A stretch of 56,416 nt of DNA. It comes from Candidatus Iainarchaeum sp. (GTDB taxonomy: Archaea > Micrarchaeota > Micrarchaeia > Anstonellales > Bilamarchaeaceae). The notes beneath the pieces are model-generated. The model was given only the letters and a program-made list of their open reading frames with translations, made no database searches and was not told where the DNA came from. A program made the translations under genes and the position numbers. This document shows positions 1-56,416 of the stretch, piece after piece. Within the stretch, counting starts at the first letter, position 1, and each line of letters opens with the position of its first letter. The DNA lies in NCBI GenBank assembly GCA_028686985.1, contig JAQUBA010000004.1, positions 1 to 56,416 of the forward strand, given 5' to 3'.

Positions 1-34
1 CCGGATGCGCGTGGAAAATTAAAAAAGGGATTGT

Positions 35-1219
35 ATGGCAAGGAAGAAAGGCCTCTCCAGGAACACAAAAATACTTGGGGTTGTCAGCTTCCTCAACGAC
101 GCGAGCAGCGAGATGCTGGAGCCCATAGTTCCCCTATTCCTGGTGAATGTGCTGGGGGCGAACGCCTTAATACTCGGGCTGCTGGAAGGATGGACCGAGA
201 TACTGGTTGCGGTCAACAGGTTAATCTCAGGATGGCTTTCGGACAGGTTCAGGAACAGAAAAAAACTGGTGCTTTTCGGGTATTCCCTCTCCACCGTGAT
301 GAAGGTGTTCTTCGCGTACGCGGCCAGCTGGCAGCAGTTCTTCGCGCTGAAGACCGTGGAAAGGGTGGGCAAGGGCATACGGACGCCCCCCAGGGATGCG
401 ATGATAGGGGAGTCCGAGCCGGCCAGGCGGCTCGGCGCCGCGTTCGGGTTCAGGAAGATGATGGATTCCTCGGGCGCGATACTGGGGCCGCTGCTCGCCG
501 CATTCATGCTCGCCTTCTTCGCGGGCATGGGCGAGGAAAGCGTGTACCGCACAATATTCATGATTGCGGTCATACCCGCCGCGCTCGGGGTGGGGATGCT
601 GTTTTTCGTGAAGGAAAACCCGAAGCAGATAAGCAAGATAGGGGACGGCGTTTCGCTTTTCAACGGCCACGTGAAGGACTTCATGATTGTTGCCGCCTTC
701 TTCTCGCTGGGGCAGATGGGCACGGCTTTCTTCGTGCTGCGGACAAGCGAGCTGCTCCCGCTCGTGATGGTGCCCGTGGCTTACATAGCATACACTGCCG
801 CCTACGCGGCGTTCGCGATGCCTGCGGGGCTTATGACGGACAGGATAGGGCCGAAGAAGATAATGATGCTCTCGTACGTGCTGTTCGCAGCCGGCTCGCT
901 CGTGTTTGCATTCTCGGAAAGCATCCTCGCCCCGTTCATAGGGTTCCTGCTGATGGGGATGTTCATCGCGATAATAGAGACGACGCCGCGCGTTTATCTT
1001 ATTGAAACCGTGCCGGGGCACAGGTATGCGAGCGCGATAGGCACGTACCAGGGGATAACCGGCATCCTGCTGCTTCCCGCGAACCTCATCGCGGGGCTGC
1101 TGTGGGAGACGCAGTGGATGGGCGCGCATGCCCCCTTCATATTCTCAGCCGCGGTCGCAGTGGTTTCCGTATTCTTGATGTACGTATTCGTGAAGCCCGC
1201 GAAGCCCAACCGCCGCTAG
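35..1219 (+). CDS. MFS-type transporter
   Basis: 394-aa ORF with ATG at 35. Multiple hydrophobic helices throughout. MFS-like N-terminus (GVVSFLNDASSEMLEPIVPLFL) and a basic loop GWLSDRFRNRKK after TM2. A/T-rich TATA-like stretch sits just upstream. Confidence 0.75.
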   Translation: MARKKGLSRNTKILGVVSFLNDASSEMLEPIVPLFLVNVLGANALILGLLEGWTEILVAVNRLISGWLSDRFRNRKKLVLFGYSLSTVMKVFFAYAASWQQFFALKTVERVGKGIRTPPRDAMIGESEPARRLGAAFGFRKMMDSSGAILGPLLAAFMLAFFAGMGEESVYRTIFMIAVIPAALGVGMLFFVKENPKQISKIGDGVSLFNGHVKDFMIVAAFFSLGQMGTAFFVLRTSELLPLVMVPVAYIAYTAAYAAFAMPAGLMTDRIGPKKIMMLSYVLFAAGSLVFAFSESILAPFIGFLLMGMFIAIIETTPRVYLIETVPGHRYASAIGTYQGITGILLLPANLIAGLLWETQWMGAHAPFIFSAAVAVVSVFLMYVFVKPAKPNRR

Positions 1220-1866
1220 AGCTCCCTGGAGCCGCTTTCCGTCCCCACGACCACTTTTGAGAATTTGGTGAATATGCCGTTCTCAACCACGCCGGGGATT
1301 GCGTTTATGTCCTGCTCAAGCTTTTTTGAATTCGCAATTTCCATCTCGCAGTCCAGCAGGAAGTTCCCGTTGTCCGAGACGACCGGGCCGACCTTCCCGC
1401 CTCCCGTGCGGAGCTTCGGCTTCGCGCCAAGGTCTTCCATCGCCTTCATCACAGTGGAGTAGGCGAAGGGCAGGCATTCCACGACCACGGGGTATGATTT
1501 TATCTTAAGCTTGCCCTCGTCCACGACCACCAGGAACTTGTCCGCAAAATAATCAACCACCTTCTCGCGGGCGAGCGCGCCCCCTCCGCCCTTGAGCACA
1601 TAATCCTTGGATACTATGTCCGCGCCATCAACAGCGAGGTCAATTTTTGAGACCTGGTCCAGCGAAACGATGGGGATCCCGTTCCTCTTGGCGAGCATTT
1701 CCGTGTCAAAAGAGGTGGCGACGCAAACGAACCTCTTCCCCTTCTTCATCTCCTCCCCGACGAGGTTTATGAAATGGAAAACGGTTGAGCCGGTCCCGAG
1801 GCCGAGAACCATCCCGTCCTTCAGGCATTCCATCGCACCCATGCATGCGTTGAGCTTCGCGTCCAT
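1216..1866 (-). CDS. rpiA: Ribose-5-phosphate isomerase A
   Basis: 216 aa. Carries the GLGTGSTV, DGADIV and KGGGGALAREKVV motifs characteristic of RpiA. TATA-like TTTTATTAAT lies about 20-28 nt upstream on the minus strand. Confidence 0.9.
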   Translation of the reverse strand: MDAKLNACMGAMECLKDGMVLGLGTGSTVFHFINLVGEEMKKGKRFVCVATSFDTEMLAKRNGIPIVSLDQVSKIDLAVDGADIVSKDYVLKGGGGALAREKVVDYFADKFLVVVDEGKLKIKSYPVVVECLPFAYSTVMKAMEDLGAKPKLRTGGGKVGPVVSDNGNFLLDCEMEIANSKKLEQDINAIPGVVENGIFTKFSKVVVGTESGSREL

Positions 1867-1899
1867 AGTTAGTGATGGGGGGTTGGATTAATAAAAATG

Positions 1900-2163
1900 A
1901 GTGGTGGGCAATCCGGTTTGCGAAGCGTGCGCCTTGTGGAGCTCTTACCATCGGCTCCACCCCCTTGCTCTCAAGCACAGTGCAATACGCTTAGGGCTGC
2001 TCCTTCCGGCCTGACCCGGTTCGCATAAAGCTGCCGTCCCGAAAGGGAGGGCTTCGACGCCTTAGGTGAGAGGCGCAAAACGCATGAATCACGCCCCGGG
2101 CATTCGGCCCGCCTAAAGGGGATTTGCGGAGTGGGGACCCCTGGCCCCCGCCTAGCCCACCGC
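1900..2163 (-). ncRNA. Signal recognition particle (7S) RNA
   Basis: On the minus strand the 5' GGUGGGCUAGGCGG pairs with the 3' CCGGAUUGCCCACC. An internal helix-8 signature GGGUCAGGCCGGAAGGAGCAGCCCUAAG carries a GGAA tetraloop. Only implausible R/P/G-rich ORFs cover the region. Ends are approximate (+/-5 nt). Confidence 0.85.
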
Positions 2164-2183
2164 TTATGAATACGGAGAGGGCG

Positions 2184-2190
2184 TTTAAAT
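2184..2190 (-). promoter_or_regulatory. TATA-like box upstream of SRP RNA
   Basis: TTTAAA(C) on the minus strand, 21-27 nt upstream of the inferred SRP RNA 5' end. Confidence 0.5.
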
Positions 2191-2193
2191 AGA

Positions 2194-2736
2194 TTACTGG
2201 TATCTCGCCCGCATCTCTATCTGGGACTTCCTGCGCATGACCGCATCGTAGTCCTTGCATTTCCTGTAGCCGGAGAGGAATGCATCCCTGTTTTCTATGC
2301 AGCGAAGCATCGTGATGAGGTCGTCCGCCTTGTCCTCTATTCTTGAAGAGAAGAAGCCCAAGCCGAAATCTATCACGTGCAGCCGCCCCTTGTCCACCAC
2401 TATGTTGTATGGGGTAAAATCGCCGTGGATTATTCCGGAGTTGTGCAGGGACGCGAGAACCTTTCCGGCCGCCCCCAATTCCCTTGCATTCCCGCCGAGC
2501 TTCCTTCCCTTAAGATAAGTCATGATTATGGAGAATTCATCCACGGAATACACGGTGGGCGTTGAAACGCCCGCCAGCTTCGCCTTGTGCAGGAGCCGCG
2601 CCTCCCTCCTCGTGCGCTCGGTGCGGATTTTGAGGTCAAGTTCCGGGACGCGGTAGGCCTTTGCCCGCCTGTCCTTCCTCACCATCCTGGTGCCGAGGAG
2701 ATCCACGAAGGAGAGGACAGCTTCCGCGCCGCGCAT
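2194..2736 (-). CDS. bud32: Bud32/PRPK-type atypical protein kinase (KEOPS subunit), stand-alone
   Basis: 180 aa. N-terminal GAEA loop, catalytic IHGDFTPYNIVV and HVIDFGLG motifs. Separated by 1 nt from the upstream gene. Confidence 0.8.
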   Translation of the reverse strand: MRGAEAVLSFVDLLGTRMVRKDRRAKAYRVPELDLKIRTERTRREARLLHKAKLAGVSTPTVYSVDEFSIIMTYLKGRKLGGNARELGAAGKVLASLHNSGIIHGDFTPYNIVVDKGRLHVIDFGLGFFSSRIEDKADDLITMLRCIENRDAFLSGYRKCKDYDAVMRRKSQIEMRARYQ

Positions 2737-2737
2737 T

Positions 2738-3409
2738 CTACCGCCGCCTGAAGAGTGCGCCCGAGAGCAGGAAGCTGAATGCCAGCATTATCCCCCACAT
2801 GACTATTATCTCCGGGCCCACGAGAAGGAAGCCGAACGCGAAGAAAACCGCGGAGAAGAGCAGCCACACGGGCATGTTCCACGCGATTATCTTGCTCCCG
2901 TCCAGCGGGAACATCGGCAGCATGTTGAAGAAACCGAGGAATATGTTTATCATCGCGCCCCACGCCCACGCGTTCATTCCCGCGATTTGCACTGGCGCGA
3001 ACACCGAGAGTGCTAGGAATATCATGGCGAGCACGAGGTTCGTCGCCGGCCCGGCCAGCGATATTATTCCGTTCTCCCTCCTCGTGAGATATGGGGAATA
3101 GATGTATACGGCGCCTGGAGCGGCGAACACGAAGCCCATGAGGGACATGAGCAGCATGAACATCAGCCCGCTGCCCCACATCCTGAACTCCGCCTCCGCT
3201 CCGAAGAAGTTTGCGGAGACCTTGTGCGCCATCTCGTGCAGTATGAACCCTATGCCTATGGTTGCGAGGAAGAATGATACGATTGCCGCGGCTTCGGAAA
3301 AGTTGGTGAAGAGGCCCAGCCCGAACAGCGCTATTGCGAACGCGACCGAGATTGCGACCACGGATATGGCTATTTCCCTCGCCTCCCGGTCGGTTATGTA
3401 AAACCTCAT
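2738..3409 (-). CDS. Site-2 protease family (M50) intramembrane metalloprotease
   Basis: 223 aa and polytopic. HEMAHK (HExxH) and FNMLPMFPLDGSK (NxxPxxxLDG) motifs. Confidence 0.85.
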   Translation of the reverse strand: MRFYITDREAREIAISVVAISVAFAIALFGLGLFTNFSEAAAIVSFFLATIGIGFILHEMAHKVSANFFGAEAEFRMWGSGLMFMLLMSLMGFVFAAPGAVYIYSPYLTRRENGIISLAGPATNLVLAMIFLALSVFAPVQIAGMNAWAWGAMINIFLGFFNMLPMFPLDGSKIIAWNMPVWLLFSAVFFAFGFLLVGPEIIVMWGIMLAFSFLLSGALFRRR

Positions 3410-3771
3410 CTCACCATCTCTTCAAAGACCATCCTTATTTTTGGCGGGGAAAGCAGCCCCTCGTAGGACTCCACGATCCCCAGCGCCTCCCTCCCGTTAA
3501 CCCTTACCCTGAGCTCGCCGCCGAGCTGCGCATCCGAAAGCGCGGTGGCGGTTAAGCCCATGAACTGCGCAATGGGGCCGGTGCCCACTATCAGGACAGG
3601 GTCGCCCTTCCTCACCTGCTTGATGCGCGGATATGCGAGCAGGAAGAGCAGGGAAAGCCCGAGTGAAAGCGCGAAATACCTCGCCATGTCCAGCAGGGAT
3701 TGCCCCGGAGTGACCGCGAAGTATATCAGCGACACCGCGAGCAGTGCGATGAAAACCTGCGCCACCTTCAT
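3406..3771 (-). CDS. Small 2-TM membrane protein with beta-rich C-terminal domain (NfeD-like architecture)
   Basis: I use the internal ATG at 3771 (MKVAQVFIALLAV...) because the track start at 3948 would overlap the cdc48 3' end. Two TM helices are followed by GELRVRVNGREALGIVESYEG. ATGA overlap with the M50 protease gene. Confidence 0.55.
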   Translation of the reverse strand: MKVAQVFIALLAVSLIYFAVTPGQSLLDMARYFALSLGLSLLFLLAYPRIKQVRKGDPVLIVGTGPIAQFMGLTATALSDAQLGGELRVRVNGREALGIVESYEGLLSPPKIRMVFEEMVR

Positions 3772-3785
3772 TGCGAGTATCCGTA

Positions 3786-5942
3786 TCACCTGTACATTGC
3801 CTCTGTGAAGGAAGTCTTGAACTTCTTCACCCTCTCCACGTCGGATTTCTGGATGCGGGGGGCGATGGACTTCATCGCCTCCGCGAAATGCTGCTTTGTG
3901 ACGTTGGCCGAGCCGGCCCTTATCGCCATCATTCCCGCCTCCCTGCACACGTTCTCTATGTCCGCGCCGCTGTAGCCCTCCGTCTCCTTGGCCAGCTCAG
4001 CCACGTCCACGCCCTTGAGGGGCATCTTTTTCGTGTGCACCCTGAATATTTCCAGGCGAGTCTTCTCGTCCGGCATCGGAATCTCTATCACGCGGTCAAA
4101 CCTGCCCGCGCGCATGAGCGCCTTGTCCAGGATGTCGGGGCGGTTCGTGGCTCCGAGCACGACCACCTTCTTCATGGACTTCAGCCCGTCCATCTCCGTG
4201 AGCAGGGTATCCACCAGGCGCTCGCTGACCATCGTGCCTTCCCCGCCTCCCGCGCCCCTTATGGGTGCGAGCCCGTCTATCTCGTCTATGAAAAGGATGC
4301 ACGGGGCCGCCTGCTTCGCCTTGCGGAAAAGCTCGCGCAGCGTCTTCTCGCTCTCCCCGACCCACTTGCTCAGGATTTCCGGCCCGTTGATTGCGATGAA
4401 GTTCGCCTCGCTCTCGGTTGCGACCGCCTTCGCAAGGAGCGTCTTCCCGGTGCCCGGCGCGCCGTAAAGGAGAATCCCCTTCAACGGGCGTATGCCCATC
4501 TTCTCAAAGACCTCCGGCTTCTTGAGCGGGAGCTCCAGCGCCTCCTTCAGCTCCCTCTTCATGTTCTCCAGGCCGCCGATGTCGTCCCAATGGACGTTCG
4601 GCCTCTCAACGAAAACCTCCCTCAATGCGGACGGCTGTATGCCGTGCATGGCAGAGAGGAAATCGTCCCTCGTTACCTTGAGCTCCTCAAGGACTTCCGG
4701 GGCTATGAACTCGTCCTCAAGTTTTATTTTCGGGAGAATCCTGCGCAGCGCCTTTATCGCCGCCTCCTTCGTGAGCGCGGAGATGTCTGCGCCCGTGTAG
4801 CCGTGGGTGAGGCTCGCTATCTCATCAAGGTTCACATCCTCGGTGAGCGGCATGTTGCGGGTGTGTATCTGGAGGATTTCCTTCCTCCCGGTCCTGTCCG
4901 GCACGCCTATCTCAATCTCGCGGTCAAACCTCCCCGGCCTCCTGAGCGCGGGGTCTATGGAATCCACCCTGTTGGTGGCGGCAATCACGATTACCTCGCC
5001 CCGGGATTTCATCCCGTCCATGAGCGTGAGGAGCTGGCTCACCATCCTCCTCTCCACCTCGCCCGTGACTTCCTCCCGCTTGGGCGCAATCGCGTCTATC
5101 TCGTCTATGAAGATTATGGACGGGGAGTTCTCCTGCGCCTGCTTGAACAGCTCCCTGAGGCGCTGCTCGCTCTCCCCAACGAATTTGCTCACGACCTCCG
5201 GGCCGCCTATGTAGAAGAAGTTGGCGTCGCTCTCGTTTGCAACTGCTTTTGCGAGAAGCGTTTTTCCCGTCCCGGGGGCGCCGTGCAGCAGGACCCCCTT
5301 GGGCGGCTCAATTCCCAATTTTTCGAAAAGCTCCGGGTGCCTGAGCGGAAGCTCCACCATCTCGCGTATCTTCTGGACAGTCTCGCCGAGGCCGCCTATG
5401 TCGTCGTAGGTGACGCCGGTTATGGTCGCGGCCTCCTCCTCCACTTCCGGCCTGAGTATGACCTCCGTCTTTTCCGATATCATGACGCCCCCCGCGGGGG
5501 CGGTATTGACCACCACGAGCTGGATTGCGGCACCGAAAACGCCCACGGGCAGCACGTTGCCCTTGAGCACCGGCTTGCCGACCAGCTTGCTCTTTAGGTA
5601 TTGGTCAAATCCGGCGTAGAAACGCACCGGCTCCCTGGGCGCAAGCACGACCTTCTTCGCATCCTTCGCGTCCGCCTTGCCCACGCGGACCTTGTCGCCC
5701 AGCCCCACGCCCGCGTTCTGGCGCAGTATGCCGTCTATCCTCGCCATCCCCTGCCCCTCGTCGTCGGGGTGGGAGGGCCACACGAGCGCGTATGCCGCCT
5801 TCTTCCCTGAAAGCTTCACCACGTCGCCGGTTGAGACGCCGAGCTCCTCACGGCTCTTCGCGTCCATCCTGGCTATCCATCTACCCACGTCGTTGCGCAT
5901 CGCTTCGGCGACTTTCAGCAGAACAACCTTGCCCTCAGGCAT
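3786..5942 (-). CDS. cdc48: CDC48/VCP (VAT-like) AAA+ ATPase
   Basis: 718 aa. N-domain followed by two AAA modules. Walker A GAPGTGKT occurs twice. Walker B is IIFIDEID and ILFIDEID. Confidence 0.95.
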
Positions 5943-5946
5943 ATAT

Positions 5947-6897
5947 TCACCTCAAAGAAAGCTCCTTTACGAGCCTTTTCCCCTCCCTCTCCTCGAACAA
6001 TATGGTCGCGCCCATCCCTTTCATGCCGTCCAGCTTTATGCCGGCAACTGAGGGGAGGTCTATGTCCTTCTTTAGCCCTTCCAGCTTTAAAAACTTAACT
6101 AAATCCGCCGTATTCACGGAGAACTCCTGCCCGCCAACGGTCATGGAGGCGGATTCGGGCCCCACTTCCGCGGCCTCCAGCGGCCCCCGGAATATGTCCG
6201 GGGAATTCTTTTTCACGAGAAGGCGGGAGTGCTCGCCCATCCTCAGCTCCTTCCCGTCCCATTCCGCGCCCTCAAGCAGGACCGTGTCGCCCACGGCTAT
6301 CCTCTCCCCCCGCGTGGGGATGTGGGTGATGCAGGCCTGGGCCTCTTTCTGCCCGTCGGTGATTGAGAAGGTGAATTCCTCCCCGCCCATGCCCGCTATT
6401 GAAGAAACCTCGCCCCTGCAGGAGACCGTCCCTTCCTTCAGGGTTGAGGGGGAAAGGAACTCCTCCCTGCCCTCCATCTCCACTTTCCCCTTGTACCCTA
6501 TGTTTAGTATGCCGTCGCGGATGTAGCCGTTCCTTATGCTTATGCGGTCGCCAAGGTGGAAGCCGCGGATTGAGTCCGCGTCCTCGTTCCAGAGCTTTAT
6601 TTCTATTTCCCCGGTCTCGTCCTTCAGGACGAAGGAACGGGAGCGCTTGCCGGTCCGATACTCGTTCATGGGGAGGATTTTTTTTATTTTTCCCTTCACG
6701 CTCACGTCACGGGCGCCGTCCTTTATGCCGGAAATCTGGAGCGCCTCCTCCTTTATGAGCCCCTCTTCCGCGGCTATGAGCTTGGCGGCCGCCTCCCGCG
6801 TAAGGAGGCCGCTGAAGGACGAGATTTTCGCATCCACTTTCCTGTCCGCCTCCTCCTTGCCGAATTTGCCGGAGATGAGGGAAAAATAATCTTCCAT
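5947..6897 (-). CDS. RPA-like OB-fold protein (putative ssDNA-binding)
   Basis: The track start at 6903 is GTG, so I use the ATG at 6897 (MEDYFS...). The OB-fold pattern VSVKGKIKKILPMNEY..GKRSRSFVLKDETGEIEIKLWNEDA resembles archaeal RPA OB folds. A second OB-like segment lies downstream. Confidence 0.55.
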   Translation of the reverse strand: MEDYFSLISGKFGKEEADRKVDAKISSFSGLLTREAAAKLIAAEEGLIKEEALQISGIKDGARDVSVKGKIKKILPMNEYRTGKRSRSFVLKDETGEIEIKLWNEDADSIRGFHLGDRISIRNGYIRDGILNIGYKGKVEMEGREEFLSPSTLKEGTVSCRGEVSSIAGMGGEEFTFSITDGQKEAQACITHIPTRGERIAVGDTVLLEGAEWDGKELRMGEHSRLLVKKNSPDIFRGPLEAAEVGPESASMTVGGQEFSVNTADLVKFLKLEGLKKDIDLPSVAGIKLDGMKGMGATILFEEREGKRLVKELSLR

Positions 6898-6958
6898 CCG
6901 CACCCCGGATGGGCTTCGGCGGCTTAATTAAAATAGGTTTTGGAAGCAATCTACCAAT

Positions 6959-7954
6959 ATGCGCACGATGGCGAACCTGGATTATTCATATATAATCCGG
7001 GAACTGAAGCCCCTGGAGGGCAGGCACCTGGACAAGTTCTACGAGCTAGGGGACGGGCTGTTCAGGATGAAGCTGGGGAGCGACAGCGTGCTCATACAGT
7101 TGGGGAAGAGGCTGCATATCACCAAATTATTGGAGGAGGCGCCCGAGCCCACGGGCTTCGTTATGAAGGCGCGCAAGGAATTGGGCGGGCGCAAGCTGAA
7201 AGAGGTAAGGCAGAAGGGGAGGGACCGCATAATCATATTTGATTTCGGCGGGATGGAATTAATTGCGGAGATGTTCGGAGGGGGGAACCTGGTCCTTGTG
7301 CAGGACGGAAAAATAGTATATGTATATGAGAGGAAGGAGTGGAAGGACCGGAGTTTGAAACCGGGGGAAGAGTATTCCTTCCCGCCTTCGGGCGAAAAGG
7401 AATTGGACGGGATACTGGATAATCTTGGGGAAAAATCCATCGCGGCGGAGCTCGTGCCCCTGAATATCGGGATTACTTATGTGAAGAAGATGCTGGCTGC
7501 GGCTGGAGTGGAGGAAAGCAAGAGGGGGAGCGAGCTCACCTCCGCGGAGAAGAAGAAAATAAAGGAGGTTTATGCGGAGAGGATGGAGAACCTCTCGCCT
7601 TCCGTTATTATCGTGGATGGAAAGCCATCGGACTACTCATTATTCCCGGAAGGGGAGCCTTTTGAATCCCTCTCCGCCGCGCTGGACGAGTGCTTCGGGG
7701 TAGCGGAGAAGGCGAACCCCGAAATCAAAAAACTGGAGGAGATGCTCGCGAAGCAGGAAGAGAGATTGCGGGGGCTGGAACAGGAGGAGAAGGATTCCAA
7801 GGCGAAGGGCGACCTGATTTTTGAGAAATATGCGGAAGTGGAAGAAGTGCTGGAGGCGTACAGGAAGGGCGGGCTTGCGGCCGCTGAGAGGATTGCGAAG
7901 GGGAAGGGCTGGAAGCTGGACAAGAAGAATAAGGAGATGGAGATGGAACTTTAG
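6959..7954 (+). CDS. NFACT-N domain protein (short Rqc2/FbpA-like)
   Basis: 331 aa. The N-terminus (YIIRELKPLEGRHLDKFYELGDGLFRMKLG....LIQLGKRLHIT) resembles NFACT-N. A coiled-coil segment follows (KLEEMLAKQEERLRGLEQEEKDSK). The protein ends before any NFACT-R-like region. Confidence 0.55.
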   Translation: MRTMANLDYSYIIRELKPLEGRHLDKFYELGDGLFRMKLGSDSVLIQLGKRLHITKLLEEAPEPTGFVMKARKELGGRKLKEVRQKGRDRIIIFDFGGMELIAEMFGGGNLVLVQDGKIVYVYERKEWKDRSLKPGEEYSFPPSGEKELDGILDNLGEKSIAAELVPLNIGITYVKKMLAAAGVEESKRGSELTSAEKKKIKEVYAERMENLSPSVIIVDGKPSDYSLFPEGEPFESLSAALDECFGVAEKANPEIKKLEEMLAKQEERLRGLEQEEKDSKAKGDLIFEKYAEVEEVLEAYRKGGLAAAERIAKGKGWKLDKKNKEMEMEL

Positions 7955-8352
7955 CTCTCCTTGTCAATGAGGACGTCCTTGAGCAGGTCCTTCGCCTTCT
8001 TCGGGTTGGAGACGGTTATCCCGACTATGGTGCTCTTGCCGTCCCTGGAAACCAGGTGGAGGTTCTCCACGTTTATCTTGTTGTCCGCAAGCATCTTGGC
8101 AATCTCCGCGAGCTTGCCGGGCTGGTCCGCCAGTTTGATGAAGACGACGTTGCCGTTGGTGACCTTGAAGCCGCTGTTCTCAAGGACCTGCTTCGCCTTC
8201 TCGTAATCCTTGACCACTATGCTAAGGACCGCCTTTCCGCCAACGCCGCTCGCTGAGATGGACTCTATGTTTATCCTGGCCTTGCCCAGCACGTACGAAA
8301 CGTCCGCAAGCAGCCCGACGCGGTCTTCGGTGATTATGCTGATTTCCTTCAT
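7951..8352 (-). CDS. Tandem ACT-domain protein (copy 1)
   Basis: I use the internal ATG at 8352 (MKEISIITEDRVGLLADVSYVLG...). Two ACT-like beta-alpha-beta-beta-alpha-beta halves. Paralogous to 8875..9282 and 48921..49322. Confidence 0.75.
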   Translation of the reverse strand: MKEISIITEDRVGLLADVSYVLGKARINIESISASGVGGKAVLSIVVKDYEKAKQVLENSGFKVTNGNVVFIKLADQPGKLAEIAKMLADNKINVENLHLVSRDGKSTIVGITVSNPKKAKDLLKDVLIDKES

Positions 8353-8363
8353 GATTTCCACCC

Positions 8364-8663
8364 CTATATGCGGTAAATCTGGATATGGGGAATGCCATTT
8401 ATATACTTTACTTCGCCTTCGCCGAACAATCCGGCTTTCATGCCGGCTGCCACGGATTTTTTGCCCACAAGGTTGAGGGAAGAGGCGTGCGGGATTTGGG
8501 AGAGAAGCTCCTTTTCCGTGCATTCCTCCCCCTGGTAGAAAGATGCGTGCTTCGCGAGGTCAAGGCGGACGCCCTTTTCCTCAAGCACTCTTCCAATCAG
8601 CTCCTTGTCGCATGCGGCGAGGACCTTGTGCCCGCCTTTCTCGTGCATCTTGAAATACATCAT
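8364..8663 (-). CDS. DUF424-like small archaeal protein
   Basis: 99 aa. The pattern MMYFKMHEKGGHKVLAACDKELIGRVLEE...FYQGEE resembles archaeal DUF424 proteins. TATA-like TTTTTATCC lies about 20-28 nt upstream. Confidence 0.55.
   Translation of the reverse strand: MMYFKMHEKGGHKVLAACDKELIGRVLEEKGVRLDLAKHASFYQGEECTEKELLSQIPHASSLNLVGKKSVAAGMKAGLFGEGEVKYINGIPHIQIYRI
8610..8660. repeat. 51-nt direct repeat, copy 1 (5' end of the DUF424-like gene)
   Basis: gcatgcggcgaggaccttgtgcccgcctttctcgtgcatcttgaaatacat is identical to 8793..8843. Confidence 0.9.
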
Positions 8664-8717
8664 TACAGTAATGGAATAAAGGATAAAAAGGTGCGTAAGG
8701 AGTACGGGCGAAGAGTG

Positions 8718-8843
8718 TCAAAGTGAAGTGGGGGGAGGGTCAGAAAAATAGAAAGAAATGGGGAGGGGCGCTCCCCTCCGCGTTTCTTCTTGGCATGCGG
8801 CGAGGACCTTGTGCCCGCCTTTCTCGTGCATCTTGAAATACAT
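8718..8843 (-). pseudogene. Truncated duplicate of the DUF424-like gene 5' end
   Basis: Minus-strand ATG at 8843 encodes MYFKMHEKGGHKVLAAC, identical to the N-terminus of the intact gene. It then diverges to QEETRRGAPLP... and stops at 8718. It contains 51-nt repeat copy 2 (8793..8843). Confidence 0.7.
8729..8793 (+). repeat. G-run / GC-hairpin / CTTCTTGG element (copy C)
   Basis: gtggggggagggtcagaaaaatagaaagaaatGGGGAGgggcgCTCCCCtccgcgtttCTTCTTGG. Same layout as the elements at 49579..49630 and 52168..52214. Confidence 0.45.
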
Positions 8844-8874
8844 GAATAGGATAAAGAAAAGAAAGAATAAAAGG

Positions 8875-9282
8875 TTACGGCAATTCGTTCTCAATCAGGC
8901 AGCCGGACAGGAGCTTCTTCGCCTTCCTCGGCCTTGAGACGGTTATGCCCACTATTGAGCTCTTCCCGTCCTTGGAGACAAGGTGCAGGTTGTCCACGTT
9001 TATGCGGTTCTTGGAGAGCATCTTCGCGATGCCCGCCAGCGAGCCGGGGGTGTCGTCCAGCTTCACGAAAACGACGTTCCCGGAGCTGACGCTGAACCCG
9101 TTGGATTCAAGGACGTTCCTCGCCTTCTCCTGGTCCCTCACCATTATGCTGAATACCGCCTTGCCGCCCACCGAGCTCACGGCGATTGAATCTATGTTCA
9201 CCCGCGCCTGGCCTAGTATATAGGATATGTCAGCAAGGAGCCCCATCCTGTCCTCTGTAACTACGCAAATGTCCTTCATCAT
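8875..9282 (-). CDS. Tandem ACT-domain protein (copy 2)
   Basis: 135 aa. MMKDICVVTEDRMGLLADISYILGQARVNIDSIAVSSVGGKAV... is collinear with, and highly similar to, 7951..8352. Confidence 0.75.
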   Translation of the reverse strand: MMKDICVVTEDRMGLLADISYILGQARVNIDSIAVSSVGGKAVFSIMVRDQEKARNVLESNGFSVSSGNVVFVKLDDTPGSLAGIAKMLSKNRINVDNLHLVSKDGKSSIVGITVSRPRKAKKLLSGCLIENELP

Positions 9283-9448
9283 ATCACCCTCGCCTTTACG
9301 TGGGTGTGTCCGTTATGCGGTTAAAAAAAGGGGTGTTGTTCGGTTTTGGATGACACCATGCGCAAAAATCCGTTTTTGCCCCCCCTTCCGGAAAATGGAA
9401 AGGATTTAATCTGTTCAACCCTAATGGTGAGACCTGGGTGATGGTTAT

Positions 9449-10714
9449 ATGGAAAAACTCAAGCGCGCGCGCATCACATCAAGAGGACGGGTGCATGAGG
9501 GGATAATGCTGCCTTCCCCCAAAAAGGAATTCCTCGTGCTCAAGCTGGATTCCGGCTACAATATCGGGATAAGGAAGGAGGGCGCGAAGGTTGAGGAACT
9601 TGGCGAAGTGAAGGTTGAAACCGGTGGGGAAAAGAAAATGGAGACGAAGAAAGGCCGCGGCGACATTGCGATTATTGGGACGGGCGGGACAGTCTCCTCA
9701 AAAGTGGAGTACAAGACCGGCGCCGTCTTTCCATCCACAACTCCGGAGGATTTGGCGAAGAACATACCTGGGCTGGACAAGGTCTGCACATTCCATGCGA
9801 GGGAAGTTTTCGCAATCCTCTCCGAGGACATGACGCCCGCACACTGGTCGGTGGCGGCTGCGGAAATAAAAAAGGAAATAGACGCCGGGGCGAAAGGCGT
9901 GGTCGTGCTCCACGGCACGGACACCATGCATTATACATCCGCTGCATTTTCATTCATGCTGCAGGATTCCCCTGTCCCAATCTATTTGGTTGGCTCGCAG
10001 AGGAGTTCGGACAGGCCGTCCACGGACGCGCGGATAAACATGCTCAACGCGTGCTTCGCGGCTGCTAACGGACCGATGGCTAATGTGGGCATATGCATGC
10101 ACGCGGGGATGGACGACGATGCGTGCGTGATACACCTGGGCACGAAGGCGCGCAAGATGCACACCTCAAGGAGGGATGCGTTCAAGTCCGTGAACGTGCC
10201 GCCGCTTGCGAAGGTGGATTACCGCTCTTCCCTGATTGAGCCATATATGAAATATAAGGAGAGGGGCGGGAAGCTGAAGTTTGACAACCGCGTGAATGAG
10301 AACGTGGCCATGGTCTATACCTATCCGGGGATACATCCGGAATTCGTGGATAAGCTTTCATCTTATGAGGGGATAGTGATTGTGGGGACAGGCATAGGGC
10401 ACGTGCCCACCAATCCCTTCGGGGACAAGCTGGCGAAGAGGATTACTCCTAATTTGAAGGCGCTCGTGGATTCCGGGATTCCGGTGGCGTTCGCATCCCA
10501 GTGCATATTTGGAAGGATAAACATGGATATGTACGCTGCCGGAAGGATGCTTCAGGAAGCGGGTGTGTTCGGGCACCTTGCGGACTGGACGCCGGAATGC
10601 GCGTATGCGAAGATGTGCTGGGTTCTTGGGCACGAGAAGAGAGTGGATAAAGTGAAGGGAGAGATGATGAGGAATATTGCAGGCGAGATTGCGGAAAGGA
10701 GCGAAGTGCTATGA
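9449..10714 (+). CDS. gatD: Glu-tRNA(Gln) amidotransferase subunit D
   Basis: 421 aa. Asparaginase-like motifs IAIIGTGGTVSS and LHGTDTM. ATGA overlap with gatE. GGTGA Shine-Dalgarno-like sequence 8 nt upstream. Confidence 0.9.
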   Translation: MEKLKRARITSRGRVHEGIMLPSPKKEFLVLKLDSGYNIGIRKEGAKVEELGEVKVETGGEKKMETKKGRGDIAIIGTGGTVSSKVEYKTGAVFPSTTPEDLAKNIPGLDKVCTFHAREVFAILSEDMTPAHWSVAAAEIKKEIDAGAKGVVVLHGTDTMHYTSAAFSFMLQDSPVPIYLVGSQRSSDRPSTDARINMLNACFAAANGPMANVGICMHAGMDDDACVIHLGTKARKMHTSRRDAFKSVNVPPLAKVDYRSSLIEPYMKYKERGGKLKFDNRVNENVAMVYTYPGIHPEFVDKLSSYEGIVIVGTGIGHVPTNPFGDKLAKRITPNLKALVDSGIPVAFASQCIFGRINMDMYAAGRMLQEAGVFGHLADWTPECAYAKMCWVLGHEKRVDKVKGEMMRNIAGEIAERSEVL

Positions 10715-12543
10715 AGTGCGGGCTTGAAATCCACCAACGGTTGGATACCGGGAAATTGTTCTGCAGGTGCAGTTCAACCCTTGCAGATACGGAACGCAGC
10801 CCAGAGTACAAACTCAAAAGGAGATTGAGGGCGAGCGCGGGGGAGATGGGCGAGCTGGACATCGCCGCGCGCATGGAGCAGGAAAAGGAAAAGGAATTCC
10901 ATTACGACGGATTTTTTGAGAGCTGCTGCCTCGTGGAGGCGGACGAGGAGCCGCCTTTGGATATGGATGCGGAGGCGCTCCGGATTGTGCTGGGGATTGC
11001 GCAGCAACTGCACATGGACGTGTGCGACGAACTGCACGTGATGAGGAAAATAGTGGTGGACGGGAGCAATACATCCGGATTCCAGCGTACATGCCTCGTG
11101 GCTACGGGCGGATATCTTGAGACGAGCAAGGGGAAAGTGAGGATATCCACGGTTGCGGTGGAAGAGGAGAGCTCCGGGATTGTTGCGGAAGAGGCGCACA
11201 TAAAGCACTACAGGCTGGATAGGCTGGGGATTCCGCTCATTGAATTGGCTACGGAGCCGGACATATTGGATGCGGAGCATTGCAAGGAAACTGCAGAAAA
11301 GATTGGGTTGATTTTGCGGGCGACGGGAAAAGTGGCGCGGGGGATCGGGACCATCCGGCAGGATGTCAACGTTTCAACGGAGAGGGGGGCGCGCGTGGAG
11401 ATAAAGGGCGCGCAGGATTTGAGGACCATTCCGCTCTATGTGCAGAATGAGGTTAAGAGACAGGAGGAATTGCTGCGGGTAATTGGTGAAGTGGGGAAGA
11501 GGATTGGGGACAAGGAAATCAAGCCGAAAGTGGTTGACCTTACGAAAACATTTGCGAAGACGGAATGCGGGCTCATCAAAAAAGGATTGGAAGCTCAAAC
11601 CGGGAAGCCTGGGACGAACATGGGAAAGGCAGAAGGGCTTCACGGTTTGACAGGGGGGCACGTGCTCGGAATAAGATTGGAGGGGCACGAGGGATTGATT
11701 GGGCGCGAACTGGTTCCGGGAAGGAGGTATGGGACGGAATTGAGCGATTACGCGAAGAGCGCCGGAGTGAAGGGAATCATCCATAGCGACGAGGATTTTG
11801 CGAAGTATAAGATTTCTGATGCGGAAAAAGAAGCGGTGCGCAAGGCGCTCGGAGTGAAGAAAGGGGATGCGTTCGCGATGGTCGTGGCGCACAAGACCAC
11901 TGCGGAGCGGGCGCTGCACAGGGTTTTGGAAAGGGCTAACATGCGCCGCGTCCCGGAGGAGACGAGGAAGGCGAACCAGGATGGAACGTCATCTTTCATG
12001 AGGCCGCTCGCGGGGAGGGCGCGCATGTACCCGGAGACGGATTTGCAGACTATAGAGATTACGGATAAGCTGCTTGGGGAAGCGAAGGCCGCTGCGGGCG
12101 GAGGGTTGGAGGAGAAGGAGAAAAAGCTTGGCGGCATCCTGAACCCTGAGATGGCGGGCAGGATGCTCAGGTCAAGGAACCTGCAATTATTTGAGGAACT
12201 GGTTGAGGCGGGCGCGGAGCCGATGCTTGCGGCGGGGACGCTTGAGCAGACGCTTGTGGAATTGAGGCGGGAAGGGCTGGAATTGGCGAGGCCGCGGGAA
12301 CAACTGATGGAGCTGTTTGCGGAGTATGGGAAAGGATTGTTTGTGAAGGCGGCCATTCCGGAAATATTGCGCGGGATGTGCGGCGGGAAGAAAGTGCGCG
12401 AGGCTGCGAAGGGAATGGAACGGATTTCCGGCGCGGAACTGGGGAAACTCATAAAGGAAAAGAAGGACTTTGGAGCCATAATGAGGGAGTACCGGCTTCG
12501 GGTGGACGCGGGCGAGCTGAAGAAGGCGATGGAAGGCAAATAG
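10711..12543 (+). CDS. gatE: Glu-tRNA(Gln) amidotransferase subunit E
   Basis: 610 aa. GatB/E-type N-terminus MKCGLEIHQRLDTGKLFCRC. Immediately downstream of gatD and translationally coupled to it. Confidence 0.9.
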   Translation: MKCGLEIHQRLDTGKLFCRCSSTLADTERSPEYKLKRRLRASAGEMGELDIAARMEQEKEKEFHYDGFFESCCLVEADEEPPLDMDAEALRIVLGIAQQLHMDVCDELHVMRKIVVDGSNTSGFQRTCLVATGGYLETSKGKVRISTVAVEEESSGIVAEEAHIKHYRLDRLGIPLIELATEPDILDAEHCKETAEKIGLILRATGKVARGIGTIRQDVNVSTERGARVEIKGAQDLRTIPLYVQNEVKRQEELLRVIGEVGKRIGDKEIKPKVVDLTKTFAKTECGLIKKGLEAQTGKPGTNMGKAEGLHGLTGGHVLGIRLEGHEGLIGRELVPGRRYGTELSDYAKSAGVKGIIHSDEDFAKYKISDAEKEAVRKALGVKKGDAFAMVVAHKTTAERALHRVLERANMRRVPEETRKANQDGTSSFMRPLAGRARMYPETDLQTIEITDKLLGEAKAAAGGGLEEKEKKLGGILNPEMAGRMLRSRNLQLFEELVEAGAEPMLAAGTLEQTLVELRREGLELARPREQLMELFAEYGKGLFVKAAIPEILRGMCGGKKVREAAKGMERISGAELGKLIKEKKDFGAIMREYRLRVDAGELKKAMEGK

Positions 12544-12594
12544 AAATCCTTTAAAAAGACGTCTAGGAAACTATTAAGTTCAACGGTAGATAAC

Positions 12595-13068
12595 ATGAAG
12601 AAGACGATTGATGCGATTGTTGAAGGCGGAAAGGCAACCTCGGGCCCGCCGCTCGGCCCGGCGCTCGGCCCCATGGGCATAAACGCCGGCCAGGTTGTCG
12701 CGAAGATAAACGAGATGACCAAGGCATTCTCCGGGATGAAGGTCCCGGTGAAGGTCACCGTCAACACGGACGACAAGTCCTTTGAGGTCCACGTGGGCAG
12801 CCCGCCCACCTCCGAGCTCGTGAAGAAGGAGGCGGGGATAGAGAAGGGCGGCGCGAACGCCGAGGCGCCCGCAGGCAACATCTCATTTGAGGGGCTCGTT
12901 AAGATTGCGAAGGGAAAGAAGATGAATTCCCTGGGCAAGAGCCTGAAGGACGTCGCGAAGGAGGTCGCGGGCACGTGCAAGAGCCTTGGAGTGACCATAG
13001 ACGGGAAGGACCCGAAGGAAGCCATGCGTGAGATTGACGGCGGGAAGCACGATTCTGTGCTGAAGTGA
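12595..13068 (+). CDS. rpl11: Ribosomal protein uL11
   Basis: 157 aa. GGKATSGPPLGPALGPMGINAGQVVAKINE is the classic L11 N-domain. TATA-like TTTAAAAA lies about 40 nt upstream. Confidence 0.9.
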   Translation: MKKTIDAIVEGGKATSGPPLGPALGPMGINAGQVVAKINEMTKAFSGMKVPVKVTVNTDDKSFEVHVGSPPTSELVKKEAGIEKGGANAEAPAGNISFEGLVKIAKGKKMNSLGKSLKDVAKEVAGTCKSLGVTIDGKDPKEAMREIDGGKHDSVLK

Positions 13069-13072
13069 GCAA

Positions 13073-14635
13073 ATGAGGGGCACACTCCCGCTGCTACTGC
13101 TCCTTTCCATCCTTTCACTCTCATTCGCAGGCGAACTGTGGAGCTACAGGGTGGACGGGGCGGCGACCGCGCGCCCCGCGGTGATAGGGGACAACGCGGT
13201 GGTGGGCACGGAGAACGGCGCGGTCTATGCACTGAGCCAGGGGCAGGTGAGATGGACGCAGAGGTTCAACGGGAGCGTATCCGCGGTCGCCGCAATGGGC
13301 GACAGGGCGGTTGTCGCGGCCGGCAACAGGGTTTATGCAATCGGGCCGACCGGCTCAATCCTCTGGAACTCGGATGCGCGCGGGGTGCGGGGGATATCGG
13401 CATCGGACAAGGTCTATGTTTCTTATGATGCGGGCATAAAGGCGCTGGACGACCGTGGCCAGCTCTCATGGTTCTACAACGTTACGCTGCCAACCGAGCC
13501 GTCCTCGGAAGCTGCGGGATACGTGGTGTTCGGCAGCGGCAACAAGATAGTGGCGCTCAGGAGCGACGGCCAGAAGTTCTGGGAACAGGAGGTGGGCCCG
13601 TCCTGGGACGTGGCGCCGCTGGTATGGTCGGGCACCGTTTTTGCCGGGACTTCCGAAGGGAAGTTGTATTCCATAAACCTCTATACCGGGCAGGTCCTCT
13701 GGGAATACCGCGCTGGCGACATGATAACTACGACGCCGGCGCATGCGGGCGCATACATAATCTTCGGGACCGCCGGCGGGAACGTATACGCGGTCAATAA
13801 CGGGGAGCTTATATGGGGGGCGAAAGTGGATGGGATGGCCAACGGAAAGATACTCATAGACGGGAACGTCGCATACCTCTCCACGAGGAAGAGCCTTTAT
13901 GCTATCAATGTGGCGGACGGCGGCATCATTATGCGCAGGCAGTTCGTTGACTGGCCCAGCCCGCCGGCGCTTTCTGGCGGGGCGGTCGTGCTCGGCACCG
14001 CGGAAGGGAGGGTTTATGCAATAGATTCATCAAGGGGATGCGGCTTCGTATTCCCGGAGCCGGATTCCGTGGTTGGGGATGCGGACGTGGCGGTCCGCGG
14101 GAGCAGTTTTTCCAAATACGGCGGCGTGAAGACTTACCTGCGGCTTAACGGAGGGGAATGGAGTGAGGTGGGCGGGGAGGAATGGGGATACGCCCTTAAC
14201 CCCTCTGCGTTCCCGTTCGGTGTCATAACAATGGAATGCTATGTTTCGGATTCTTCCGGGCTGGAAGCCGCGCCTTTCAGCTCAATCACGCTCATAAAAG
14301 GCGAGGTGGCGAAGCAGCTCATGCGCGTCCAGTATCCCAGCACCGCGAAGGAGGGCGAGCCCTTCACGATAATTGTGGTGGGGATGGACGGCCATCCGCT
14401 GGATGATGTGAGCGCCACGATGGGCGGGCAGGCATTTGAGGGCAGCGGCGAGATAACGATTACGCCCGGCGTGAGCGGCAGGCAGGAAGTGGCTGTTTCA
14501 AAGAGGGGCTACGAGGATGCGGAATTCGCAGTTGAGGTGAAGCCGCAGCCGACGCTTGCATACGTGGCGGCTGCGGTATTCCTGCTGGCTGCCGCCGGCT
14601 ATGCCTATTTCGGGTATATTAAAATTAAAAAATAG
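13073..14635 (+). CDS. Secreted PQQ-like beta-propeller repeat protein with C-terminal TM anchor
   Basis: 520 aa. Signal peptide MRGTLPLLLLLSILSLSFAG. Repeated blades (AVYALSQGQVRW, VYAIGPTGSILW, KLYSINLYTGQVLW, NVYAVNNGELIW). C-terminal TM AYVAAAVFLLAAAGYAYFGYIKIKK. Starts 4 nt after the uL11 stop. Confidence 0.75.
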   Translation: MRGTLPLLLLLSILSLSFAGELWSYRVDGAATARPAVIGDNAVVGTENGAVYALSQGQVRWTQRFNGSVSAVAAMGDRAVVAAGNRVYAIGPTGSILWNSDARGVRGISASDKVYVSYDAGIKALDDRGQLSWFYNVTLPTEPSSEAAGYVVFGSGNKIVALRSDGQKFWEQEVGPSWDVAPLVWSGTVFAGTSEGKLYSINLYTGQVLWEYRAGDMITTTPAHAGAYIIFGTAGGNVYAVNNGELIWGAKVDGMANGKILIDGNVAYLSTRKSLYAINVADGGIIMRRQFVDWPSPPALSGGAVVLGTAEGRVYAIDSSRGCGFVFPEPDSVVGDADVAVRGSSFSKYGGVKTYLRLNGGEWSEVGGEEWGYALNPSAFPFGVITMECYVSDSSGLEAAPFSSITLIKGEVAKQLMRVQYPSTAKEGEPFTIIVVGMDGHPLDDVSATMGGQAFEGSGEITITPGVSGRQEVAVSKRGYEDAEFAVEVKPQPTLAYVAAAVFLLAAAGYAYFGYIKIKK

Positions 14636-14648
14636 AAAGCGGGCGCGC

Positions 14649-14903
14649 TCAGAGCTCTACCCTGTCCACGGAGGTCACCTGGACCTGGCTGACTCCCGCT
14701 ATCGCCGCTATCTTCTCTTCAATCGCGTCCACCCCGGCCGCCTCGTCCATGAGGAAGCGGATGGAAAGCGCCTTCACCCCGAAGCCGATGTCCTCGTCCT
14801 TGGATTCAACGACCTGCACTATTTCGGAAACCGCGGCCTTTATCGCATCCAGCCCGGAGGGGTCCTCCGGGAATACCTTGAGCGTTACTGATACCTTTGC
14901 CAT
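14649..14903 (-). CDS. Elongation factor 1-beta (aEF-1beta)
   Basis: ATG at 14903 (MAKVSVTLKVFPEDPSGLDAIKAAV...). Length and sequence pattern match the archaeal EF-1beta family. Confidence 0.85.
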   Translation of the reverse strand: MAKVSVTLKVFPEDPSGLDAIKAAVSEIVQVVESKDEDIGFGVKALSIRFLMDEAAGVDAIEEKIAAIAGVSQVQVTSVDRVEL

Positions 14904-14907
14904 TTCA

Positions 14908-15054
14908 TCACGGCCCCTCAAATCCGCAGCTGCTCTTGTAGGGGTTCCTTATCTCCCTGCAGTGGTTGCATCTCACTATCATTTCTGAGCATTGGGGGCA
15001 CGGGAATTCCGCGTAATCCTTCGCCAGCCTTCCGCATGTTGAGCATCTTTTCAT
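14908..15054 (-). CDS. Small zinc-ribbon protein (COG2888-like; usual neighbour of aEF-1beta)
   Basis: Not in the ORF track (48 aa). My hand translation: MKRCSTCGRLAKDYAEFPCPQCSEMIVRCNHCREIRNPYKSSCGFEGP. It has four CxxC pairs. Its stop is 4 nt upstream of the aEF-1beta start. Confidence 0.75.
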   Translation of the reverse strand: MKRCSTCGRLAKDYAEFPCPQCSEMIVRCNHCREIRNPYKSSCGFEGP

Positions 15055-15107
15055 TTATTCACCTAATTTTATGCTAAAAAGTATAATGAAGTTGGTGGGA
15101 TATCTTT

Positions 15108-15980
15108 TTAAGCCTGCTTCCTGCGCCTTCGTGGGGGCGCGGTCGCCTGTGGCTCCGCCTTCGCCCTCTCCGCGAGCTCCACAAGGTTTTCCATCAGCAT
15201 CATCACGGTGAGGGGGCCCACGCCCCCCGGGACCGGAGTGACGCTCGCCTTTCTGCTCACGGGGTCAAAATCCACGTCCCCCACCATCTTGGCGCCCAGC
15301 TTGGTGGTGCCAACGTCTATTATGTTCGCCCCCTCCTTCACCATGTCCGACTTTATGAGGTAGGGGCTGCCCACTGCCACCACCAGTATGTCCGCCTTCC
15401 TTGTGTGCTCGGCGAGGTTTTTCGTCTTGCTGTGGCAGAGCGTAACTGTTGCATTGCGGTTGGTAAGGAGATATGAGATTGGCTTGCCGACCATGCCGCT
15501 CCTGCCTACAACGACCGCTTCCGCGCCGGCGACTTGTATTTTATAATAATCAATGAGGCGCATTATGCCCTTGGGCGTGGCGGATACGGTTGCGGGGCTT
15601 CCCTGCGCGAGCATTCCCAGGTTGAGCGGGTGAAGGCCGTCCGCATCCTTCCTAGCGTCTATGGCGGCGATGATTTTGAGTGGATTTATCTGCTTCGGGA
15701 GAGGGAGCTGCACGATGAAGCCGTGCACGGACTTGTCCGCGTCCAGCTTTCCTATGAGCGAAAGGAGCTCTTCCTCGCTTGTGCTCTCGGACAGGTGGTG
15801 CAGCCTCCCCCTTATGCCTATGTCGCCCGCCTTGTTCAGCTTCTTTTCCACGTACGTGCGCGAGGCGGGGTCGTCCCCCACCATCACGATGTCAAGGCCG
15901 GGCGTGAAGCCGAGTGCATCCACCCTCTTCTTGAGCCCCTCCTCTATTTCGGCGGCGAGCGCCTTCCCAGAGAGTATCAT
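15108..15980 (-). CDS. folD: Bifunctional methylene-THF dehydrogenase / methenyl-THF cyclohydrolase
   Basis: 290 aa. VVGRSGMVGKPI Rossmann loop and PVPGGVGPLTV motif. Confidence 0.9.
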   Translation of the reverse strand: MILSGKALAAEIEEGLKKRVDALGFTPGLDIVMVGDDPASRTYVEKKLNKAGDIGIRGRLHHLSESTSEEELLSLIGKLDADKSVHGFIVQLPLPKQINPLKIIAAIDARKDADGLHPLNLGMLAQGSPATVSATPKGIMRLIDYYKIQVAGAEAVVVGRSGMVGKPISYLLTNRNATVTLCHSKTKNLAEHTRKADILVVAVGSPYLIKSDMVKEGANIIDVGTTKLGAKMVGDVDFDPVSRKASVTPVPGGVGPLTVMMLMENLVELAERAKAEPQATAPPRRRRKQA

Positions 15981-15986
15981 ACGCTT

Positions 15987-17231
15987 CTATGCCCTGTAAT
16001 CTTTATATATCGGGAACCTGGAGCAGAGCGCGAGCGCCTCCTTCCGTATGGAAGCGAGCGTGTCCGCGTTGTCCTTGCCCTTCAGCGCCTTCATGAGGAG
16101 GGCGGCAATCTCCTTCATCTCGCTCTCCTTCATCCCGCGCGTGGTCATGGCGGGGGTGCCCAGCCTTATGCCGCTCGCGATGAACGGCTTCTGCGTATCG
16201 TACGGTATTGTGTTGCGGTTGCAGATTATGCCCGCGCGCTCAAGGACCGTCTGCGCGTCCTTGCCGGTTATGCCCAGCGAGGTAAGGTCCACGAGGACCA
16301 TGTGGTTGTCCGTGCCCCCGGATACGAGGCGCAGCCCGTGCGAGTTCAGCTCATCCGCAAGCGTTTTGGAATTCTTCACGACCTGGTGCGCGTACTCTAT
16401 GAAATCAGGCTGCATCGCGTTGTGGAAGCAGACGGCCTTCGCGGCGGTGACGTGGTCCAGCGGGCCGCCCTGCGCCCCCGGAAAAACGGCCTTGTCTACC
16501 TTCTGGGCTAGGTCCGCCTTGCACATGATGATTGCGCCGCGCGGGCCCCTCAGGGTTTTGTGCGTGGTCGTAGTAATTACGTCCGCATATTTGGCTGGCG
16601 AGACGTGCGCGCCTCCCGCAATCAGCCCCGCTATATGGGAGATGTCCGCGAGCAGGAATGCTCCGCACGCGTCCGCAATCTCGCGGAACCTGTCAAAATG
16701 CACGGTGCGCGGGTATGCCGTGTATCCGCATACGATTACCTTCGGCTTCTGCTCCACCGCCTGCTTCTTTATGGTGTCGTAATCAAGCATCTCGCTCTTC
16801 CTGTCCACCGCGTAGCTCACAACCTTGTAGGTCTTGCCCGAGAAATTCACGGGCGAGCCGTGGGTGAGGTGGCCGCCCTGGGAAAGCTCCATGCCCATGA
16901 GCGTGTCCCCGGCCTCCATAAGCGCGGCGTAGGCGCAGTAGTTGGCCGTGGAGCCGGAATGGGGCTGCACGTTGGCGTGATCCGCCCCGAAGAGCTTCTT
17001 GGCGCGGTCTATCGCCAGGTTCTCCACCTGGTCTATGAATTCGTTGCCCCCATAATACCTCTTGCCTGGGTAGCCCTCGGAGTATTTGTTCGTGAGGACG
17101 GAACCCGTGGCCTCAAGGACCTCCACGGGCGCGTAGTTCTCGGAGGCGATGAGGTCCACGCATTCCCGCTGCCTGGCGAGCTCCTTTTCAACCAGCGAAT
17201 GGATTTCCGGATCCCTTTCCCTCAGTGACAT
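15987..17231 (-). CDS. glyA: Serine hydroxymethyltransferase
   Basis: PLP-lysine motif TTTTHKTLRGPRG. I prefer the ATG at 17231 (MSLRERDPEIH) because the TATA-like box at 17261-17267 would be only 6 nt from the track start at 17255. Confidence 0.9.
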   Translation of the reverse strand: MSLRERDPEIHSLVEKELARQRECVDLIASENYAPVEVLEATGSVLTNKYSEGYPGKRYYGGNEFIDQVENLAIDRAKKLFGADHANVQPHSGSTANYCAYAALMEAGDTLMGMELSQGGHLTHGSPVNFSGKTYKVVSYAVDRKSEMLDYDTIKKQAVEQKPKVIVCGYTAYPRTVHFDRFREIADACGAFLLADISHIAGLIAGGAHVSPAKYADVITTTTHKTLRGPRGAIIMCKADLAQKVDKAVFPGAQGGPLDHVTAAKAVCFHNAMQPDFIEYAHQVVKNSKTLADELNSHGLRLVSGGTDNHMVLVDLTSLGITGKDAQTVLERAGIICNRNTIPYDTQKPFIASGIRLGTPAMTTRGMKESEMKEIAALLMKALKGKDNADTLASIRKEALALCSRFPIYKDYRA

Positions 17232-17260
17232 GAAACCACAGGCGGATTTCTGCACGAACC

Positions 17261-17267
17261 TTTAAAA
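17261..17267. promoter_or_regulatory. TATA-like box between divergent glyA and the MscS gene
   Basis: TTTAAAA lies 23-29 nt upstream of the ATG at 17290 and about 30 nt from the glyA ATG at 17231. Confidence 0.5.
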
Positions 17268-17289
17268 CGATTCCATACCAAATGCCTGC

Positions 17290-18420
17290 ATGGCTTACCT
17301 AGATGAGGCTTATTCGTTCCTGCTCGGGCTGCCGGGTGGGCAGATAACGCTTGCATTGGCCGTTTTCGTGGTCTCCGCGTTCGTGCTGTACTATGCGGTG
17401 ATGGTGCTGATAGCGCTGTTCAAGAAGCTCAGCTCAAAGACCAAGACCACGCTGGACGACATACTCGCGGACAAGGTGAGGCGGCCGATGAAGATTATTT
17501 CTATCGTGGTTGCAGCTTTCCTCGCGGCGGGGGCGGCTTATCCCGATGCGGTTGTCTGGGGGCATTCCACATTTGAGATATTCAAGGTACTGCTGATGTT
17601 CTGCGCGGTCATCCTCATAGACGCAATCGTGGACGGGCTGATGATGTGGTACGGCAAGGAGATTGCGCCGAAGACGTCCAGCAAGTTTGACGACGAAATC
17701 TTTCCCCTGTTCAGGAAAATCGCGCGCGTGCTGATATACGTGCTGGGGCTGCTCATAATACTGAGCGAGCTGGGGGTGGAGATTGCGCCGCTGATTGCGG
17801 GGCTGGGGATTGCCGGCCTGGCCGTGGCGCTCGCGCTGCAGGACACGCTCGGGAATTTCTTCGCTGGGGTGTACATGACTGCGGACAAGCCCATCCGCCC
17901 CAACGACTACATAAAGCTGGACGGGACCGAGGTGGAGGGAACGGTCGTGGAGGTGGGCTGGAGGAGCACAAAGATACTCACGCTTGCGAACAACTATGTT
18001 TTTGTGCCGAATTCAAAGATGGCGCAGACCATAATCACAAACTTTTACAGCCCGGAGACGCGCATGGGGTACGTGATGGACTTCACCGCAAGCTATGACG
18101 ACGAGCCTGAGAAGGTGGTGGAGGCGCTCCTTGAGGCGGCGAAGGAAGTGGAGAAAAAGACCGGGAAGATACGGGCTGAAGTGGGCCCCAACTGGGCGCG
18201 GGCCGATTCCTTCGGGGACAGCGCGGTGAATTACAAGGTAGGCGTGCAGGTCGCCACCTACGTGGACAGGTACGCGGTGAAGGGAGAGATGGTGAGGGAG
18301 GTTTACCACCAATTCAAGAAGAGGGGCATAAGCATACCTTACCCGATAAGGACTGTTTACCTGAAAGGGAATGAAGGGGAGAAAAAGGAAATAAGAATAA
18401 AGAAGGGAAGGGGGGCGTAG
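17290..18420 (+). CDS. MscS-family mechanosensitive channel
   Basis: 376 aa. N-terminal TM helices, then LALQDTLGNFFAGVYMTADKPIRPNDYIKLDG.EGTVVEVGWRSTKI (pore helix plus beta domain). Confidence 0.85.
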   Translation: MAYLDEAYSFLLGLPGGQITLALAVFVVSAFVLYYAVMVLIALFKKLSSKTKTTLDDILADKVRRPMKIISIVVAAFLAAGAAYPDAVVWGHSTFEIFKVLLMFCAVILIDAIVDGLMMWYGKEIAPKTSSKFDDEIFPLFRKIARVLIYVLGLLIILSELGVEIAPLIAGLGIAGLAVALALQDTLGNFFAGVYMTADKPIRPNDYIKLDGTEVEGTVVEVGWRSTKILTLANNYVFVPNSKMAQTIITNFYSPETRMGYVMDFTASYDDEPEKVVEALLEAAKEVEKKTGKIRAEVGPNWARADSFGDSAVNYKVGVQVATYVDRYAVKGEMVREVYHQFKKRGISIPYPIRTVYLKGNEGEKKEIRIKKGRGA

Positions 18421-18423
18421 AAA

Positions 18424-18876
18424 TTAGTCTTCCGCGCCCGCCTTCTTGAAGAGCTTCACTATCTTGGTTTTGATGGTGGTCGGGATTGGCACCGCCATCT
18501 CAACGAACTCCACCACGAGCTCATCCTTGTTCTCGTTCACCTTGGTCACGCGGGCCTTCTCGCCCTTGAACGGGCCGCTCTTTATCTCCACCGTGTCGCC
18601 CACTTCCACGACCATGGAGGCCGGCTTCTCAACCGTGACCATCTTCTGTATTTCCTCTATGGTGATGGTCTTCTTGAGCATGCCCTTCACGTGCCTGGTG
18701 TTGTGCGCGAGCTTCGCAGCGTCCTCGTCGCTTGCGACCTCCACGAACACGTAGCCCTTCACGTTCTCCGGAACCAGGAGGGAATAGACCGCGAGGCGCT
18801 GCACCCGCGCCTTCTTTTCCAGCATCTGCGAAACGATTTTTTCCTGCCCGGTTGTCACCCTGAATATGTATATCAT
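18424..18876 (-). CDS. spt5: Transcription elongation factor Spt5 (NusG)
   Basis: The track start at 18885 is GTG, so I use the ATG at 18876 (MIYIFRVTTGQEKIV). NGN domain plus KOW motif GDTVEIKSGPFKGEKARVTKV. Confidence 0.85.
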   Translation of the reverse strand: MIYIFRVTTGQEKIVSQMLEKKARVQRLAVYSLLVPENVKGYVFVEVASDEDAAKLAHNTRHVKGMLKKTITIEEIQKMVTVEKPASMVVEVGDTVEIKSGPFKGEKARVTKVNENKDELVVEFVEMAVPIPTTIKTKIVKLFKKAGAED

Positions 18877-18885
18877 GCATGCCAC

Positions 18886-19041
18886 CTATATTACGGAGAA
18901 TACCATGAACATTATGATGCCTACGACGCCCACGAGGAGCATTCCCGCGCCGGCTATCTTCATTATCTCGTCCAGCTCCCGGTTCGTGGGCTTCCTCGCG
19001 ATGTGCAAAATCCTTATGCAGCGGGGTATCAGTTCTTTCAT
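18886..19041 (-). CDS. secE: Preprotein translocase subunit SecE (Sec61 gamma)
   Basis: Not in the ORF track (51 aa). My hand translation: MKELIPRCIRILHIARKPTNRELDEIMKIAGAGMLLVGVVGIIMFMVFSVI. It shows the ARKPT..E motif plus a single TM and sits in the conserved position just upstream of spt5. Confidence 0.8.
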   Translation of the reverse strand: MKELIPRCIRILHIARKPTNRELDEIMKIAGAGMLLVGVVGIIMFMVFSVI

Positions 19042-19098
19042 ATTTTCACCTTCTGTGAAAATTCTGACAAAATTCTGCGGAATTTTATCATCATATTT

Positions 19099-20196
19099 TC
19101 ACCCTATTACGTCCAAATCTATGTCATCCGTAGGGGACGGGTTCTCCGTCTCAAGGGAGTACTTGGGGAACTTTACGCCTCCCAGCACAACCAGCACCTT
19201 TATGGACGCCTTCTGCAGGTTCGGCTCTATCCTGGAGCCCCAAATGATGTGGGCGCCGGGATGAATCCTCTTGCTGGTCTCTGAGACTATCAACTCCGCC
19301 TCTTTTAATGTCATGTCCTCGCCGCCAATCACGTTCACTAGGGCGCGGCTCGCGCTGGATATGTTCGCATCCAGCAGCGGGGAGTTCAATGCCGTTTCAA
19401 TCGCGATTGTGGAGCGCTCCTCGCTCTTCGCATCAACGGACGCCTCGCCCAATCCGATTACGGAATAGCCGGCGCCCGAAAGGATTGTCTTGAGGTCCGC
19501 GAAATCCACGTTCACCAGGCCGGATTTCGTGATTAGTTCCGCTATCCCTTTTACGGAGCCCGCAAGGACCTCGTCGCACACCTTGAACGCGGTGTTGAGC
19601 GGGAGGTCCGGCGCGATCGTGAGCAATTTGTTGTTGCGGATGACTATGAGGGTGTCAGTGTTCTTCCTGAGCGCCTCCAAACCTATGAGTGCGTTCTCCA
19701 TCCTTATCCTGCCTTCGGAGTTGAACGGAAGGGTGACCACTGCTATCGTGAGGGCGCCCATCTTCTTGGCCTCCTCGGCGATTACTGGTGCGCTTCCAGT
19801 GCCCGTGCCTCCGCCCAGGCCGCACGTAACGAAAACCATGTTCGCATCTTTTATCGCTTCCTTGATTTCTTCCATGCTCTCCTTTGCGGCGCTTGCGCCT
19901 ATTTCGGGGTTGCTTCCCGCGCCCCTCCCCTTTGTGAGCTGCTTCCCGATGAGGATTTTCCTGTTCGCGCGCACCCGGAGGAGGTGGCGCGCATCGGTGT
20001 TTACGCCGATGAGCGTTACGTTGTCCACGCCCAGCTCAAATAACCTGTCTACGGTGTTGGTGCCGCTGCCTCCCGCGCCCACGACGTAAACGCGCGGCTT
20101 GGATTCCTCTATGAATTTCAGTATCTCCTCGTCCTCCTTGGAAACGGGGGCGGATGAGAGTTCCTTTATCTTGTCCTCAATCGTCACATGGCACAC
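19099..20196 (-). CDS. ftsZ: Cell division GTPase FtsZ
   Basis: 365 aa. GAGGSGTNTV and the tubulin signature GLGGGTGTGSAPVIAE. The start codon is GTG (20196, or 20187). There is no nearby in-frame ATG. Confidence 0.9.
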   Translation of the reverse strand: MCHVTIEDKIKELSSAPVSKEDEEILKFIEESKPRVYVVGAGGSGTNTVDRLFELGVDNVTLIGVNTDARHLLRVRANRKILIGKQLTKGRGAGSNPEIGASAAKESMEEIKEAIKDANMVFVTCGLGGGTGTGSAPVIAEEAKKMGALTIAVVTLPFNSEGRIRMENALIGLEALRKNTDTLIVIRNNKLLTIAPDLPLNTAFKVCDEVLAGSVKGIAELITKSGLVNVDFADLKTILSGAGYSVIGLGEASVDAKSEERSTIAIETALNSPLLDANISSASRALVNVIGGEDMTLKEAELIVSETSKRIHPGAHIIWGSRIEPNLQKASIKVLVVLGGVKFPKYSLETENPSPTDDIDLDVIG

Positions 20197-20276
20197 CCTA
20201 AAGCTAGTAGTGGCTAATACTTGTTTGCAAAGATTTTAAATAATGCTTTAAACGTAATATTGTCATTATCTGATTA

Positions 20277-20350
20277 GCCCTCATAGTCTAGCCTGGATAG
20301 GACGCAAGCCTGCGGAGCTTGGAACCGGGGTTCAAATCCCCGTGAGGGCG
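20277..20350 (+). tRNA. tRNA-Arg (anticodon GCG)
   Basis: Hand-folded 74-nt cloverleaf. Acceptor GCCCTCA/TGAGGGC, anticodon arm CAAGC-CTGCGGA-GCTTG, T arm CGGGG-TTCAAAT-CCCCG. TATA-like TTTAAAC lies about 25 nt upstream and a T-run follows. Confidence 0.9.
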
Positions 20351-20383
20351 TATCTTTTTAATTACTAGAGGAGATTTCGCCGC

Positions 20384-23074
20384 ATGCAGGGTGCGGTGGG
20401 CAGGAGCCTGAACGAGCAGAAGGTCCTCACATATGCGAAAATGGTGGAGAAGAGCGAGGGCTTCTGGAATTCCATCCTTGTTTTCCTTGGCGCCTTGTCC
20501 ATCTTATCCGCGATACCGTTCTATCCGCTTCCTGTTGCATTCGTGGCCGCGCTGGTGTGCGGGGCGGTTGCGTTCAGGGCGCCGCATTTCGGCGTCGCGC
20601 TGGGCGTGCTCCTTGTGCTGCCTGCGCTCGCATACCAGTCTACCATTCTTGCGTGGATAGGATTGCTCCTGTTTGCGCTCGTGCTCTTCGAGATGTTTGA
20701 CAACTGGGGAGTGATTGCGCTGCTGGAGGTGGTGTGCCTCGCGCCCTTTGCGGCTTATCCATTTGCGATGTTCGCCGGTTTCATTTATCTGCTTATGGCG
20801 TGGGGAAGCCTGCATTTCGGCTCAAGGAAAAGTGTGATAATATCCGTGCCCGCCGTCCTGCTGATATTGCTATTGTCCTCGCTGTGGCTCGTGCAAAACG
20901 ATGCATACCTGCCGGTCACGGCGGGGCTTTACGAACCTGGGCTGCAGTCGCTCATGGTTTCCAAGCCCGCGATGGGCATGGGCGATTTCGCGGGGGCGGT
21001 GGGGCCCGCGCTGGCGAACGCGTTCAACCTCGCTGGCGCGCGGGACATATTCCCGGCGATGGGAAAGATATGGGACAACCTGGTGCGGCTCCTGTTCATG
21101 GACTTCGGGCTCTTCCAGATAGCGGCTTGGGCGCTGGCGCTGTATGCCGTGGGATGGCTGCCCGCACAGCTGAAGGGAAAATGGACGCAGGCGATGTCTG
21201 CGGCGGCGCTGCTGATTGTGCCGATTCTGTATTTTGTTATGAGCATGGTGATGAGGTTCCCGTTCAACCCGATGATGCTGTTCTATGTGCTCGCGTCCAT
21301 CCTTGTGCTTGCCGTCCTTGATTTTGTTGGAGTTAAGATTTCCAAGGAGAAGATGATCAGGGCAAAGGAAAAATTGAAGGGCTTTGGAAAGCTCGGCGTG
21401 CAGGACATGAGATTGGGCGCGGGGGAGCAGGGGCTCGGCGACGTGGGCGGATATGAGGATGTGAAAAAGGAATTGAAGGATTCAATCATAACCCCGCTGC
21501 AGGAAAGGGAGCTGGCTGATGCATACGGGCTGAAGCCGCCTTCGGGCATACTTTTGTTCGGGCCGCCCGGAACTGGAAAGACGATGCTGATGAGGGCGTT
21601 CTCCAAGGAGCTGGGGTACGGGTTTTATTACGTGAAAACGTCCGAGATACTGAGCAAGTGGGTGGGCGAGAGCGAGAAGAACGTGAGCGAGATTTTTGCG
21701 ACCGCACGGAAGAGCGCGCCCGCGATAATATTCTTTGATGAACTGGACGCGATAGGTAAGAAGAGGGGCGAGGGCGGCATGGATGAGGTCGGGCCGCGCG
21801 TGCTCAGCACCCTGCTGCAGGAAATAGACGGGTACAAGGACGATAAAAAACCCGTGATTGTCGTTGGCGCCACGAACGTGCCGAACAAGCTGGACCCGGC
21901 GCTCATGAGGCCTGGAAGATTTGATAAGATAATCTATATGCACCTTCCGGATTTGGAGGCGAGGAAGGCGATTTTCAGGGTTCATCTGTCCAGGATACCC
22001 ACTGCGCCGGACGTAGATGTGAATGCGCTCGCTAAGAAGACGGACAGGTATTCGGGCGCGGACATAAAGAACGTGGTGACCGAGGCTCTGAACGCGGCTG
22101 CGCAGAAGGCGAAGGAGGCGAAGAAAATAATCCCCGTGGGGATGGCGGACCTGCTGAATGTGCTGAATTACACGAAGCCGAGCACCACGTTCTCACAGCT
22201 GGAGGATTACGAGGAGTTCAAAACTGACTTTGAGCGCTCCATCGCGAAGGAGGCGAAGCCGGGCAAGGAAGAGAAGAAAAGAATAGGGTGGAAGGACGTC
22301 GCGGATTTGGAGGACGTGAAGGGCGCGTTCAGGGAGGCGATAGAGCTTCCGCTCCTGCATCCGGAGCTGATGGAGAAGTACGGGGTGAAGGCGGCGGGGG
22401 GAATGCTCATGTTCGGGCCGCCCGGGTGCGGGAAGACGCTCGTGGTGAAGGCGGCGGCGAACGAGATGGACGTCACCATGCTCACGGTGAGCGGGGCGCA
22501 GCTGATGAAGAAGGGGTACGGCCACGCGGTGAATGTGATAAAGGAGACGTTCAACCGTGCGAGGGAAAACACGCCCGCGCTTATTTTCGTGGATGAGATA
22601 GAGACGATTGCGCCCTCAAGGGAGATGGGGAGGGTGGATGTCGTGGGGCAATTTTTGACCGAAATGGACGGGCTGAAGGAATTGAAAGGGGTGGTTGTGG
22701 TCGGCGCTACGAACAAGCCGTCCATGCTTGACCCGGCGATACTGCGGCCCGGAAGGTTTGACAAGATATTCTACGTACATCCGCCGGATGCGAAGGGGAG
22801 GGAGCAGCTGTTCGCGATACATTTCGGGGAATTCGCAAAGGGATTGGATTTGGCGAAGCTTGCCCGGCTCTCCGAGGGGTTCTCCGGCGCGGACATAGCG
22901 GCGCTCGCGCAGGAGGCGAAGATGCAGATGGTGAGGGACAGGATTGCGGGAAGGGAGCCGCGCCCCACTACGGACGAGGTGCTGAGGATGCTATCCATGA
23001 GGAGGCCCTCAATCACTGCGCAGGCGCTGATGGAATACGAGAATTTCCTCCGCGAATACGGGGAGAGGCATTAG
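20384..23074 (+). CDS. Polytopic-membrane tandem AAA+ ATPase (CDC48-like D1-D2 with an N-terminal multi-TM domain)
   Basis: 896 aa. The first ~320 aa are almost entirely hydrophobic helices (about 9 by eye). Two AAA modules follow. Walker A is GPPGTGKT and GPPGCGKT. Walker B is IIFFDELD and LIFVDEIE. There is no protease domain. Confidence 0.85.
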   Translation: MQGAVGRSLNEQKVLTYAKMVEKSEGFWNSILVFLGALSILSAIPFYPLPVAFVAALVCGAVAFRAPHFGVALGVLLVLPALAYQSTILAWIGLLLFALVLFEMFDNWGVIALLEVVCLAPFAAYPFAMFAGFIYLLMAWGSLHFGSRKSVIISVPAVLLILLLSSLWLVQNDAYLPVTAGLYEPGLQSLMVSKPAMGMGDFAGAVGPALANAFNLAGARDIFPAMGKIWDNLVRLLFMDFGLFQIAAWALALYAVGWLPAQLKGKWTQAMSAAALLIVPILYFVMSMVMRFPFNPMMLFYVLASILVLAVLDFVGVKISKEKMIRAKEKLKGFGKLGVQDMRLGAGEQGLGDVGGYEDVKKELKDSIITPLQERELADAYGLKPPSGILLFGPPGTGKTMLMRAFSKELGYGFYYVKTSEILSKWVGESEKNVSEIFATARKSAPAIIFFDELDAIGKKRGEGGMDEVGPRVLSTLLQEIDGYKDDKKPVIVVGATNVPNKLDPALMRPGRFDKIIYMHLPDLEARKAIFRVHLSRIPTAPDVDVNALAKKTDRYSGADIKNVVTEALNAAAQKAKEAKKIIPVGMADLLNVLNYTKPSTTFSQLEDYEEFKTDFERSIAKEAKPGKEEKKRIGWKDVADLEDVKGAFREAIELPLLHPELMEKYGVKAAGGMLMFGPPGCGKTLVVKAAANEMDVTMLTVSGAQLMKKGYGHAVNVIKETFNRARENTPALIFVDEIETIAPSREMGRVDVVGQFLTEMDGLKELKGVVVVGATNKPSMLDPAILRPGRFDKIFYVHPPDAKGREQLFAIHFGEFAKGLDLAKLARLSEGFSGADIAALAQEAKMQMVRDRIAGREPRPTTDEVLRMLSMRRPSITAQALMEYENFLREYGERH

Positions 23075-23082
23075 ATTGCTAA

Positions 23083-23652
23083 TCAGATCTGCTTAACCGC
23101 GATTACGCCCGCCCGCGTCTTGTAGAATTTGTAGCCGGCCTTCATCAGGACTTTTTCGGTTTTCGTGCCCCTCTGGGACACCACTTCATCAACGTTGCCG
23201 TCCGGGTTCATGGGGGTGGTGAGCGTGACCGCGAACTGGAACTCTCTCGCGCGCCCTTCCATCTCGCGGTGGTCCACGAGGAGTTCGCGCAGCCCCTTCC
23301 CCTCATATGCGAGCAGGACCGCGTCGTCCTCAAGGAAAATCGCATTCGTGTAGCCGGCCTCAAGCTGGAGGTTGGTGGGGTTATAGGCCGTGCCCCATGC
23401 GAGCCCCACGGCGACGAGCATCCTGCCCACGTATGCGCCGTAGCTCATGTTCCTCCTGAGCACCTCGCGCACCTCCTCTTCCGTGACCGCGAAGAGGCAC
23501 TTCCTCATTATGTGGGTGACCTCCTCCGCGTCCTCGGGCTTGAGGCGCTTTATCTCCGCCTCCTCTATGTCTATGGGTGAGCGCACGCGCATCTTGGGGG
23601 ACGCCTTCTCCTCCGTGTTCTCCTCTATTATGGCGTTCTTGAAGTCGCTCAT
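23083..23652 (-). CDS. Hypothetical cytosolic protein, weakly GNAT-like
   Basis: The track start is TTG, so I use the ATG at 23652 (MSDFKNAIIEE). The segment AVLLAYEGKGLRELLVDHREMEGRAREF resembles the acetyl-CoA loop of GNATs, but only weakly. Confidence 0.35.
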   Translation of the reverse strand: MSDFKNAIIEENTEEKASPKMRVRSPIDIEEAEIKRLKPEDAEEVTHIMRKCLFAVTEEEVREVLRRNMSYGAYVGRMLVAVGLAWGTAYNPTNLQLEAGYTNAIFLEDDAVLLAYEGKGLRELLVDHREMEGRAREFQFAVTLTTPMNPDGNVDEVVSQRGTKTEKVLMKAGYKFYKTRAGVIAVKQI

Positions 23653-23710
23653 CAATTGGATAATGGGAGGAGGAGTTTTAATCTATTGCGATGGATGGGG
23701 GCCGGGCACA

Positions 23711-24046
23711 TTACATGAACCTTGTCCCGCATACCGGGCATCTGGTATAAAGGGTGTCCATCTCATACCCGCAGATGGGGCACCTCCACACCTGCTTCTT
23801 CGCCCGCGCAATCTCCGCCTCAAAATCATAGTCCCCGTTCACGCATTTCTTCGCGTCCAGCTCGTTCAGCTCGCCACACTTGGGGCACTTCTTCCTGAAC
23901 ATGGACTTTATGCGCACCCCGCAGGACGGGCAGCGCTCCATGTCCAGCGTCACCTTCGCCCCGCATGAGGGGCACTTGAAATCCTTGTCCGCGAGCGTGG
24001 ATTTCTTCTTGCCCAGGCCCTCTTTTATCGCGTCTAGAAGTCCCAT
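23711..24046 (-). CDS. Triple zinc-ribbon protein
   Basis: 111 aa. Paired CxxC knuckles: CPSCG..CPSCG, CPKCG..KKC, CPICG..CPVCG. Overlaps the upstream gene's 3' end by 13 nt. Confidence 0.7.
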   Translation of the reverse strand: MGLLDAIKEGLGKKKSTLADKDFKCPSCGAKVTLDMERCPSCGVRIKSMFRKKCPKCGELNELDAKKCVNGDYDFEAEIARAKKQVWRCPICGYEMDTLYTRCPVCGTRFM

Positions 24047-25050
24047 TTATGCACCATCATGGCAAGCGGGAGCAGCGCCGCAAGGACGAACGCGGATGGG
24101 CACATGGGCTTGGAGCCCGTGCCTGAAGTGCCAGCCCCGGGGGTTCCGGTGCCGGCTTCGCCGCCCGTGGTTGTGGGCACATCGCCAGGTTCTACATTCT
24201 CTACCTGCGCCCCACCAAGGCACTGCGCGGACATCGCGCTGTTCAGGGCATCAAGGCTCATCCCATAGTTGCCGCCGCGGACCGCCGTCTTGAGCGCGGC
24301 TATCTGCGTCGCGACGTTCCCGGAGTTGCACGCGCGCGAGTTCGCGAGGTCTTCCGCGCTCTTTATCTCCGACAGCGCAGCCGTGCATGCGGATGCGTTG
24401 CCGTTTATGGACCGTACGGTGTTTATCGCGCCTTCCACCAGCATCCTGGCGCCATCCACCCTGCACTCCTTCAGCAGGGCCTCTGACTCCGCCTCCACCC
24501 CTACGAGGGAATCGCGGTCCGCCTTGAGCTTGCAGCATGTGGAGCCGTCGCTGCTGCACAGGGAGAGCGGCTGCACGTCCGCGTATTCGTCAAGGAACAC
24601 CTCGGTCTTGTTCTCCACTATGAGCTCCTTGGCGGTCGGGAAGTGGTTGAGGGGCACATCAAACACGGCTTCGTAGGTGGTTGAGCCCCGGGTCATGGTT
24701 ACTCTTGCGATTTCAAAGGAATCCACGCCCTCGCCCCTGCCGCCGAGGTAAACCGGGATGCGGACGTTGCAGGTCTTGCCGAACTCAAGGACCGGGCACT
24801 CCGCGGCCTGAACCCACTGGTCGTTCGTGAAATTCCTGAAATAGAAATATGCGGTCGTGCGCTCCCCGAACGGGTTCTCCACCCATATCCCCATGGTGAT
24901 GTGCTCCGGCCCGTTTCCGCCGGAGTCGCAGTTGTGCACGAGCACGTTGGACGAAACGGGCTGGGAGTCTATGGTGCTCAGCTCCACCTCAAGCTCCGCG
25001 GAAAAAACAAACCCTGAAACCAGCAGCAACGCCAATAGAACGGCTTTCAT
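24034..25050 (-). CDS. Secreted Cys-containing surface protein with G/T/S linker and C-terminal TM anchor
   Basis: I use the internal ATG at 25050 (MKAVLLALLLVSGFVFSAELEV, a signal peptide). The C-terminus is GGEAGTGTPGAGTSGTGSKPMCPSAFVLAALLPLAMMVHKWDF. No family recognised. Confidence 0.65.
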   Translation of the reverse strand: MKAVLLALLLVSGFVFSAELEVELSTIDSQPVSSNVLVHNCDSGGNGPEHITMGIWVENPFGERTTAYFYFRNFTNDQWVQAAECPVLEFGKTCNVRIPVYLGGRGEGVDSFEIARVTMTRGSTTYEAVFDVPLNHFPTAKELIVENKTEVFLDEYADVQPLSLCSSDGSTCCKLKADRDSLVGVEAESEALLKECRVDGARMLVEGAINTVRSINGNASACTAALSEIKSAEDLANSRACNSGNVATQIAALKTAVRGGNYGMSLDALNSAMSAQCLGGAQVENVEPGDVPTTTGGEAGTGTPGAGTSGTGSKPMCPSAFVLAALLPLAMMVHKWDF

Positions 25051-25071
25051 GAGTGGGATTTGCAGGAAGTA

Positions 25072-25079
25072 TTTATATA
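25072..25079. promoter_or_regulatory. Palindromic TATA box shared by divergent operons
   Basis: TTTATATA is centred at 25075.5, exactly midway between the minus-strand ATG (25050) and the plus-strand ATG (25101). It lies 22 nt from each start. Confidence 0.6.
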
Positions 25080-25100
25080 CTTTACAGAAGAGTGGAAAAG

Positions 25101-26780
25101 ATGCGGGGTTGGCTGTTTGCGTTGGTTCTGCTAGGGCTAGCCTTTGCTGCGGGGACGGGCGTGGAGATTCCCGACCTGAACCCGCAGGCAAACCCCGCGT
25201 TCATCGGCGCGATAATCCTGCTCTCCGTGAGTTTTGTCGCGGTGGCCTATGCCGTGTCCACCGGCCTGCAGAACCCGTCCGCCATCGCCTGGAGCAAGGA
25301 CCAGCTGAGGGAGGTGGTTGCGGGGGTAATCCTCGTGGTGATGGTGATCGGGGCTTACGCGACGATAAACGCGCTGCTTGTGCCTTTCCTCACACCGGTT
25401 ACTGAAGACGTGGACCGTGAGGTCAGCCATGATGTCGTTACCGAGACCGGGATATGGAATGTAACCTACCATGTTGCGCATGGGTGCTGCGCGGCGGGGT
25501 GCGGCCCCGGGGAATGCATTACCGGGGACGGGAGGGACGATTTTGAAGGGGAGGCCCCGGGCCCATTTACAATAAGTGCCGGGATGTGCGGGGAATTCCC
25601 GGACCCGGCGGCCGCCCCGTGCGTGAACGTCCTGGTTACCGCGAACGAGGAGCAGCCCTGCGAATACGGGGGGAGCCTCTATTCCAGCACGTGCCATATA
25701 TCGGAAAGGGCGCCCGTGGCGCAGCCGGACGGAACCTACCATACCACGGATGTGGAGATAACCGTGGACAAGGACGTGGTGACGCGCACGGAAACGGTGA
25801 CCGAGACGGTCACGGAAACCATCAGCCACCCGCCGATGACCGACAACGCCATGCTGACGCTGGGCGAGGAGGCGCTGCTTTCCGTCATCAACACGACGAA
25901 AAGGATTTACGAGAGGGTGGGGGAGGCGTATTTCAGCGTGGCCCTATACCAGGGGATGTCGGTGAGCACGACGCGGCTGAACCTTTATTACGTTACGTGG
26001 GGGGAGAGCAGCGCCCCCTTCGCTGGGATAAGCCATGTGATGGTTGCCCTCAACCAGGGGGCGCAGCAGCTCACCTTCCAGCTCCTCAGCTTCCGGGTGG
26101 TGCTGATATTCCTTTCATACATCAATTCCGTGGTTCCATCCTTCATCCTTCCGATCGGCATGGCGTTCCGGGTGTTCCCGTTCACCAAGAAAATAGGCAA
26201 CACCCTCATAGCGTTGTCCCTGGGCGCCCTGTTCATGTTCCCGGCATCCCTCGTGCTGGTGAAGGAAATCCATGGTTCCATCAACTCGGAAAAAGTCAAT
26301 GAGGCGCTCGGAAAGTCCTTCCTGCTTGAATACGAGGGGGTGGGCTCGGAGACCTACGGGCCGCTCATGGCTTTCTGCAAAGAGCCGGTTTTGAGGATAA
26401 TCCTGCTGCCGGGGGAAATACCGCTCAGCATAATCTGGGCAAGCATAGTCTGCGCATTCTCCACGCTAGCCTATGCGGCATGCTGGATAGCCCAGTGGAT
26501 GTTCTTCCTGCAGATACTGTGGCCCCTGCTCAATTTCGCGGTGCAGAACATATTCTCCATATTTGTGCTCCCGTTCGCAAACCAGATGGAGCCGCAGATG
26601 ATATATGACGACCTGGTGCAGCCCGTGCAGATGATACTCCTGCCCGCGATAGCAGAGACGGCCATGTTCGCCATAATCGCCTCCCTCATAATCGCGATAG
26701 TGACCATCACCGGAACCAAGGCCATCGCAAGCGCGATAGGCGGGGATTACATCCTCTACGGGATAACGAGGCTGGTATGA
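25101..26780 (+). CDS. Paralog 1 (P1) of an unassigned polytopic membrane protein family, with a Cys-rich loop
   Basis: I use the ATG at 25101 (MRGWLFALVLLGLAFAAG, a signal peptide). It has the family motifs VAVAYAVSTGLQNPSAIAWSKDQLREV, LPIGMAFRVFPFTKKIGNTLIALSLGALFMFP and the C-terminus AIGGDYILYGITRLV. A Cys-rich insert (HGCCAAGCGPGEC...) and a TETVTETVTET repeat lie between TM2 and the core. Confidence 0.75.
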   Translation: MRGWLFALVLLGLAFAAGTGVEIPDLNPQANPAFIGAIILLSVSFVAVAYAVSTGLQNPSAIAWSKDQLREVVAGVILVVMVIGAYATINALLVPFLTPVTEDVDREVSHDVVTETGIWNVTYHVAHGCCAAGCGPGECITGDGRDDFEGEAPGPFTISAGMCGEFPDPAAAPCVNVLVTANEEQPCEYGGSLYSSTCHISERAPVAQPDGTYHTTDVEITVDKDVVTRTETVTETVTETISHPPMTDNAMLTLGEEALLSVINTTKRIYERVGEAYFSVALYQGMSVSTTRLNLYYVTWGESSAPFAGISHVMVALNQGAQQLTFQLLSFRVVLIFLSYINSVVPSFILPIGMAFRVFPFTKKIGNTLIALSLGALFMFPASLVLVKEIHGSINSEKVNEALGKSFLLEYEGVGSETYGPLMAFCKEPVLRIILLPGEIPLSIIWASIVCAFSTLAYAACWIAQWMFFLQILWPLLNFAVQNIFSIFVLPFANQMEPQMIYDDLVQPVQMILLPAIAETAMFAIIASLIIAIVTITGTKAIASAIGGDYILYGITRLV

Positions 26781-27679
26781 TGAAGGCAGTGCCCATGGCC
26801 CTCATTTTCGTTTCCGCCGCCTTCGCGGCATGCTCCCTTGACAGCAGCCAGTTCTCGGAGGCGATGCCGATAATAGGCGCCGCAATCATGCTGAGCGTGG
26901 CGGTCGTAGCGGTGGCATATGCCGCGGGCAGCATGCTCAGGGACGCGCACCTGCTCGTATTCAGCAAGGATGAGCTTTTCCACCTCCTCATATCCGTCCT
27001 GCTCGTGGTCGCGATACAGTCCATATTCACGGGCTCATGCCTTATCACGTCGGATGTGCTGGACGGGAATGACCCGCTCACCTACTCCGTTTCATACATG
27101 CGGGGGCTGCGGATAGAAGGTTCCTCCGTCCTCACCGGGCTGATGAGGAGCTCCATAGACCAGAAATATGCGGCCGCGGAAACGGGCGGATACTTCTTCC
27201 CTTTCGTGGGCGGCGAGATATTCATGGAGGAATCGTTCAAGAACGCATATTCGCGGCACCTTGACATCGCCTTTGATTTTGTGATGATGGGCTTCGTGAG
27301 CTCGGGCCTGCAGTATGAGGGGATGAAGATGGTCGGGTTCGTCTCGCTTGGCGTGCTGCTTCCCTTTGGGCTCATATTGAGGATGCTCCCCAAGCTGAGG
27401 GATTCCGGGAACGTGGTGATCGCCCTCGCTTTTGCCATATACATCTTCATCCCCTTTTCGTATGCTGCCATCGGCTCGGTGGCGCGCGACATGCCGGTCG
27501 GATGCGATTACAAGTACGATGGCGGGGACGACCCCGTGTTCGGGCCATGCGATGGGGTGACCGGCTTCGGAACCATCGCGAACTACATAATGCAGACCAT
27601 ATTCCTGCCGAACCTTGCGCTGGTGGTGTTCGCCACGGCGGCAGGAGCGCTGGTGAAGATTGCGAAGGTGATACCATGA
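26777..27679 (+). CDS. Paralog 2 (P2), minimal member
   Basis: 300 aa. ATGA overlap with P1. Signal or lipobox-like MALIFVSAAFAAC. Motifs VAVAYAAGSMLRDAHLLVFSKDELFHLL and LLPFGLILRMLPKLRDSGNVVIALAFAIYIFIP. Confidence 0.75.
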   Translation: MMKAVPMALIFVSAAFAACSLDSSQFSEAMPIIGAAIMLSVAVVAVAYAAGSMLRDAHLLVFSKDELFHLLISVLLVVAIQSIFTGSCLITSDVLDGNDPLTYSVSYMRGLRIEGSSVLTGLMRSSIDQKYAAAETGGYFFPFVGGEIFMEESFKNAYSRHLDIAFDFVMMGFVSSGLQYEGMKMVGFVSLGVLLPFGLILRMLPKLRDSGNVVIALAFAIYIFIPFSYAAIGSVARDMPVGCDYKYDGGDDPVFGPCDGVTGFGTIANYIMQTIFLPNLALVVFATAAGALVKIAKVIP

Positions 27680-29745
27680 GGCACTGCGTACTGCTCATAA
27701 TGCTAGCTATTCTTGTTCCGGCAATCCTGGCACAGGAGGGCTACGTGGGGAGCACCCTGGCCGGGATAGAATCCGCGGGCCCGGAATCCAGCACGCTTGC
27801 GCAGGTCGCGGCGAACTGGAGGGTCCTGAGCATACTTGTGGTCATGCTCTCCGTGGGGCTGGTCGCAATCGCCTATGCCATAGCCAATGCATTCAGCCTT
27901 CCGGACCTGAAGGCATGGGCGGACGTGGAGAAGGGGGAGCTCTTCACCTCCGTGATAATAGTGATATCGCTGGTCGGGATACTCGTGTTTGTGGAAGGGG
28001 CGGGCATGGCCCTCGCGGAGGAATCGTCATTCAGGGGAATGTGCCGTGAGGCGTTCCTGGGAGGGGATTTCTGCCCAGCAGTGATAGCCAGGAGCTACCT
28101 TGACAGCTACGCGGGTGCCGCCGAAGACCTCTACAAGGATTTAAGCGTGAGGAAGATAGAGAAGGCCCAGGATGCGTACAGGGGCCACAGCATAACTTCC
28201 GTATTCCTCCTTTGGGAAATCCCGCTGTACCTGGGCACATCCTTCAGGGAGTGGGACGTGGGGTACAATACCTATGATGTGGAGATGTACGACCAGGAGC
28301 TCCAGATGCTCGGCACGATGCTTTCCACCATATACGCGCAGAGATACATAATAAATGCCCTTTCCCTGAGGATAGCGCCCCTCTGCCTCGTGCTGGGGAT
28401 AGTGCTGCGCTCCTTTTTCCTCACCCGCAAGCTCGGGGGGCTGCTGATGGCTTTCGGGGTGGGATTCCTCCTAGTGTTCCCTGCTTCCTATGCAATCGCA
28501 TACCTCACGCTGCAGAGCACGATATACGGGAACCCGACCGTAAATGCGGGGCCTGTGGTTGCGTGCCCGGAGGCGTGCACCCTGCCCCCAATCATCGCTG
28601 CGAAAACCGGAATCACAGCCACGGGGGGGGAGAGCGTGGGGCTGACTGCGAAAGAGCTGGAGGATGCGATAAGGGCCTCCACGGACTATGCGGAGGATCC
28701 GGCAGGGGTTGAGAGTTCGATAAGCGCACTGAAGAACGGAACCATCCCATCCTATTCCTATGATGACGGGGACGGGCATTATACCATAAGTTCCTGCATA
28801 ACCCCTGCACAGCTGGAGGCCTGCCCGATGCACTGCAGGCAGATCCCGTACCCGTTCCAGCTTCCCGAATGCCTGAAAGCGACATGCACCTCTCCTGTCC
28901 CGACCACCGGGCGCATAGCGCCGGCGTGCGTAAGGGTGATATACTTCAACGAAACTGTGAGGGACGACCCGCTCCTGCAAAAATACATTGAGGATTTTGA
29001 CATATGCCCGGAGAAGTGCAGGACAAAAATACCGAAGTGGGGCAGGATGTGGGACTACTATTATTCCCCTGGAATGGAAACCGCCGGCCGCCAGGTCAAT
29101 TTTGAGGTGTTTGAGGAGTGCCCGCCGCAGTGCAGGTGGATAAGCACCAGCAACGAGACCGACTCCGAATGCTCGGACCTGTGCAAGAATGTGCACAAGC
29201 AGGTTCTTGACTGGGGCTGCCACGGGGCAGACTGCTGCTCCCCTGCACATGGATTCAGCGGAGGATGGAGGGTTGAAGGCGATTACGAAGGATACGGCGA
29301 GTGGTGCGGGAAGGACTATTACCAGTTCCCGCTGGACCCGGAAGCGGAATGGGCGAAGGGCGATGACACGCCGGACGACCCGACGGATGACTTTTATGAG
29401 GGGACCACCTACATTATACCGGATGCCGCATTCACGGAGGATTGCGAGCCGTGCCTCTATGTGTTTGACAAGGGCCTTGCCTACAAGCCGCAGGTGATTT
29501 CGGACTGCGTAACCCTGTGCGGGGCGGCGCTTTCCACGGCCAGGACTTATGAGGACCCGGCTACAATGACCAACAAGATGGACGGGCTGGTGGGGCCGAC
29601 CGAGATGAAATCCGTCGCAAAGCTGATAATACCCGCATTCGTACTTCCTCTGTTCGGGCTTGCGGTAACGCTGATGTTCATACAGTCTTTGTCGCCGATG
29701 CTAGGCGGGGATATTGACATCCCGGGAATGATGAGGATGCTATGA
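27676..29745 (+). CDS. Paralog 3 (P3), with a ~340-aa Cys-rich ectodomain insertion
   Basis: I use the ATG at 27676 (ATGA overlap with P2; MRHCVLLIMLAILVPAILAQ) rather than the track start at 27502. Motifs VAIAYAIANAFSLPDLKAWADVEKGELF and LVLGIVLRSFFLTRKLGGLLMAFGVGFLLVFP. C-terminus LGGDIDIPGMMRML. The insert carries CPEAC, CPMHC, CPEKC and CPPQC. Confidence 0.75.
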   Translation: MRHCVLLIMLAILVPAILAQEGYVGSTLAGIESAGPESSTLAQVAANWRVLSILVVMLSVGLVAIAYAIANAFSLPDLKAWADVEKGELFTSVIIVISLVGILVFVEGAGMALAEESSFRGMCREAFLGGDFCPAVIARSYLDSYAGAAEDLYKDLSVRKIEKAQDAYRGHSITSVFLLWEIPLYLGTSFREWDVGYNTYDVEMYDQELQMLGTMLSTIYAQRYIINALSLRIAPLCLVLGIVLRSFFLTRKLGGLLMAFGVGFLLVFPASYAIAYLTLQSTIYGNPTVNAGPVVACPEACTLPPIIAAKTGITATGGESVGLTAKELEDAIRASTDYAEDPAGVESSISALKNGTIPSYSYDDGDGHYTISSCITPAQLEACPMHCRQIPYPFQLPECLKATCTSPVPTTGRIAPACVRVIYFNETVRDDPLLQKYIEDFDICPEKCRTKIPKWGRMWDYYYSPGMETAGRQVNFEVFEECPPQCRWISTSNETDSECSDLCKNVHKQVLDWGCHGADCCSPAHGFSGGWRVEGDYEGYGEWCGKDYYQFPLDPEAEWAKGDDTPDDPTDDFYEGTTYIIPDAAFTEDCEPCLYVFDKGLAYKPQVISDCVTLCGAALSTARTYEDPATMTNKMDGLVGPTEMKSVAKLIIPAFVLPLFGLAVTLMFIQSLSPMLGGDIDIPGMMRML

Positions 29746-30794
29746 TGAAGAAGTTCCTGCTGGCGCTCCTGCTCGTTTCCCTCTCGTTTGCGGCAGAGGC
29801 GGAAGCATGGCAGGTCTATTCCATAACCGCGGTGCTTGCGGCCTTTAGCGTGCTCGTGATATTCTACATGCTCACCTACGCCGTGGACAGCCCGCAGGCG
29901 AGGGGGATGGCGGTAAGCGAGATGTTCCAGGTGCTCGTTACGCTCGTGATAATCGCGGTCTTCGTCGGGGCCGAGGGATACAGCCGTGACGTGCTTGCGC
30001 CGGCATTCGGAGAGGATTTCGGGGCTCCGGAGGGCTATACCCACCTTGATTTTGCGGTGAACATAACCAAATCAATGATCAATTACCAGTGGGGCCAGAT
30101 AACCAAGCTGGACGGGCAGGTCGTGAGGCCGCTTGCGAACCTCGCAACGGTCACGGGCAACTGCGGCTTCCTGGGCTTCAGCTTCACCTTCAATGGCTGC
30201 GCGGGGATAGCCGTCCCGTCCGGCTCGATGGCGCTTGCGATGAGGGTGCTGGTCGCATGCATACTGAGCCTCAGTTCCCAGCTGGTGCTCCTCATGCTCG
30301 CGAACGACTTCTTCTTCCCGGTGCTCCTGCCCATGGGCCTGTTCCTCCGCTGCTTCCACGTCACGAGGGGGACGGGGGGCTTCCTCATCGCGGTTGCGGT
30401 CGCCTTCTATTTCGTGTATCCGCTAGGGGTGATAATAACCAAGGGGATGCTGGACCAGGCCGAGGCGGGGCTGGTGGCGGCCGCGGGGGCGGACAACTAC
30501 GACCCCGTGATACCGTCAATTGATGCGCCGAATGCCGACCTGATGAGCGTGGAATCATTGGAATGGATTGTGCCGGGGGACTGCGACCCCTTTGACATGA
30601 GCTATGAGCCCACAAAGACGATGATTGGGAAGGTCATGAATCCGGACCTCATGGACAGGATGATTTTCCATTTCTTCATAGGGGGATTGTTCACGAGTGC
30701 ATTGAACCTTCTGATAGCGCTTTCAAGCGTAAGGGAGCTGAGCAGGATATTCGGGACTGAGGTTGACGTCTCGGCTCTGGCGAGGGTGTCCTAG
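29742..30794 (+). CDS. Paralog 4 (P4)
   Basis: 350 aa. ATGA overlap with P3. Signal peptide MMKKFLLALLLVSLSFAAEA. Motifs LLPMGLFLRCFHVTRGTGGFLIAVAVAFYFVYP and C-terminus RELSRIFGTEVDVSALARVS. Confidence 0.75.
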   Translation: MMKKFLLALLLVSLSFAAEAEAWQVYSITAVLAAFSVLVIFYMLTYAVDSPQARGMAVSEMFQVLVTLVIIAVFVGAEGYSRDVLAPAFGEDFGAPEGYTHLDFAVNITKSMINYQWGQITKLDGQVVRPLANLATVTGNCGFLGFSFTFNGCAGIAVPSGSMALAMRVLVACILSLSSQLVLLMLANDFFFPVLLPMGLFLRCFHVTRGTGGFLIAVAVAFYFVYPLGVIITKGMLDQAEAGLVAAAGADNYDPVIPSIDAPNADLMSVESLEWIVPGDCDPFDMSYEPTKTMIGKVMNPDLMDRMIFHFFIGGLFTSALNLLIALSSVRELSRIFGTEVDVSALARVS

Positions 30795-30802
30795 GTGTTC
30801 TG

Positions 30803-31873
30803 ATGGCGATTGAGCTTGCGGCGATGTACCCGCTTTCCGTTTTTGCGCTGGGCATCACCATGATTGTAATCGGGCTGGCGTATGCGCTCTCCCAGCTGCT
30901 GCAGAACCCCGCGTTCCTTGTCTGGTGCAAGACGGAATTTTTTGAGGTGTTCGTTTCGCTTGGGATAGTGCTGGTGACGCTGTTCATGATTGGGTTCATA
31001 ACCAACGACGTGAAATACGGGGCGTTCGTGTCCCTGCTCCCGTCCGGCATTGCGGCCCCTTCGTATTCAAATCCGGAGATAGGGGACGGCGACACTGTGT
31101 TCAATGCATCCTCAAAATACCTCACAAACGTCGCATACTTCGTGCACACGAGCATGGAGGGCTCCAGGGCGGCGTACGGCGCGCTGGAGGTGCACATGAG
31201 GTACAGGAGGATGCCATGCCTCCCGGGGATATTGATGTGCATATTCGGCCCCAGCGGATTCAATTTCGCGCCGGAGAGCGGGGGGGGCGCATGGATACAG
31301 GCCATGAACATGACCATGTATACGGACACTGCGGCATACATCACCGTGCTGGTGCAGCTCGCATTCCTCTCCTTCATCCAAAGCGGCGGGTTCCTGCTCT
31401 TCCTCCCTCTTGCGATAGTGTTCCGCTCGCTCCCGTTCATGCGGCAACTTGGAGGGGGGCTGATGGCGATGTGCATCGCATTGTTCATAATCTACCCGTC
31501 GCTGCTGTTCCTGGAGTCGTTCTTCTGGGACCCCTCCGCGATGGTTGGCGCTTCGGAGATTGAGTCGGTGGAAAGCGCGATAAGCGGGATGGCGGGGGCA
31601 GGGGGGGCCGGGGTCGGGATGTTCAGCAACAGCCTTCCGGATGATTTGGACGGGAATGTGTGGAACGAAGGCACATCCCTGAACGACTTTGTCGGGTACA
31701 GGGAGGTTGTGGACAATGCCGTCAGGCCGCTGCTGAAAATAGCCGCGGTCTCGTTCCTGAGCTCCACGTTCCTCTTTGCGCTGAACATAATCGCGGTTTC
31801 CGCATCCGCCAGGGAGTTGGGAAGGCTTTTCGGGCAGGAAGTTGACCTGAGCAGGCTCATGCACATAGTGTAG
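30803..31873 (+). CDS. Paralog 5 (P5)
   Basis: 356 aa. AGGTG Shine-Dalgarno-like sequence in the 8-nt gap. Motifs IGLAYALSQLLQNPAFLVWCKTEFFEVF and FLPLAIVFRSLPFMRQLGGGLMAMCIALFIIYP. C-terminus RELGRLFGQEVDLSRLMHIV. Confidence 0.75.
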   Translation: MAIELAAMYPLSVFALGITMIVIGLAYALSQLLQNPAFLVWCKTEFFEVFVSLGIVLVTLFMIGFITNDVKYGAFVSLLPSGIAAPSYSNPEIGDGDTVFNASSKYLTNVAYFVHTSMEGSRAAYGALEVHMRYRRMPCLPGILMCIFGPSGFNFAPESGGGAWIQAMNMTMYTDTAAYITVLVQLAFLSFIQSGGFLLFLPLAIVFRSLPFMRQLGGGLMAMCIALFIIYPSLLFLESFFWDPSAMVGASEIESVESAISGMAGAGGAGVGMFSNSLPDDLDGNVWNEGTSLNDFVGYREVVDNAVRPLLKIAAVSFLSSTFLFALNIIAVSASARELGRLFGQEVDLSRLMHIV

Positions 31874-31878
31874 GTGAT

Positions 31879-32919
31879 ATGGTGGCTGGTGAAGAAGGGG
31901 GGCTTTTTGACGTATCCAGCCTCCTGAACACGCCGTTCCTTTACGGATGGGGGGACGGGGGCTGGTGGTTTGTGAATTGCGTCCTTGCAATACTCATTAC
32001 CGGCCTGATAATGGGCATGTTCTACGCGATAGGCTATGCGATAAACTCTGCGAACCTGAAAAGGTATTCCATGTCCGAGTTCCTCCAGCTTGCGGCAACC
32101 GCGGTGCTGGTGATTGGGCTGGTGGGGATGCTGAGCATGGGGAGCACGGTGCTCGGGACGATGTTCGGGGGGACGATCCAGTGCAAGGGGAGCCCGATAA
32201 GCAACCACATTGATGCGGCAATGTGCAGGACCACGGAGAAGCTGGGGTATTTCAATGCGGCATACGAGCAGATAAAGGAGGACAATGCGGGGCTGGAATG
32301 GCTTTATTACTGGCAGATGACGCTGCTCGGGGTGCCTTTCTTCCAGGGGATGTGGATAGACGACGTTTACAAGCCGGTGGAAACCGGCCATTACATAGCG
32401 ATGAAGATAGTGTCCGTAATGCTGTCGCTGAACGCGCAGTATTTCCTGCTCAAGTACATAAAGGCGAACATGCTCGCCACCTTCCTTCCCCTGGGCATAA
32501 TACTCCGCACGCTGCACTTCACGCGGGGCATAGGCGGATTCTTCATCGCCCTGGCGGTAAGCCTGTATTTTGTGTATCCCGGGGCGCTTTTCCTCATGGA
32601 TGCGACCTACGCCCCGCCCAGCGACGTGCCGACCCCGGATTACACGAGGGAAGGGGTATGCGACCTGCCGATGTTCAGCGGGTTTTCCATAGGCGCAATC
32701 CAGCCGGCTTCGGATGCGGGAAGGGGGGCTATGAACAGTGCGGCCCGCGCGGCCATCAGCACCGGCAATATGGCCAACTTCGTGACTCGTGTATTCGTAG
32801 GGCTTTTCTTTGACAACATGGTGGCTTTTGCGATGGCGCTCACTGTGATGAGGTACGCAACCAGCCTCCTTGGCGGGGAAGCAGGGGTATTCCTGCAGAT
32901 GATGGCAAGGTGGGTATGA
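31879..32919 (+). CDS. Paralog 6 (P6)
   Basis: 346 aa. AGGTGA in the 5-nt gap. Motifs MFYAIGYAINSANLKRYSMSEFLQL and FLPLGIILRTLHFTRGIGGFFIALAVSLYFVYP. C-terminus LLGGEAGVFLQMMARWV. Confidence 0.75.
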   Translation: MVAGEEGGLFDVSSLLNTPFLYGWGDGGWWFVNCVLAILITGLIMGMFYAIGYAINSANLKRYSMSEFLQLAATAVLVIGLVGMLSMGSTVLGTMFGGTIQCKGSPISNHIDAAMCRTTEKLGYFNAAYEQIKEDNAGLEWLYYWQMTLLGVPFFQGMWIDDVYKPVETGHYIAMKIVSVMLSLNAQYFLLKYIKANMLATFLPLGIILRTLHFTRGIGGFFIALAVSLYFVYPGALFLMDATYAPPSDVPTPDYTREGVCDLPMFSGFSIGAIQPASDAGRGAMNSAARAAISTGNMANFVTRVFVGLFFDNMVAFAMALTVMRYATSLLGGEAGVFLQMMARWV

Positions 32920-35900
32920 TGGACAGGGACATATTGGTCGTTTTGGCGCTTCTCTTCGTTTTTGCAGGATGCACGATGCCCGAATACCGCCAGTGCTGCC
33001 TTTACGCGAATGCCGAGGCGGGGCAGTGCGTGCTCAAGAATGCGACCGCCTACGACACCAACTCGTGCGACATGGAGAACCTCACCTGCAACGTGACGCA
33101 GGGCGACAGGGAGATGACATTCCCCATCTGCCCGAGAGTGGAGGAGGTGGAGTGCAATGTTTCGTGCGCTGGGATGTTCTGCGCAAAATACGAATACGAC
33201 CCAAGGCCGCCCGCCTCGCCCGATTTCATGATTGAGGCGATACAGACCGAGGAGATGAGCAGGGAGGCCGGCATCGGGCTCGGGGAGGACACGGCAAAGG
33301 GCCTCTACGGCACGGAATGCAGGATAGAGAACATCACCCCGACGTTCCTTAACCTCATGAGGAACGTGCAGGGCGGCGTGCGCCTGAACATATTCAGGTT
33401 CGGGGTGGGGGGCTCCTTTGAGGAATTTGACGAGGCATACATGTACTACCCGCTCACCGACTACGCATGCGAAAACAACCAGTTCGGGCATGTGGACCGG
33501 TATGTGAACTACATGATACCGAATTTGATGGGCGGCGGGGAACTGTGCAGCGTGGGGGGCGTGCTCACCCCCACCGGGGAGATACCGCAGTATTTCTGCA
33601 ACGTGGATGATTCCATCCGCACCTTCACCTACCAGGACTGCGCGACAAGGTGCGCGCTGAAGGCATACGGGGATGCCCCGGTGGTCCAGCCCAACAACGC
33701 CTACCCCACGGAAAGGAACGGGATGGAGAGCGGGAACCCGTTTGCATACGGGGTTTCGCCAAGCATGCACGGTAGCGACCCTTTCAGGGACCTGCAATAC
33801 AAATCGTCCATAGATGTCCCGCCGGCGTTTGACGACGAGTATCCTGCGGGGTACACATACTACGGAAGCGAATTCGCGAACAACAGGTACCTGAGCAACG
33901 AGAATGGCGGCTGGGAGAGCATCATGCTTGAGCGCGGCCCCCTCTCCGTGGATGTGACCACCGGCTTCATGGATTACTATTATGGGGAGGAAACGGACCA
34001 GATAACTGTGGAGGGCGGCAACCTAGTGGAGGAGATGACCACAGCCGAAAGGGACCCGCACATGCTGTATTCGTACCTGCTCTCCCGCCATTCCGTCTAT
34101 TCAAAGCAGTTCAAGGAAGGGCATTACACCCCGGAGGGGGAATGGAGCCCGGGCGCGGAATTTGAGTGCACGCTTGAAGGCGGGGAGTGCGTCTCGGGGT
34201 TCTGCAATACATTTGATTATACCAGGGGCGCATGCGAGAAGCTTGACTTTGAAACCGGCGAAACGGAGGAGGTGCCCTGCGACTGCTGGGAGGAATACGG
34301 GGACATAGTGTGCGCCGGGCAGAAATATTATGGAACGGATGCGTGGGACAACGGGGAGGACATAACCGCGGCCAAGCCGCTGGGGACGCTCGTGGAGTGG
34401 GATGAGAGCTTCCTTGGGTTTAGTATCGGGTGGTACAGGAGCTTCCCTTCCACTGGGAAGATGTTCAGCTACGACCCTGGCGGGGTATTCCTGGACGAGC
34501 CGGAGGGGGAAGAGGTGCAGGACCTAGTGATATTGCTTGGGGGCAGGGAGGACCCGGACTACCAGCTATTTGAATATTCGGACGAGCTGGATGACATGAA
34601 TGAGACGCTCACCATCCCGCAGGTGCTCTCCAGGGCGAAGTGGAGCGGGTGCGGCGCGTATTCCGATTGCGGAAAGTTCTACACGACCTTTGTGGACGCG
34701 TGCATGCCGGATTTACCGGACCCGGCATACTCCGAATCCAATTTCATGGTCTGCTACAGCAGGAAAACGAACGGGCACTACGGGCAGGGGATAGACCGGG
34801 CAACCGGGGAGGTCTACGACCTGCCCAGCCCGTCCATCTGCGAGGCGCTTTATGATGCAGACCAGGATGGACACAGCAAAAATGATTACGGGGGCGTGGA
34901 CAAGAACAGCGACACCGACCATGACGTGTATTGCTATGCGAGGGAGTCCGACGGGACGTGCGTCGGGTATGCGAGGGCGGCGCTGGTCCTCACGGCCCGC
35001 GAAATAACCTATACAAACGCGGACGGGGAGGAGGTGATAGGCAAGGCATTCGGGAACTGCATACTGGAGGAGGACAAGCTCAAGGTGGTGACGCCCGGCT
35101 ATTGCGAGCATTGCAGCTTCCTCACCATGGCGAAGGAGAATGTGGTAGAACTACCGGAAGATGATGAAGACCCGGGATACCAGAGGGCAGGCAGCGGGAA
35201 GCTCAACACGAACAAGTACTGCCCCTCCCTTGAGATAAGCACCATATACAATAATGAGCCGTCCGCCATCGTGCTTGCGCCCGGCACCGCGAAAGCAGAT
35301 TGGGAATCCGGGGGGACGCATAGCTCGGGAGGGGATGAGGGGAACCCCTACAGGTACAGCGAATGCACGATGCCTGACGGGACCGAAGCCGGAAAAAAGG
35401 CGGCATGGCCGGATTACCTCCCGAACGCATATTACCTGAAGAAAAAAATAGACGGATACCTGCAGAGGAACGTGATGCCGGTCATATTCGCGGATGACGA
35501 TGGGCTCTACCGGGGACTATACCCCGGAACGGACGACCCCGCCCTTTTTGTGGAAACGGACGGGGATTCCGCCTCAAGCCCCCTGCTGAAGAAGCTGTAT
35601 GACGAGAACCCGCTCGGCTTCGCGGAAAACGCGGACGAGGGCGGGGACGAGTACACGACACAGGGGACCTTCCTTGCGGATTCCGTGATGAACCTCGGCG
35701 CCGGGATAATCGTGGTGAGGAACTTCAATTCAGACGACATGGAAGCCGCCGGGGGCTCGCCCATCATAATCACAGAAACCGGGGAAGCCAGGTCGCTCAG
35801 GAAGATAGATTACACGCTTTACGCCCGCGAGAGGGCGGTCCGGCTCATGTGCCCGAACTGCATGGTCGCGGTCGGGATAGGCTATGGTGAAGAGGGCTCC

Positions 35901-37118
35901 GGCATACCCTCAAGGGTGGTCCAGCTCGCCGAATTGTTTGATTACCGGGATTCCGGCGGCAGGCTCCTCTCGGAATACGATGACTACGGGGCGAACGCCT
36001 CGTGCTTTGAAGGGGGGGCGGGCTGCAGCCAGGACACGCTGCAGAGGGTGGACATACTCGCCGTGAAGTGGGAACTGGGGAGGCACAATTCATATTGCGA
36101 CGAAATAGAGAATGAGAGCGACAGGTTTGAGGCCATCCTCGCGGATGAGGTGGATTTCGGGGCAAAGACGCTCAAGAGGTTTGGGAAGCCGGTCGTGGTT
36201 ACGGATTTCTCCATAACGCGCAACCAGGTGGGGAGCTGCTGGGATGATGAAAGCGCAAAGAGGTTCATGATTTACCTTGCCGAGCATACGCAGGAGCTGG
36301 TGAAGAGCGGGCACATAGGGCTGATATACGGGAACTGGACCTACGGCCACTCCGGGGAAGCGGGCACGAGGTACATAAGGACGAAGGAGGGCAACGTTGG
36401 GGAATACAGGGGGCCGTTCTTTGAAGGCACTTTCCAGGCGGCGCGCATTTTCGCAGGCAAGAATGAGCAGACCATAGTGAACCAGATAGGCGTTTCGGAA
36501 GAATGCGCGTGCGTCGCCTGCACCTCCAGCGACGATGCATCGCTGTGCAACGGAAAGTTCGGGGGGGTGGGGGAATACTGCAGCGGGTATTTGCCGGGCA
36601 TTTCCATGAAATGGCCGGAATCGTGCGTCTCCCCGGATGTTTGTGTGAGCAACGAAGACCTCCCGATGTACAGGATTGAGTGCAACGTTTATCACAACGA
36701 CGGGAGCAGCGAAAGGGTTGTTTATGACGGCGCGGACATCGCCCCGAACCCGCGGCTCTATGCGGCGGAAATCGCATCCATAAAGAAATCCGGGAATGTG
36801 CCGTGCATCCCGATGGGCGTGCAGAACGGAAGCTTCGCCACAATGGAGGTCGGTGGCTCGCAGCCATATCCCATCCTGTTCAGGAAGGACGGAAACCTGA
36901 GCATATCCTGCGGGGGGGTGGCGGAGGAGGGTTTCTTCAGCGCATGCGGCCTGGAGTCGCCGTTCGTAAACCGCAGGATGGACTGCGTGATGGCGAAGAA
37001 GGATGTGTCCATAACGCTTCCGCCGCTGGGGGTCCCGCTTGTCACGGGCGGGGCGGCCATTCCGCTGGCGCCTGGGGTTGAAGTGCCGGACATGCCCGCC
37101 GGCCCGTTCGGTGGATAG
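32916..37118 (+). CDS. Giant (~1400 aa) Cys-rich extracytoplasmic protein with a lipobox-like signal
   Basis: I use the ATG at 32916 (ATGA overlap with P6). N-terminus MMDRDILVVLALLFVFAGC (L-x-x-C lipobox-like). About 50 Cys by my hand count. Many N-x-S/T sequons (NAT, NLT, NVT, NVS, NIT, NET...). No further TM helix seen. No family recognised. Confidence 0.7.
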   Translation: MMDRDILVVLALLFVFAGCTMPEYRQCCLYANAEAGQCVLKNATAYDTNSCDMENLTCNVTQGDREMTFPICPRVEEVECNVSCAGMFCAKYEYDPRPPASPDFMIEAIQTEEMSREAGIGLGEDTAKGLYGTECRIENITPTFLNLMRNVQGGVRLNIFRFGVGGSFEEFDEAYMYYPLTDYACENNQFGHVDRYVNYMIPNLMGGGELCSVGGVLTPTGEIPQYFCNVDDSIRTFTYQDCATRCALKAYGDAPVVQPNNAYPTERNGMESGNPFAYGVSPSMHGSDPFRDLQYKSSIDVPPAFDDEYPAGYTYYGSEFANNRYLSNENGGWESIMLERGPLSVDVTTGFMDYYYGEETDQITVEGGNLVEEMTTAERDPHMLYSYLLSRHSVYSKQFKEGHYTPEGEWSPGAEFECTLEGGECVSGFCNTFDYTRGACEKLDFETGETEEVPCDCWEEYGDIVCAGQKYYGTDAWDNGEDITAAKPLGTLVEWDESFLGFSIGWYRSFPSTGKMFSYDPGGVFLDEPEGEEVQDLVILLGGREDPDYQLFEYSDELDDMNETLTIPQVLSRAKWSGCGAYSDCGKFYTTFVDACMPDLPDPAYSESNFMVCYSRKTNGHYGQGIDRATGEVYDLPSPSICEALYDADQDGHSKNDYGGVDKNSDTDHDVYCYARESDGTCVGYARAALVLTAREITYTNADGEEVIGKAFGNCILEEDKLKVVTPGYCEHCSFLTMAKENVVELPEDDEDPGYQRAGSGKLNTNKYCPSLEISTIYNNEPSAIVLAPGTAKADWESGGTHSSGGDEGNPYRYSECTMPDGTEAGKKAAWPDYLPNAYYLKKKIDGYLQRNVMPVIFADDDGLYRGLYPGTDDPALFVETDGDSASSPLLKKLYDENPLGFAENADEGGDEYTTQGTFLADSVMNLGAGIIVVRNFNSDDMEAAGGSPIIITETGEARSLRKIDYTLYARERAVRLMCPNCMVAVGIGYGEEGSGIPSRVVQLAELFDYRDSGGRLLSEYDDYGANASCFEGGAGCSQDTLQRVDILAVKWELGRHNSYCDEIENESDRFEAILADEVDFGAKTLKRFGKPVVVTDFSITRNQVGSCWDDESAKRFMIYLAEHTQELVKSGHIGLIYGNWTYGHSGEAGTRYIRTKEGNVGEYRGPFFEGTFQAARIFAGKNEQTIVNQIGVSEECACVACTSSDDASLCNGKFGGVGEYCSGYLPGISMKWPESCVSPDVCVSNEDLPMYRIECNVYHNDGSSERVVYDGADIAPNPRLYAAEIASIKKSGNVPCIPMGVQNGSFATMEVGGSQPYPILFRKDGNLSISCGGVAEEGFFSACGLESPFVNRRMDCVMAKKDVSITLPPLGVPLVTGGAAIPLAPGVEVPDMPAGPFGG

Positions 37119-37126
37119 GGGTTTAA

Positions 37127-40100
37127 ATGCTTGAGCACCCAAAAAAATTCATGAGGCCGGCTGCCCTGCTGCTACTGGTGATGCTCCTTTCCCTCGGCTC
37201 CGCATCCGATGGCATAGGGGGCGGGCCAGATGTAGGCGGCGGGATAAGCCCTGAGGCCACGGCAGGGGCGGGCATAGAAATTCCGGTTTATCCCGACATA
37301 TCAAGGCCCATACCCGTCCCTGAAGCGTGCGCCGAATGCCCGCCTCCCGGGCTTGAGCCCCCCCTAATGCTCCCATTCCTGGATGACGTGGGGAAGGATG
37401 CCTCCATCTATGTTGCGGCGACCAAGGAAGGGCGGAGGGTTCCGCTGGAGGGCGCGACCGTATTTATCCATGTATATAAGAGCGCTGGGGATTTCGTATA
37501 TTCGTGCAGGGCATATACCGATTCTTCGGGGGGGGCTGTGCTCTCTTACGCCCCATATGAGGAGGCCTGCAAGAATGGATGCACCATCAAGTTTGTTTTC
37601 TGCTGCTCCGGAGTGGTGGAGCAGTCCTGCATGCTGCCGGTATGCCTCGGGAGCAGCATAACCTCCTACAGCGATTACGTCTCCTGCCCGGGCTATCCGG
37701 ACCCGTGGCCCGTGAATGCGACTGTTGATGGGGTGGCTTACCCGGCCGCGCCCGCCGTTGCAGAGACGCAGATACCCCCCTCCGCGGAGGCGGCCGCCTT
37801 TGCATTGGATTTCGTGTTCTGCTTCCCGATTCTTGTGCTCTTCGGGCTGCTTGGGGCGGCTATGTACGCGTCGGGCAGGGACCCGTTTGCAATTTTCTCG
37901 TTCTACACGCCGAGATATACGCGGGGGGCGGAAAGGCCGATGGGGGCGAGGGGGTTCACATTTGACACGAGGACGATAATGGGTGCGGCGCAGAGCATAG
38001 CCATGGCGGGGATTGCCGGGGCGAGAAAGGCGGAAAAGCAGAGCTCGCAGCAATCCAGCAGCCAGCAGCAGGGTGGAGGCGGGCAGGTGCAAACCACTCA
38101 GGGCGCGACCGGCGCGCTGGGGGAGCCGAGGCAGGCCCAGCAGCCCACGCAGGCACCTTCCGCCGCCTCGGTTGCGCCCCAGGGGGCGCGGGCGCCTGGC
38201 GGTGGCCTGAGCGCAGTAGACCTGAGGGCCGCGGCTCCGCAGACCGGAGGGCTGCCCATCCAGCTGCTTGCGAATGCAATCTTCAAGATGTTCACGGGGG
38301 ACATGAGCGGCTGGAGCAGGTTTGCGCAACTGTTCACTAGTTCTTCCATATACGGGCAGTTTGAAGGGATTGGGGCGCAGGAATTCGCGGCGCAGATGGC
38401 CAGCACCCTCCTCATCTACAGCAACCTCCCGTTCGGGTGGCTCGTGAACAGCTTCACATACTCTCCGCACTTGCAGACGCTTGCAGGCGCAAGGAACCTT
38501 GCGAACATAGGGAAGCTGAGCGACATGCTGTATGGATGGACCGATGAGGAAGGGCATTTCCACAGGGGATGGCAGGAAGATGTGAGCGGCAATATACACA
38601 TAAGCTGGAGGCAGGACGGGGAGGTGCAGGAAAGGGTGTTTGCAAGGGGCTCAAACGAGCTCGTCACCTTCATCCAGAACAACGTAACCGACTCTTACTA
38701 TTCTGCTCAGCAGTTCGTGCAGGTCGCCATGGCGGACTCCCAGCAGGGGCTGGCCGCATCCTCCACCGAAGCGATTGAGGGCAACCTCCGCGGGGCCGAG
38801 GGGAGGATGGGGATAGTTGACCTCACCCACAGGCTGCAGGGATTCACTCCGGAGCAGGTTCAGGCATGGACCACGGAAAGGGGGTTCCAGGGGGCATTCA
38901 GTGGGGCAGTCGGGGTGTTGATGAGCGGCAGGAATGCGGATGGGACGGAGACGACCATGCAACAGAAGATTGAGGCGTTCCGGACCGCCGCAGCCGCGTT
39001 TTCCGTGTTCTCGGGCACCGAAGGGTTCGCGGACAGGTATTCATCGCTCAGCGCAACCCAGGAATTCAGGTTCCTGGAGCGGATGATGACCGTGACCGGG
39101 ACGGCCGAATCCCCCGGGCTGCTCAGGGAGATTATGGCGGCGGAGGGAGGGATGAACGGGGGGGTGCTGACATCAGCCTCGCTCATCGCGCTCTGCATGG
39201 GTTCAACCGACAACGCAACCGCCCAGGCTGCGGGCTCATCGGCAATGGGCGGCCTGCGCGGGATAATCACTTCCGGAGAAGGGCGCCCGAACGTTGCATT
39301 CTCTGAAGGCGCGGAGGGGGTGCATGAGAGGAATTTGTTATCAATGGTGCTTGGGAGCTCAATAGCTTCCCTTGAACCGGCTTCGGAATCATACCAGCAA
39401 CAGTCCTACATGCTCGCCGCGCTTTCAAGCGAATACCGGCTTGAAGCCCAGGCTGTGGCGGAAGGGCTCGCCCCGGATGCGGGCAACAGGGGCTGGGCCG
39501 AGGGGAGCCTTGACATCAGTGCCGGGACCCGGGACTGGGCCGAGCAGTTCCAGGGGAACGCAGCCACGTCCATCGCATTGCAGGAGATGGAACCCATGAT
39601 GGACGCCATGACCAGGTACGCATTCTTCAACGACCCGGTCGCAAGGGAGGTCCTGGCAGCCGCCGACCCGGTGCCCTATGAGGAACTGCAAAGGCGCCAG
39701 AGGGAGGGGGAGCTGTCCTCATCGGACCAGTATCTATTATACGCATACCAGTGCGGAAGGCAGGACCAGGAAAGAGGACGGGAAGTGGGCGCCGCCGCAT
39801 ACGGGCTCAGCGGCGAGGCCGGGGCGGCGGAAGGAATGCTCACGCAGCAGCAGAGGCTGGATGCGGCGCGGACGATTGTGGAGAGCACGCCTATAGAAGC
39901 CGATGTGTCGGGATGGATTGCGGCGGGCAACCAGGAGGCGCGTGCCGCCGCGGTACGCAGCGAGGAGGGGCTGGGAACCGTGCAGAGGTATGCTTTTGGC
40001 CTGTATTTTTCTGATAATGAAGCGGATAAGCAGAGGGGCATGGAGCTTTTGGGGGCAGTCGGTGCGGTCTATCAGGGAACGGGGCCGGAGCGGGACGCGG

Positions 40101-40711
40101 CCGTGGCAACGATATACAACAGCACGCCTGCAGAAATATGGGTTGGCCTATCGGGCGCTGCCGCGACGCAGCTTCTTGTTGATGGGAATGCCGGTGCAAT
40201 CACTGCGGCGCGGACCTACGGAGAACATTATGCCGCGGCCGGCGAGGCCGGAGCGAATCTGGAGGCGGCGCCTGTGGGGCCGCGCCAAGCCATATACGAC
40301 CCCGCAATCAGGGAACCGAGAATCTCGGCATTTGACGCGATGGCCGGCGCCGGCTCCATAGACGTAAATCATTATATGGGCTCGCCCGTGATGCAACAGC
40401 AGACCGCCGCGGTGATGGATGCGGTTGCGGCGAGCACCGCGCGTTTCGCCGCGAGTTCGTTATACCAGGATTATTTCAGCAGCCACACCGAAACCGTGGA
40501 CCAGTGGATGGAGCAGGCGAGGGAGCACCAGAGGCGGCTGGACGAGGCGGGCGCGGTCACCACCGAAACCGGGGCGGTTGTGCTGCCGGAGGAGGGGGGC
40601 GGCGGGCCTCCCGGAGGTGGCTGGGGCGCCAGCGAATACAGCCAAGCGGCACGGAGGGCATACGAGGCAAGGGGCAGGGGGCAGGTCCCCGGTGAGGAAA
40701 TACCCAGGTAA
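37127..40711 (+). CDS. Giant (~1190 aa) bitopic protein: Cys-rich ectodomain, TM, Q/S/G-rich linker, large Ala/Gly/Gln-rich domain
   Basis: Signal peptide MRPAALLLLVMLLSLGSASDG. The N-terminal ~210 aa are Cys-rich. TM FVFCFPILVLFGLLGAAMYA is followed by an Arg-rich flank. Low-complexity KQSSQQSSSQQQGGGGQVQTTQG...QAQQPTQAPS. The remaining ~850 aa contain only two Cys. No Walker motifs seen. Confidence 0.7.
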   Translation: MLEHPKKFMRPAALLLLVMLLSLGSASDGIGGGPDVGGGISPEATAGAGIEIPVYPDISRPIPVPEACAECPPPGLEPPLMLPFLDDVGKDASIYVAATKEGRRVPLEGATVFIHVYKSAGDFVYSCRAYTDSSGGAVLSYAPYEEACKNGCTIKFVFCCSGVVEQSCMLPVCLGSSITSYSDYVSCPGYPDPWPVNATVDGVAYPAAPAVAETQIPPSAEAAAFALDFVFCFPILVLFGLLGAAMYASGRDPFAIFSFYTPRYTRGAERPMGARGFTFDTRTIMGAAQSIAMAGIAGARKAEKQSSQQSSSQQQGGGGQVQTTQGATGALGEPRQAQQPTQAPSAASVAPQGARAPGGGLSAVDLRAAAPQTGGLPIQLLANAIFKMFTGDMSGWSRFAQLFTSSSIYGQFEGIGAQEFAAQMASTLLIYSNLPFGWLVNSFTYSPHLQTLAGARNLANIGKLSDMLYGWTDEEGHFHRGWQEDVSGNIHISWRQDGEVQERVFARGSNELVTFIQNNVTDSYYSAQQFVQVAMADSQQGLAASSTEAIEGNLRGAEGRMGIVDLTHRLQGFTPEQVQAWTTERGFQGAFSGAVGVLMSGRNADGTETTMQQKIEAFRTAAAAFSVFSGTEGFADRYSSLSATQEFRFLERMMTVTGTAESPGLLREIMAAEGGMNGGVLTSASLIALCMGSTDNATAQAAGSSAMGGLRGIITSGEGRPNVAFSEGAEGVHERNLLSMVLGSSIASLEPASESYQQQSYMLAALSSEYRLEAQAVAEGLAPDAGNRGWAEGSLDISAGTRDWAEQFQGNAATSIALQEMEPMMDAMTRYAFFNDPVAREVLAAADPVPYEELQRRQREGELSSSDQYLLYAYQCGRQDQERGREVGAAAYGLSGEAGAAEGMLTQQQRLDAARTIVESTPIEADVSGWIAAGNQEARAAAVRSEEGLGTVQRYAFGLYFSDNEADKQRGMELLGAVGAVYQGTGPERDAAVATIYNSTPAEIWVGLSGAAATQLLVDGNAGAITAARTYGEHYAAAGEAGANLEAAPVGPRQAIYDPAIREPRISAFDAMAGAGSIDVNHYMGSPVMQQQTAAVMDAVAASTARFAASSLYQDYFSSHTETVDQWMEQAREHQRRLDEAGAVTTETGAVVLPEEGGGGPPGGGWGASEYSQAARRAYEARGRGQVPGEEIPR

Positions 40712-40716
40712 TCCAA

Positions 40717-41025
40717 ATGCCAGAAACCCGCCCGGTAAAAAGATTGAGGAGGCACCTCACAATAGAAAACCTCTGGCTCTACATATTATCCCTAATCAGG
40801 AAGGAAGAGTGCTATGCGTATACCCTCCCGGAGCAGATAGAGAGGGGCTTCCATTTCAGGCCCAGCAGGGTCATGGTGTATATCGTGCTCCATATGCTGG
40901 ATGGCGAGGGGCTCATAAAAAGCGAGCAGAAGGAGAGAAGAAAATATTACAGGCTTACGGAAAAGGGGAAGGAGACGCTCAAGGAAGCGAAATGGGAGCT
41001 GAAAGCCCTCTCGGAAAAATTATGA
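40717..41025 (+). CDS. PadR-family winged-helix transcriptional regulator
   Basis: 102 aa. LWLYILSLIRKEECYAYTLPEQIE....VMVYIVLHMLDGEGLIKSEQKERRKYYRLTEKGKETL matches the PadR N-domain pattern. A 5-nt gap separates it from the preceding giant gene. Confidence 0.75.
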   Translation: MPETRPVKRLRRHLTIENLWLYILSLIRKEECYAYTLPEQIERGFHFRPSRVMVYIVLHMLDGEGLIKSEQKERRKYYRLTEKGKETLKEAKWELKALSEKL

Positions 41026-42051
41026 TATCCTGAAGCGGAGGAGTGCGGCAATGCCCCCGAATCCCTTGAGCTTCGGGGCGGAATCCCCTTTTGATGAATA
41101 GAAGATTATGTCCGCCCTCTTTGATTCCGCATTCTCGGTTATCCTTTCTATCTCCTTGTCCTTGCGGAGGGCGTCGTCCAGGACGAGGAGCGTTTCCACC
41201 GCGCTCGCATCCACGGCCTGCGCCACTTCCTTCTTCCCGTACGCGGCGAGGCCCGCATCCTTATGCAAGCGCACCATGAACTCCTCAAACAGCTTCTCTT
41301 CCTTTTCCATCTGCGCCTCCCCCACTATCTTTTCCACCACGCCCCTCTTCATCAGTTCCGCGATTCCGCTCCTTTCAGCGTAGGAGCAGCTCTCAAACGT
41401 GATGCGGGCGAGGAGGTCCGGGTATTTTTTCCGGATGAAATCCTTCAGGCCGTCCTTTGCGAAGCCGGGGCCCGCGACTATGAAGCGCTCATCCGCCTTG
41501 GAGATGTAGGAGGCGACCTCGCCGTAATACTGCCTGAGCTTCTCCTCGTAATTGTCCTCCCTCTTGCTTCCCCCGAACCACATGGTCGGGCCGTAGTCCA
41601 GCCCGTAGCCGCGGAGGATTGCGGTGAGCGCCTTCTCCTCGTCCATGACTATTATGCGGAGGGTGGGGCGGGATGTTTCCTTCACCGCCTTTTCCAATCT
41701 TGAGATTTCAAAGTTCTTCCATTCCTTTATGACTTTTATGGTGTCCCCGGATTCCAAATCAAACGTGTGGTGCCTCCCCTTCTGCACGAATTCCTCCGGG
41801 TTTCCCGCGAGTATGATGCCGCCGATGCGGAGGCGGTTCGCGGCTTCGGCGAATTCAACGCTTTCAACGCGCAGGGTAATGAATACTGGTTTCCTCTCTT
41901 CCTTCCCTTCGCCGAATTTCACGCTCCTGTAGGTGCGGGCCTCCACCACATCCCCCTCCTTGAGCACGCGCTCAAGATGCCAGAGGTCCTCCAGCCGCTG
42001 GAGCATGAGCTTCAGCTCGCCGTTCCTGAGGTCGCGGTGGACTATTCGCAT
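41020..42051 (-). CDS. pelA: Pelota (aDom34) mRNA surveillance factor
   Basis: 343 aa. MRIVHRDLRNGELKLMLQRLEDLWHLERVLKEGDVVEARTY is a typical Pelota N-domain. eRF1-like central and C-terminal domains follow. Confidence 0.9.
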   Translation of the reverse strand: MRIVHRDLRNGELKLMLQRLEDLWHLERVLKEGDVVEARTYRSVKFGEGKEERKPVFITLRVESVEFAEAANRLRIGGIILAGNPEEFVQKGRHHTFDLESGDTIKVIKEWKNFEISRLEKAVKETSRPTLRIIVMDEEKALTAILRGYGLDYGPTMWFGGSKREDNYEEKLRQYYGEVASYISKADERFIVAGPGFAKDGLKDFIRKKYPDLLARITFESCSYAERSGIAELMKRGVVEKIVGEAQMEKEEKLFEEFMVRLHKDAGLAAYGKKEVAQAVDASAVETLLVLDDALRKDKEIERITENAESKRADIIFYSSKGDSAPKLKGFGGIAALLRFRIS

Positions 42052-42092
42052 ATTGAAGGATAGGAAGAATAGAAAATATAAATAGGATTCCG

Positions 42093-43583
42093 CTACCTCT
42101 TCATGTTCCTTATCGTGTTCCAGAGGTTCTTGAGCGCCAGATGGACATTTACCATCCCGTGATAGGCGTTGTCGGCAACCAGGATTAATTTCCTCAGCGG
42201 GGACCTCCTCGCCTTCACCGGCTTCATTATCCCGTTCTGCAGCTCAAGATAGCTGTCAATGGATATCTTGGCGCCGTAATCAGCGCCATCGCGGGCAAAG
42301 TGCGTCTGTTTGCGCATCAGGTACACAAGGTCGCTTGCCCTGAAGGCGACTCCCCTGTGGAACAGCCCCATGGCTTCCTTGGAGAAGTGTATGACTGTGC
42401 GCCCCCAGGCGAGCGGGCTGACCACCCGCATATAGGTCCTCACGCCTTCGTAAACATGCAGGTCCGGGTCGGCATACTGCCTCTTCCTGAAGCCATTTTC
42501 CTTCTTGCAGTGCATGGAGAATGCGATGCTTATGTTCTTCTGGTCCAGCGTCGCCTGCGTTCCCAGGTGCTTCCTCACAATCATCTCAAAGAAAGCCTGC
42601 GTTTCCGGGTCCTGGGGGGATGCCAGCTTGTCCGGGAATGTAAAGTTGCCGCTGCCAACCAGGTCAATATGGCGCTGGATGAAATCCAGGACCTCGGATA
42701 TTGACCGTTCGCGCTTTTCCGGGTCGTTGAGAGCCCCTACGCCGACCTGCCCTATCCCCACGTTTATTATCCCGTATGTATGCGCCGCGCGCGCGGCGAT
42801 GCTGTTTGCCTCGCGCAGCTCATCCATGGTCATCAGCACTTCGCCCTGGTCAATGCGTGGTGCCATGCCCGGCATGTCAAGAGTCCTGCCCTTCAGTATC
42901 CTGTCCCAGAAATCAAGTGCAGTGGGCAGGTCTTTGAAATCAATGTTCAGGTGCATTCCGTTGAGCGCTAGCAGGTTCTTCGCGGGAAGGGTGAGCTCAA
43001 GCGAAGGCACCTTCATTATGCCAGCAGCATCCTCCATATCTGCGATATCCTCGAAATGTTGCGCATTAATCCAGTTATGGTAGCCCGTGGCGTCAATGTC
43101 GTAATGCCAGAGCATCATCTCGCGGAGTATGTGCGTGCGGGAGGAGACGCCGTCGTCCTTGCCGCCGTTCTCGCCCCAGTGGCCGTGGGCGCAGGCATAT
43201 CTCGTGTTCGTGTCTTTTGCCGCGGCGGTTTTGAGGACTGCATCTTTCACTTCGCTAACCCACTCATCCTTCACTTTGGAAGAAGAAAACCTGCGCATGA
43301 GCTGGCGCTTGGTAAGTGCCTTGCCGCCGTCTTCCCGTGAAGGGTCGGTGAAAAATACCTTTGTGCGGCCAAATGATGAGGTCTTCACGAATACGAAGAA
43401 GTTGGAGTCGCCGGGGACATCCGGGTTCAGCCCGCGGTTGAGAATTATCTCCCCTTTCTTGCAGATGCGGGGGTCGTCTATGACTCCGTAGCCGGAGCGC
43501 ACCAGCTCATTTACGAGCTTCTGCCTCCTTGTTATGCCCCTCTGCCGGAGGAAGCTGAATTCCACTGTTCCCACCTCCAGCAT
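42093..43583 (-). CDS. Conserved-looking cytosolic protein of unknown function (496 aa)
   Basis: Clean ORF with ATG at 43583 and TATA-like TTTATATA 21-31 nt upstream. Globular composition without TM helices. His/acidic-rich segments (ACAHGHWGENGG, MLWHYDIDATGYHNW). I recognise no family. Confidence 0.5.
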   Translation of the reverse strand: MLEVGTVEFSFLRQRGITRRQKLVNELVRSGYGVIDDPRICKKGEIILNRGLNPDVPGDSNFFVFVKTSSFGRTKVFFTDPSREDGGKALTKRQLMRRFSSSKVKDEWVSEVKDAVLKTAAAKDTNTRYACAHGHWGENGGKDDGVSSRTHILREMMLWHYDIDATGYHNWINAQHFEDIADMEDAAGIMKVPSLELTLPAKNLLALNGMHLNIDFKDLPTALDFWDRILKGRTLDMPGMAPRIDQGEVLMTMDELREANSIAARAAHTYGIINVGIGQVGVGALNDPEKRERSISEVLDFIQRHIDLVGSGNFTFPDKLASPQDPETQAFFEMIVRKHLGTQATLDQKNISIAFSMHCKKENGFRKRQYADPDLHVYEGVRTYMRVVSPLAWGRTVIHFSKEAMGLFHRGVAFRASDLVYLMRKQTHFARDGADYGAKISIDSYLELQNGIMKPVKARRSPLRKLILVADNAYHGMVNVHLALKNLWNTIRNMKR

Positions 43584-43635
43584 ATATTTATGTGGGGTAA
43601 CCTATATAAACGGGATGTGGGACTGGGTGCCAAAA

Positions 43636-44124
43636 TTAGGAAGAAATCTTAGCCCATAGCCGCTTCTTCTCCTTGTCGGAAATGCCCTTGTCGTCCTTGA
43701 AGAAGCGTAGGAAGAAGTCGCGCAGGAGCTCCTTCGTGCGCTTTTTATCCAGCTGGTGCGCCCTGTGCATGTACCTCGCCGCGTCCGGGCTGTCCAGGAA
43801 AAGCATGCATATGGCGAGGAGGAAGAGTGAATCCGCGTCCTCCTTTATGTCCAGGGCCTCCTGCAATTCCTCAACCGCCTGCTCGAATTCAAAGGATTCC
43901 ATGTGCACGGACGCCTTCGCGCGGTAGTATTTGGGGTCCGGCTTCACGTAAAGTGCGCGCTCAAAGCATTCTATCGCATGGGGCCGCTGGCCCTCGTGCT
44001 GGGCAGCCATCCCCAGCATGAACCACGCCTCGGGGTCCATCTTGTCCTTTTTCAGCGCATCCTTTGCGCGCTTCCTCAGCTCACTCACCTTGCCTGCGCG
44101 CAGAAGGGCGAGGGATTCCTCCAT
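43636..44124 (-). CDS. TPR-repeat protein
   Basis: 162 aa. TPR-like helices (EAWFMLGMAAQHEGQRPHAIECFERALYVKPD, YYRAKASVHMESFEFEQAVEELQEAL). Confidence 0.7.
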   Translation of the reverse strand: MEESLALLRAGKVSELRKRAKDALKKDKMDPEAWFMLGMAAQHEGQRPHAIECFERALYVKPDPKYYRAKASVHMESFEFEQAVEELQEALDIKEDADSLFLLAICMLFLDSPDAARYMHRAHQLDKKRTKELLRDFFLRFFKDDKGISDKEKKRLWAKISS

Positions 44125-44178
44125 GCTGGCATTTATCCATCAAGCATTTAAAACGGTTCTTGTGTAGTTTAACCTGCT

Positions 44179-44251
44179 AGCCCCGTCGTCTAGCGGCCAA
44201 GGATAGCGGGCTTTGGACCCGTTGACACCGGTTCAAATCCGGTCGGGGCTA
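44179..44251 (+). tRNA. tRNA-Gln (anticodon TTG)
   Basis: Hand-folded 73-nt cloverleaf. Acceptor AGCCCCG/CGGGGCT, anticodon arm GCGGG-CTTTGGA-CCCGT, T arm ACCGG-TTCAAAT-CCGGT. TATA-like TTTAAAA lies about 27-30 nt upstream. Confidence 0.85.
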
Positions 44252-44305
44252 AACCAGGCCAGAAGGGGGCTGGGAGAGGGTTTATAAAGCCTTTCCGAGT
44301 AATAC

Positions 44306-44638
44306 ATGTGTGAGAAAATGGTTATGAAAGAGAAGGAGGCCCCGCGGGAGGAGGCTTCCGAGCGGCTCAGGTTCGTACCGGTCCAGAACGAGGCCGGCTC
44401 ACTCGTTCCCATACGCAGGGAAGATCTGGACTGCACTATTCATACCTTAAGCAGGCTCAATGAGAGGGTGGTGCACATGGCCGAGGGGCATGACCACTTC
44501 GGGGACGTGCATTCCGCGTCATCCCACGCGCATTCCGTGGAAAAATGGGAGGCGCTCCCTATAAACGCCCATCACACTTCTGAAAAACACCATTATAACG
44601 AGCGCCTTTTTGAGAAGATAAGGAACATGGTGCCCTGA
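44306..44638 (+). CDS. Small His-rich hypothetical protein
   Basis: 110 aa. TTTATAAA box sits 18-25 nt upstream of the ATG. His-rich C-half (HMAEGHDHFGDVHSASSHAHS...NAHHTSEKHHYNE). No family recognised. Confidence 0.45.
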   Translation: MCEKMVMKEKEAPREEASERLRFVPVQNEAGSLVPIRREDLDCTIHTLSRLNERVVHMAEGHDHFGDVHSASSHAHSVEKWEALPINAHHTSEKHHYNERLFEKIRNMVP

Positions 44639-45595
44639 TTATTCCATCTCTATTGTGGAGGGCGGCTTGTTCGTGATGTCATATACGACTCTGCCCGCGC
44701 CCCTTATTTCGTTTGTAATCCTTGTGGAGATTTTGGATAATACCTCATGGGGGATTTCCGAGAAGTTGGCGGTCATTCCATCTAAACTGCGGACAGCGCG
44801 GACCACCACCGTATATTTGTATATTCTTTCATCTCCCGCCACGCCCACGGTCTTGGAGGGGAGCACTGCGGCGAAATACTGCCAGGGGCGCTCCATCTTC
44901 CCGGCGGAGGAGGCGCGGTCCAGCTCTTCCTCAACGATGAAACAGGCGTCCTTTACAATCCCCAATTTCTCGCGGGAGATTTCGCCCACTATTCTTACCG
45001 CGAGGCCGGGGCCGGGGAATGGCTGCCTCTCAAAAATGTAATCCGGGAGCCCCAATTCCTTGCCGAGCATCCTTACCTCGTGCTTGTACAGCTCGCGCAG
45101 GGGCTCGCATAACTTCAGGTCCATATCCTCCGGGAGCCCGCCCACGTTGTGATGCGATTTTATCGTGTGCCTTCCGCCGCCCCCGCTCTCAATCCAGTCC
45201 GGCGCGATTGTGCCCTGTATGAGGACCTTCACCTTTTCCTTTTTAGCTATTTCCTCAAAAACGCGGATGAATTGCTCGCCGATTATCTTCCTCTTCTGCT
45301 CGGGGTCCGAAACGCCCTCCAGCTTGTTTATGAAGCGCTCCTGCTCCGATGCGATGAGGATTGGGATGCCCACTTTTCCAGCCGCTTCCTTCACGTGCTC
45401 TGCCTCGTTCTTGCGCATGAAGCCCGTGTCCACGAACACGGCGACGAGCTGGTCGGGGGCGGCCTTGGCTGCGAGCGTCGCGGCGACCATGGAGTCCACG
45501 CCGCCGGAGACCGCGATTATGCACCTCTCCTTTCCGACCGCCTTACTTATGTCTTCCACCGCCTGCGGGATGAATTTCTTAGCGTCAAAGGCCAT
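44639..45595 (-). CDS. guaA: GMP synthase subunit B (ATP pyrophosphatase domain)
   Basis: 318 aa. PP-loop VSGGVDSMVAA. C-terminal dimerisation-domain pattern ending PPSTIEME. Confidence 0.9.
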   Translation of the reverse strand: MAFDAKKFIPQAVEDISKAVGKERCIIAVSGGVDSMVAATLAAKAAPDQLVAVFVDTGFMRKNEAEHVKEAAGKVGIPILIASEQERFINKLEGVSDPEQKRKIIGEQFIRVFEEIAKKEKVKVLIQGTIAPDWIESGGGGRHTIKSHHNVGGLPEDMDLKLCEPLRELYKHEVRMLGKELGLPDYIFERQPFPGPGLAVRIVGEISREKLGIVKDACFIVEEELDRASSAGKMERPWQYFAAVLPSKTVGVAGDERIYKYTVVVRAVRSLDGMTANFSEIPHEVLSKISTRITNEIRGAGRVVYDITNKPPSTIEME

Positions 45596-45639
45596 GGATG
45601 GATTTCGTGCGGGGATTTTAAATAAATGGCGGTTGAAAA

Positions 45640-46875
45640 ATGCCCATGCGCATTATCGCCGACCTTCATTTGCATTCAAAGTATTCACGCGCTACCAGTG
45701 GAAACTCGGATTTGGAGGGGTTGAGCGAGTGGGCGCAGACGAAGGGGATTGGGTTATTGGGGAGCGCGGACTTCACGCACCCGAAATGGCAGGGGGAACT
45801 GAAGAGGAAATTGAAGGATGATGGGGAAGGGATTTTCTCCTACAAGAATACCCGGTTTATGCTTACGGCCGAGGTAAGCAACATATTCTACAGGAATGAT
45901 GTGAACAAGAAGGTGCATAACATCCTATTCGCGCCATCGCTGGAAGTGGTGGGGCAGATATGCGAGGGGCTGGAGAGATTCGGGAAATTGGAGGAGGACG
46001 GGCGGCCCATGCTCAATATGGATATTATTGAGATGATGGAGATATTGCATGGGATCTCACGGGAAATTCATGTGGTGCCGGCTCACGCATGGACGCCGTG
46101 GTTCGGGGTGTTCGGCTCCAAGTCCGGGTTTAATTCACTGGAAGAGGCGTTCGGGAAGTATGCGAAAGACATATTTGCGCTGGAGACCGGGCTTTCTTCC
46201 GACCCTGCGATGAATTGGATGCTGAGTTCGCTGGACAGGATTAGCCTGATTTCCAATTCGGACTGCCATTCGCCCCAAAAATTGGGGAGGGAGGCGAACG
46301 TGTTTGAGATGGAGAATGTGACGTACAGGGGGATTGTGGACGCGATTAGGACAAGGAAGGGATTCGTGAAGACTTATGAGTTTTATCCTGAGGAGGGGAA
46401 ATACCACTGGGACGGGCACCGCGAATGCAAGGTCAGGATGAATCCGCAGGATGCGATGAAGATGGGGGACGTGTGCCCTGTGTGCAAGAGGAGGATGACC
46501 ATAGGCGTGCTGCACAGGGTGGAGGCGCTCGCGGACAGGAAGGAGGGCTTCGTGCCTCCGCATTCCGTTCCCTTTACGCGGCTCATCCCCCTGGTGGAGA
46601 TAATAGCATCGGTGCGGGACGCGGGCGTGGCGACGAAAGGGGTGCAGGGGGAATATTTCAAGATAGTCAATTACTTCGGGAACGAGTTTGCGGCGCTGGA
46701 GGCGCCTGAGGAGAACCTCATCCTTGCTTCGGACAAGGTTTTGGCAAAGGCGATTGTGAAGGCGCGGAGCGGGGAAGTCTATTGGAAGCCGGGCTACGAC
46801 GGGGAATTCGGGCATATGGAATGGGAGAAGCCGAAGGAGGACCCGAAGAGCCAGAAGAGCCTGATGGACTTCTGA
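45640..46875 (+). CDS. Endonuclease Q-like PHP-domain nuclease
   Basis: 411 aa. ADLHLHSKYSRATS, PAHAWTPWFG and the zinc-finger CPVCKRRMTIGVLHRVEAL resemble archaeal EndoQ. TATA-like TTTTAAATAAA lies about 15-25 nt upstream. Confidence 0.7.
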   Translation: MPMRIIADLHLHSKYSRATSGNSDLEGLSEWAQTKGIGLLGSADFTHPKWQGELKRKLKDDGEGIFSYKNTRFMLTAEVSNIFYRNDVNKKVHNILFAPSLEVVGQICEGLERFGKLEEDGRPMLNMDIIEMMEILHGISREIHVVPAHAWTPWFGVFGSKSGFNSLEEAFGKYAKDIFALETGLSSDPAMNWMLSSLDRISLISNSDCHSPQKLGREANVFEMENVTYRGIVDAIRTRKGFVKTYEFYPEEGKYHWDGHRECKVRMNPQDAMKMGDVCPVCKRRMTIGVLHRVEALADRKEGFVPPHSVPFTRLIPLVEIIASVRDAGVATKGVQGEYFKIVNYFGNEFAALEAPEENLILASDKVLAKAIVKARSGEVYWKPGYDGEFGHMEWEKPKEDPKSQKSLMDF

Positions 46876-46916
46876 AGCCATCCTCTTTTTTAATCATTTT
46901 CACCTAATTCCTCCCC

Positions 46917-48407
46917 ATGGAACTTCACGAGAGAATATATGAGTTGGCATTAACTCGCTCATTTTTTTATCCGTCTAATGAGATTTACGGGCAGGTGTCC
47001 GGCTTCTATGATTACGGGCCTACCGGATGGCAAATCAAAAGGAGATTGCAGGCCCTCTGGAGGAGGATGTTCATACAGGAGGAAGGATTCCTTGAGGTGG
47101 AGACCTCCGTAGTGACCCCTGAAATCGTATTGAAGGCGAGCGGGCACGTGGAGGAATTCACCGACCCGGTGGTGGAGTGCGAGGGGTGCCACACCAAGGT
47201 CCGGGCGGACCACCTGGTTGAGAGCAAAATGGAATTTAAGTGGGACGGGAAGATGGAAACGATTACGGCGAAGATTAGGGACAATGACATCAAATGCCCG
47301 TCTTGCGGGGGGAGGGTTTCGGATGCTTTTGCCTCCAATCTCATGTTCAGGACCGGGATTGGCGCGGGGCAGGAGGTTGCGTATCTTAGGCCGGAGACGG
47401 CGCAGGGGATATTCACTTCTTTTCCGCGTGTGTTCCGCAACCACGGGGCGAAACTGCCCCTTGCGGTGGGGCAGATTGGGCGGAGCTTCAGGAACGAGAT
47501 TTCGCCCAGGAGGAGCCTCGTGCGGATGCGCGAATTCACGCAGATGGAATTGGAATATTTCTTCAACCCGAAAGTGCCCACGATGGAAGGGTTTGCGGGG
47601 ATTAAGGACAGGAAGGTGCGGCTGCTCACAAGGGAGAGGCAGGAGGAGAACGGGGCGCCGGAATGGATTTCCGCCGGGGAGATGGTGGAGCGCGGGATTG
47701 CGAATGAGATTATGGCTTATTTCCTTGTGAAGGAATGGGATTACTATACTATTGCCGGCCTGGACCCGGAGGCGATGTGGTTCAGGCATTTGAGGGAGGA
47801 TGAGACGCCGCACTATTCCGAAAGCAACGTGGATTTGGAAGTGGAAACGTCGCACGGGATGGTGGAGATTGCGGGGAATGCGTATAGGACGGATTATGAT
47901 CTGGGCAGGCACGGGGAACTGAGCAAGAAGGAGATTAGCGTGTTTGCTGAAGAAACGAAGGAGAAGATTGTTCCGCACGTGGTGGAGGTTTCCATGGGCG
48001 TGGATAGATTGTTCTTCTGCATGCTTGAGCATTCTTTTAGGGAGAAATCGGAAGGGAAGGATTGGGAATGGTTTGATTTCTCGCCTTCGGTTGCGCCTTA
48101 TGATGTTTGTGTTTTCCCTCTGATGAAGAAGGACGGGCTGAAGGAGAAGGCTTCGGAGATTGCGGCCTCCATGAGGGAGGCGGGGATTGAGGCGTTCTTC
48201 TCGGAATCCGGGAGCATAGGGAGGAGGTATGCGAAGGCGGACGAGATTGGCGTGCCTTATGCGGTCACGATTGATTATCAGACATTGGAGGATGATTCGG
48301 TCACGATTAGGTATAGGAACGATGGGAAGCAGGAAAGGGTTGCGGTTGAGGAATTGGTTGGGAAAGTAAGGAAATTGAAGAAAGAAGGGAAACTGGTATT
48401 GGGGTGA
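46917..48407 (+). CDS. glyS: Glycyl-tRNA synthetase (archaeal/eukaryotic alpha2 type)
   Basis: 496 aa. Class II motifs RSFRNEISPRRSLVRMREFTQME and SMGVDRLFF. Internal Cys4 cluster CEGC...CPSCG. Confidence 0.9.
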   Translation: MELHERIYELALTRSFFYPSNEIYGQVSGFYDYGPTGWQIKRRLQALWRRMFIQEEGFLEVETSVVTPEIVLKASGHVEEFTDPVVECEGCHTKVRADHLVESKMEFKWDGKMETITAKIRDNDIKCPSCGGRVSDAFASNLMFRTGIGAGQEVAYLRPETAQGIFTSFPRVFRNHGAKLPLAVGQIGRSFRNEISPRRSLVRMREFTQMELEYFFNPKVPTMEGFAGIKDRKVRLLTRERQEENGAPEWISAGEMVERGIANEIMAYFLVKEWDYYTIAGLDPEAMWFRHLREDETPHYSESNVDLEVETSHGMVEIAGNAYRTDYDLGRHGELSKKEISVFAEETKEKIVPHVVEVSMGVDRLFFCMLEHSFREKSEGKDWEWFDFSPSVAPYDVCVFPLMKKDGLKEKASEIAASMREAGIEAFFSESGSIGRRYAKADEIGVPYAVTIDYQTLEDDSVTIRYRNDGKQERVAVEELVGKVRKLKKEGKLVLG

Positions 48408-48411
48408 TGGA

Positions 48412-48924
48412 ATGACCGTGATTTATGCGCCGGAGGAATTGATTTTGAAAGTTAAAATCGGGCGCGTGTCCGCGCATGACGCATTGCTTATAATCAACAG
48501 GCTTGAGAAAAAGCATCCTGACGAAGCCGAAAGATGGAAGAAAATCAGGGAAGAGATCGGGAAGAACCGGGATAAAGCGGCTGCAAGATTGGGCGTATCT
48601 TCAATGGGAAGGGGCATTTGTGTCATCGGAATGTGCCCGGAGAAGCTTCCCGGTCTTGTGAAGGGAGGTGCGCTAACCGCTTTACAGGCGATTGAGCTTC
48701 TTGACGGGATGGAAAACGCTGATGCGAAATTCCTTGGAATTGCCGGGGAAAAAGCGGATTCTTCTGTATTGGCTGGCATAAGGGACAGGAACAAGAATGT
48801 GAGGGGATTCCTAGAAGATGCGGCTGCGGAAGAGAATGCGAGGGCCGTGCTAAAGGCAGACAGAAGGAAAAGAATCGAAAGGAGGAATCCTGACCCTACG
48901 CATATGAGAAGGCTGAGAGTCTAA
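48412..48924 (+). CDS. Hypothetical protein
   Basis: 170 aa. Starts 4 nt after the glyS stop. Basic C-terminus. No family recognised. Confidence 0.4.
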   Translation: MTVIYAPEELILKVKIGRVSAHDALLIINRLEKKHPDEAERWKKIREEIGKNRDKAAARLGVSSMGRGICVIGMCPEKLPGLVKGGALTALQAIELLDGMENADAKFLGIAGEKADSSVLAGIRDRNKNVRGFLEDAAAEENARAVLKADRRKRIERRNPDPTHMRRLRV

Positions 48925-49322
48925 TCCTTTATTCCCAAAGCGTCCTTCGCCAATGGGAGGTGCGCCTCAACCGGCTTCACCGCGACTTCCGTGAATGCTT
49001 CATCTGTTTTTCCGAGGATGTAGACGCTCTCCAAATCCACCTTCCTGTTTGAAAGCTTCCTTGTGAGCTTGCCCAGCTCGCCGGGCCTGTTCGGCATCTT
49101 CACAACAAGTATGTCCGAAACGGTCGTGCCCTGGATTCCAGGAATCTTGTCAAGCGCCTTCTTGGCTGAAGTGGGGTCTCTCGTGACCAGGCGAAAGACC
49201 GCGTTGGTTCCATGCCCGTAGGCGGCAATTGCCTCAATGTTCACGCCTGCGCCGCCGAGCGCCTCCGCGATGTTCGCGAGGTTGCCTATCCGGTTTTCCA
49301 CCACTACCGTTATCTCCTTCAT
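48921..49322 (-). CDS. Tandem ACT-domain protein (copy 3, divergent)
   Basis: I use the internal ATG at 49322 (MKEITVVVENRIGNLANIAEALGGAGVNIEAI...). Same two-ACT layout as 7951..8352 and 8875..9282. Confidence 0.7.
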   Translation of the reverse strand: MKEITVVVENRIGNLANIAEALGGAGVNIEAIAAYGHGTNAVFRLVTRDPTSAKKALDKIPGIQGTTVSDILVVKMPNRPGELGKLTRKLSNRKVDLESVYILGKTDEAFTEVAVKPVEAHLPLAKDALGIKD

Positions 49323-49399
49323 GATTGCCCACCTTGCTACGGTGGGAATAGGGTGCAATAGACTTTTATAGGTATGTCGGAAAATTCAAAAAAGAGAAA

Positions 49400-49474
49400 T
49401 AGCGGGAGGTGGATTTGAACCACCGATCTCTGGGTTATGAGCCCAGCGGGCACTCCAAGCTACCCTATCCCGCT
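49400..49474 (-). tRNA. Initiator tRNA-Met (anticodon CAT)
   Basis: Hand-folded 75-nt cloverleaf on the minus strand. A1:U72 acceptor AGCGGGA/TCCCGCT. Anticodon arm CTGGG-CTCATAA-CCCAG has three G:C pairs next to the loop, which are archaeal initiator hallmarks. Confidence 0.8.
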
Positions 49475-49578
49475 TCAAATATTGACAGAAGTGATTCATA
49501 TTTTGAGCGACGCTCTTTTTAATTGTTCCACCGCTTATTTAATTCAAATTGACTTACCGCGATTAATACTAAAATTGC

Positions 49579-49630
49579 GGGGGGTTATGAGTACCCTAGA
49601 GAGAAGGGGGGTGTCCCCCCTTCCTCTTGG
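49579..49630 (+). repeat. G-run / GC-hairpin / CTCTTGG element (copy A)
   Basis: ggggggttatgagtaccctagagagAAGGGGGGtgtCCCCCCTTcctcttgg. Nearly collinear with 52168..52214. Sits immediately 5' of tRNA-Ser. Confidence 0.5.
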
Positions 49631-49631
49631 T

Positions 49632-49716
49632 GCTGGGGTCGCCTAGTCCGGTAGGGCGGCAGCCTGCTAAGCTGTTCTCCCAAAAGGAGTCGAGGGTTCA
49701 AATCCCTCCCCCGGCG
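49632..49716 (+). tRNA. tRNA-Ser (anticodon GCT)
   Basis: Hand-folded 85-nt type-II tRNA. Acceptor GCTGGGG/CCCCGGC, anticodon arm GCAGC-CTGCTAA-GCTGT, long variable arm TCTCCCAAAAGGAGTC, T arm GAGGG-TTCAAAT-CCCTC. A T-run follows. Confidence 0.85.
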
Positions 49717-49727
49717 TTTTTCTTTTT

Positions 49728-49985
49728 CTAAACTTCCAGCTTTGTCTTCTTCAGCCGGTAGTATATCTTCCTGTATCCATGGAGGATGAGGTAGCCTATC
49801 ACCGTGGCCAGGACCGCAATTATCAGGTCGGAGACCGCGATGGATACGCCAAGGTACGGGACGAAGAACTCGTTTAGGGCGGTGCGGATGAACGCGGCCC
49901 AGAATATTGCGATTGTAACTATTATGCCGAACTTGAGGCTCCTGGGGGCCTCTTCCCCCAATTCCACCACGGGCTTCCTTGCCAT
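49728..49985 (-). CDS. Small 2-TM membrane protein
   Basis: 85 aa. Two hydrophobic helices (FGIIVTIAIFWAAFI, LIIAVLATVIGYLILHG). Basic C-terminus. Confidence 0.45.
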   Translation of the reverse strand: MARKPVVELGEEAPRSLKFGIIVTIAIFWAAFIRTALNEFFVPYLGVSIAVSDLIIAVLATVIGYLILHGYRKIYYRLKKTKLEV

Positions 49986-50027
49986 GGGTGGGATTGTTCT
50001 GTTACTATTTTATAATTAACGGAAAGA

Positions 50028-50381
50028 TTACCGGTTCTCGCACCTCAGCTGCACATGCGTGTCGGTCCTGTCCTTGAGGTTCGCGTTCTGGTCGTATGCG
50101 AAGATGGCGACGTCGCACTTGTAGAGCTGGGGCGCGGTGTTGTGGCTCGCATGGACCTTTATCTCCTTCTGGAGGTAGCCCCTCGGCTCAACTATGCCCA
50201 GGCGGAACCTGCCGGAGTTCTGCAACTGAGCCTGGGAGAGGGAGAGCGCAGGGGGAAGCCTCACTTCCGCCTCGTACCACATCGGCATGTCCTTCGTGGA
50301 GTCAATCTTTATGACCAAATCAACGGAGTTCGACCTCCTCGCCGCAATCGGGCCCGGGAATATTGTGAGTTCTGTTTTCAT
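50028..50381 (-). CDS. Hypothetical protein
   Basis: The track start is GTG, so I use the ATG at 50381 (MKTELTIFPGP...). Beta-rich composition. No family recognised. Confidence 0.4.
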   Translation of the reverse strand: MKTELTIFPGPIAARRSNSVDLVIKIDSTKDMPMWYEAEVRLPPALSLSQAQLQNSGRFRLGIVEPRGYLQKEIKVHASHNTAPQLYKCDVAIFAYDQNANLKDRTDTHVQLRCENR

Positions 50382-50446
50382 GCATTCCACCCCTGCAATA
50401 ATTCTGCTGAATTAGGGATTTAATACTTGCGATACAAAGGGGGGAC

Positions 50447-50887
50447 GTGATACCGGAGTCAAAATTCATCAGGAAAGAGATTGTGCTGCGGAACATGTGG
50501 CTTGCGGACGAGGTGCGCCTGACACGGAAATCCATGGTGAGGTGGGTTGCGCTCTCGCTGGGGTTGATTTCGGAGAAGGAGAGCCGGGACCTGATTGTGG
50601 ACCTGCTGGATGTATTGTTTGAGTTCTTTGCGAAGGCGGAGGAGCCCACGACGCAGGAAATACTGGATGGGCTGAAGGGGAAGACCGGGGGGGAGCCGAA
50701 CCCGAAGGCGGTGTATTACCATCTGCAAAAATTGATGGACCAGGGGTTGCTGCAGAGGGAGAAGGGAAAATACTTCATCTCAAGGGAGAACAAAAAGTTG
50801 TCCGTGGCGGTGAAGGAGCTCTACTTGAAGGAAGTCAATGAAGCATTGGGGGAGATTACGAAGGCATTGGAAGGGCTGGAAAAGTAA
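50447..50887 (+). CDS. Winged-helix (ArsR/TrmB-like) DNA-binding protein
   Basis: 146 aa. GTG start 20-28 nt downstream of the TATA-like TTTAATAC. wHTH segment TTQEILDGLKGKTGGEPNPKAVYYHLQKLMDQGLLQREKGKYFI. Confidence 0.5.
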   Translation: MIPESKFIRKEIVLRNMWLADEVRLTRKSMVRWVALSLGLISEKESRDLIVDLLDVLFEFFAKAEEPTTQEILDGLKGKTGGEPNPKAVYYHLQKLMDQGLLQREKGKYFISRENKKLSVAVKELYLKEVNEALGEITKALEGLEK

Positions 50888-50921
50888 GCCCATATAAAGG
50901 TTTTTCTTCCAAATAAGCCCC

Positions 50922-52166
50922 ATGGATTTTTCAGGGTTCTACAAGCTTCCAGTCAAAGAGAGATTGGCGAAACTCAGGGAGGCTGGAAAGATTGGTGCGG
51001 AGGATGAGAAACTCCTCCTGGACGGGGATGCGCTGAAGATGGGAGTGGCGGACCGCATGGTTGAGAATGTGGTCGGGAGATTTCATCTGCCTTTTGCTGT
51101 TGCTCCAGGATTTGTTGTGAACGGGAAGGAGTACGTGGTGCCGATGGTCATAGAGGAGCCTTCGGTGGTCGCCGCGGCGGCGAACGCTGCAAAATTGGCT
51201 AGGGGGAGCGGCGGCTTTTCTGCAGAGGCGGACGAGCCGGTGATGGTAGGCGAGATGCAGGTGGTCGGGATAAAGGACGGGGCGAAGCAGAAGGTGGAGG
51301 AAGCGCGGGAGCGCATAATGGCGAAGGCGGCGGAATTTGCCGCGGGCGTGGAGAGGTACGGGGGAGGGCTCCGCGGGATGGAGGTGCGGGAGATTTCCAC
51401 CGCGCGGGGGAAGATGCTCATACTCATGTTTGAGGTGGACGTGCGGGACATAATGGGCGCGAACACCGTGAACACCATTTTGGAGGGGGCCGCGCCATTG
51501 GTGGAGGAGGTTTCCGGTGGGAAGGTGCGGCTCAGGATACTCACCAACCTGGCGGTGAAGAGGAAGGCGCGGGCGAAATGCGTGTGGAAGAAGGAGGTGG
51601 TCGGGGAAGCGGTGGTGGAGGGCGTCCTGGACGCGTACGAGATGGCGGCGAATGACATTTACAGGTGCTCCACGCACAACAAGGGGATAATGAACGGGAT
51701 AGACGCGGTCGCGGTGGCGACGGGCAACGACTGGAGGGCTGTGGAGGCGGGGGCGCATTCCTTTGCCGCAATCGGGAGCTACAAGCCGCTCACAAAATAT
51801 TACAAGGACGCGGAGGGGAACCTCGTGGGCGAGATAGAGCTGCCGCTCGCGGTGGGGACCGTGGGCGGTGCGATAAACATAAACCCGCTGGCGCAGGTCG
51901 GGCAGAAGATTCTGGGGGCAAACGGGGCGCGGGAACTATCCATGGTAATGGCGGCTGTGGGGCTGGCGCAGAACTTCGCGGCCCTTCGTGCGCTCGGGAC
52001 GGAAGGCATATCCAAAGGGCACATGAAGCTGCATGCGAAAAACCTCGCGGTGATTGCGGGCGCGCACACTGCGGAAGAGATTGACGCCGTGGTCGCGAAG
52101 ATGAAGGAGAGCGGCACGTATACGGTTGAGAATGCGAAGAAGGTGTATGGGGAGTTGAAAAAGTGA
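50922..52166 (+). CDS. hmgA: HMG-CoA reductase, class II-like
   Basis: 414 aa with no membrane domain. MVENVVGRFHLPFAVAPGFVVNGKEYVVPMVIEEPSVVAAAANAAK, DIMGANTVNT and AVGTVGGAI match the class II (P. mevalonii-type) pattern. Confidence 0.85.
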   Translation: MDFSGFYKLPVKERLAKLREAGKIGAEDEKLLLDGDALKMGVADRMVENVVGRFHLPFAVAPGFVVNGKEYVVPMVIEEPSVVAAAANAAKLARGSGGFSAEADEPVMVGEMQVVGIKDGAKQKVEEARERIMAKAAEFAAGVERYGGGLRGMEVREISTARGKMLILMFEVDVRDIMGANTVNTILEGAAPLVEEVSGGKVRLRILTNLAVKRKARAKCVWKKEVVGEAVVEGVLDAYEMAANDIYRCSTHNKGIMNGIDAVAVATGNDWRAVEAGAHSFAAIGSYKPLTKYYKDAEGNLVGEIELPLAVGTVGGAININPLAQVGQKILGANGARELSMVMAAVGLAQNFAALRALGTEGISKGHMKLHAKNLAVIAGAHTAEEIDAVVAKMKESGTYTVENAKKVYGELKK

Positions 52167-52167
52167 T

Positions 52168-52214
52168 GGGGGTTTATGATTACCCTGAAGAAAAGGGGGG
52201 CTCCCCCCTCTTGG
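52168..52214 (+). repeat. G-run / GC-hairpin / TCTTGG element (copy B)
   Basis: gggggtttatgattaccctgaagaaAAGGGGGGctCCCCCCtcttgg. Lies between the hmgA stop and the next start codon. Confidence 0.5.
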
Positions 52215-52226
52215 GGATTAGGTGAA

Positions 52227-53612
52227 ATGATGAGGCATTACCTGCATTTGGCTGCGCTGGTGCTGTTTTCAATAGGGTTTTTCCTTTTTGGGTACGCGGG
52301 GATATCGGAGGGGGGGTATGGGGAGCTGCCCGCGCTGGGGCTTGGCGACCCGCAGATGGCCTATTATCTTGCATTCGCATGCGTGGTGCTTTCGCCGGTG
52401 TTCATCTATTTCGCGCTGAGGAACGTGGAATTGGCGGAATGGAAGTGCATGTTCGGGGGGCTGCTGCTGGTGACGATGCCCGTGGCGCTGAACAACGCGG
52501 CCACGGTCTCGGACCCTTTTGCGCTCCTGCTAATGGCCGGGGCGTCGTTCGCGGTATTGATGGCGTCGCTGGTTGCGCATGTTCTGAAGAACAGGAGGAT
52601 AGGGCTGGCGCTGCTCGTGGTGGTTGCAGGCGCGGGGATTTACCTGGGGAGCCAAAACGGAATAAACTATTATGTGGGGGAATATTCGTTCCTCCTCCCC
52701 TTCTCCTTCGCGTTGCTCATGGAAGGGATTAAGGAGAGGCGGGAGGACAAGGCCGCCCCCCCGATAATAGGGGCGGCTGCGCTGCTGTTCTCGCACCCGG
52801 TCGGGGCTGCGGTGCTCGCATGCACTAGCGCGCTGGGGCTGGCGGAGATGTGGAAGGAGAAGGAAAGGCCCCTGAACCTGGCGTTCATGGCGGTTTTCTC
52901 GCTGTGCCTTTTCTATTCGCAGGCGGACCCCACGAGGAGCGCGGTGGCAGGGCTTTTCGGCTTCATAGTATTCTATGCGCTGGCTGCGATGTACAACGTT
53001 AGGATGAGGATGCTGGCGCAGCCCGCGGCGATACTGCTCATGCTGGCCGCGGTGCTCACGATGGCGGCGAACCTCTCCACGCACTCCTACGGGGGGGCGC
53101 GGGTGAGCATACCCTCCCAGGAAACCATTGAAATGTTCGGGTGGGCAGAGGGGAAGGGGGATGTGGGGATATTTGCATATCCGAACACGTTCAGGTATTA
53201 TGCGGGCAGCGAGCCGGTGTTGCTGGACCCGCTGGATGGCGAGTGGGCGGGCACCGTGGTATTCTCATATGATACGCTGGATGTGTCCGCGGGCGACAGC
53301 ATAAATGTGTTCGCGTATTATGCGAGGGCGGTTGCGAACGACAATGTGACGGAGATAGCGGTTTATGCGAACAGGCAGTACATGCTGAACACGGTCGTGC
53401 AGGGCGGCAGCGTGGACAGGGTGGACGGGGCGATCGTGGGCCTGAAGAGGGTGCCATTCACAAAGATAAAGATGCTGGACGGAGGCCTTGCGTACGACGA
53501 CGCGAGGAACAGGGTCATAATGGTTGAGGGAATAGAGGGGAGCGTGCTTGCGGAGGGCCTGAAGAAGCCGAAGGAACACTCTGTGCCAGGCGCATTTGCG
53601 GTGAGGGGCTAG
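52227..53612 (+). CDS. Polytopic membrane protein with C-terminal soluble domain (GT-C-like architecture; putative glycosyltransferase)
   Basis: I prefer the ATG at 52227 (MMRHYLHLAALVLFSIGFF; AGGTGA Shine-Dalgarno-like sequence 3 nt upstream) over the track start at 52176, which runs through repeat B. About 10 TM helices are followed by a ~170-aa soluble domain. Adjacent to the GT4 transferase gene. Confidence 0.45.
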   Translation: MMRHYLHLAALVLFSIGFFLFGYAGISEGGYGELPALGLGDPQMAYYLAFACVVLSPVFIYFALRNVELAEWKCMFGGLLLVTMPVALNNAATVSDPFALLLMAGASFAVLMASLVAHVLKNRRIGLALLVVVAGAGIYLGSQNGINYYVGEYSFLLPFSFALLMEGIKERREDKAAPPIIGAAALLFSHPVGAAVLACTSALGLAEMWKEKERPLNLAFMAVFSLCLFYSQADPTRSAVAGLFGFIVFYALAAMYNVRMRMLAQPAAILLMLAAVLTMAANLSTHSYGGARVSIPSQETIEMFGWAEGKGDVGIFAYPNTFRYYAGSEPVLLDPLDGEWAGTVVFSYDTLDVSAGDSINVFAYYARAVANDNVTEIAVYANRQYMLNTVVQGGSVDRVDGAIVGLKRVPFTKIKMLDGGLAYDDARNRVIMVEGIEGSVLAEGLKKPKEHSVPGAFAVRG

Positions 53613-53613
53613 G

Positions 53614-54579
53614 ATGCTGGCGCTGCTTGCGGTACTTGCGTTTTCGCTTCTGGTGACGGCCGGATTGTCGCATTTCCTCATTCCGCGCCTGAAGAAGTTC
53701 GGCATTACCGGAAAGGACGTGAACAAAGAGGGCAGGCCCGAGGTCGCGGAGATGGGCGGGCTCGCGATTGTCGCGGGATTCACGGCGGGGGTGCTGCTTG
53801 CGATAATGCTCAATACGTTCAACGGGCTTGAGTTCAACATCACTTATGTGCTGGCCGCGCTGGTCACGATACATGCGATGGCCTTCATGGGGATTGTGGA
53901 CGACCTGCTGGACATACCCCAGGCGGTGAAGGCGTTCCTCCCCCTTGCGGCGGCCGTGCCGCTCGTCGCGGTGAGCGCGGCGGGGAGCACCGCGATGGCC
54001 CTGCCTTTCCTGGGGGAAGTGGACCTCGGGCTGCTTTATATAGTGGTGCTTATCCCGGTTGGGGTGGCGGTCGCCTCAAACCTCACGAACATGCTCGCTG
54101 GCTTTAACGGGATGGAGGCGGGCATGGGCAGCGTCATAATGGCCGCGATGGCGGCGCTCGCATTCCTGAACGGAAGGCCGGAGATGCTGGTGCTGGTCGT
54201 CCCGATGCTGGGCGCGCTGCTCGGCTTCCTGAATAACAACTGGTATCCGGCAAAGGTTTTCCCCGGGGACGTGGGCAATTTGACGATAGGGGCGGTGCTG
54301 GCTTCCGGGGTGATACTGGGGAACATGGAGACTGCCGGGGCGCTTATGCTCATGCTTTATGTGGTTGACTTCTTCATAAAGGCGTACAACAGGTTCCCCA
54401 GCAGCAAATGGTGGGGGGAGCTGAAGGACGGGAAGCTTTACCCCGCGGAGGGGAAGGTGAGGGGATTCGCGCAATTAGTGATGAGGGTGGGCGGGGGCGT
54501 GAGCGAGAGGAACCTGGTGCTCATCTTCATCGGCATGCAGGCGCTGGTCGGATTGGCGGTCTTCTTCCTTTATGCCTAG
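53614..54579 (+). CDS. Polyprenyl-phosphate HexNAc-1-phosphate transferase (GT4 MraY/WecA/AglH family)
   Basis: 321 aa and polytopic. Motifs GIVDDLLDI, NLTNMLAGFNGMEAG and VFPGDVGNL. Confidence 0.85.
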   Translation: MLALLAVLAFSLLVTAGLSHFLIPRLKKFGITGKDVNKEGRPEVAEMGGLAIVAGFTAGVLLAIMLNTFNGLEFNITYVLAALVTIHAMAFMGIVDDLLDIPQAVKAFLPLAAAVPLVAVSAAGSTAMALPFLGEVDLGLLYIVVLIPVGVAVASNLTNMLAGFNGMEAGMGSVIMAAMAALAFLNGRPEMLVLVVPMLGALLGFLNNNWYPAKVFPGDVGNLTIGAVLASGVILGNMETAGALMLMLYVVDFFIKAYNRFPSSKWWGELKDGKLYPAEGKVRGFAQLVMRVGGGVSERNLVLIFIGMQALVGLAVFFLYA

Positions 54580-55256
54580 CGCTTCCCGGTGCCCTTCAGC
54601 CGTTCGTATTCCTCAACGTTCCCTATGTCCTGCCAATAGCCGGCAAGCGTATAGGTGTTGATGCATTTTCCGGAGGAGAGGAGGCGCGGGAACACGTTCC
54701 TTGCGAAGTCCTCCTTCTCTTTTATGTGGTTGAGGATTTCCGGCTCCAGGATATAGATGCCGGTGTTGATTTTGTGCATGAGCACGGGCTTCTCCTGGAA
54801 CTCCTCCACTTTTCCATCTTTCCCGGTCCTGACCACTCCGTACTCTATCTTGGTGTGGTGCTCCTTGACCGCTATTGTCGCGATGCAGCCCGATTTCCTG
54901 TGGGCGGCGAGCATTTCCTTCAGGTTTATGTTTGTGAGGTGGTCGCCCATGGTCACGAGGAAGGTTTCGGAGGGCTTCTTTGCGTGGAGCGTTGCGCCGG
55001 CGGTGCCCCTCTCCACTTCCTCCTCAACGTATGAGAGTTTCAGGCCGAACCTCTTCCCGTCCCCGAAATAGTCCTTTATGTCCTGGCGCATGTACCCGAC
55101 GAACAGCGTGATGTCGGTTATCCCGCCCGCCTTGAGGTGCTCCAGTATGTGCTGGAGAATCGGCTTTCCGCCTATGGGAAGCATCGGCTTCGGCATCCTG
55201 TTTGTGTACGGCCTGAGGCGGGTTCCCTTGCCCCCGCAAATCACGAATGCTTTCAT
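54576..55256 (-). CDS. Sugar-1-phosphate nucleotidylyltransferase
   Basis: 226 aa. MKAFVICGGKGTRLRPYTNRMPKPMLPIGGKPIL is the signature N-terminus. Confidence 0.85.
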   Translation of the reverse strand: MKAFVICGGKGTRLRPYTNRMPKPMLPIGGKPILQHILEHLKAGGITDITLFVGYMRQDIKDYFGDGKRFGLKLSYVEEEVERGTAGATLHAKKPSETFLVTMGDHLTNINLKEMLAAHRKSGCIATIAVKEHHTKIEYGVVRTGKDGKVEEFQEKPVLMHKINTGIYILEPEILNHIKEKEDFARNVFPRLLSSGKCINTYTLAGYWQDIGNVEEYERLKGTGKR

Positions 55257-55260
55257 AAGA

Positions 55261-55875
55261 TCACTTTATGTACAGGCCCATCACTGCGCCTGCTATGGCA
55301 CATATTATGTTGGTGGTGCCCTTCGTGCCCAGCCCTCTCTCCTCCAACACCCCGAACAGGCTGTCTATGACGCCTCCCGCGAAGCCGGCCAGGGTTATGA
55401 GGAGGGCGGCGGTCGGGGTGACACCGAAAAGGAAAATGGCGGAAATCCCGATGAGGGCTGCGCCGCACAGGGACATTATGAAGCCGAGTATGCTCACGGC
55501 GCCGGATGTCCCGGGCTTTACGCGCTTGAAGCCGTCCAGGGAAATGGGCTCGCCGGACAACACGCCCAATTCCGAAGCGAACTTGTCCGAGGTGACTGCC
55601 GCGACCGAGGCGACGTATGGCATCGGGCCTATTATGGGCGAGAGAACCGCGCATATCGCCGGGACCAATCCATTTGACAATACATTCTCCCAGCTCCGGT
55701 CGTGCTCGTAGATGCCCATCTCCTTTTTTTCATAGTAGCCGTATTTGGTCACGAAGAGGGCGAGCATCAGGAAGACCAGCATGATGGCGAGGTATTGGGC
55801 GCCGCCGAAAACGAACACGGATGTTCCGAAAAGGACTGCGAGCGCCAGCCCCGGCTTGTCCAGCATTGCGACCAT
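55261..55875 (-). CDS. DUF92/TMEM19-like integral membrane protein
   Basis: 204 aa and polytopic. VTSDKFASELG and GTSGAVS segments resemble DUF92 proteins. Confidence 0.5.
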   Translation of the reverse strand: MVAMLDKPGLALAVLFGTSVFVFGGAQYLAIMLVFLMLALFVTKYGYYEKKEMGIYEHDRSWENVLSNGLVPAICAVLSPIIGPMPYVASVAAVTSDKFASELGVLSGEPISLDGFKRVKPGTSGAVSILGFIMSLCGAALIGISAIFLFGVTPTAALLITLAGFAGGVIDSLFGVLEERGLGTKGTTNIICAIAGAVMGLYIK

Positions 55876-55876
55876 T

Positions 55877-56416
55877 TCATTCCACCTTTATGGTTGTCCC
55901 CTCTATTGAGAATCCCCTGTGTAGGAATTTCCCTGTTATATTTATAGAGGTTGCTGTGTGGCTGGAGATCCTGGAGGTCTTGTAGGTGGTTTTTCCGGCC
56001 AGGAATGCATATATGAGGAGCTGGTCGGCCAAACGGTGGTCAACATCCACGTCCCCCTCATCCCTTATGCCGTTGAAGCACTCCTCCCCCACCTTCTCTG
56101 AGGGCTTTCCCTTTTCTCCCATTACCTGGAAGCCGACGAAACCCCTGTAAGCGAGGATGGAATTGCCCTTGTCGTTGCATTTCTCCTCCCGCACATATAC
56201 CCTATTGATGTTGTTATGGACGAATATCTTCTTTTCCCGGACCGCGATGAGCATCGGGAGATTTGCTAAGGATATTATTGCCTGGGTTTGGGGGAATGAG
56301 ACTCTCGTCCAGTAGTCCGTCGGTTTTGGTTTTGATGGCTTCACCTTTAGGCGGATTTCGCCGCCTCCGCTGGGGTAATAGCCGGCTCGGAGCATTTCCG
56401 CCTCTACGGAGCAGCC
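55877..56416 (-). CDS. rtcA: RNA 3'-terminal phosphate cyclase, C-terminal part (gene runs off the window end)
   Basis: GGGEIRLKVKP and HRLADQLLIYAFLAG motifs. The reading frame stays open to the window edge. Confidence 0.75.
   Translation of the reverse strand, partial: GCSVEAEMLRAGYYPSGGGEIRLKVKPSKPKPTDYWTRVSFPQTQAIISLANLPMLIAVREKKIFVHNNINRVYVREEKCNDKGNSILAYRGFVGFQVMGEKGKPSEKVGEECFNGIRDEGDVDVDHRLADQLLIYAFLAGKTTYKTSRISSHTATSINITGKFLHRGFSIEGTTIKVE

Follow-up and report, generated by a model that had tools for sequence, protein, structure and literature searches.

Positions 25101–41025 of the window, which is the whole 56-kb stretch of DNA analysed (56,416 nucleotides), hold nine closely packed genes on the same strand. 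The genes span approximately 16 kb and encode P1–P8 and PadR (Table 1). All nine open reading frames are intact and without internal stops, which agrees with their description in the first-pass annotation as nine co-directional, coupled genes. The spacings from P1 to PadR are −4, −4, −4, +8, +5, −4, +8, and +5 nt; recomputation of all eight reproduced the ATGA overlaps and short gaps reported before, including the AGGTG sequences located 5' of P5 and of P6. A second, independent gene call, available for an identical Logan contig, placed the starts of P7, P8, and PadR at positions 32919, 37151, and 40744, and with the latter two starts two gaps may lengthen to 32 nt. The starts in Table 1 are preferred because of the N-termini and lengths of the orthologs. 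P4 shares 100% identity with a protein that NCBI labels Candidatus ainarchaeum sp.

Table 1. Genes and features of the operon and its divergent neighbours
Feature	Position	Strand	Length	Description
U190	23083-23655	-		divergent conserved neighbour
Double zinc-ribbon protein	23711-24046	-		divergent conserved neighbour
U338	24034-25050	-		secreted, Cys-containing, C-terminal TM anchor; divergent conserved neighbour
TATA-like box TTTATATA	25072..25079	+		predicted operon promoter; 21 nt 5' of P1 ATG
P1	25101..26780	+	559 aa	CedA/VirB6-like; signal peptide; Cys-rich first ectodomain of ~230 aa; extra TM helices
P2	26777..27679	+	300 aa	CedA/VirB6-like; shortest paralog; ATGA overlap with P1
P3	27676..29745	+	689 aa	CedA/VirB6-like; second ectodomain of ~375 aa; 26 Cys in whole protein
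P4	29742..30794	+	350 aa	CedA/VirB6-like; N-terminal hairpin resembles VirB2-like pilin model (weak)
P5	30803..31873	+	356 aa	CedA/VirB6-like; without cleavable signal peptide
P6	31879..32919	+	346 aa	CedA/VirB6-like; 5 TM helices in AF2 model
P7	32916..37118	+	1400 aa	acidic, Cys-rich extracytoplasmic giant; lipobox-like sequence
P8	37127..40711	+	1194 aa	bitopic giant
PadR	40717..41025	+	102 aa	winged-helix transcription regulator; last gene of the operon

Promoter, regulator, and chromosomal setting

The TATA-like box is positioned inside a 50-nt divergent intergenic region that is common to P1 and the upstream minus-strand gene. Its distance of 21 nt from the ATG is kept in 12 orthologous loci, which fits a predicted leaderless or near-leaderless operon mRNA. 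The product of the last gene passes the Pfam gathering score for PF03551 (E 1.7e-13, 50.8 bits versus a cutoff of 27), and its earlier identification as PadR is therefore correct. A PadR gene comes next after P8 in at least 10 orthologous loci, and the protein may autoregulate the operon.

The operon is surrounded by housekeeping genes encoding FtsZ, SHMT, FolD, MscS, two Cdc48-like AAA proteins, Pelota, GMP synthase, ProRS, and HMG-CoA reductase. The same flanks are common to many genomes, and on that basis the operon is chromosomal and vertically inherited. The GC content of the operon (0.57–0.63) is similar to that of the flanks (0.51–0.61), without a break, and the flanks contain no integrase or relaxase gene; together with the housekeeping flanks in divergent genomes, this upholds the earlier view of a chromosomal rather than mobile locus. 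U338, the zinc-ribbon protein, and U190 are unproven, candidate members of the system. In one locus (L020), the zinc-ribbon and U190 genes are relocated directly 3' of P7, on the same strand.

Architecture of P1–P6 and of the giants P7 and P8

The pairwise BLASTP matches between P1–P6 are in register, and jackhmmer searches from each of the six seeds reach one common set of proteins. All six share the core motif LPxGxxxRxxxxTRxxGGxLxA...YxxP and a C-terminal tail of the form G-E/D-x-D...L-R. The proposal that six of the products are paralogous membrane proteins is borne out by these results. The family to which they belong has 3,147 representatives at 50% identity (E ≤ 1e-3). Hydropathy indicates five core transmembrane (TM) helices in each of P1–P6, and additional ones in P1. 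In the AF2 model of P6 (pLDDT 75), the TM helices extend into a helical bundle outside the cell that includes small beta hairpins. P6 is the paralog nearest to the single-copy members of the family that adjoin an ATPase, and the P1 ortholog group keeps its place as first gene of the array.

A synteny search, as proposed in the first-pass annotation, found 17 or more further loci with the order P1–P8, at identities as low as approximately 20–30%. The conservation of this order is far above chance expectation. The ortholog groups from P1 to P6 follow one another in constant order over the same range of identity, and a second array without P7 and P8 (L033) is collinear from P1 to P6. Judged from these comparisons, the six-fold array arose long ago and has kept its order of genes.

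P7 carries the signal/lipobox sequence LFVFAGC, of which G-C is invariant in 18 orthologs; the lipobox-like motif L-x-G-C is also invariant. The protein contains 53 cysteines and no domain known to Pfam or NCBIfam. P8 consists of a signal peptide, a conserved Cys-containing ectodomain of approximately 200 aa, one TM helix, and an A/G/S/Q-rich, poorly conserved tail of approximately 950 aa. The tail is predicted to be cytoplasmic, and hence so is the bulk of P8. A conserved basic segment is located juxtamembrane to the TM helix, which argues for a cytoplasmic partner. The earlier assignment of all eight structural products to the membrane or the extracytoplasmic space holds for the polytopic P1–P6, the lipobox giant P7, and P8 as a bitopic protein, but, by prediction, not for most of the P8 chain. 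No relatives of known function were detected for P7 and P8 in Pfam, NCBIfam, and PDB sequences.

Matches to CedA and CedE and genes adjoining the family

We compared 88 family members with 18,950 NCBIfam models, and a separate set of 90 family representatives with NCBIfam. In the first set, the most recurrent matches were to CedA (8 of 88 members, best E 1.8e-4) and CedE (4 of 88, best E 3.5e-4), and a VirB2-like pilin of Mycoplasma ICEs was matched by 4 of 88. In the second set, CedE was matched by 12 of 90 (best E 1e-5) and CedA by 9 of 90 (best E 8.5e-8); every other family matched at most 2 members. These CedA and CedE scores are far under the curated NCBIfam thresholds (330 bits in the case of CedA), which are chosen for close orthologs. 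The consensus of the single-copy members aligns to positions 137–185 of the 259 positions of the CedA model, which correspond to the conserved TM3-loop-TM4 core. The family has five TM helices, as has CedE, a paralog of CedA with five TM helices that is a structural homologue of VirB6 (PMC11868833).

Searched individually, P1–P6 of the window had no match to NCBIfam CedA and none to Pfam TrbL/VirB6 (PF04610), both at E ≤ 1, and TrbL/VirB6 is absent from the 25 Pfam families listed for the 88 members. P6 has no PDB sequence match, and its AF2 model has no significant PDB fold match (the best is TTYH2, with an E of 0.04 and TM-scores of 0.16–0.19); the 50 listed Foldseek matches do not include R388 VirB6. 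Together with NCBIfam, the Pfam, PDB, and Foldseek searches suggested earlier provided remote CedA and CedE matches in relatives, but no Pfam TrbL/VirB6 match and no significant fold match for P6. On this sequence evidence, P1–P6 are members of one large family with remote homology to CedA and CedE, the VirB6 homologues of archaea.

Relatives of P1–P6 occur next to T4SS-type ATPases. The minimal cassette of loci L030–L032 contains, in order, a small hairpin protein, a single family member, a 261-aa protein with two TM helices (2-TM), a 477-aa ATPase, and a 232-aa protein, and in L032 a Rad50-like gene comes next, as at Ted loci. The best NCBIfam match of the ATPase is CedB (6e-28), followed by VirB4-like conjugation ATPases, and among PDB sequences it matched HerA and VirB4. 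The AF2 model of a 266-aa 2-TM protein had R388 TrwK/VirB4 as the top Foldseek match, and TrwK/VirB4 chains made up 7 of the 19 top matches. In related Micrarchaeota, the last three proteins of this cassette recur as a trio made up of the 2-TM VirB4-N-domain-like protein, the CedB/VirB4/HerA-type ATPase, and a coiled-coil wHTH protein. A full P1–P8 operon is directly followed by this trio in L027/L035, L037/L041, and L038, with a gap of 5 nt after P8 in L027, and in L068 six paralogs precede the trio. The PadR gene of the window occupies the slot that the trio has in these other lineages of Micrarchaeota. When metagenomes were scanned with the ATPase as seed, 32 loci showed the position directly 5' of the ATPase module, and in 27 of these it was taken by a family member. 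The trio also stands alone, away from P-family genes (L039, L040), and six-paralog arrays adjoin neither ATPase nor P7/P8 in L033 and L034.

The family is also accompanied by pilins. Two genes directly 5' of the six-paralog array of L029 pass the thresholds of the Pfam models TrbC/VirB2 (32.1 versus 27.9 bits) and T4SS_pilin (31.8 versus 26.6). They are homologous to the 81-aa protein of the minimal cassette, and among the 22 minimal cassettes that show the gene position directly 5' of the family member, 12 have a pilin there. The 81-aa protein was aligned by hhalign to the N-terminal TM1-loop-TM2 hairpin of the P-family, although weakly (P 0.003–0.009, probability <10%), and a jackhmmer search seeded with it recruits P1 orthologs. 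P4 and three other members weakly match the model of a VirB2-like ICE pilin. A relationship between pilin and N-terminal hairpin has been reported for CedA1/CedA and VirB2/VirB6 (PMC9905601; Beltran et al. 2023).

The statement of the first-pass annotation that the proteins belong to no nameable family is refuted by the recurrent CedA and CedE matches and by the relatives in cassettes with VirB2-type pilins and CedB/VirB4-type ATPases. The remote homology places the proteins in VirB6/TrbL-type conjugation machinery, an outcome that the annotation itself had listed as evidence against its hypothesis.

The nine operon proteins have no Walker A motif, class III signal motif, or ATPase domain (Pfam, NCBIfam, motif scan). 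No VirB4/CedB-type ATPase, homologue of the 2-TM adaptor, or pilin-like ORF of at least 45 aa was found in the whole window. The reported lack of class III (pilin) signal motifs is thus correct; the lack of an ATPase is true for the operon and the window, but not for the system, in which the trio is located directly 3' of P8 in some Micrarchaeota. The operon has no Pfam or NCBIfam matches to the TFF-type parts, namely PilB/FlaI ATPase, PilC/FlaJ platform, and prepilin peptidase. With neither these families nor a class III motif or Walker A present, its identity as a type IV pilus or archaellum is rejected.

A Ced/Ted-like translocation machine as the probable function

We propose, with a confidence of 0.7, that the products of the operon make up the part of a translocation machine that spans the envelope; this machine would be chromosomal, derived from a T4SS, Ced/Ted-like, and typical of Micrarchaeota (DPANN). 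The six translationally coupled paralogs of the VirB6-like array would form one channel or platform in the cytoplasmic membrane, probably a hetero-oligomer. A pseudo-hexamer is attractive because it would match the hexameric HerA/VirB4-type motor. The differing ectodomains of P1–P6, Cys-rich in P1 and P3, may constitute the extracellular base of the machine. P7 could be a lipid-anchored, disulfide-rich surface part, such as a stalk, adhesin, or envelope-penetrating component. P8 would connect an outside beta-rich domain, through its one TM helix, to the large cytoplasmic tail that docks the ATPase module, which in this genome would be encoded outside the window. Because the window is without ATPase, pilin, and 2-TM adaptor, we can only infer the motor coupling for this genome; we likewise infer the roles of P7 and P8 and the substrate. 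The probable task of the machine would be to move DNA or a different macromolecule, in a contact-dependent manner, between the micrarchaeon and another cell, either partner or host. The dedicated multi-subunit envelope apparatus (conduit or cell-cell machine) hypothesised earlier fits all these findings, and its anatomy was described accurately; the claim of no nameable family has fallen.

Ced, found in Sulfolobales, and Ted, found in Thermoproteales, are DNA-exchange systems composed of VirB6-like CedA/CedE/TedA, the VirB2-like pilin CedA1/TedC, and VirB4/HerA-like CedB/CedD/TedB. They are chromosomal, minimal, archaeal, and T4SS-derived, like the system described here. In addition to the remote CedA/CedE matches and the best match of the associated ATPase to CedB, the likeness includes a two-helix hairpin pilin and a polytopic subunit whose N-terminus may, in the P-family, weakly resemble the pilin, as reported for CedA (PMC9905601), and the paralogs CedA and CedE have been proposed to form a hetero-oligomer (PMC11868833). 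In contrast, six ordered paralogs are present here instead of one or two, neither Ced nor Ted has a counterpart of P7, P8, or PadR, and in the relatives VirB4 is apparently divided between a 2-TM N-domain protein and a short ATPase, accompanied by a third, coiled-coil wHTH partner. The sequence similarity is far under family thresholds, and the host is a DPANN symbiont, whereas Ced and Ted belong to free-living crenarchaea.

The rvh T4SS of Rickettsiales also has tandem VirB6 paralogs with large variable extra domains (RvhB6a-e, five, enlarged); its array is conserved across an obligately host-associated lineage, and its genes are chromosomal and scattered (PMC2653234). This likeness is an evolutionary pattern only, not orthology: rvh is bacterial and diderm, with a full VirB7-11/D4 set, and its five paralogs of 674–1154 aa (six of 300–689 aa here) carry the Pfam TrbL/VirB6 domain that was not detected here. 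The MPF-FATA T4SS, of monoderm conjugation type, and the chromosomal form derived from it in Patescibacteria (CPR) are single-membrane systems with VirB4, VirB6, VirB3, and, in some, VirB2-like pilins. The chromosomal form usually has no relaxase and is found almost throughout a lineage of ultra-small, host-dependent cells, so that a role in symbiosis is suggested (PMC12102498), but a six-fold VirB6 expansion and P7/P8-like giants are not described there. VirB1-like, VirB8-like, and coupling-protein genes were not found here. The nanohaloarchaeal SPEARE proteins are membrane-anchored surface giants of DPANN, tied to T4SS ATPases and proposed to act in host interaction (PMC10266531). They differ in that a VirB4/TraG-like ATPase is fused to a single giant with Ig-like repeats, whereas P7 and P8 have no ATPase domain, recognisable repeats, or homology to known proteins and accompany a VirB6-like array. 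No description of a six-paralog VirB6-like operon was found in the literature searched.

A T4SS-derived machine could also carry non-DNA cargo, either effector proteins into the host or nutrients or lipids out of it, which we regard as possible but rather unlikely. Such cargo has been proposed for the T4SS of epibiotic Patescibacteria (PMC12102498) and for the SPEARE giants, which contain VirB4-like domains (PMC10266531). Micrarchaeota are host-dependent, as are the CPR epibionts, whose chromosomal, usually relaxase-free T4SS are in some cases essential for epibiotic growth (PMC12102498), and Pfam and NCBIfam detect no relaxase or DNA-processing gene in the operon. However, the nearest characterised relatives, CedA/CedE and CedB, move DNA (PMC9905601, PMC11868833), and the Rad50-like gene after the L032 cassette recalls the Ted loci. 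A different use of the same ancestry, in which the VirB6-like array with P7 and P8 was freed from the ATPase and serves as an ATP-independent adhesion or contact platform, passive pore, or surface-layer anchor, is unlikely. It is favoured by PadR in the exact slot of the trio, the window without ATPase, the isolated arrays of L033 and L034, and the poorly conserved P8 tail. However, the trio that stands alone in L039 and L040 could act in trans, scattering of genes is frequent in T4SS and Ced systems, with cedD and cedE of Saccharolobus as an example (PMC11868833), and the basic segment of P8 points to a cytoplasmic partner.

The original view of a wholly new envelope apparatus, with the CedA/CedE matches as artefacts of TM composition, is largely refuted by the pilin and ATPase loci and the recurrent matches, and we consider it very improbable. 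No P-family member passes any curated threshold, and P6, P7, and P8 are without PDB sequence or fold match, but artefacts would scatter over many membrane-protein families, whereas the same two families emerged from two separate sets and any other family was matched by at most 2–4 members. Moreover, the context at dozens of loci independently ties the family to true VirB2 pilins and to ATPases of the CedB/VirB4 type. Mobile elements are the typical carriers of T4SS genes, and VirB4- and VirB6-like proteins are encoded by archaeal conjugative plasmids (PMC9905601); that the operon belongs to an integrated conjugative element as its transfer apparatus, and not to the host, is nevertheless hardly credible. 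The operon occupies the same site, with Cdc48-like AAA, U190, and zinc-ribbon genes 5' and Pelota 3', at approximately 40–58% protein identity. There is no GC break, no integrase or relaxase was found, a coupling protein occurs only as the ATPase trio in relatives, and no tRNA gene adjoins either end of the operon. As the proposed module of a Ced/Ted-like translocation machine, the operon is a candidate cell-to-cell conduit for host-dependent Micrarchaeota (DPANN).

Organization and conservation of the operon

The operon comprises nine co-directional open reading frames without internal stops, which encode the six paralogous P-family proteins P1–P6, the 1400-residue cysteine-rich protein P7, the 1194-residue bitopic protein P8, and PadR. 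The gaps between the genes are −4, −4, −4, +8, +5, −4, +8, and +5 nucleotides in gene order, and both the anatomy and the junctions agree with the first-pass annotation. On an identical Logan contig, independently called starts lie slightly later for P7, P8, and PadR; the N-termini and lengths of orthologs favor the original starts. A TATA-like box precedes P1, and a comparable box with equal spacing to the ATG is present in 12 orthologous loci, which makes a leaderless operon transcript plausible. A scan for bacterial-type promoters and terminators returned chance-level results only, as expected for an archaeal genome. Walker A motifs, class III signal motifs, and ATPase domains are missing from all nine proteins, and the operon is flanked by housekeeping genes whose GC content is similar to its own. 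PadR, which is the sole match to a curated family among the nine proteins in Pfam and NCBIfam scans, probably regulates the operon.

All named homologs belong to Candidatus Micrarchaeota, and P4 of the window is identical to an NCBI protein labeled Candidatus ainarchaeum sp. The scan of GTDB species genomes identified 30 loci, each from a Micrarchaeota-type MAG. According to ORF and HMM labeling, the order P1–P6, P7, P8 is kept in at least 17 fetched loci, down to approximately 20–30% identity, and a PadR gene is located 3′ of P8 in at least ten of these. The usual neighbors across the loci are genes for a Cdc48-like AAA protein, the 190-residue protein U190, and a Zn-ribbon protein upstream, and Pelota downstream. 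An exhaustive HMM search recovered 3,147 P-family representatives at 50% identity (E ≤ 1e-3), 743 of them with E ≤ 1e-30. The second array L033 from another genome (L numbers denote related loci from other genomes or metagenomes) is collinear from P1 to P6, and exactly six members occur again in the type-b array L029 and in L068. The set of six paralogs is ancient and ordered.

Three divergent genes, encoding a 338-residue secreted and C-terminally anchored protein, a 111-residue double zinc-ribbon protein, and the 190-residue cytoplasmic protein, are conserved in many genomes as neighbors of the operon. Two of them, the Zn-ribbon and 190-residue genes, have been relocated in L020 to a site directly 3′ of P7 on the same strand, the place of P8 and PadR in the window, which hints that both are functionally tied to the operon. 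The product of the next gene in L020 has 590 residues, a signal peptide, and a TM helix at its C-terminus, and one of its segments looks by eye like a Lon-protease (S16) proteolytic domain. The window contains two Cdc48-type double-AAA ATPases. The operon-side one has 896 residues, including an N-terminal region of approximately 380 residues without a CDC48_N match, and adjoins the operon in several genomes even when its orientation is changed (L004 versus the window). The SRP RNA gene of the window scores best against the bacterial large SRP model of Rfam (65.8 bits) despite the archaeal genome, probably due to competition between related models of the same Rfam clan. A 496-residue protein without a Pfam match is encoded between Pelota and a TPR protein, as it is in L011 and L012.

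Coordinates of features in the window and in related loci
Locus	Position	Strand	Feature
Window	1908-2160	−	SRP RNA gene
Window	3786-5942	−	Cdc48-type double-AAA ATPase
Window	20384-23074	+	Operon-side Cdc48-type double-AAA ATPase
Window	23083-25050	−	Three divergent neighbor genes
Window	25072-25079	+	TATA-like box TTTATATA, 21 nt 5′ of P1 ATG
Window	25101-41025	+	Nine-gene operon
Window	42093-43583	−	496-residue protein
Window	50922-52166		HMG-CoA reductase, about 10 kb downstream of operon
L020	14851-15779		Relocated Zn-ribbon and 190-residue genes
L020	15776-17548		590-residue protein
L030	8973-9767		HExxH protein
L031	8946-9710		HExxH protein
L032	6918-9176		Rad50/arcadin-4-like SMC ATPase, 752 residues
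L068 (Ga0315282_10002815)	about 870-11500		Six paralogs followed directly by ATPase module, with 2-TM adaptor in two copies (277 and 276 residues)

Relationship of the operon proteins to known families

Judged from their sequences, P1–P6 are true paralogs. BLASTP matches among them are in register, and jackhmmer started from any single seed recovers the same set. Hydropathy indicates five core TM helices. Features common to the aligned proteins are the TM1-loop-TM2 hairpin, a TM3-loop-TM4 core with the motif LPxGxxxRxxxxTRxxGG...YxxP, and a TM helix at the C-terminal end bearing a G-E/D-x-D...L-R tail. The extracellular side has two variable regions, which in P1 and P3 are both large and cysteine-rich. 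The orthologs of P3, P4, and P5 in L003, L021, L024, and L028 have grown ectodomains and reach 700–1470 residues. The AF2 model of P6 (pLDDT 75) had no significant Foldseek match in the PDB; the best one, the five-TM protein TTYH2 with its extracellular helical bundle, had an E-value of 0.04 and TM-scores of 0.16–0.19, and was not treated as a homolog.

CedA is the VirB6 homolog of the crenarchaeal DNA-import system, and CedE is a five-TM paralog of CedA (PMC9905601, PMC11868833). In a comparison with the complete set of 18,950 NCBIfam models, 88 diverse P-family members most often matched CedA (eight members, best E 1.8e-4), CedE (four), and a VirB2-like pilin of Mycoplasma ICEs (four). In a separate set of 90 representatives, CedE was matched by 12 members (best E 1e-5), CedA by nine (best E 8.5e-8), and other families by two at most. 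The match of the single-copy consensus falls on the conserved TM3-loop-TM4 core. None of the window's own P1–P6 individually matched CedA at E ≤ 1 in the NCBIfam scan, no P-family member passed the curated cut-offs, and Pfam TrbL/VirB6 was not recurrent among the 88 members. HMM consensus sequences of the ortholog groups were no more sensitive than real members, and a word-indexed search with the 88-member profile, limited to 8,000 candidates, returned mostly P4 orthologs. At the level of profile similarity, the P-family proteins are remote members of the CedA/VirB6 superfamily, outside the curated CedA, CedE, and TrbL families. The first-pass annotation had seen no nameable family here and had stated that confident profile or structure matches to a described system would speak against this; the remote relationship to CedA and CedE refutes that claim.

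P7 has an invariant lipobox-like G-C and approximately 40 conserved cysteines. In P8, a signal peptide and a conserved ectodomain precede a single TM helix; the juxtamembrane stretch is basic and conserved, whereas the tail of approximately 950 residues is rich in A/G/S/Q and poorly conserved. No informative relative of either was found in PDB sequence searches, a PDB profile search for P7, or a Pfam scan of 18 P7 orthologs, one of which matched DUF7107. PDB sequence searches with P7 and P8, and with profiles of P6, P7, and the whole P-family, returned nothing meaningful. The P-family, P7, P8, and the 2-TM adaptor and third trio protein described below have no Pfam or NCBIfam model above threshold, and could therefore be defined as new families.

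Motor, adaptor, and pilin genes in related loci

The minimal single-copy cassettes L030–L032 encode, in order, an 81-residue hairpin protein, a P-family member, a 261-residue 2-TM protein, a 477-residue ATPase, and a 232-residue coiled-coil wHTH protein. In NCBIfam, the ATPase scores best against CedB (6e-28) and next against VirB4-type conjugation ATPases; among PDB sequences it matches HerA and VirB4. A metagenome scan seeded with the ATPase yielded 48 loci. The position immediately 5′ of the ATPase module is visible in 32 of these and is occupied by a family member in 27; the position immediately 5′ of the family member holds a pilin-like gene in 12 of the 22 minimal cassettes that show it. 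In L027/L035, L037/L041, and L038, the trio of 2-TM protein, ATPase, and wHTH protein comes after the complete P1-P6-P7-P8 operon, with 5 nucleotides between P8 and the trio in L027. The 2-TM protein of the trio is 36% identical to its minimal-cassette counterpart (E 2e-55), and the 510-residue DUF87/AAA_10 ATPase is 50% identical. In L068, the trio follows six paralogs without P7 and P8, and in L029 two tandem genes immediately 5′ of the six paralogs pass the Pfam TrbC/VirB2 and T4SS_pilin thresholds. The operon is one of a family of loci in which CedA/VirB6-like subunits occur together with VirB2-like pilins and a CedB/VirB4-type motor. The C-terminal approximately 100 residues of the ATPase form a separate ORF in L068, L066, L069, L072, and L075–L077, which may be a true gene split or a recurrent frameshift.

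R388 TrwK/VirB4 is the top-ranked PDB fold match of the low-confidence AF2 model of the 2-TM protein (pLDDT 64) and provides seven of the top 19 matches (best probability 0.93), which suggests that VirB4 is divided into an N-domain protein and an ATPase. CedB and CedD have been reported to share out the VirB4 N-domain (PMC11868833). The pilin-like protein aligns weakly with the N-terminal hairpin of P-family members, and Beltran et al. described a like relationship for CedA1/CedA and VirB2/VirB6 (PMC9905601). The pilin profile produced only noise against the PDB, and the CedA1, TedC, and VirB2 chains were not found. Just 5′ of the pilin gene, L030 and L031 encode a membrane-anchored HExxH protein (LRHELYHK) of approximately 254–264 residues, without a Pfam or NCBIfam match, which could be a pilin-processing metalloprotease. 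The Rad50/arcadin-4-like gene of L032 is directly 3′ of the minimal cassette.

Motor ATPase, adaptor, and pilin genes were not found within the 56-kb window, and PadR has no similarity to the third trio protein, of which it was considered a remnant. In many Micrarchaeota loci (L035, L037, L039, L051–L063), HMG-CoA reductase is encoded a few kb downstream of the trio, and in the window this gene likewise lies downstream of the operon, so that the surroundings at large are syntenic. The window's lineage seems to have lost or relocated the trio.

Three independent lines, the sequence, the single-copy context, and the six-paralog-array context, converge on a T4SS-derived identity of the P-family, and we estimate the probability of the T4SS-derived assignment of the system at about 0.8. 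An ABC exporter was rejected because its one weak match in P4 (E 0.0078) was seen in two of the 88 members only, and a Mce-like heterohexamer because it would be built of single-pass proteins, which is the wrong topology. A type IV pilus or archaellum was rejected because class III signals and the ATPase are missing, and a mobile element because the chromosomal synteny is conserved.

Proposed assembly and implications

P1–P6 would form a fixed hetero-oligomer, because their translational coupling is tight and their order is conserved, and a pseudo-hexamer would fit the six-fold symmetry of HerA/VirB4-type ATPases. P7 is probably the extracellular part, lipid-anchored and stabilized by disulfides. 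Where motor genes are linked, they directly follow P8, which is therefore the probable connection between the cell exterior and the cytoplasmic motor. DNA would be the simplest substrate, given the analogy to Ced/Ted and the Rad50-like gene beside one cassette. Alternatively, the system may transfer proteins or nutrients to or from a host, as has been similarly proposed for the T4SS of CPR bacteria (PMC12102498) and for giant proteins of nanohaloarchaea (PMC10266531). The full picture of a hetero-oligomeric channel with a motor in trans that transfers macromolecules is likely, at a somewhat lower level than the T4SS-derived assignment. The first guess of a conduit or cell–cell machine is supported in spirit, apart from its supposed lack of a nameable family. 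It is improbable, though conceivable, that the P1–P6 ring, P7, and P8 are the core of a T4SS-derived "feeding bridge" specific to Micrarchaeota, which draws host DNA, nucleotides, or other macromolecules, with the six ectodomains and P7 setting host recognition and envelope penetration.

The system is predicted to work like a minimal T4SS of the Ced/Ted type. A hetero-oligomer, comparable to the proposed six-paralog assembly, has also been suggested for CedA and CedE (PMC11868833), and the Rad50-like gene beside the L032 cassette is reminiscent of those in the Ted loci of Thermoproteales. Five tandem VirB6 paralogs are retained in Rickettsiales, compared with six here (PMC2653234); these are also enlarged (674–1154 residues), by sequences flanking the VirB6 domain, as P3–P5 orthologs are in some Micrarchaeota lineages by their ectodomains. 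What is new is that the paralogs number six, that two giants accompany them, that VirB4 is apparently split and has a third wHTH partner, and that the chromosomal locus is conserved across a DPANN phylum. Neither this operon nor any T4SS or Ced-like system of Micrarchaeota was described in the literature covered by full-text searches.

The means by which DPANN archaea attach to hosts and take up host material have long been in question, and the few candidate machines are for the most part unannotated. What was a block of hypothetical proteins can now be treated as a defined candidate machine that makes specific predictions: a T4SS-derived system widespread in Micrarchaeota (approximately 3,100 representatives at 50% identity), in which the six-fold VirB6-like array is fixed, two giants belong to the envelope, and the VirB4-like motor is split. 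These proteins can be targeted by proteomics, cryo-ET, and AF-Multimer in cultivated Micrarchaeota co-cultures. The range of Ced/Ted-like systems would be extended from Crenarchaeota to DPANN, and the VirB6 expansion of Rickettsiales and the T4SS linked to symbiosis in CPR bacteria would gain an archaeal parallel.

Follow-up and report, generated by a model that had tools for sequence, protein, structure and literature searches.

P1 to P6, six tandem genes from an archaeon of the Micrarchaeota, encode six ancient paralogs, none redundant with another, of a membrane protein family not described before. They lie within the 56,416-nucleotide stretch of DNA that we analyzed (the window), and the same six are retained one-to-one and in fixed order across the phylum. 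Their conserved order beside two giant proteins points to a multi-part cell-envelope machine. We lean, a little beyond even confidence, toward the reading that P1-P6 together form the membrane core, an obligate hetero-oligomer, of a new envelope and cell-surface apparatus.

Six members of a membrane protein family

All six genes are on the forward strand. P1 (25101-26780, 559 aa) has a signal peptide and the core order TM1-TM2, ectodomain, TM3-TM4, extra helices, TM5 and a tail (...GGDYILYGITRLV). The minimal member, P2 (26777-27679, 300 aa), has a lipobox-like signal peptide (FAAC) and almost no ectodomain, while P3 (27676-29745, 689 aa, 26 Cys; tail LGGDIDIPGMMRML) carries a Cys-rich insert of ~350 aa in the loop predicted to join TM4 to TM5 on the outside. 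P4 (29742-30794, 350 aa; tail FGTEVDVSALARVS) represents the best conserved subfamily. The N-tail of P5 (30803-31873, 356 aa; tail FGQEVDLSRLMHIV) is short and acidic and runs directly into TM1, and that of P6 (31879-32919, 346 aa; tail LGGEAGVFLQMMARWV) has 28 residues with no K or R among them. Family members range from 300 to 1,469 aa. Each junction in the array is either a 4-nt ATGA overlap or a gap of 5-8 nt, and the six genes are translationally coupled.

An earlier note on this DNA had proposed that the six genes are tandem paralogs, and single-subfamily HMMs recover exactly these six and nothing else. Against 476 six-frame ORF fragments from the whole window (Z = 1e6), an HMM built only from P1 orthologs matched each paralog at E <= 1e-7, and one built only from P4 orthologs gave E values from 2e-29 to 5e-3. 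One common core segment connects all six in all-vs-all BLASTP, with 74 bits for the P4-P6 pair and 30-46 for the remaining pairs. The three signature motifs that the note described by hand, an N-terminal hairpin, a core motif and a C-terminal tail, were all reproduced by a MAFFT alignment. Among 76 sequences drawn from 12-13 genomes for the six subfamilies (P4 numbering), R203, G212 and P227 of the core motif are invariant (76/76), followed by Y42 (70/76), R209 (69/76), A217 (66/76), G338 (63/76) and E60 (58/76). The invariant residues of the family include no acidic residue, His or Cys to suggest catalysis, and nothing points to a transported substrate.

The C-terminal tails are subfamily-specific and conserved phylum-wide except in P2, which was correctly described as tail-less and is so in every genome examined. 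Signal peptides had been assigned to P1-P4 and denied to P5 and P6. This holds for the first four and for P5, whose orthologs never have one, but the absence from P6 is limited to this lineage, as the P6 orthologs of a different subclade do have one, of the lipobox type.

The predicted topology, with which hydropathy agrees, places the N-terminus outside, after signal-peptide cleavage in those paralogs that have one. TM1 and TM2 would form a hairpin leading into a variable ectodomain of extended TM helices with a beta-hairpin cap. TM3 and TM4 would form a second hairpin, with the invariant R...R..G motif in its tight cytoplasmic turn, followed by a second variable outer loop, TM5 and the short subfamily-specific tail in the cytoplasm. 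This five-helix core is common to two independent AF2 models, one of P4 (pLDDT 79, pTM 0.72; five long helices and a beta-hairpin) and one of P1 (pLDDT 66.6, with low confidence in the ectodomain insert at 100-247). Every large insertion or fusion (CARDB, beta-helix, Cys-rich) lies within a segment predicted to be outside. Conservation across the 76 sequences peaks on the predicted cytoplasmic face, at 0.64 in cytoplasmic loop 2, and is lowest in the ectodomains, at 0.20-0.28 in the outer loops.

Sequence, profile and fold searches found no match to known families, in agreement with the suggestion that the family is new. No member reached a curated threshold in Pfam or NCBIfam, PHROG and PADLOC searches gave zero matches, the family HMM found nothing among PDB sequences at E <= 10, and Foldseek searches of PDB and BFVD with the two AF2 models returned nothing significant. 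A full HMM scan yielded 3,123 family clusters at 50% identity. Among the matches listed (150 of the 3,123 clusters), every named one belongs to the Micrarchaeota, and because the pattern is seen in this subset we treat the restriction to these DPANN archaea as provisional.

Conservation of the array and its neighbors

Thirteen comparison loci, reaching down to 25-30% identity (one locus), contain the same six subfamilies once each in the order P1-P6. In the main set, L001, L003, L007, L010, L012, L013, L015-L018 and L020 cover the array, and in L009 the sequence ends within it. The very divergent Ca. Anstonella locus (L021) keeps this order too, with B1 and then B2 after it. Orthologs in the main set score 150-450 bits against 35-85 for paralogs.

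The operon extends past the six genes of the earlier note to include B1, B2 and a PadR-family regulator, and from P1 through the PadR gene each stop codon overlaps the next start or is separated from it by 5-10 nt. B1 (32910-37118, forward strand), which overlaps the end of P6 and is possibly lipid-anchored, is a secreted, acidic protein of 1402 aa with a signal peptide ending in FAGC, 53 Cys and no further TM helix. It evolves fast (29-47% identity between genomes) and had no match in Pfam, NCBIfam or PDB. B2 (37127-40711, forward strand; 1194 aa) spans the membrane once. A signal peptide and a Cys- and Pro-rich ectodomain of ~190 aa precede its TM helix at ~219-250, and a predicted cytoplasmic region of ~940 aa rich in A, G and Q follows; B2 had no match in Pfam or PDB. 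Conservation of B2 between genomes is confined to the N-terminal third, and such poor conservation of the cytoplasmic domain is odd for a core partner. Both B1 and B2 lie downstream of the array in every comparison locus. The PadR-family winged-helix regulator (40717-41025, forward strand, 102 aa; Pfam PF03551, E = 1.7e-13) starts 5 nt past the stop codon of B2 and probably closes the operon.

Upstream of P1 lies a divergent three-gene operon, omitted from the earlier note, that shares a TATA box with the array. Its first gene, S338 (24034-25050, reverse strand, 338 aa), encodes a type I membrane protein whose signal peptide and Cys-rich ectodomain (11 Cys) precede a C-terminal TM helix, and is found beside P1 in 9 of 12 loci by BLASTP. 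It is followed by a cytoplasmic protein with several zinc ribbons (23711-24046, reverse strand, 111 aa; Pfam Zn_ribbon_3 and DZR), found at the equivalent position in L001 and L003, and by g190 (23083-23655, reverse strand), a well-conserved cytoplasmic protein of 190 aa (48-90% identity) with no family match. A single A/T-rich TATA-like box, TATTTATATA (25072-25081), lies ~20-26 nt from both divergent start codons (25050 on the reverse strand, 25101 on the forward), which points to a bidirectional promoter common to both operons and to leaderless mRNAs. Other loci have a TATA-like box at a similar distance (~20 nt) ahead of the P1 start, as corrected, and in most of them a divergent start codon (CAT) follows ~22-25 nt past the box.

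The usual neighbor of the array, also absent from the earlier note, is a membrane-anchored Cdc48-like ATPase (20384-23074, forward strand). Both of its AAA+ modules resemble p97/VAT (E = 1e-120 to 1e-130), with Walker A and B intact in each and, as in archaeal Cdc48/VAT, an aromatic residue in the D1 pore loop (KWVG). Unlike Cdc48/VAT, it has a polytopic membrane domain of ~330 aa in place of the CDC48 N domain; a canonical soluble CDC48 with that domain is encoded separately at 3786-5942. The ATPase gene adjoins the array, in either orientation, in 10 of 12 loci. It is not next to the array in Ca. Anstonella, so the AAA+ link is not universal.

Possible functions of the array

Each paralog would contribute one copy to a membrane core of defined hetero-oligomeric composition, which might be a pseudo-hexameric ring. 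On its outer side such a core would display fast-evolving disulfide-rich or adhesin-like ectodomains and hold the giant lipoprotein-like B1. On its inner side it would expose its conserved loops and tails to a partner in the cytoplasm, for which the ~940-aa domain of B2, the hexameric Cdc48-like ATPase, or both, are candidates. The whole might be an envelope-spanning surface apparatus for contact or exchange with other cells or the environment. We infer the assembly, its coupling to B2 or the ATPase and its biological role; ordered co-retention could instead reflect six separate, individually essential functions. The suggested role in cell contact derives from the surface-type domains, the fast evolution of the ectodomains and the fact that cultivated Micrarchaeota live as symbionts (PMC5498576, PMC8784108), and the organism in the window may not be host-dependent.

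Alternatively, each paralog might act alone as a generic membrane anchor that presents its own surface domain within an ordinary envelope or S-layer architecture, with no obligate joint complex and with clustering for co-regulation only. The ectodomains evolve fast, their size and kind (CARDB, beta-helix, Cys-rich inserts) differ strongly from one paralog or lineage to the next, and Micrarchaeota possess an S-layer (bioRxiv 10.1101/2021.04.28.441871), which requires anchoring. However, independent anchors should vary in copy number and order, whereas six genes in fixed order with 1:1 orthology persist to 25-30% identity. Conservation is highest in cytoplasmic loops and subfamily-specific tails, neither of which an anchor would need, and P2 has next to nothing to present. 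Additionally, neither B1 nor B2 matched an S-layer domain, unlike the known Micrarchaeota S-layer protein, which carries PF05123 (bioRxiv 10.1101/2021.04.28.441871). We consider this explanation unlikely.

A channel or transporter, taking up for instance lipids, nucleotides or other metabolites that an archaeon with a reduced genome is unable to synthesize, is a distinctly improbable account, with the AAA+ ATPase supplying energy or serving just assembly or quality control. It would fit the reduced metabolism of DPANN archaea (PMC6349945), the predicted total of about thirty TM helices or more (five in each paralog, plus the extra ones of P1) and the conserved polar or helix-breaking residues within them (Y42, Q180, P197/G199, P227). 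The best structural neighbors, though non-significant, are Tweety-homolog (TTYH) proteins, one entry of which was deposited lipid-bound; they are the top Foldseek PDB match for P1 and also appear for P4. Like the prediction for P1-P6, these have five TM helices, N-out and C-in, and an ectodomain formed by TM-helix extension. Yet the matches have E values of 0.07-0.5, TM-scores of just 0.10-0.19 and no sequence similarity, and TTYH is a homomeric eukaryotic family, unlike a set of six archaeal paralogs. The proteins show no similarity to any transporter family, the sole such match being PF16962, whose 15 bits fall below the cut-off of 29.7. Substrate-binding proteins, ABC ATPases and ion-coupling signatures are all lacking, and giant partners such as B1 and B2 are atypical of transporters.

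Parallels with known systems

The predicted topology of P1-P6 equals that of Agrobacterium tumefaciens VirB6, which is N-out and C-in with five TM helices and a large loop after TM2, and is shared with the wider VirB6/TrbL family (PF04610; N-out, ~5 TM, large outer loop after TM2, cytoplasmic C-terminus). The VirB6 paralogs of Rickettsiales, like P1-P6, form tandem arrays and have large variable extensions, likewise in a reduced-genome, host-associated organism. P1-P6 might by this parallel be a diverged type IV secretion system (T4SS)-like module, each protein a polytopic one of VirB6/TrbL type, and the locus a T4SS-derived conduit, perhaps with a VirB2-pilin-like N-terminal hairpin in each protein. 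Three independent sub-threshold matches are in keeping with this: NCBIfam NF045849 (pilin-like conjugal transfer protein) to P4 27-75 (E = 0.036); PF18895 T4SS_pilin, the sole Pfam family matching more than one of 113 members (four members, best E = 0.005); and a phage 'TrbL' at rank 2 in Foldseek BFVD (probability 0.90, E = 0.068, TM 0.30). We nevertheless judge a T4SS origin very unlikely, because hydrophobic hairpins easily produce spurious weak matches, hhalign of the 113-sequence family profile against pTiC58 VirB6, VirB2 and a 30-sequence PF04610 alignment gave probabilities below 0.3% in each case, the family HMM matches no PDB chain at E <= 10 even though T4SS structures are included, TrwI/VirB6 ranks only 42nd in Foldseek (E = 1), the R..R..G turn and C-tail motifs have no counterpart in the VirB6 alignment, and neither the window nor the 10 kb on either side of the comparison loci holds a VirB4, VirD4 or VirB11 ATPase or other T4SS gene.

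The hetero-oligomeric core that we favor has an analogy in the rings of Rpt1-6 of the eukaryotic proteasome and Mcm2-7, in which paralogs take fixed positions in assemblies paired with or derived from hexameric machines. P1-P6 differ from these in being membrane proteins rather than ATPases. They are similarly six diverged paralogs, each kept once, here with the gene of a hexameric AAA+ ATPase adjacent, and their conserved subfamily-specific C-terminal tails recall the docking tails of Rpt1-6. By analogy, P1-P6 may form a ring whose tails dock onto a cytoplasmic partner and contact the AAA+ ATPase.

Six tandem paralogs in a fixed order

The forward strand carries six consecutive membrane protein genes, P1 (25101–26780, 559 aa), P2 (26777–27679, 300 aa), P3 (27676–29745, 689 aa), P4 (29742–30794, 350 aa), P5 (30803–31873, 356 aa) and P6 (31879–32919, 346 aa). 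Neighboring genes overlap by 4 nt (ATGA) at the first three junctions and are separated by 8 and 5 nt at the last two. These coordinates are identical to those in an earlier note on this DNA (25101–32919 for the array), which had also proposed that the genes are paralogs sharing three motifs. We built two HMMs from other genomes, one using only P4 orthologs and the other only P1 orthologs, and searched them against the 476 stop-to-stop ORF fragments from all six frames of the whole window, with E-values calculated as if one million sequences had been searched. Each recovered P1–P6 and no other ORF, the P1-ortholog HMM at E ≤ 1e-7 for every member and the P4-ortholog HMM at values ranging from 2e-29 to 5e-3. 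All-versus-all BLASTP links the six proteins through one core segment, with 74 bits between P4 and P6 and 30–46 bits for the other pairs. The three motifs, a first-turn hairpin (TM1–TM2), a core R...R..G motif and a C-terminal tail, fall in register in a MAFFT alignment. Across 76 sequences representing the six subfamilies in the window and 12 other loci, the core-motif residues R203, G212 and P227 (P4 numbering) are invariant; Y42 (70/76), R209 (69/76) and A217 (66/76) are less strict, and the tail residue G338 and first-turn residue E60 are found in 63 and 58 sequences, respectively. The HMM retrieval, BLASTP links, alignment and motif conservation confirm that, at the level of sequence, the similarity among P1–P6 is real and far beyond chance.

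Wherever a comparison locus covers the whole array, the HMM detects exactly six members. Best-hit assignment places them one-to-one with P1–P6 and in the same order, with orthologs scoring 150–450 bits and the next-best paralog 35–85. The divergent locus of Ca. Anstonella stagnisolia (L021) also has six members in one-to-one correspondence and the same order, though they are only 25–30% identical to the window proteins. They measure 410, 321, 1126, 933, 876 and 358 aa, three with large extra domains, and the 933-aa P4 and 876-aa P5 orthologs lie at positions 10001–15432 of that locus. Tails specific to the subfamily recur across the phylum in P1 (GGEY.LYG.SR), P3 (LGGD.D.PGMMR), P4 (FG.EVD.SALARIS), P5 (LG.EVDLSRL.QI) and P6 (LGG....F..M..R). 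The tail had been described as missing from P2, and it is never present in the P2 proteins of the compared loci. Because the six copies are retained one-to-one and in order, each subfamily with a tail pattern of its own, the sixfold duplication is older than the split of these lineages, with no copy lost or swapped since. Such retention is the pattern that would be expected of non-redundant subunits.

One comparison genome shows a split P4 ortholog, with genes of 289 and 65 aa in its JGI/NCBI assembly (L001, 14411–15447). The same ortholog is intact, at 345 aa, in a Logan assembly with the same P1 protein (L002, 6146–7183), and the split probably reflects a frameshift from assembly or sequencing, not a pseudogene.

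Extent, novelty and predicted topology of the family

When 1.84 billion cluster representatives were scanned by HMMER with a family profile of 18 sequences, 3,123 proteins passed E ≤ 1e-3, 2,588 of them also E ≤ 1e-10. We checked 20 proteins from the best 150 of the 3,123, and all nine that were named belong to Micrarchaeota, including Ca. Anstonella and Ca. Gugararchaeum. Homologs from a word-indexed search are labelled solely Micrarchaeota or Micrarchaeia. Scanning the GTDB species representatives with a pattern drawn from a P4-ortholog alignment, which detects P4 orthologs only, yielded 16 loci, 15 of them labelled Micrarchaeota or Micrarchaeia and one only 'archaeon'. The FtsZ, Spt5, MscS and AAA+ proteins of the window are 86–98% identical to those of a 1.03-Mb contig labelled Candidatus Micrarchaeia archaeon, and we take the window to derive from a close relative of that MAG. 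One database protein that is 100% identical to P4 (P0019) is labelled 'Candidatus ainarchaeum sp.' (GenBank MAG protein), suggesting the Iainarchaeum/Iainarchaeota lineage; set against the Micrarchaeia label of the nearest contig (L001/L008), the MAG taxonomic label may be inconsistent.

Pfam and NCBIfam give no match above threshold for P1–P6 or for four neighboring genes discussed below (B1, B2, S338 and g190), leaving 10 of the 13 locus genes without detectable relatives in curated families. Searching 113 diverse relatives against Pfam produced scattered weak matches, none at threshold. The same ten proteins have no matches above threshold in PHROGs or PADLOC, IMG/VR contains no family relatives on viral contigs, and the family HMM hits no chain among PDB sequences at E ≤ 10. 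PDB sequence searches with g190, B1 and B2 returned nothing, or noise only. The locus is not described in the papers on cultivated Micrarchaeota that we searched (PMC5498576, PMC8784108, PMC11329633, PMC12892359 and the abstract of PMC8975820) or in two surveys of archaeal 'dark matter' (PMC5898192, PMC6393860).

AlphaFold2 modeled P4 from 24 sequences with a pLDDT of 79 and a pTM of 0.72. The model begins with a signal-peptide helix, followed by helices 20–48 and 51–93, which form the TM1–TM2 hairpin with TM2 extended outward, and then by a helix (101–135) and a beta-hairpin (139–150). TM3 is a 50-residue helix (154–203) joined by a five-residue turn to TM4 (209–239), after which come a low-confidence loop, TM5 (301–336) and a short terminal helix. 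An independent model of P1, the most divergent paralog, was made from 18 different sequences and repeats this succession of elements (pLDDT 66.6); hydropathy agrees with both models. We predict a family topology with the N-terminus outside, five TM helices, a large loop after TM2 and the C-terminus inside. Cleavage of the signal peptide would leave the N-terminus outside. The TM1–TM2 turn (NP..K.E), the TM3–TM4 turn (R203-x5-R209-x2-G212) and the C-terminal tail would then be cytoplasmic, with the two long variable loops outside. Consistent with this topology, the conserved cysteines of P4 orthologs (C141, C153 and C281) and the large insertions of P1 and P3 fall within the outer loops, the CARDB or beta-helix fusions of other lineages join the outside end of TM1, and the signal-less N-terminal tails of P5 and P6 contain no Lys or Arg. 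By column, conservation peaks in cytoplasmic loop 2 (0.64), reaches 0.40–0.50 in the TM helices, loop 1 and the tail, and drops to 0.20–0.28 in the outer loops. Foldseek found no match at E ≤ 0.001 for the P4 model in PDB and BFVD or for the P1 model in PDB; the best PDB E-values for the two models were 0.07–0.09, with TM-scores below 0.25. With no Pfam, NCBIfam, PHROGs, PADLOC, PDB sequence or significant fold match, the earlier suggestion of a new membrane protein family holds. We conclude that P1–P6 represent a real, large and uncharacterised family, and that their locus matches no described system.

Two further features of the N-termini were observed. The relatives P0064, P0070 and P0128 have long CARDB or right-handed beta-helix (NosD-like) extensions before the five-TM module. 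Signal peptides with lipobox-like ends, [LF]-[AS]-[GAT]-C, occur in P2 of most genomes, in P3 and P6 of one subclade (L007–L017), and also at the N-termini of window P2 (26777–26840), B1 (32910–32990) and the L021 ortholog of B1. In the multi-pass family members, such ends suggest an N-terminal lipid anchor.

One alternative identity would make the family a very distant relative of VirB6/TrbL from type IV secretion systems (T4SSs), and we give it a slim chance. VirB6 is polytopic, has a large loop on the extracytoplasmic side and ends in the cytoplasm, the same topology as predicted for this family, and Rickettsiales carry tandem VirB6 paralogs. The NCBIfam pilin-like conjugal transfer model NF045849 aligns to the P4 N-terminal hairpin at E = 0.036, but its 13.7 bits fall short of the cut-off of 40. 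Pfam T4SS_pilin (PF18895) is the sole family matched by more than one relative (4/113, best E = 0.005). T4SS pilins, however, are small, consisting of a signal peptide and a two-helix hairpin, whereas family members span 300–1,469 aa and have three further TM helices; the pilin-like layout is confined to their N-terminal ~80 aa. By fold, a phage 'TrbL' in BFVD takes Foldseek rank 2 (probability 0.90, E = 0.068, TM 0.30); TrwI/VirB6 (7o3v_F) comes only at rank 42 of the PDB search, with E = 1.0. PF04610 (VirB6) has no Pfam match in P1–P6 or the 113 relatives, and no VirB4-family ATPase or other T4SS gene was found in the 56-kb window or within 10 kb on either side of L001, L003 and L021. Finally, hhalign with a 113-sequence family profile gave probabilities of 0.16–0.18% against VirB6 of pTiC58 and a 30-sequence PF04610 alignment, and 0.2% against VirB2 of the same plasmid. 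Homology to VirB6/TrbL and VirB2 is thus rejected at this sensitivity and, given the hhalign result, the PDB fold rank and the lack of a T4SS ATPase in the window and the flanks of the related loci, we do not file the family under VirB6/TrbL.

The putative ABC exporter family PF16962 matches P4 alone among the paralogs, at 15.2 bits against a gathering threshold of 29.7 and over 80 residues of TM helix, and one of the 113 relatives. The resemblance to the Tweety homolog (TTYH) fold is not significant (Foldseek E = 0.07–0.5, TM 0.10–0.19). An identity in phage or anti-phage defence gains no support from the PHROGs, PADLOC and IMG/VR searches, all of them empty, and a viral or mobile-element origin is rejected on the IMG/VR result and the housekeeping surroundings, which include FtsZ, Spt5, SHMT, GatDE, L11 and an eRF1/Pelota-like gene.

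Genes that accompany the array

Upstream of P1 lies a divergent operon. Its first gene encodes S338, a type I membrane protein whose ectodomain is rich in Cys; behind it come genes for a protein with multiple zinc ribbons and for g190, a conserved cytoplasmic protein of 190 aa. The divergent start codons, at 25050 (−) and 25101 (+), are 50 nt apart, and a single TATA-like box, TATTTATATA (25072–25081), sits ~20–26 nt from each. In L001, L003, L007, L010, L012, L013, L015–L018 and L020, too, a TATA-like box precedes the corrected P1 start by ~20 nt, and a divergent start codon is visible just past it in most comparison loci. Because its position fits known archaeal promoter geometry, the TATTTATATA box may be a shared bidirectional promoter that yields leaderless mRNAs in both directions.

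Two large genes, B1 and B2, continue the operon downstream of P6 and are there in every locus long enough to show them. B1 (32910–37118, +) encodes an acidic protein of 1402 aa that has 53 Cys, a signal peptide ending in a lipobox-like FAGC and no TM beyond that signal peptide. B2 (37127–40711, +; 1194 aa) has a signal peptide, a Cys- and Pro-rich ectodomain of ~190 aa and a TM at ~219–250, then an Arg-rich juxtamembrane stretch and ~940 aa with many Ala, Gly and Gln residues. This last part, predicted to be cytoplasmic, contains 0.6% Lys and 6.4% Arg, and past the membrane-proximal region, at residues ~300–350, runs a Q/S/G-rich low-complexity linker (…QSSQQSSSQQQGGGGQVQTTQ…). Between loci, B1 is 29–47% identical, and only the N-terminal third of B2 can be aligned. 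Self-BLAST found no internal repeats in either protein. A PadR-family regulator gene (40717–41025, +) probably belongs to the same operon, since it starts only 5 nt after the B2 stop. We rejected B1 and B2 as S-layer proteins, since Pfam and NCBIfam detect no S-layer domains in them (e.g. PF05123, TIGR01564, TIGR01567); the S-layer protein already known from Micrarchaeota is a different protein (bioRxiv 10.1101/2021.04.28.441871).

Beside the divergent operon, a membrane-anchored Cdc48-like ATPase is encoded at 20384–23074 (+), with a ~330-aa polytopic membrane domain followed by two AAA+ modules. It matches PF00004 twice (E = 2e-80) and p97/VAT at E = 1e-120 to 1e-130; its Walker motifs are intact and its D1 pore loop reads KWVG. 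The window also encodes a canonical soluble CDC48 (3786–5942, −) with both CDC48_N and CDC48_2 domains. The membrane ATPase adjoins the P1–P6 locus in 10 of 12 loci. At L003 its strand is the reverse of that in the window and it runs in the same direction as the g190 operon; its persistence nearby in either orientation argues for selection on proximity. At the Ca. Anstonella locus (L021), no membrane ATPase was found within 10 kb of the array.

Elsewhere in the window, a protein of 520 aa carrying beta-propeller repeats of the PQQ-like, BamB-type kind (13073–14635, +) adjoins L11 and GatD/GatE and is probably another surface protein. The SRP RNA (1908–2160, −) has Bacteria_large_SRP as its top Rfam model (65.8 bits, matching the full length of the 256-nt model), not an archaeal SRP model.

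A candidate envelope machine

The best available reading of P1–P6, and one that the data strongly suggest, is a hetero-oligomer, as the earlier note had proposed as a possibility, in which a single copy of each paralog would contribute to a defined membrane core. We also infer partners and a biological role for such an assembly. On the outside, the core would bear variable disulfide-rich or adhesin-type ectodomains and hold B1; on the inside, its conserved loops and position-specific tails would face the cytoplasmic domain of B2, the hexameric membrane AAA+ ATPase, or both. Cdc48-type ATPases are usually hexameric, and six paralogs equal that number, so a ring whose tails dock on the ATPase can be envisaged by analogy. 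The fast evolution of the ectodomains, the CARDB and beta-helix domains of some relatives and the life of cultivated Micrarchaeota in contact with hosts (PMC5498576, PMC8784108, PMC11329633) suggest a role at the cell surface, for instance in contact with other cells, adhesion to them or exchange. A more complete picture, which we offer tentatively and think rather unlikely to be right, is an unrecognised archaeal envelope machine: a P1–P6 heterohexamer whose tails would be docked on, or pulled by, the membrane-anchored hexameric Cdc48-like unfoldase, driving conformational change, assembly or deployment of B1 and the ectodomains for Micrarchaeota-specific host attachment and exchange of material.

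Little molecular detail is known of how DPANN archaea, Micrarchaeota among them, construct their envelopes and make contact with other cells or exploit them. The P1–P6 locus offers a concrete target of roughly 20 kb that is phylum-wide and keeps six paralogs in fixed order, and published Micrarchaeota co-cultures and proteomes can be used to study it. At minimum, a family of 3,123 clusters merits a Pfam entry and supplies a marker for Micrarchaeota genomes. Should the hetero-oligomer prove real, it would be a membrane complex of six differentiated paralogs, rare among prokaryotes, and would add a membrane protein fold that lacks a solved representative. The membrane ATPase differs from Cdc48/VAT in matching neither CDC48_N nor CDC48_2 and in having a polytopic membrane region at residues 1–330, but it shares with them two AAA modules of the classic clade.

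Follow-up and report, generated by a model that had tools for sequence, protein, structure and literature searches.

A Micrarchaeota gene module joining six paralogous membrane proteins to a giant, cysteine-rich putative lipoprotein

What is the role of a 1400-residue, cysteine-laden protein whose gene directly follows those of six related membrane proteins? The question is raised by a locus in a stretch of DNA of 56,416 nucleotides from Candidatus Iainarchaeum sp. (assembly GCA_028686985.1, contig JAQUBA010000004.1; hereafter the window), whose features are collected in Table 1. The protein, here called G1, is entered in the list of open reading frames as 32910..37118, opened by a GTG, and the ATG at 32916 gives the 1400-aa product that begins with MMDRDILVVLALLFVFAGC; the computed mature protein has 1382 aa, a mass of 151.6 kDa and a pI of 4.3. 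This ATG (32916-32918) overlaps the TGA stop of P6 (32917-32919) as ATGA, just as an earlier note on this DNA had read it. Searches of Pfam, NCBIfam, PHROGs, PADLOC and the PDB sequences gave zero matches to G1. In particular, homology of the whole protein to a known adhesin or S-layer family, which the earlier note had set against its own reading, was found in none of the Pfam, NCBIfam and PDB-sequence searches. Relatives of G1 form at least 188 clusters at 50% identity, are mostly 1100-2000 aa long and typically carry 40-107 Cys. All named members belong to Candidatus Micrarchaeota (DPANN), a restriction drawn from 8 GTDB genomes and a few named database entries, most members being unnamed metagenome proteins. 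G1 is here the founding member of an undescribed Micrarchaeota family of giant, cysteine-rich lipoproteins.

Table 1. Coordinates of the features discussed (positions in the window).
Feature	Position	Strand	Description and basis
m190	23083..23655	-	190-aa soluble protein without family match
Double zinc-ribbon protein	23711..24046	-	111 aa; position kept in relatives
m385	24034..25053	-	divergently transcribed secreted protein; signal peptide MKAVLLALLLVSGF..., C-terminal hydrophobic anchor
TATTTATATA	25071..25080	.	candidate bidirectional archaeal TATA box, read from the sequence; putative function
P1	25101..26780	+	first of six paralogous polytopic membrane proteins
P2	26777..27679	+	paralog 2; N-terminus MMKAVPMALIFVSAAFAAC itself lipobox-like
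P3	27676..29745	+	paralog 3; start revised to ATG 27676, ATGA overlap with P2 stop
P4	29742..30794	+	paralog 4
P5	30803..31873	+	paralog 5
P6	31879..32919	+	paralog 6; stop overlaps G1 start
G1	32916..37118	+	1400-aa pre-protein; open reading frame list and translation
Signal peptide and lipobox of G1	32916..32972	+	Sec-type signal peptide (residues 1-18), lipobox F-A-G-C, putative lipidated Cys19; ortholog and family conservation
N-terminal conserved domain of G1	32973..33563	+	residues 20-216; best-conserved block family-wide; contains conserved sequons and 15 Cys
Second family-wide block of G1	34161..34388	+	residues ~416-491; F-E-C-x6-C-x-S-G-x-C-x4-Y-x-R
Third conserved block of G1	35052..35417	+	residues ~713-834; G-x-C ... 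G-Y-C-E-x-C-x-x-L-T-x-A-K ... N-K-Y-C-P
(beta/alpha)8 TIM-barrel-like domain of G1	35418..36455	+	residues ~835-1180; AlphaFold2 and Foldseek; conserved CPNC (979-982)
C-terminal Cys-rich region of G1	36504..36989	+	residues 1197-1358; 13 Cys; conserved family-wide
C-terminal tail of G1	37011..37115	+	Pro/Gly-rich, ends ...GPFGG, no TM segment; translation
G2	37127..40711	+	1194 aa; signal peptide, ectodomain, one TM
PadR-family transcription regulator	40717..41025	+	last gene in the string

The N-terminus of G1 had been taken for a lipoprotein-type signal, and the conservation of this region bears that out. A hydrophobic h-region is present, and the sole hydrophobic segment of the protein lies at residues 1-24, in keeping with the earlier remark that there is no TM helix beyond the N-terminus. 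F-A-G-C19 fits the pattern [L/V/I]-3 [A/S/T/V/I]-2 [G/A/S]-1 C+1, with Phe as a relaxed match at position -3, which is occupied by L, F, I, V, M or A across the family. G18-C19 is invariant in 12/12 orthologs, the G-C pair is kept in 101 of 101 aligned family members, and 123 of the 135 full-length members pass a rule that combines the h-region with [GAS]C. Moreover, a vicinal CC stands at residues 27-28, and in 119 of the 135 full-length members examined such a pair follows the lipobox at a median distance of 9 residues. G1 has an unusual n-region (MMDRD, net charge -1), where its orthologs have K/R. Lipobox proteins and the lipidation enzyme AliA have been reported for DPANN archaea (PMC12462473), and Cys19 is the predicted lipidation site of G1.

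The cysteines, previously estimated at about 50, number 53 (3.79%, against an average of 0.83% in 14 housekeeping proteins of the window; binomial P = 4e-19), and the clusters RQCC, VPCDC, GYCEHC, MCPNC and EECACVAC quoted in the earlier note are all found in the translation. In the 12 orthologs, at just 39-50% identity, 52 of the 53 are invariant. The claim of at least ten N-x-S/T sequons fared less evenly: 11 were counted, yet 7.1 are expected from composition and their number is not beyond chance (Poisson P = 0.11). Their positions, unlike their number, are conserved beyond chance, 8 of the 11 recurring in at least 7 of the 12 orthologs (N81 in 12/12, N1027 in 11/12). We infer both disulfides and Asn glycosylation. 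These observations support G1 as an extracytoplasmic, disulfide-rich, probably glycosylated giant without a TM helix, and suggest a 152-kDa surface protein that would be lipid-anchored.

Several blocks of the ectodomain are kept throughout the family. In the N-terminal domain, which has the motif N-x-F-R-x-G-x-G-x-S-F ... F/Y-P-x-x-D ... D-R-Y-x-N-Y, residues R161, G163, P179 and Y199 are invariant in 132/132 sequences (D182 in 129, R195 in 130), and in the second block E417, C418, C425, S427, C430 and R437 are retained by 130 or more of 133. Within the N-terminal domain, AlphaFold2 predicts only a small beta domain (about residues 28-70) with confidence; over residues 70-830 (about 60% of the protein by our figure) the pLDDT is 20-45, so that a known fold, enzymatic or other, may be concealed in this part. 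Confidence is likewise low across the third block, which runs into the barrel. A G-P-x-G-G-like terminus is common to most close orthologs.

The alternation of strands and helices that the earlier note had seen at about 35450-36370, and had likened to a TIM barrel, is recovered by structure prediction. The strand-like motifs VMPVIFADD, GIIVVRNF, VDILAVKW, KPVVVTDFS and IGLIYGNW are all present in the translation. Two AlphaFold2 models, built on different alignments, agree in their beta/alpha pattern, with a pLDDT of 70-88 over residues ~850-1140, and a barrel is indeed part of the predicted fold; it encloses the interval first pointed out. In Foldseek searches with both models, nearly all of the top 50 matches are clan GH-A glycosidases, and the families matched are GH5, GH26, GH53, GH86, GH51, GH1, GH128 and GH79; the best E-values are 4.6e-5 and 1.3e-3, most others 1e-3 to 1e-2. 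The probability reaches 1.00, and the match is a weak one, with TM-scores of 0.2-0.41, the target-normalised score reaching at most 0.41, and an identity of 8-14%. In a viral structure library, phage glycoside hydrolases rank first. With moderate confidence, residues ~835-1180 are predicted to form a (beta/alpha)8 barrel.

Neighbours drawn almost exclusively from clan GH-A and phage hydrolases suggest that G1 could be an active, membrane-tethered glycoside hydrolase or transglycosylase that remodels glycans of the host or its own (S-layer, EPS), opening the way for contact or harvesting sugar. D1046, E1078, D1097, H1133, Y1138 and W1141, at or near strand ends, are invariant in the 12 orthologs, and the first four would allow a subfamily-specific activity; acidic residues after strand 1 are also common family-wide. 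The catalytic pair of glutamates is nevertheless missing. The acid/base Glu usually stands in an Asn-Glu at the C-terminal end of strand 4, and no N-E ends any strand of the barrel: the residues after strand MVAVGIGY vary (G/D, E/D/A/P), and the Glu of KWELG is E in 7/12 close orthologs and 15/63 family members. Nor does a Glu end strand 7, where the nucleophile belongs. The VVVT-D1097-F strand has Asp in its place, no acid pair is conserved, and the analogy with xxVTEFG-type nucleophile strands that had been drawn earlier is not supported. In 111 family members D1097 gives way to G, N, K or R in ~70% (D 34, G 22, N 18, K 16, R 11); elsewhere in the family H1133 is replaced by I/V/L and E1078 by I/R/M, and E1053 is variable even within the set of 12 close orthologs. 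No sequence-profile match to GH families was obtained for G1 in Pfam or NCBIfam, 30 diverse relatives gave zero Pfam matches and hence none to GH, and profile searches against PDB sequences returned no GH match at E <= 10. The barrel, moreover, is a mere quarter of G1. Family-wide it has no conserved catalytic residues; because the Glu pair is absent and the candidate residues are unconserved across the family, it is probably non-catalytic, and an enzymatic G1 is quite improbable.

The genes around G1 point to a larger assembly. P1-P6 are six mutual paralogs, each with ~5 TM, whose large loops are acidic and Cys-rich and whose short loops are basic, as would be expected if the large loops face outwards. 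In P1 a signal peptide and a TM hairpin precede a 222-aa acidic loop (8 Cys) and a TM pair around a basic loop, followed by P1-specific hydrophobic segments and a short tail; the second outside loop of P3 has 363 aa and 22 Cys. In G2 a Cys-containing ectodomain of ~190 aa is the only conserved part (41-52% identity); beyond the TM segment (residues 219-250) lies a fast-diverging, presumably cytoplasmic region of 944 aa, rich in Ala, Gly, Ser, Gln and Glu. From P1 to PadR neighbouring genes either overlap by ATGA or stand 5-8 nt apart, and the junctions carry GGTG-type ribosome-binding motifs, in agreement with the earlier view that production of G1 is coupled to the membrane paralogs. TATTTATATA lies ~21-30 nt upstream of the P1 start (25101, +) and ~18-27 nt upstream of that of m385 (25053, -), a spacing that would give leaderless transcripts both ways. 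A type IV secretion or conjugation-like module was considered for P1-P6 and rejected: they have no significant match to VirB2/TrbC or VirB6/TrbL, and the cluster contains no VirB4 or VirD4 gene and so no VirB4-type ATPase. The one hint, below threshold, is an NCBIfam match between P4 residues 27-75 and a pilin-like protein of conjugal transfer (E = 0.036, 13.7 bits; cut-off 40).

Six paralogs in a fixed order, conserved throughout the family, recall the heterohexameric Mce1A-F, by analogy only, and could form a pseudo-hexameric channel with G1 as its binding or capping subunit, a conduit importing host-derived molecules, such as lipids or nucleotides, whose synthesis is beyond reduced DPANN genomes. 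Substrate-binding components are frequent among archaeal lipoproteins (PMC12462473), and a membrane-anchored double-AAA ATPase adjoins the locus in its own lineage. This ATPase, however, is unlinked in the distant subgroup, the G1 folds so far recognised are not binding-protein folds, and the operon proteins yielded no transporter domain (ABC, MCE, SBP or other), the sole hint being a match to ABC_export that falls below threshold (E = 0.008; 15 bits, cut-off 29.7). Such uptake or exchange seems to us rather doubtful.

The order P1-P2-P3-P4-P5-P6-G1 is kept even in members at 25-33% identity. One-to-one positional orthologs of all seven genes were found in 8/8 loci of that subgroup, in near relatives, in another distant contig and, at the equivalent chromosomal position, in a relative with a pelota identity of 65%; each of P1-P6 has such a counterpart in every relative examined. 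G2 and m190 remain linked to the module after rearrangement, the link of m190 being indicated by distant lineages in which its ortholog lies directly downstream of that of G1; distant relatives also have a PadR gene at the equivalent position, and m385 shows 49-75% identity in near relatives. P1-P6 and G1 make up a previously undescribed gene module, so far confined to Micrarchaeota as far as named members show. The operon is at the same time a divergent island within conserved flanks. Compared with one relative (L001), flanking proteins are 90-94% identical, G1 47% and P1-P6 40-60%; nucleotide identity is 63-72% inside the 15.4-kb operon and 83-87% in the flanks, breaking near 25.33 kb and 40.71 kb. 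A strongly divergent block of this kind, with a PadR regulator and a zinc-ribbon protein nearby, might suggest a mobile, viral or anti-viral defence element. This is largely refuted, and we give it almost no credence: no integrase, transposase or repeat boundaries were noticed, the operon proteins have no PHROG or PADLOC matches, there are zero relatives in 2.9 million viral contigs, the chromosomal position is unchanged in genomes with pelota just 65% identical, and the GC content is unremarkable. Host contact, pressure from viruses and a simple relaxation of constraint on a surface protein fit this divergence to about the same degree.

Our preferred reading, to which we assign a probability of roughly 0.45, is that G1 acts as the lipid-anchored, extracytoplasmic part of a new, multi-subunit envelope complex specific, as far as named members show, to Micrarchaeota. 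One polycistronic message would make P1-P6 and G1 in fixed order; Sec would export the pre-protein, and, as the lipobox suggests, Cys19 would be lipidated and the signal peptide removed. The remaining 52 Cys could form up to 26 disulfides, several conserved Asn sequons may be glycosylated, and the rigid, acidic 152-kDa ectodomain would lie in the space between membrane and S-layer. P1-P6 would most likely form a hetero-oligomeric membrane base carrying G1, as gene order, translational coupling and one-to-one orthology suggest, and single-pass G2 could link the complex to the cytoplasm through its 944-aa region; the physical assembly of these proteins is thus read from gene order. The barrel would most likely be a glycan-binding module or scaffold. 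Since the block from P1 to G2 is far more diverged than its flanks while cysteines and core motifs are fixed, the complex may sit at an interface under diversifying selection, most probably with the host cell surface or incoming host structures, alternatively with viruses; a role in host contact is presumed on this basis. The module could also be imagined as a housekeeping envelope scaffold with no direct host role, G1 being an S-layer anchor or stalk spanning the 20-25 nm pseudo-periplasm, or a biogenesis factor. It looks single-copy, has a core-genome location and occurs throughout the phylum so far as sampling goes, and G1 combines a lipid anchor with a large rigid ectodomain; anchoring of the Micrarchaeota S-layer protein is unsettled, a separate stalk protein having been suggested (bioRxiv 10.1101/2021.04.28.441871), and S-layer-associated proteins also evolve fast. 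Yet G1 has no PF05123 or other S-layer domain, and its extreme Cys content contrasts with S-layer proteins, which have been described as almost devoid of sulfur amino acids; an anchor has no obvious need of six distinct polytopic paralogs and a 944-aa cytoplasmic partner, and allele-like divergence within conserved flanks is unusual for a pure scaffold. We regard the scaffold as unlikely, and the module as a good candidate for the cell-contact machinery of Micrarchaeota, which are tiny symbiotic archaea.

Among known systems, clan GH-A glycosidases (GH5 mannanases and cellulases, GH26, GH53 galactanases; PDB 6tn6, 6gpa, 1gvy) share with the G1 barrel the predicted eight-fold beta/alpha alternation. 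The barrel differs from them in lacking the conserved acid/base and nucleophile glutamates, in having a conserved CxxC and several disulfide cysteines, and in sitting inside a 1400-aa protein of otherwise unrecognised folds. The signal peptide and lipobox with its invariant Cys are those of archaeal lipoproteins (Haloferax volcanii model; AliA/AliB pathway), which are predicted to be prevalent in DPANN (PMC12462473). Known archaeal lipoproteins are mostly substrate-binding proteins of 30-70 kDa, whereas G1, at 152 kDa, has 52 further Cys and no binding-protein domain. SLP_Mh (Micr_00292; bioRxiv 10.1101/2021.04.28.441871), from the same phylum, is like G1 an acidic, probably N-glycosylated envelope protein with an N-terminal signal. 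It has ~101 kDa, a PF05123 S-layer domain and almost no sulfur-containing residues; G1, whose 3.8% Cys departs from so low a sulfur content, has no Pfam match to PF05123 or related S-layer domains at E <= 0.1.

Mycobacterial Mce operons (yrbEAB-mceABCDEF) encode six ordered paralogous envelope proteins, one of them a lipoprotein, with accessory membrane proteins, and provide a precedent for assembling a heterohexamer from six paralogs that keep their positions. Only this six-paralog pattern is shared, as an analogy of gene architecture: P1-P6 are polytopic (~5 TM), have no MCE domain and belong to a different domain of life. An Mce-type system was rejected, a Pfam search of the operon proteins having returned no MCE domain, YrbE permease or MceG-type ATPase. 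The SPEARE proteins reach ~3000-5000 aa and carry protease, adhesion and nuclease domains. DPANN giant surface proteins (SPEARE of Nanohaloarchaeum antarcticus; the diversifying ones of Nanoarchaeota, PMC6142677) are, like G1, very large and extracytoplasmic, occur in reduced symbiont genomes, diverge highly among close relatives and have been proposed to act in host contact. G1 has no sequence relationship to them and, unlike SPEARE, is Cys-rich, putatively lipid-anchored and always encoded after six paralogous membrane-protein genes.

The gene of G1, the 1400-aa Cys-rich lipobox protein, starts at an ATG that overlaps the TGA stop of P6, the last of six paralogous membrane proteins (P1-P6) encoded upstream, which confirms both the reading frame and the ATGA overlap described in the earlier note. 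The protein begins with MMDRDILVVLALLFVFAGC, and residues 1-24 are its sole hydrophobic segment, in agreement with the claim that the rest has no transmembrane helix. The estimate of about 50 cysteines is close to the 53 counted (3.79%), to be compared with a mean of 0.83% in 14 Pfam-identified housekeeping proteins of the window (binomial P = 4e-19); 52 of them, together with the lipobox G-C, are invariant across 12 orthologs. The N-x-S/T sequons are present, 11 in number and with eight kept by position in at least seven of the 12 orthologs, but their enrichment was rejected, 7.1 being expected (P = 0.11). The predicted mature protein has 1382 aa, a mass of 151.6 kDa and a pI of 4.3, and ends in a Pro/Gly-rich tail (...GPFGG); neither internal repeats in G1 nor a domain common to it and P3, G2, m385 or other operon proteins were found. 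To our knowledge, G1 would be the largest and most Cys-rich predicted archaeal lipoprotein, by a wide margin.

The G1 gene takes seventh place in a compact string, P1-P2-P3-P4-P5-P6-G1-G2-PadR, in which four junctions are ATGA overlaps, four are gaps of 5-8 nt and a GGTG-type motif lies upstream of every start (coordinates are collected in the table). P1-P6 are mutually paralogous, and in each of them a signal peptide and a TM hairpin are followed by a large acidic loop, two TM segments around a basic loop, a second acidic loop and a last TM segment; the basic loop carries the motif L-P-x-G-x-x-L-R ... T-R-x-x-G-G and the short tail G-G-E/D-V/I-D. A location outside the membrane fits the large loops, which are acidic and also Cys-rich in P1 (8 Cys) and P3 (22 Cys). 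Moreover, P2 may also be lipid-modified, as its N-terminus is lipobox-like. G2, the single-pass giant that follows G1, starts with a signal peptide, followed by an ectodomain of ~190 aa that contains Cys, one TM segment and a 944-aa tail rich in Ala, Gly, Ser, Gln and Glu. On the divergent side of P1 lie the genes of m385 (secreted and C-terminally anchored), of a double zinc-ribbon protein and of m190, and the single TATTTATATA element between P1 and m385 has a spacing that would suit leaderless transcription in both directions. The neighbouring 896-aa protein is predicted to be a membrane-anchored double-AAA ATPase, because a polytopic hydrophobic N-terminal domain of ~330 aa precedes its two Cdc48-like AAA domains; in two relatives its orthologs by the same operon reach ~1400 aa and include an intein that has a LAGLIDADG domain.

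Coordinates of the features of the G1 module, its neighbours and its relatives (window nucleotides unless residues of the G1 pre-protein or a relative's locus are named)
Feature	Coordinates	Strand	Remark
SRP RNA	1908-2160	-	matched in Rfam by the model for bacterial large SRP RNA at 65.8 bits (gathering score 60), not by an archaeal one
896-aa AAA protein	20384-23074	+
m190	23083-23655	-	190 aa
Double zinc-ribbon gene	23711-24046	-	between m190 and m385
m385	24034-25053	-
Interval between m385 and P1 starts	25054-25100		47 nt
TATTTATATA element	25071-25080
P1	25101-26780	+	first gene of string
P2 N-terminus	26777-26833		MMKAVPMALIFVSAAFAAC, with F-A-A-C
P3	27676 (start)		revised start
G1	32916-37118	+
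CPNC of G1	35850-35861		residues 979-982
G2	37127-40711		after G1
PadR regulator	40717-41025		last gene of string
496-aa protein	42093-43583	-
G1 block 1	residues ~26-216		Cys-rich N-terminal domain; N-x-F-R-x-G-x-G-x-S-F ... F/Y-P-x-x-D ... D-R-Y-x-N-Y
G1 block 2	residues ~416-491		F-E-C-x6-C-x-S-G-x-C-x4-Y-x-R
G1 block 3	residues ~713-876
G1 block 4	residues ~1076-1376		barrel end and C-terminal Cys-rich region
G2-like match, L015, L019, L023, L026, L027, L030	~300-2400	-
m190 ortholog, L019	14275-14763
m190 ortholog, L023	13828-14316
m190 ortholog, L030	14277-14765

The window is archaeal, as it encodes GatD/GatE, Cdc48, pelota and FtsZ. A word-indexed protein search returned 12 relatives of G1 (39-50% identical, 1369-1444 aa in length and all lacking Pfam domains), and the same kind of search with a diverse alignment returned 14 proteins. 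In the one-genome-per-species GTDB contigs eight G1 loci were found, all from Candidatus Micrarchaeota/Micrarchaeia MAGs. When 1.84 billion representatives were searched exhaustively with a profile, the family grew to 188 clusters, defined at 50% identity, at E <= 1e-3 and to 154 at E <= 1e-10; all members with a source name belong to Micrarchaeota, a restriction that rests on this named minority of the matches. The majority of the proteins have 1100-2000 aa, with 40-107 Cys each, and 123 of 135 full-length members have a hydrophobic leader that terminates in [GAS]C, followed in 119 of these 123 by a CC pair at a median distance of nine residues. Furthermore, four blocks of G1 are conserved family-wide, and in the first of them all 132 sequences share R161, G163, P179 and Y199, with R195 kept in 130 and D182 in 129.

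No described family accounts for these proteins in the databases searched. Scans of G1, G2, P1-P6, m385 and m190 against Pfam, NCBIfam, PHROGs and PADLOC gave no significant match, with sub-threshold matches for P4 only (ABC_export, E = 0.008; a pilin-like conjugal protein, E = 0.036), and a function of the module as an uptake conduit is considered improbable. Pfam was likewise silent on 30 diverse G1 relatives; a precomputed match (PF23416) in P0195, a relative of 1696 aa, is the sole Pfam domain among the family members seen. Profile searches against PDB sequences (12-ortholog, 32-member diverse and P-paralog profiles; G2; m190) produced chance-level matches only, and no description of the G1 family or of the operon was found in the literature. 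G1 itself was rejected as an S-layer protein on the basis of the Pfam scan and a comparison with a published S-layer protein; that the module acts instead as an S-layer anchor or scaffold is rather unlikely. As regards a mobile or defence element, no relatives of G1 were found in viral contigs, for which reason a viral or mobile origin is rejected and this explanation is largely excluded.

The TIM-barrel-like region proposed in the earlier note, on a visual impression, at about 35450-36370 was recovered at the same place by structure prediction. The AlphaFold2 model of G1 residues 742-1400, built from 12 sequences, has a mean pLDDT of 57.7, with pLDDT 70-90 and a regular beta/alpha alternation at residues ~851-1140; a second model (about residues 19-1186, different alignment) gives the same secondary structure in the barrel (pLDDT 70-88) and is poor outside it (mean pLDDT 44.5), and ~60% of G1, the N-terminal 830 aa, is without a fold assignment. 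With the first model, the top 50 Foldseek matches in the PDB are all TIM-barrel glycoside hydrolases, nearly all of clan GH-A (GH5 mannanase 6tn6, E = 4.6e-5; GH86, GH51, GH1, GH26, GH53, GH128 and GH79), and phage glycoside hydrolases come out on top in a viral structure library. With the second, GH53, GH26 and GH5 barrels appear again, a few other TIM barrels ranking lower, and the best match, 6gpa_B, has E = 1.3e-3, a probability of 1.00 and a target-normalised TM-score of 0.41. Since the two models and the Foldseek searches agree, a (beta/alpha)8 barrel is a reasonably secure prediction, although the match to the clan GH-A structures is distant (8-14% identity, TM-scores <=0.41).

The matches to glycoside hydrolases raise the reading of G1 as an active glycosidase, which the residues of the barrel make unlikely. 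The GH-A catalytic pair is missing under the putative equivalence of barrel strands to GH-A strands 4 and 7. The strand VVVTDFS, implied in the earlier note to resemble a nucleophile strand of the xxVTEFG type, does not hold up in that role: it carries Asp1097, which is invariant in the 12 orthologs and not conserved family-wide (D 34, G 22, N 18, K 16 and R 11 in 111 sequences). Across the family His1133 mostly gives way to I, V or L and Glu1078 mostly to I, R or M, and the Glu of KWELG varies even within close orthologs. The barrel positions conserved family-wide are D1046, K1091-P1092, G1132, G1135, Y1138 and the CxxC at 979-982, all of which are assigned structural roles. The barrel is therefore most likely a non-catalytic scaffold or glycan-binding module, and would add a probable non-catalytic offshoot to the GH-A barrel fold; a catalytic activity specific to the subfamily of G1 keeps some probability. 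A barrel strand opens with the CPNC sequence, and a CxxC is present in 45 of the 47 family matches covering the site; candidate roles for the pair are redox-active, metal-binding or structural. A thioredoxin-like nature was discarded, the match to glutaredoxin CPYC being insignificant (E = 0.83) and the local secondary structure not thioredoxin-like.

Gene order and one-to-one positional orthologs are kept in six near relatives and in a further one whose pelota is only 65% identical. For another, distant contig the same order is judged from gene sizes, with six genes of 311-725 aa ahead of giants of 1571 and 1381 aa, and the order is kept in all eight metagenome loci with enough upstream sequence, which were found with a subgroup alignment and whose proteins are 25-33% identical to those of the window. 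In this distant subgroup ('LGCC') the ortholog of G2 lies upstream of P1 on the opposite strand, except in L034, where it is downstream as in the window; from this difference, the contiguous conserved core is judged to be P1-P6-G1, with G2 a mobile but linked partner. The ortholog of m190, a protein 90% conserved among near relatives and without a match in Pfam, NCBIfam or PDB, is found in the subgroup immediately downstream of the G1 ortholog and not in the divergent upstream operon. As G2 and m190 are still linked after rearrangement, a functional connection can be argued, and m190 appears to be tied to the module; for the double-AAA ATPase, the subgroup shows no such linkage with the operon.

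The module differs sharply from its flanks in divergence. Compared with L001, the closest relative, pelota, GMP synthase, the TPR protein, the AAA ATPase and m190 retain 90-94% amino-acid identity, as against 47% for G1, 40-60% for P1-P6, 49% for the G2 ectodomain and 27% for one further 425-aa segment, in the G2 tail. In nucleotide comparison the flanks show 83-87% identity, and the block from ~25.33 to ~40.71 kb, of unremarkable GC content, is alignable only in patches (63-72%). Since in the far more distant L009 the identity of the flanks falls to 65% and that of G1 only to 32-37%, the island has the look of old, divergent alleles that were exchanged while the flanks around them stayed conserved, or else of a very fast-evolving region, a pattern expected of surface structures under diversifying selection. 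Just outside the operon, the gene of a cytoplasmic-looking 496-aa protein without a family match is a second mosaic or hypervariable gene: its identity is 50% to L001 and 91% to L002, as against 93-94% to L001 for the adjacent pelota, TPR protein and GMP synthase.

In the ultrasmall symbionts of the Micrarchaeota and other DPANN phyla, contact structures are visible by cryo-tomography, and we know of no genes assigned to them. As a candidate for the means by which such cells recognise, attach to and exchange material with their hosts, the window offers a seven-gene core, made up of six ordered membrane paralogs and a giant, putatively disulfide-rich lipoprotein, to which two to three accessory genes are linked. 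By sequence comparison, this core is kept throughout the phylum as sampled and has no relationship to a described family, and between close relatives it has diverged far more than the flanks. The best-supported reading, with a probability of roughly 0.45, is that G1 serves as the ectodomain subunit, lipid-anchored, disulfide-stabilised and probably N-glycosylated, of an envelope complex specific to Micrarchaeota. In such a complex the six P paralogs would form the membrane base, G2 would connect it to the cytoplasm and the GH-like barrel would probably serve glycan binding, and the variability would point to an interface with host cells or viruses. Should the module turn out to be an envelope scaffold with a housekeeping role, it would nevertheless represent an envelope component that defines the phylum and is wholly missed by current annotation. 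A deep alignment of the G1 family now exists for structure prediction.

A more speculative proposal, held with little confidence, is that P1-P6, G1 and G2 make up a pseudo-six-fold trans-envelope portal, the Micrarchaeota side of the symbiont-host junction, in which the glycan-reading, hypervariable ectodomain of G1 would set which hosts are engaged. If true, no host-interaction machine of a DPANN phylum would have been defined at the molecular level before this one, and the portal would represent a new class of envelope complex in prokaryotes. One candidate for its visible counterpart is the large barrel-shaped complex of unassigned identity that cryo-tomography has revealed under the S-layer of Micrarchaeon ARM-1, at the place where host nanotubes dock (PMC11329633).

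Follow-up and report, generated by a model that had tools for sequence, protein, structure and literature searches.

The window analysed here is a stretch of 56,416 nt from Candidatus Iainarchaeum sp. (contig JAQUBA010000004.1), and the target gene is designated G2. Spacing among the genes of the locus is tight or overlapping, and the vicinity of G2 contains membrane paralogs, PadR, Pelota, a tRNA synthetase and GMP synthase. The genes of the locus, preceded by an upstream ATPase, are as follows.

20384..23074, + strand: membrane-anchored double-AAA (CDC48-like) ATPase with a polytopic N-terminal region
25053..26780 (likely start 25101), + strand: P1, polytopic membrane paralog
26777..27679, + strand: P2, polytopic membrane paralog
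27676..29745, + strand: P3, polytopic membrane paralog
29742..30794, + strand: P4, polytopic membrane paralog
30803..31873, + strand: P5, polytopic membrane paralog
31879..32919, + strand: P6, polytopic membrane paralog
32910..37118, + strand: G1, a 1402-aa Cys-rich (3.8%) giant, secreted or lipobox-like, directly upstream of G2
37127..40711, + strand: G2, an ATG-started 1194-aa ORF encoding a single-pass membrane protein
40717..41025, + strand: PadR-family regulator (PF03551, E = 1.7e-13), 5 nt past the G2 stop

Pairwise BLAST showed that P1–P6 are six paralogous 5-TM proteins sharing the motif LP.G...R....TR..GG, and the P6 HMM matches exactly these six ORFs within the window. The AF2 model of P6 is confident (mean pLDDT 73.6) and has no structural neighbours in the PDB or BFVD; on this model, the P family would define a new fold. 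The predicted outer parts of P1, P3 and G1 are Cys-rich. Pfam, NCBIfam and PHROGs gave no match for P1–P6, G1 or G2, and no PDB relatives were found by sequence for G2, G1 or P6. G2 sits beside eight other envelope genes without relatives in any known system.

From N- to C-terminus, the G2 protein consists of a Sec-type signal peptide, a Cys-rich beta-sandwich of roughly 190 aa, a TM helix with an Arg-rich flank behind it, a low-complexity spacer and a helical Cys-poor domain. Its features are listed below, all on the + strand.

37127..37207, + strand: Sec-type signal peptide, residues 1-27 (KKFMR / AALLLLVMLLSL / GSAS), from hydropathy, with a putative cleavage site
37310..37792, + strand: extracellular Cys-rich beta-sandwich, residues ~62-222, from invariant Cys and the AF2 model
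37802..37876, + strand: TM helix, residues ~226-250 (FALDFVFCFPILVLFGLLGAAMYAS), KD 2.45, highly conserved in sequence
37877..37966, + strand: cytoplasmic juxtamembrane (JM) motif, residues 251-280 (RDPFAIFSFYTPRYTRGAERPMGARG at 251-276), from conservation and positive charge
38012..38212, + strand: low-complexity disordered spacer, residues ~296-362, Q/S/G-rich, from composition and the AF2 model
38375..38461, + strand: semi-hydrophobic Gly/Ala-rich helix, residues ~417-445, KD 0.98, under the usual TM threshold
38267..40708, + strand: predicted cytoplasmic all-helical Cys-poor C-domain, residues 381-1194, from predicted secondary structure and composition

This layout had been proposed in a preliminary description and was confirmed: all the peptides quoted there were found, and the segment of KD 2.45 matches the TM helix placed at 37790-37862. 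Hydropathy analysis revealed two strong segments, at residues 7-32 (KD 1.9, signal-like) and 219-250 (KD 2.45), together with a weak third one within the Cys-rich ectodomain (residues 156-174, KD 1.65); after residue 250, no segment with KD >= 1.5 was seen. Of the G2 orthologs, 16/17 likewise have a hydrophobic segment near the N-terminus. In alignment A1, the full-length homologs (8/8) align with G2 from Met9 onward, so the true start may be Met9 (37151). The layout recurs in 240 homolog clusters and is therefore not a chance product; G2 is a real protein with a single TM.

The Cys residues of G2 are found at positions 68, 71, 127, 148, 152, 159, 160, 168, 173, 187 and 232, and then just at 690 and 876, which gives 11 per 205 aa vs 2 per 944 aa (Fisher p = 2.6e-7). 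There is also no Walker A motif in the protein, in line with the earlier statement that the C-domain has two Cys and no nucleotide-binding motif. The ectodomain is 5% Cys, includes the peptides EACAECPPPG (residues 66-75) and EEACKNGCTIKFVFCCSGVVEQSCMLPVC (residues 145-173), and has 10 Cys that are invariant in the nine-sequence alignment A1. The AF2 model of residues 76-218 is all-beta (pLDDT 70-84), and its Foldseek neighbours are weak and of a generic Ig/FN3-like type only.

The TM helix and JM motif together form the most conserved part of G2, with 69% identity vs 13-38% in the other regions, and share the conserved motif C.P..F..L.GA.Y.SGR[DN]PF..F...R. Across the family, the pattern is C.P....F..L.GA.Y.[ST]G[RK][ND]PF and then a basic flank, and the TM/JM motif HMM matches 151/151 family sequences as well as the G2 of the window (E = 1.3e-36). 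Conservation peaks in the TM helix, a pattern that speaks for a fixed partner within the membrane.

In the window, the spacer is 15% Gln and has no predicted secondary structure (pLDDT 25-35). The spacers of orthologs are Ala/Gly-rich and basic, contain 2-8% Q and vary in length from 24 to 264 aa. The Q-rich linker emphasized in the preliminary description is thus not kept in homologs, and by the sequences compared its Q-richness is lineage-specific. The C-terminal 814 aa contain 15% A, 11% G, 6.5% Q and 0.5% K; with 2 Cys, 4 Lys and 50 Arg, the C-domain is Lys-poor, unlike the remaining cytoplasmic proteins in the window. Its AF2 model is all-helical at low confidence (pLDDT about 30-45, mean 44), and no structural neighbour of this model was found in the PDB. 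The structure prediction suggested earlier as a check thus bore out the disorder of the spacer and left the C-domain with a low-confidence fold. The C-domain is fast-evolving and barely alignable to orthologs (13-21% identity), the length of the C-part ranges across the family from 463 to 2560 aa, and no Pfam domain was found in the C-part of the window G2 or of 15 homologs tested. A near-unalignable C-domain is unusual for a structural scaffold.

At 50% identity, the G2 family as defined in this analysis falls into 240 clusters, and all members that carry a name come from Micrarchaeota; judged from these named members, the family is confined to that phylum. The G2 of the window has the family features, namely a signal peptide, a Cys-rich ectodomain, the TM/JM motif and a Cys-poor C-part of >460 aa. 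Topology statistics were calculated from 122 full-length family representatives. The N-part has the higher Cys content in 122/122 (median 4.35% vs 0.13% for the C-part); the 40-aa stretch behind the TM carries a net positive charge in 122/122; and no further segment of KD >= 1.8 occurs past the TM in 109/122. The first TM reaches at least KD 1.6 in every representative (122/122), with a median KD of 2.24 vs 1.44 for the next-best segment and 1.03 for the rest. Because of the Cys asymmetry, the positive-inside flank and the absence of a second strong TM, the topology is most likely N-out/C-in and bitopic family-wide. The earlier assignment of a bitopic protein with a cytoplasmic C-domain agrees with these data.

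The semi-hydrophobic Gly/Ala-rich helix, which may be membrane-associated, sits ~110-175 aa past the TM in the family. If it were a second span, the protein would form a hairpin, with just the basic JM region and spacer inside the cell and the ~750-aa helical domain exposed outside it, perhaps as a surface fibre or an arm for host contact. In L010, L011, L012, L013 and L020 the segment attains KD 1.85-2.02, in 29/122 representatives its KD is >= 1.6, and several distant members match the profile right through it; moreover, the fast-evolving C-domain, rich in Ala/Gly/Gln/Ser/Thr and Lys-poor here, resembles many secreted filament proteins. However, the median KD of the segment is 1.44, with values of >= 2.0 in 1/122 representatives, and 76% of members, the window G2 included, stay under the TM threshold here. 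The C-part has 0.13% Cys, whereas all clearly extracellular parts of the locus are Cys-rich, and its sequons number 0.32 per 100 aa vs 0.78 in G1. Extracellular-type domains are never C-terminal of the TM: beta-helix, NosD and Big_13 (Ig-type) domains are fused to the TM module only on its N-terminal side, in P0131 and P0162. A hairpin is accordingly unlikely, and the bitopic N-out/C-in (type-I) topology is used below.

Comparison of Micrarchaeota loci showed that G2 adjoins P/G1 genes in 15/17 species-level loci, 11 of them colinear and 4 divergently transcribed. In the latter (L017, L020, L021 and L022), which belong to distant genomes with differing flanks, G2 is on the opposite strand. Since adjacency persists in these four loci, the linkage between G2 and P/G1 has outlived rearrangement, and sets of six P paralogs are retained in L017, L021 and L022. 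G1 orthologs (29-46% identical) lie upstream of G2 in the colinear loci. In line with the envelope-machine context proposed earlier, G2 belongs to a conserved multi-gene membrane locus whose linkage is kept through strand inversion. The membrane AAA+ ATPase (20384..23074), which had been suggested as a partner, fared less evenly: it precedes the locus in the window, L023 and L025, all with the same colinear order, but no AAA match was found in the flanks of the rearranged L017, L020, L021 and L022, and the flanks of the colinear loci are short. Its tie to the G2/P locus is tentative.

From these data we infer a physical complex of P1–P6, G1 and G2, and we see about an even chance that G2 serves as the TM tether or scaffold subunit of such a Micrarchaeota-specific envelope complex. 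After Sec export and signal-peptide cleavage, the small disulfide-bonded beta-sandwich of G2 would lie in the space beneath the S-layer. Its single helix would span the membrane, and the TM together with SGR[DN]PF..F...R would form a conserved docking interface with P1–P6. On the other side, a flexible basic spacer would connect to a soluble, all-helical cytoplasmic domain of very large size with a scaffold role, so that G2 would form a physical link between the extracellular Cys-rich module and the cytoplasm. The preliminary interpretation along these lines is partly supported.

The cytoplasmic domain might instead serve a regulator. PadR follows G2 immediately in the window, in L023 and in the colinear loci whose contig runs past G2, overlapping the G2 stop by 4 nt in L003, and a small AbrB-like DNA-binding ORF takes its place in L017. 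The ectodomain could then act as a sensor of host contact or of the state of the envelope, with the cytoplasmic domain sequestering or releasing PadR in an anti-sigma-like manner. However, PadR is absent downstream of G2 in the rearranged loci, and in L020, L021 and L022 no small regulator follows at all. A fast-evolving domain of 460-2560 aa is also much larger than such a tether requires, Pfam detects no PspC or other sensor domain in G2, and PadR could merely autoregulate the operon. We regard this as rather improbable.

Equally improbable is that G2 acts independently of P1–P6 and G1, as a stand-alone receptor or adhesin with a cortex- or cytoskeleton-like tail, and that its neighbourhood is inherited synteny. 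The adhesin-type beta-helix/NosD/Ig domains that some homologs bear on the outside would suit this role, as would weak coiled-coil matches (crescentin rod, prefoldin) obtained from K/E-rich orthologs. No P genes were found in the available flanks of two Burarchaeum-like loci (L018 and L019), and housekeeping neighbours such as Pelota are likewise syntenic in the colinear loci, so the colinear synteny could largely reflect general genome conservation in the clade. Against it stand the six-paralog adjacency, which survives inversion in four distant genomes with different flanks, and the peak of conservation in the TM helix.

The tether or scaffold reading was compared with known systems. In Sulfolobales, slaB follows slaA, and SlaB terminates at its own TM. 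SlaB-type stalks and the Micrarchaeota protein SLP_Mh share with G2 a Sec signal, one or more beta-sandwich ectodomains and a lone TM, and G2 likewise comes directly after a ~1400-aa secreted giant. In contrast to SlaB, G2 runs on for ~940 aa across the membrane. No Pfam match to an S-layer protein (PF05123 S_layer_N, SlaA/SlaB) was found for G2 or G1, and no PDB sequence match. SLP_Mh (PF05123) contains almost no sulfur amino acids (10.1101/2021.04.28.441871), whereas the ectodomains of the G2/G1 locus are Cys-rich. The earlier view that G2 is not a passive surface coat is supported by the lack of such matches and by this difference in family.

G2 also resembles the phage tape-measure proteins in being ~1000 aa long, Ala/Gly/Gln-rich, helical and Cys-poor, with hydrophobic segments, but it carries a signal peptide and a Cys-rich ectodomain. 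There were 0 PHROG and 0 Pfam families matched and no phage genes nearby, and the locus is vertically inherited beside housekeeping genes in an order common to Micrarchaeota genomes. The tape-measure homology that the preliminary description had named as counter-evidence was therefore not found.

ExbB and TolQ are the polytopic partners of the single-pass tethers TolA and TonB. As in TolA/TonB, one conserved TM, which presumably docks onto the polytopic products of neighbouring genes, precedes a long and poorly conserved spacer or helical domain of biased composition in G2. However, the N-terminus of TolA/TonB is inside and their long domain outside, and G2 has the opposite orientation, a presumably cleavable signal peptide and an ectodomain. 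P1–P6 have no Pfam or NCBIfam match and so provide no MotA/ExbB/TolQ-family partner; the likeness is an analogy only. Conceptually, G2 is similar to the KASH/nesprin-SUN (LINC) arrangement, with a giant helical cytoplasmic domain, one TM and a small partner-engaging domain on the far side, and to the mycoplasma cytadherence proteins that belong to the attachment organelle, also of minimal, surface-attached cells. These proteins have no homology to G2, belong to another domain of life and differ in domain order, and the analogy is functional.

To our knowledge, how DPANN archaea attach to and exchange with their hosts is an open question, and we know of no symbiont-side machinery that has been genetically identified in Micrarchaeota. 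Host-contact machinery would be expected to be phylum-restricted and vertically inherited, to combine membrane and Cys-rich extracellular proteins, to include one subunit reaching deep into the cytoplasm, and to have no detectable relative in characterised systems. The locus has such features, and its nine genes are therefore concrete candidates that can be tested in existing co-cultures (A_DKE, ARM-1 and Mia14); the proposed G2 complex would probably be part of a cell-surface or host-contact apparatus of these episymbionts. Should its role lie in envelope biogenesis and not in host contact, it would still be a new family of archaeal membrane complexes. Cryo-ET of Micrarchaeon ARM-1 has revealed a 21-nm barrel beneath the S-layer at which host nanotubes dock (PMC11329633). 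It is a speculative and quite doubtful extension that P1–P6, G1 and G2 build a symbiont-side host-connection structure such as this barrel, with the six paralogs forming a pseudo-hexameric ring and the G2 C-domain anchoring or gating its cytoplasmic face.

A polymorphic, toxin-like effector, in which a conserved N-terminal trafficking module delivers variable C-terminal cargo to the host, would account for the conserved N-terminal ~300 aa, the C-part hypervariable in sequence and length and the lysine desert of the C-domain in the window lineage, but it is highly improbable given that the C-parts tested (window G2 and 15 homologs) contain no toxin or enzyme domain, that just one G2-family ORF was detected in each locus, at the syntenic position, with no second TM/JM module in the window, that no consistent immunity-like small gene lies downstream (PadR, an AbrB-like ORF or an unrelated gene), and that P0001 of a close strain is 99% identical to G2 across an overlap of 724 aa. 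The spacers of G2 and P0001 differ by a 4-aa indel (QQGG).

The open reading frame of G2 at 37127..40711 (+), encoding 1194 aa, is genuine, and all the peptides quoted from it in the preliminary description were found. The eight full-length homologs in A1, a nine-sequence alignment that includes the window protein, all begin aligning at Met9, so the start may lie at 37151. Scans of the gene for bacterial promoters and terminators and for tandem repeats gave nothing informative. The features located by Kyte-Doolittle hydropathy (KD) or AF2 modelling are the following.

Features of the G2 protein
Residues 7-32: signal-like N-terminal segment with a KKFMR n-region and a GSAS c-region (Kyte-Doolittle)
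Within the Cys-rich domain: weak hydrophobic segment (Kyte-Doolittle)
Residues 76-218: beta-sandwich (AF2, pLDDT 70-84)
Residues 219-250: strong hydrophobic helix (KD 2.45)
Residues ~470-510: small beta unit, modelled with some confidence (AF2)
Residues ~570-640: helices (AF2, pLDDT around 60-75)

Eleven Cys residues precede residue 233 and two lie beyond it (C690 and C876), corresponding to 11/205 aa on the N-terminal side vs 2/944 aa on the C-terminal side (Fisher p = 2.6e-7). The 20 residues preceding the strong helix contain 0 K+R and 2 D+E, and the flank following it contains 5 K+R vs 3 D+E. Residues ~296-362 form a Q/S/G-rich tract with no predicted structure, and the C-terminal 814 aa, predicted to be all-helical (A 15%, G 11%, Q 6.5%), contain no Walker A motif. 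Full-length G2 was modelled with AF2 on the nine-sequence alignment (mean pLDDT 44). AlphaFold and Foldseek, proposed earlier as a check on the C-terminal region, yielded a modelled ectodomain sandwich as the only usable part; outside the three AF2 regions listed above the model was helical and unreliable, and zero PDB matches were obtained at E <= 1e-3. The best weak Foldseek matches were generic Ig/FN3 sandwiches and ARM/HEAT-like repeats, and PDB searches by profile and sequence with A1, A2 and G1, the Cys-rich giant encoded just upstream, gave nothing significant. A HEAT/PBS-like repeat, L..DP.SS...R..A, was considered and rejected, as only 0-2 copies occur per protein and zero in the window protein.

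The window comes from a DPANN archaeon. The closest protein to G2 is P0001, a partial sequence that is 99% identical and carries the label 'Candidatus ainarchaeum sp.'; every further relative with a name belongs to Micrarchaeota or Micrarchaeia. A word-indexed search recovered only nine relatives, and a word-indexed profile search added no new homologs. When 1.84 billion representatives were searched exhaustively with an HMM built from a 6-sequence alignment, 240 G2 clusters were detected at E <= 1e-3, 98 of which reach 1e-10. Family members range from about 950 to 2781 aa, and outside the closest clade the match is restricted to profile positions ~45-350(-550), that is, the ectodomain, the transmembrane helix (TM) and the juxtamembrane segment (JM). 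A pattern scan across GTDB species, with a single genome for each, found 17 loci, all in Micrarchaeota (including Ca. Burarchaeum) except two records titled only 'archaeon'.

Identity between the window G2 and eight homologs, by region
TM + JM: 69%
Ectodomain: 38%
Spacer: 19%
C-domain: 13-21%

A small TM+JM HMM matched 151/151 family sequences, and the universal motif of this region is C.P....F..L.GA.Y.[ST]G[RK][ND]PF..F[DN]...R..R..RY..RGRG.

G2 probably has a signal peptide, then an ectodomain, a single TM and, on the cytoplasmic side, a C-part (everything after the TM); the Cys, charge, hydropathy, fusion and sequon signals agree on this. In 122 full-length-like family representatives, the median Cys content was 4.35% before the TM vs 0.13% after it (maximum 0.9%), with the N-terminal value higher in 122/122. 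The 40 residues past G[RK][ND]P were net positive in every representative (122/122), with a median of 6 K+R vs 1 D+E. The TM had a median KD of 2.24 and reached at least 1.6 in 122/122, and the best later segment within 320 aa had a median of 1.44 (>=1.6 in 29/122, >=1.8 in 13/122 and >=2.0 in 1/122); for the rest of the C-part the median was 1.03, and 0/122 reached 1.8. Sequon density per 100 aa was 0.32 in the G2 C-part vs 0.78 in G1. Recognisable domains after the TM were found in 0/15 homologs scanned, including C-parts of 1500-2500 aa, and no fusion C-terminal of the TM that would place the C-domain was found in the long homologs. In two of these, P0131 and P0162, right-handed beta-helix/NosD and Ig-like (Big_13) domains form N-terminal extensions of 900-1200 aa ahead of the conserved sandwich-TM module, which suggests that the outer end of the family can act as an adhesin. 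The bitopic N-out/C-in arrangement first proposed is thus well supported by prediction across the family, through its Cys asymmetry, positive flank and single strong TM.

Some doubt about this topology comes from a semi-hydrophobic Gly/Ala-rich helix at window protein residues ~417-445, which has a KD of 0.98 and reaches TM-like hydrophobicity in a minority of orthologs. In the rival topology, a hairpin, the C-domain would be external. We read this helix as membrane-proximal or buried, and retain the single-pass arrangement with a cytoplasmic C-part.

The C-domain at 38267..40708 is a 'lysine desert' in the window lineage, with 4 Lys vs 50 Arg in 814 aa and a K/(K+R) ratio of ~0.1 vs ~0.5 in the remaining window proteins. 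Lys is also scarce in close relatives (1.6-2.9%), whereas distant orthologs are rich in it (up to 15.6%). Low Lys as a sign of an extracellular C-part was dropped, since the K content of ortholog C-parts spans 0.7% to 15.6%.

The Q-rich linker described for G2 proved specific to the window lineage. Gln makes up 15% of the spacer in the window vs 2-8% in 16 orthologs, in which the spacer is basic and rich in Ala/Gly. The length of the tract, which was to be checked for conservation, varied from 24 to 264 aa, and the spacer was net positive in 17/17. Compared with window positions 38030..38075, the 99%-identical P0001 has an extra QQGG (4 aa) in its Q/G tract; the tract length is polymorphic between these near-identical strains, as expected of a slippage-prone low-complexity region.

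G2 comes eighth in a dense run of plus-strand genes, listed below.

Genes of the locus
25053..32919, +: P1-P6, six polytopic membrane proteins
32910..37118, +: G1, 1402-aa Cys-rich secreted giant
37127..40711, +: G2
40717..41025, +: PadR regulator, 3' of G2

P1-P6 are mutually paralogous: an LP.G...R....TR..GG..P hairpin is common to them, their C-terminal tails are similar, and a P6-family HMM matched exactly six ORFs in the window, namely P1-P6. Charge and Cys distribution suggest that they are N-out/C-in, with the conserved hairpins and tails cytoplasmic. The AF2 model of P6, built on 25 sequences (mean pLDDT 73.6), has five very long helices (26-50 residues), and its first outer loop carries a small beta element. 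It has no structural neighbour in the PDB or BFVD by Foldseek and no PDB relative by profile, so P6 may represent a new membrane fold. A likeness of P6 to VirB6/TrbL, FlaJ or ExbB was not found, as these Foldseek searches of PDB and BFVD were empty.

In 11/17 species loci the genes run ...P4-P5-P6-G1-G2, colinear with the window unless a contig end cuts the series short, and each colinear locus has a G1 ortholog (1384-1855 aa) upstream of G2. Four distant genomes (L017, L020, L021 and L022) have G2 on the opposite strand, divergent from the P genes, and their flanks differ; exactly six P paralogs are present in three of these four rearranged loci, and the six-P set is retained across distant Micrarchaeota. 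The best evidence for a joint function of G2 and the P proteins is this linkage, which survives rearrangement. The Burarchaeum-like loci L018 and L019 (G2 about 1816 aa) have no P genes within the available flanks.

The preliminary description had suggested a subunit of an envelope-spanning machine, with the AAA+ ATPase at 20384..23074 among the partners to check. The machine-subunit reading gains from the conserved, rearrangement-resistant linkage; the ATPase association is not general. A tRNA-Arg(GCG) (20277..20350 in the window) followed by a membrane-anchored double-AAA ATPase also precedes the locus in L023 and L025, but no such ATPase was seen near the rearranged loci, and the link to G2 is therefore considered unproven. 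The window ATPase is CDC48-like, and its N-terminal ~320 aa form a polytopic membrane region.

The reading with the best support makes G2 the tether or scaffold, crossing the membrane once, in an envelope complex specific to Micrarchaeota. The disulfide-bonded sandwich of G2 would lie outside, alongside the Cys-rich parts of P1, P3 and G1; the conserved TM and juxtamembrane motif would dock on a ring or bundle of the six 5-TM paralogs; and a flexible basic spacer would lead to a large soluble helical cytoplasmic domain. We favour cell-surface or host-contact machinery as the role of the complex, because it is phylum-specific, has Cys-rich exposed parts and carries adhesin-type domains in some homologs.

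Three rival readings besides the hairpin were weighed. G2 could be a sensor that sequesters PadR, whose gene is 3' of G2 in colinear loci wherever the contig continues, and also in L023, starting 5 nt past the G2 stop in the window and overlapping it by 4 nt in L003; PadR is not downstream of G2 in the rearranged loci. A small AbrB/SpoVT-like ORF (13479..13763) takes its place in L017. A stand-alone adhesin or cortex protein would suit the N-terminal extensions and the Burarchaeum-like loci, and has the retained P linkage against it. For a polymorphic effector, membership among the polymorphic toxins was not established.

The tether or scaffold reading was also set against known systems. Searches of Pfam, NCBIfam and PHROGs with G2, G1 and P1-P6 gave zero matches. 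Homology to tape-measure proteins, named earlier as an alternative, was not found (0 PHROG/Pfam matches, no phage context). Unlike TolA/TonB-ExbB systems, the G2 locus has no MotA/ExbB-family partner and the orientation is opposite. G2 and G1 show no PF05123/SlaA/SlaB similarity, and G1 was ruled out as the S-layer protein, since the one known from Micrarchaeota, SLP_Mh, is PF05123-type and Cys-poor, a different, sulfur-poor protein of 101 kDa (10.1101/2021.04.28.441871). The locus is undescribed in full-text searches and in the main Micrarchaeota cultivation, S-layer, cryo-ET and DPANN protein-family papers. The G2 family and locus fall outside every known kind that could be tested and are therefore considered highly novel, with a function that is proposed by inference. 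What the papers do state is that most DPANN families confined to one lineage are membrane-bound or extracellular and have no known function (PMC8204110). Cryo-ET of ARM-1 revealed an unidentified 21-nm barrel under the symbiont S-layer, the docking site of host nanotubes (PMC11329633), for which the P1-P6/G1/G2 locus is a candidate.

Several minor observations concern gene starts and neighbours. The likely start of P1 is 25101, and that of the divergent ORF at 24034..25191 lies at about 25053. The resulting ~340-aa protein (24034..25053, −) has a signal peptide, about 3% Cys and a C-terminal TM, and might join the same system; L025 has a 344-aa protein on the same strand at this position, matched by size and position only. 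The mechanical ORF of P3 begins at 27502, overlapping P2, and an internal Met at 27676 opens a signal-like segment, MRHCVLLIMLAILVPAILAQEG. Initiation at this Met makes P3 overlap the P2 stop at ATGA. Annotated P3 orthologs in the databases either adjoin the preceding gene or overlap it by 4 nt. G1 has 53 Cys in 1402 aa and a lipobox-like signal end, LFVFAGC. The flanking genes are housekeeping (Pelota, class II aminoacyl-tRNA synthetase, GMP synthase, MscS, tRNAs and SRP RNA). The best score of the SRP RNA (1908..2160, −) is with RF01854, the large SRP model for bacteria (65.8 bits, threshold 60), not with an archaeal model. Cys accounts for only 0.4% of a PQQ/BamB-like beta-propeller protein at 13073..14635, which carries a signal peptide and a C-terminal TM; not every exported protein of this organism is Cys-rich.
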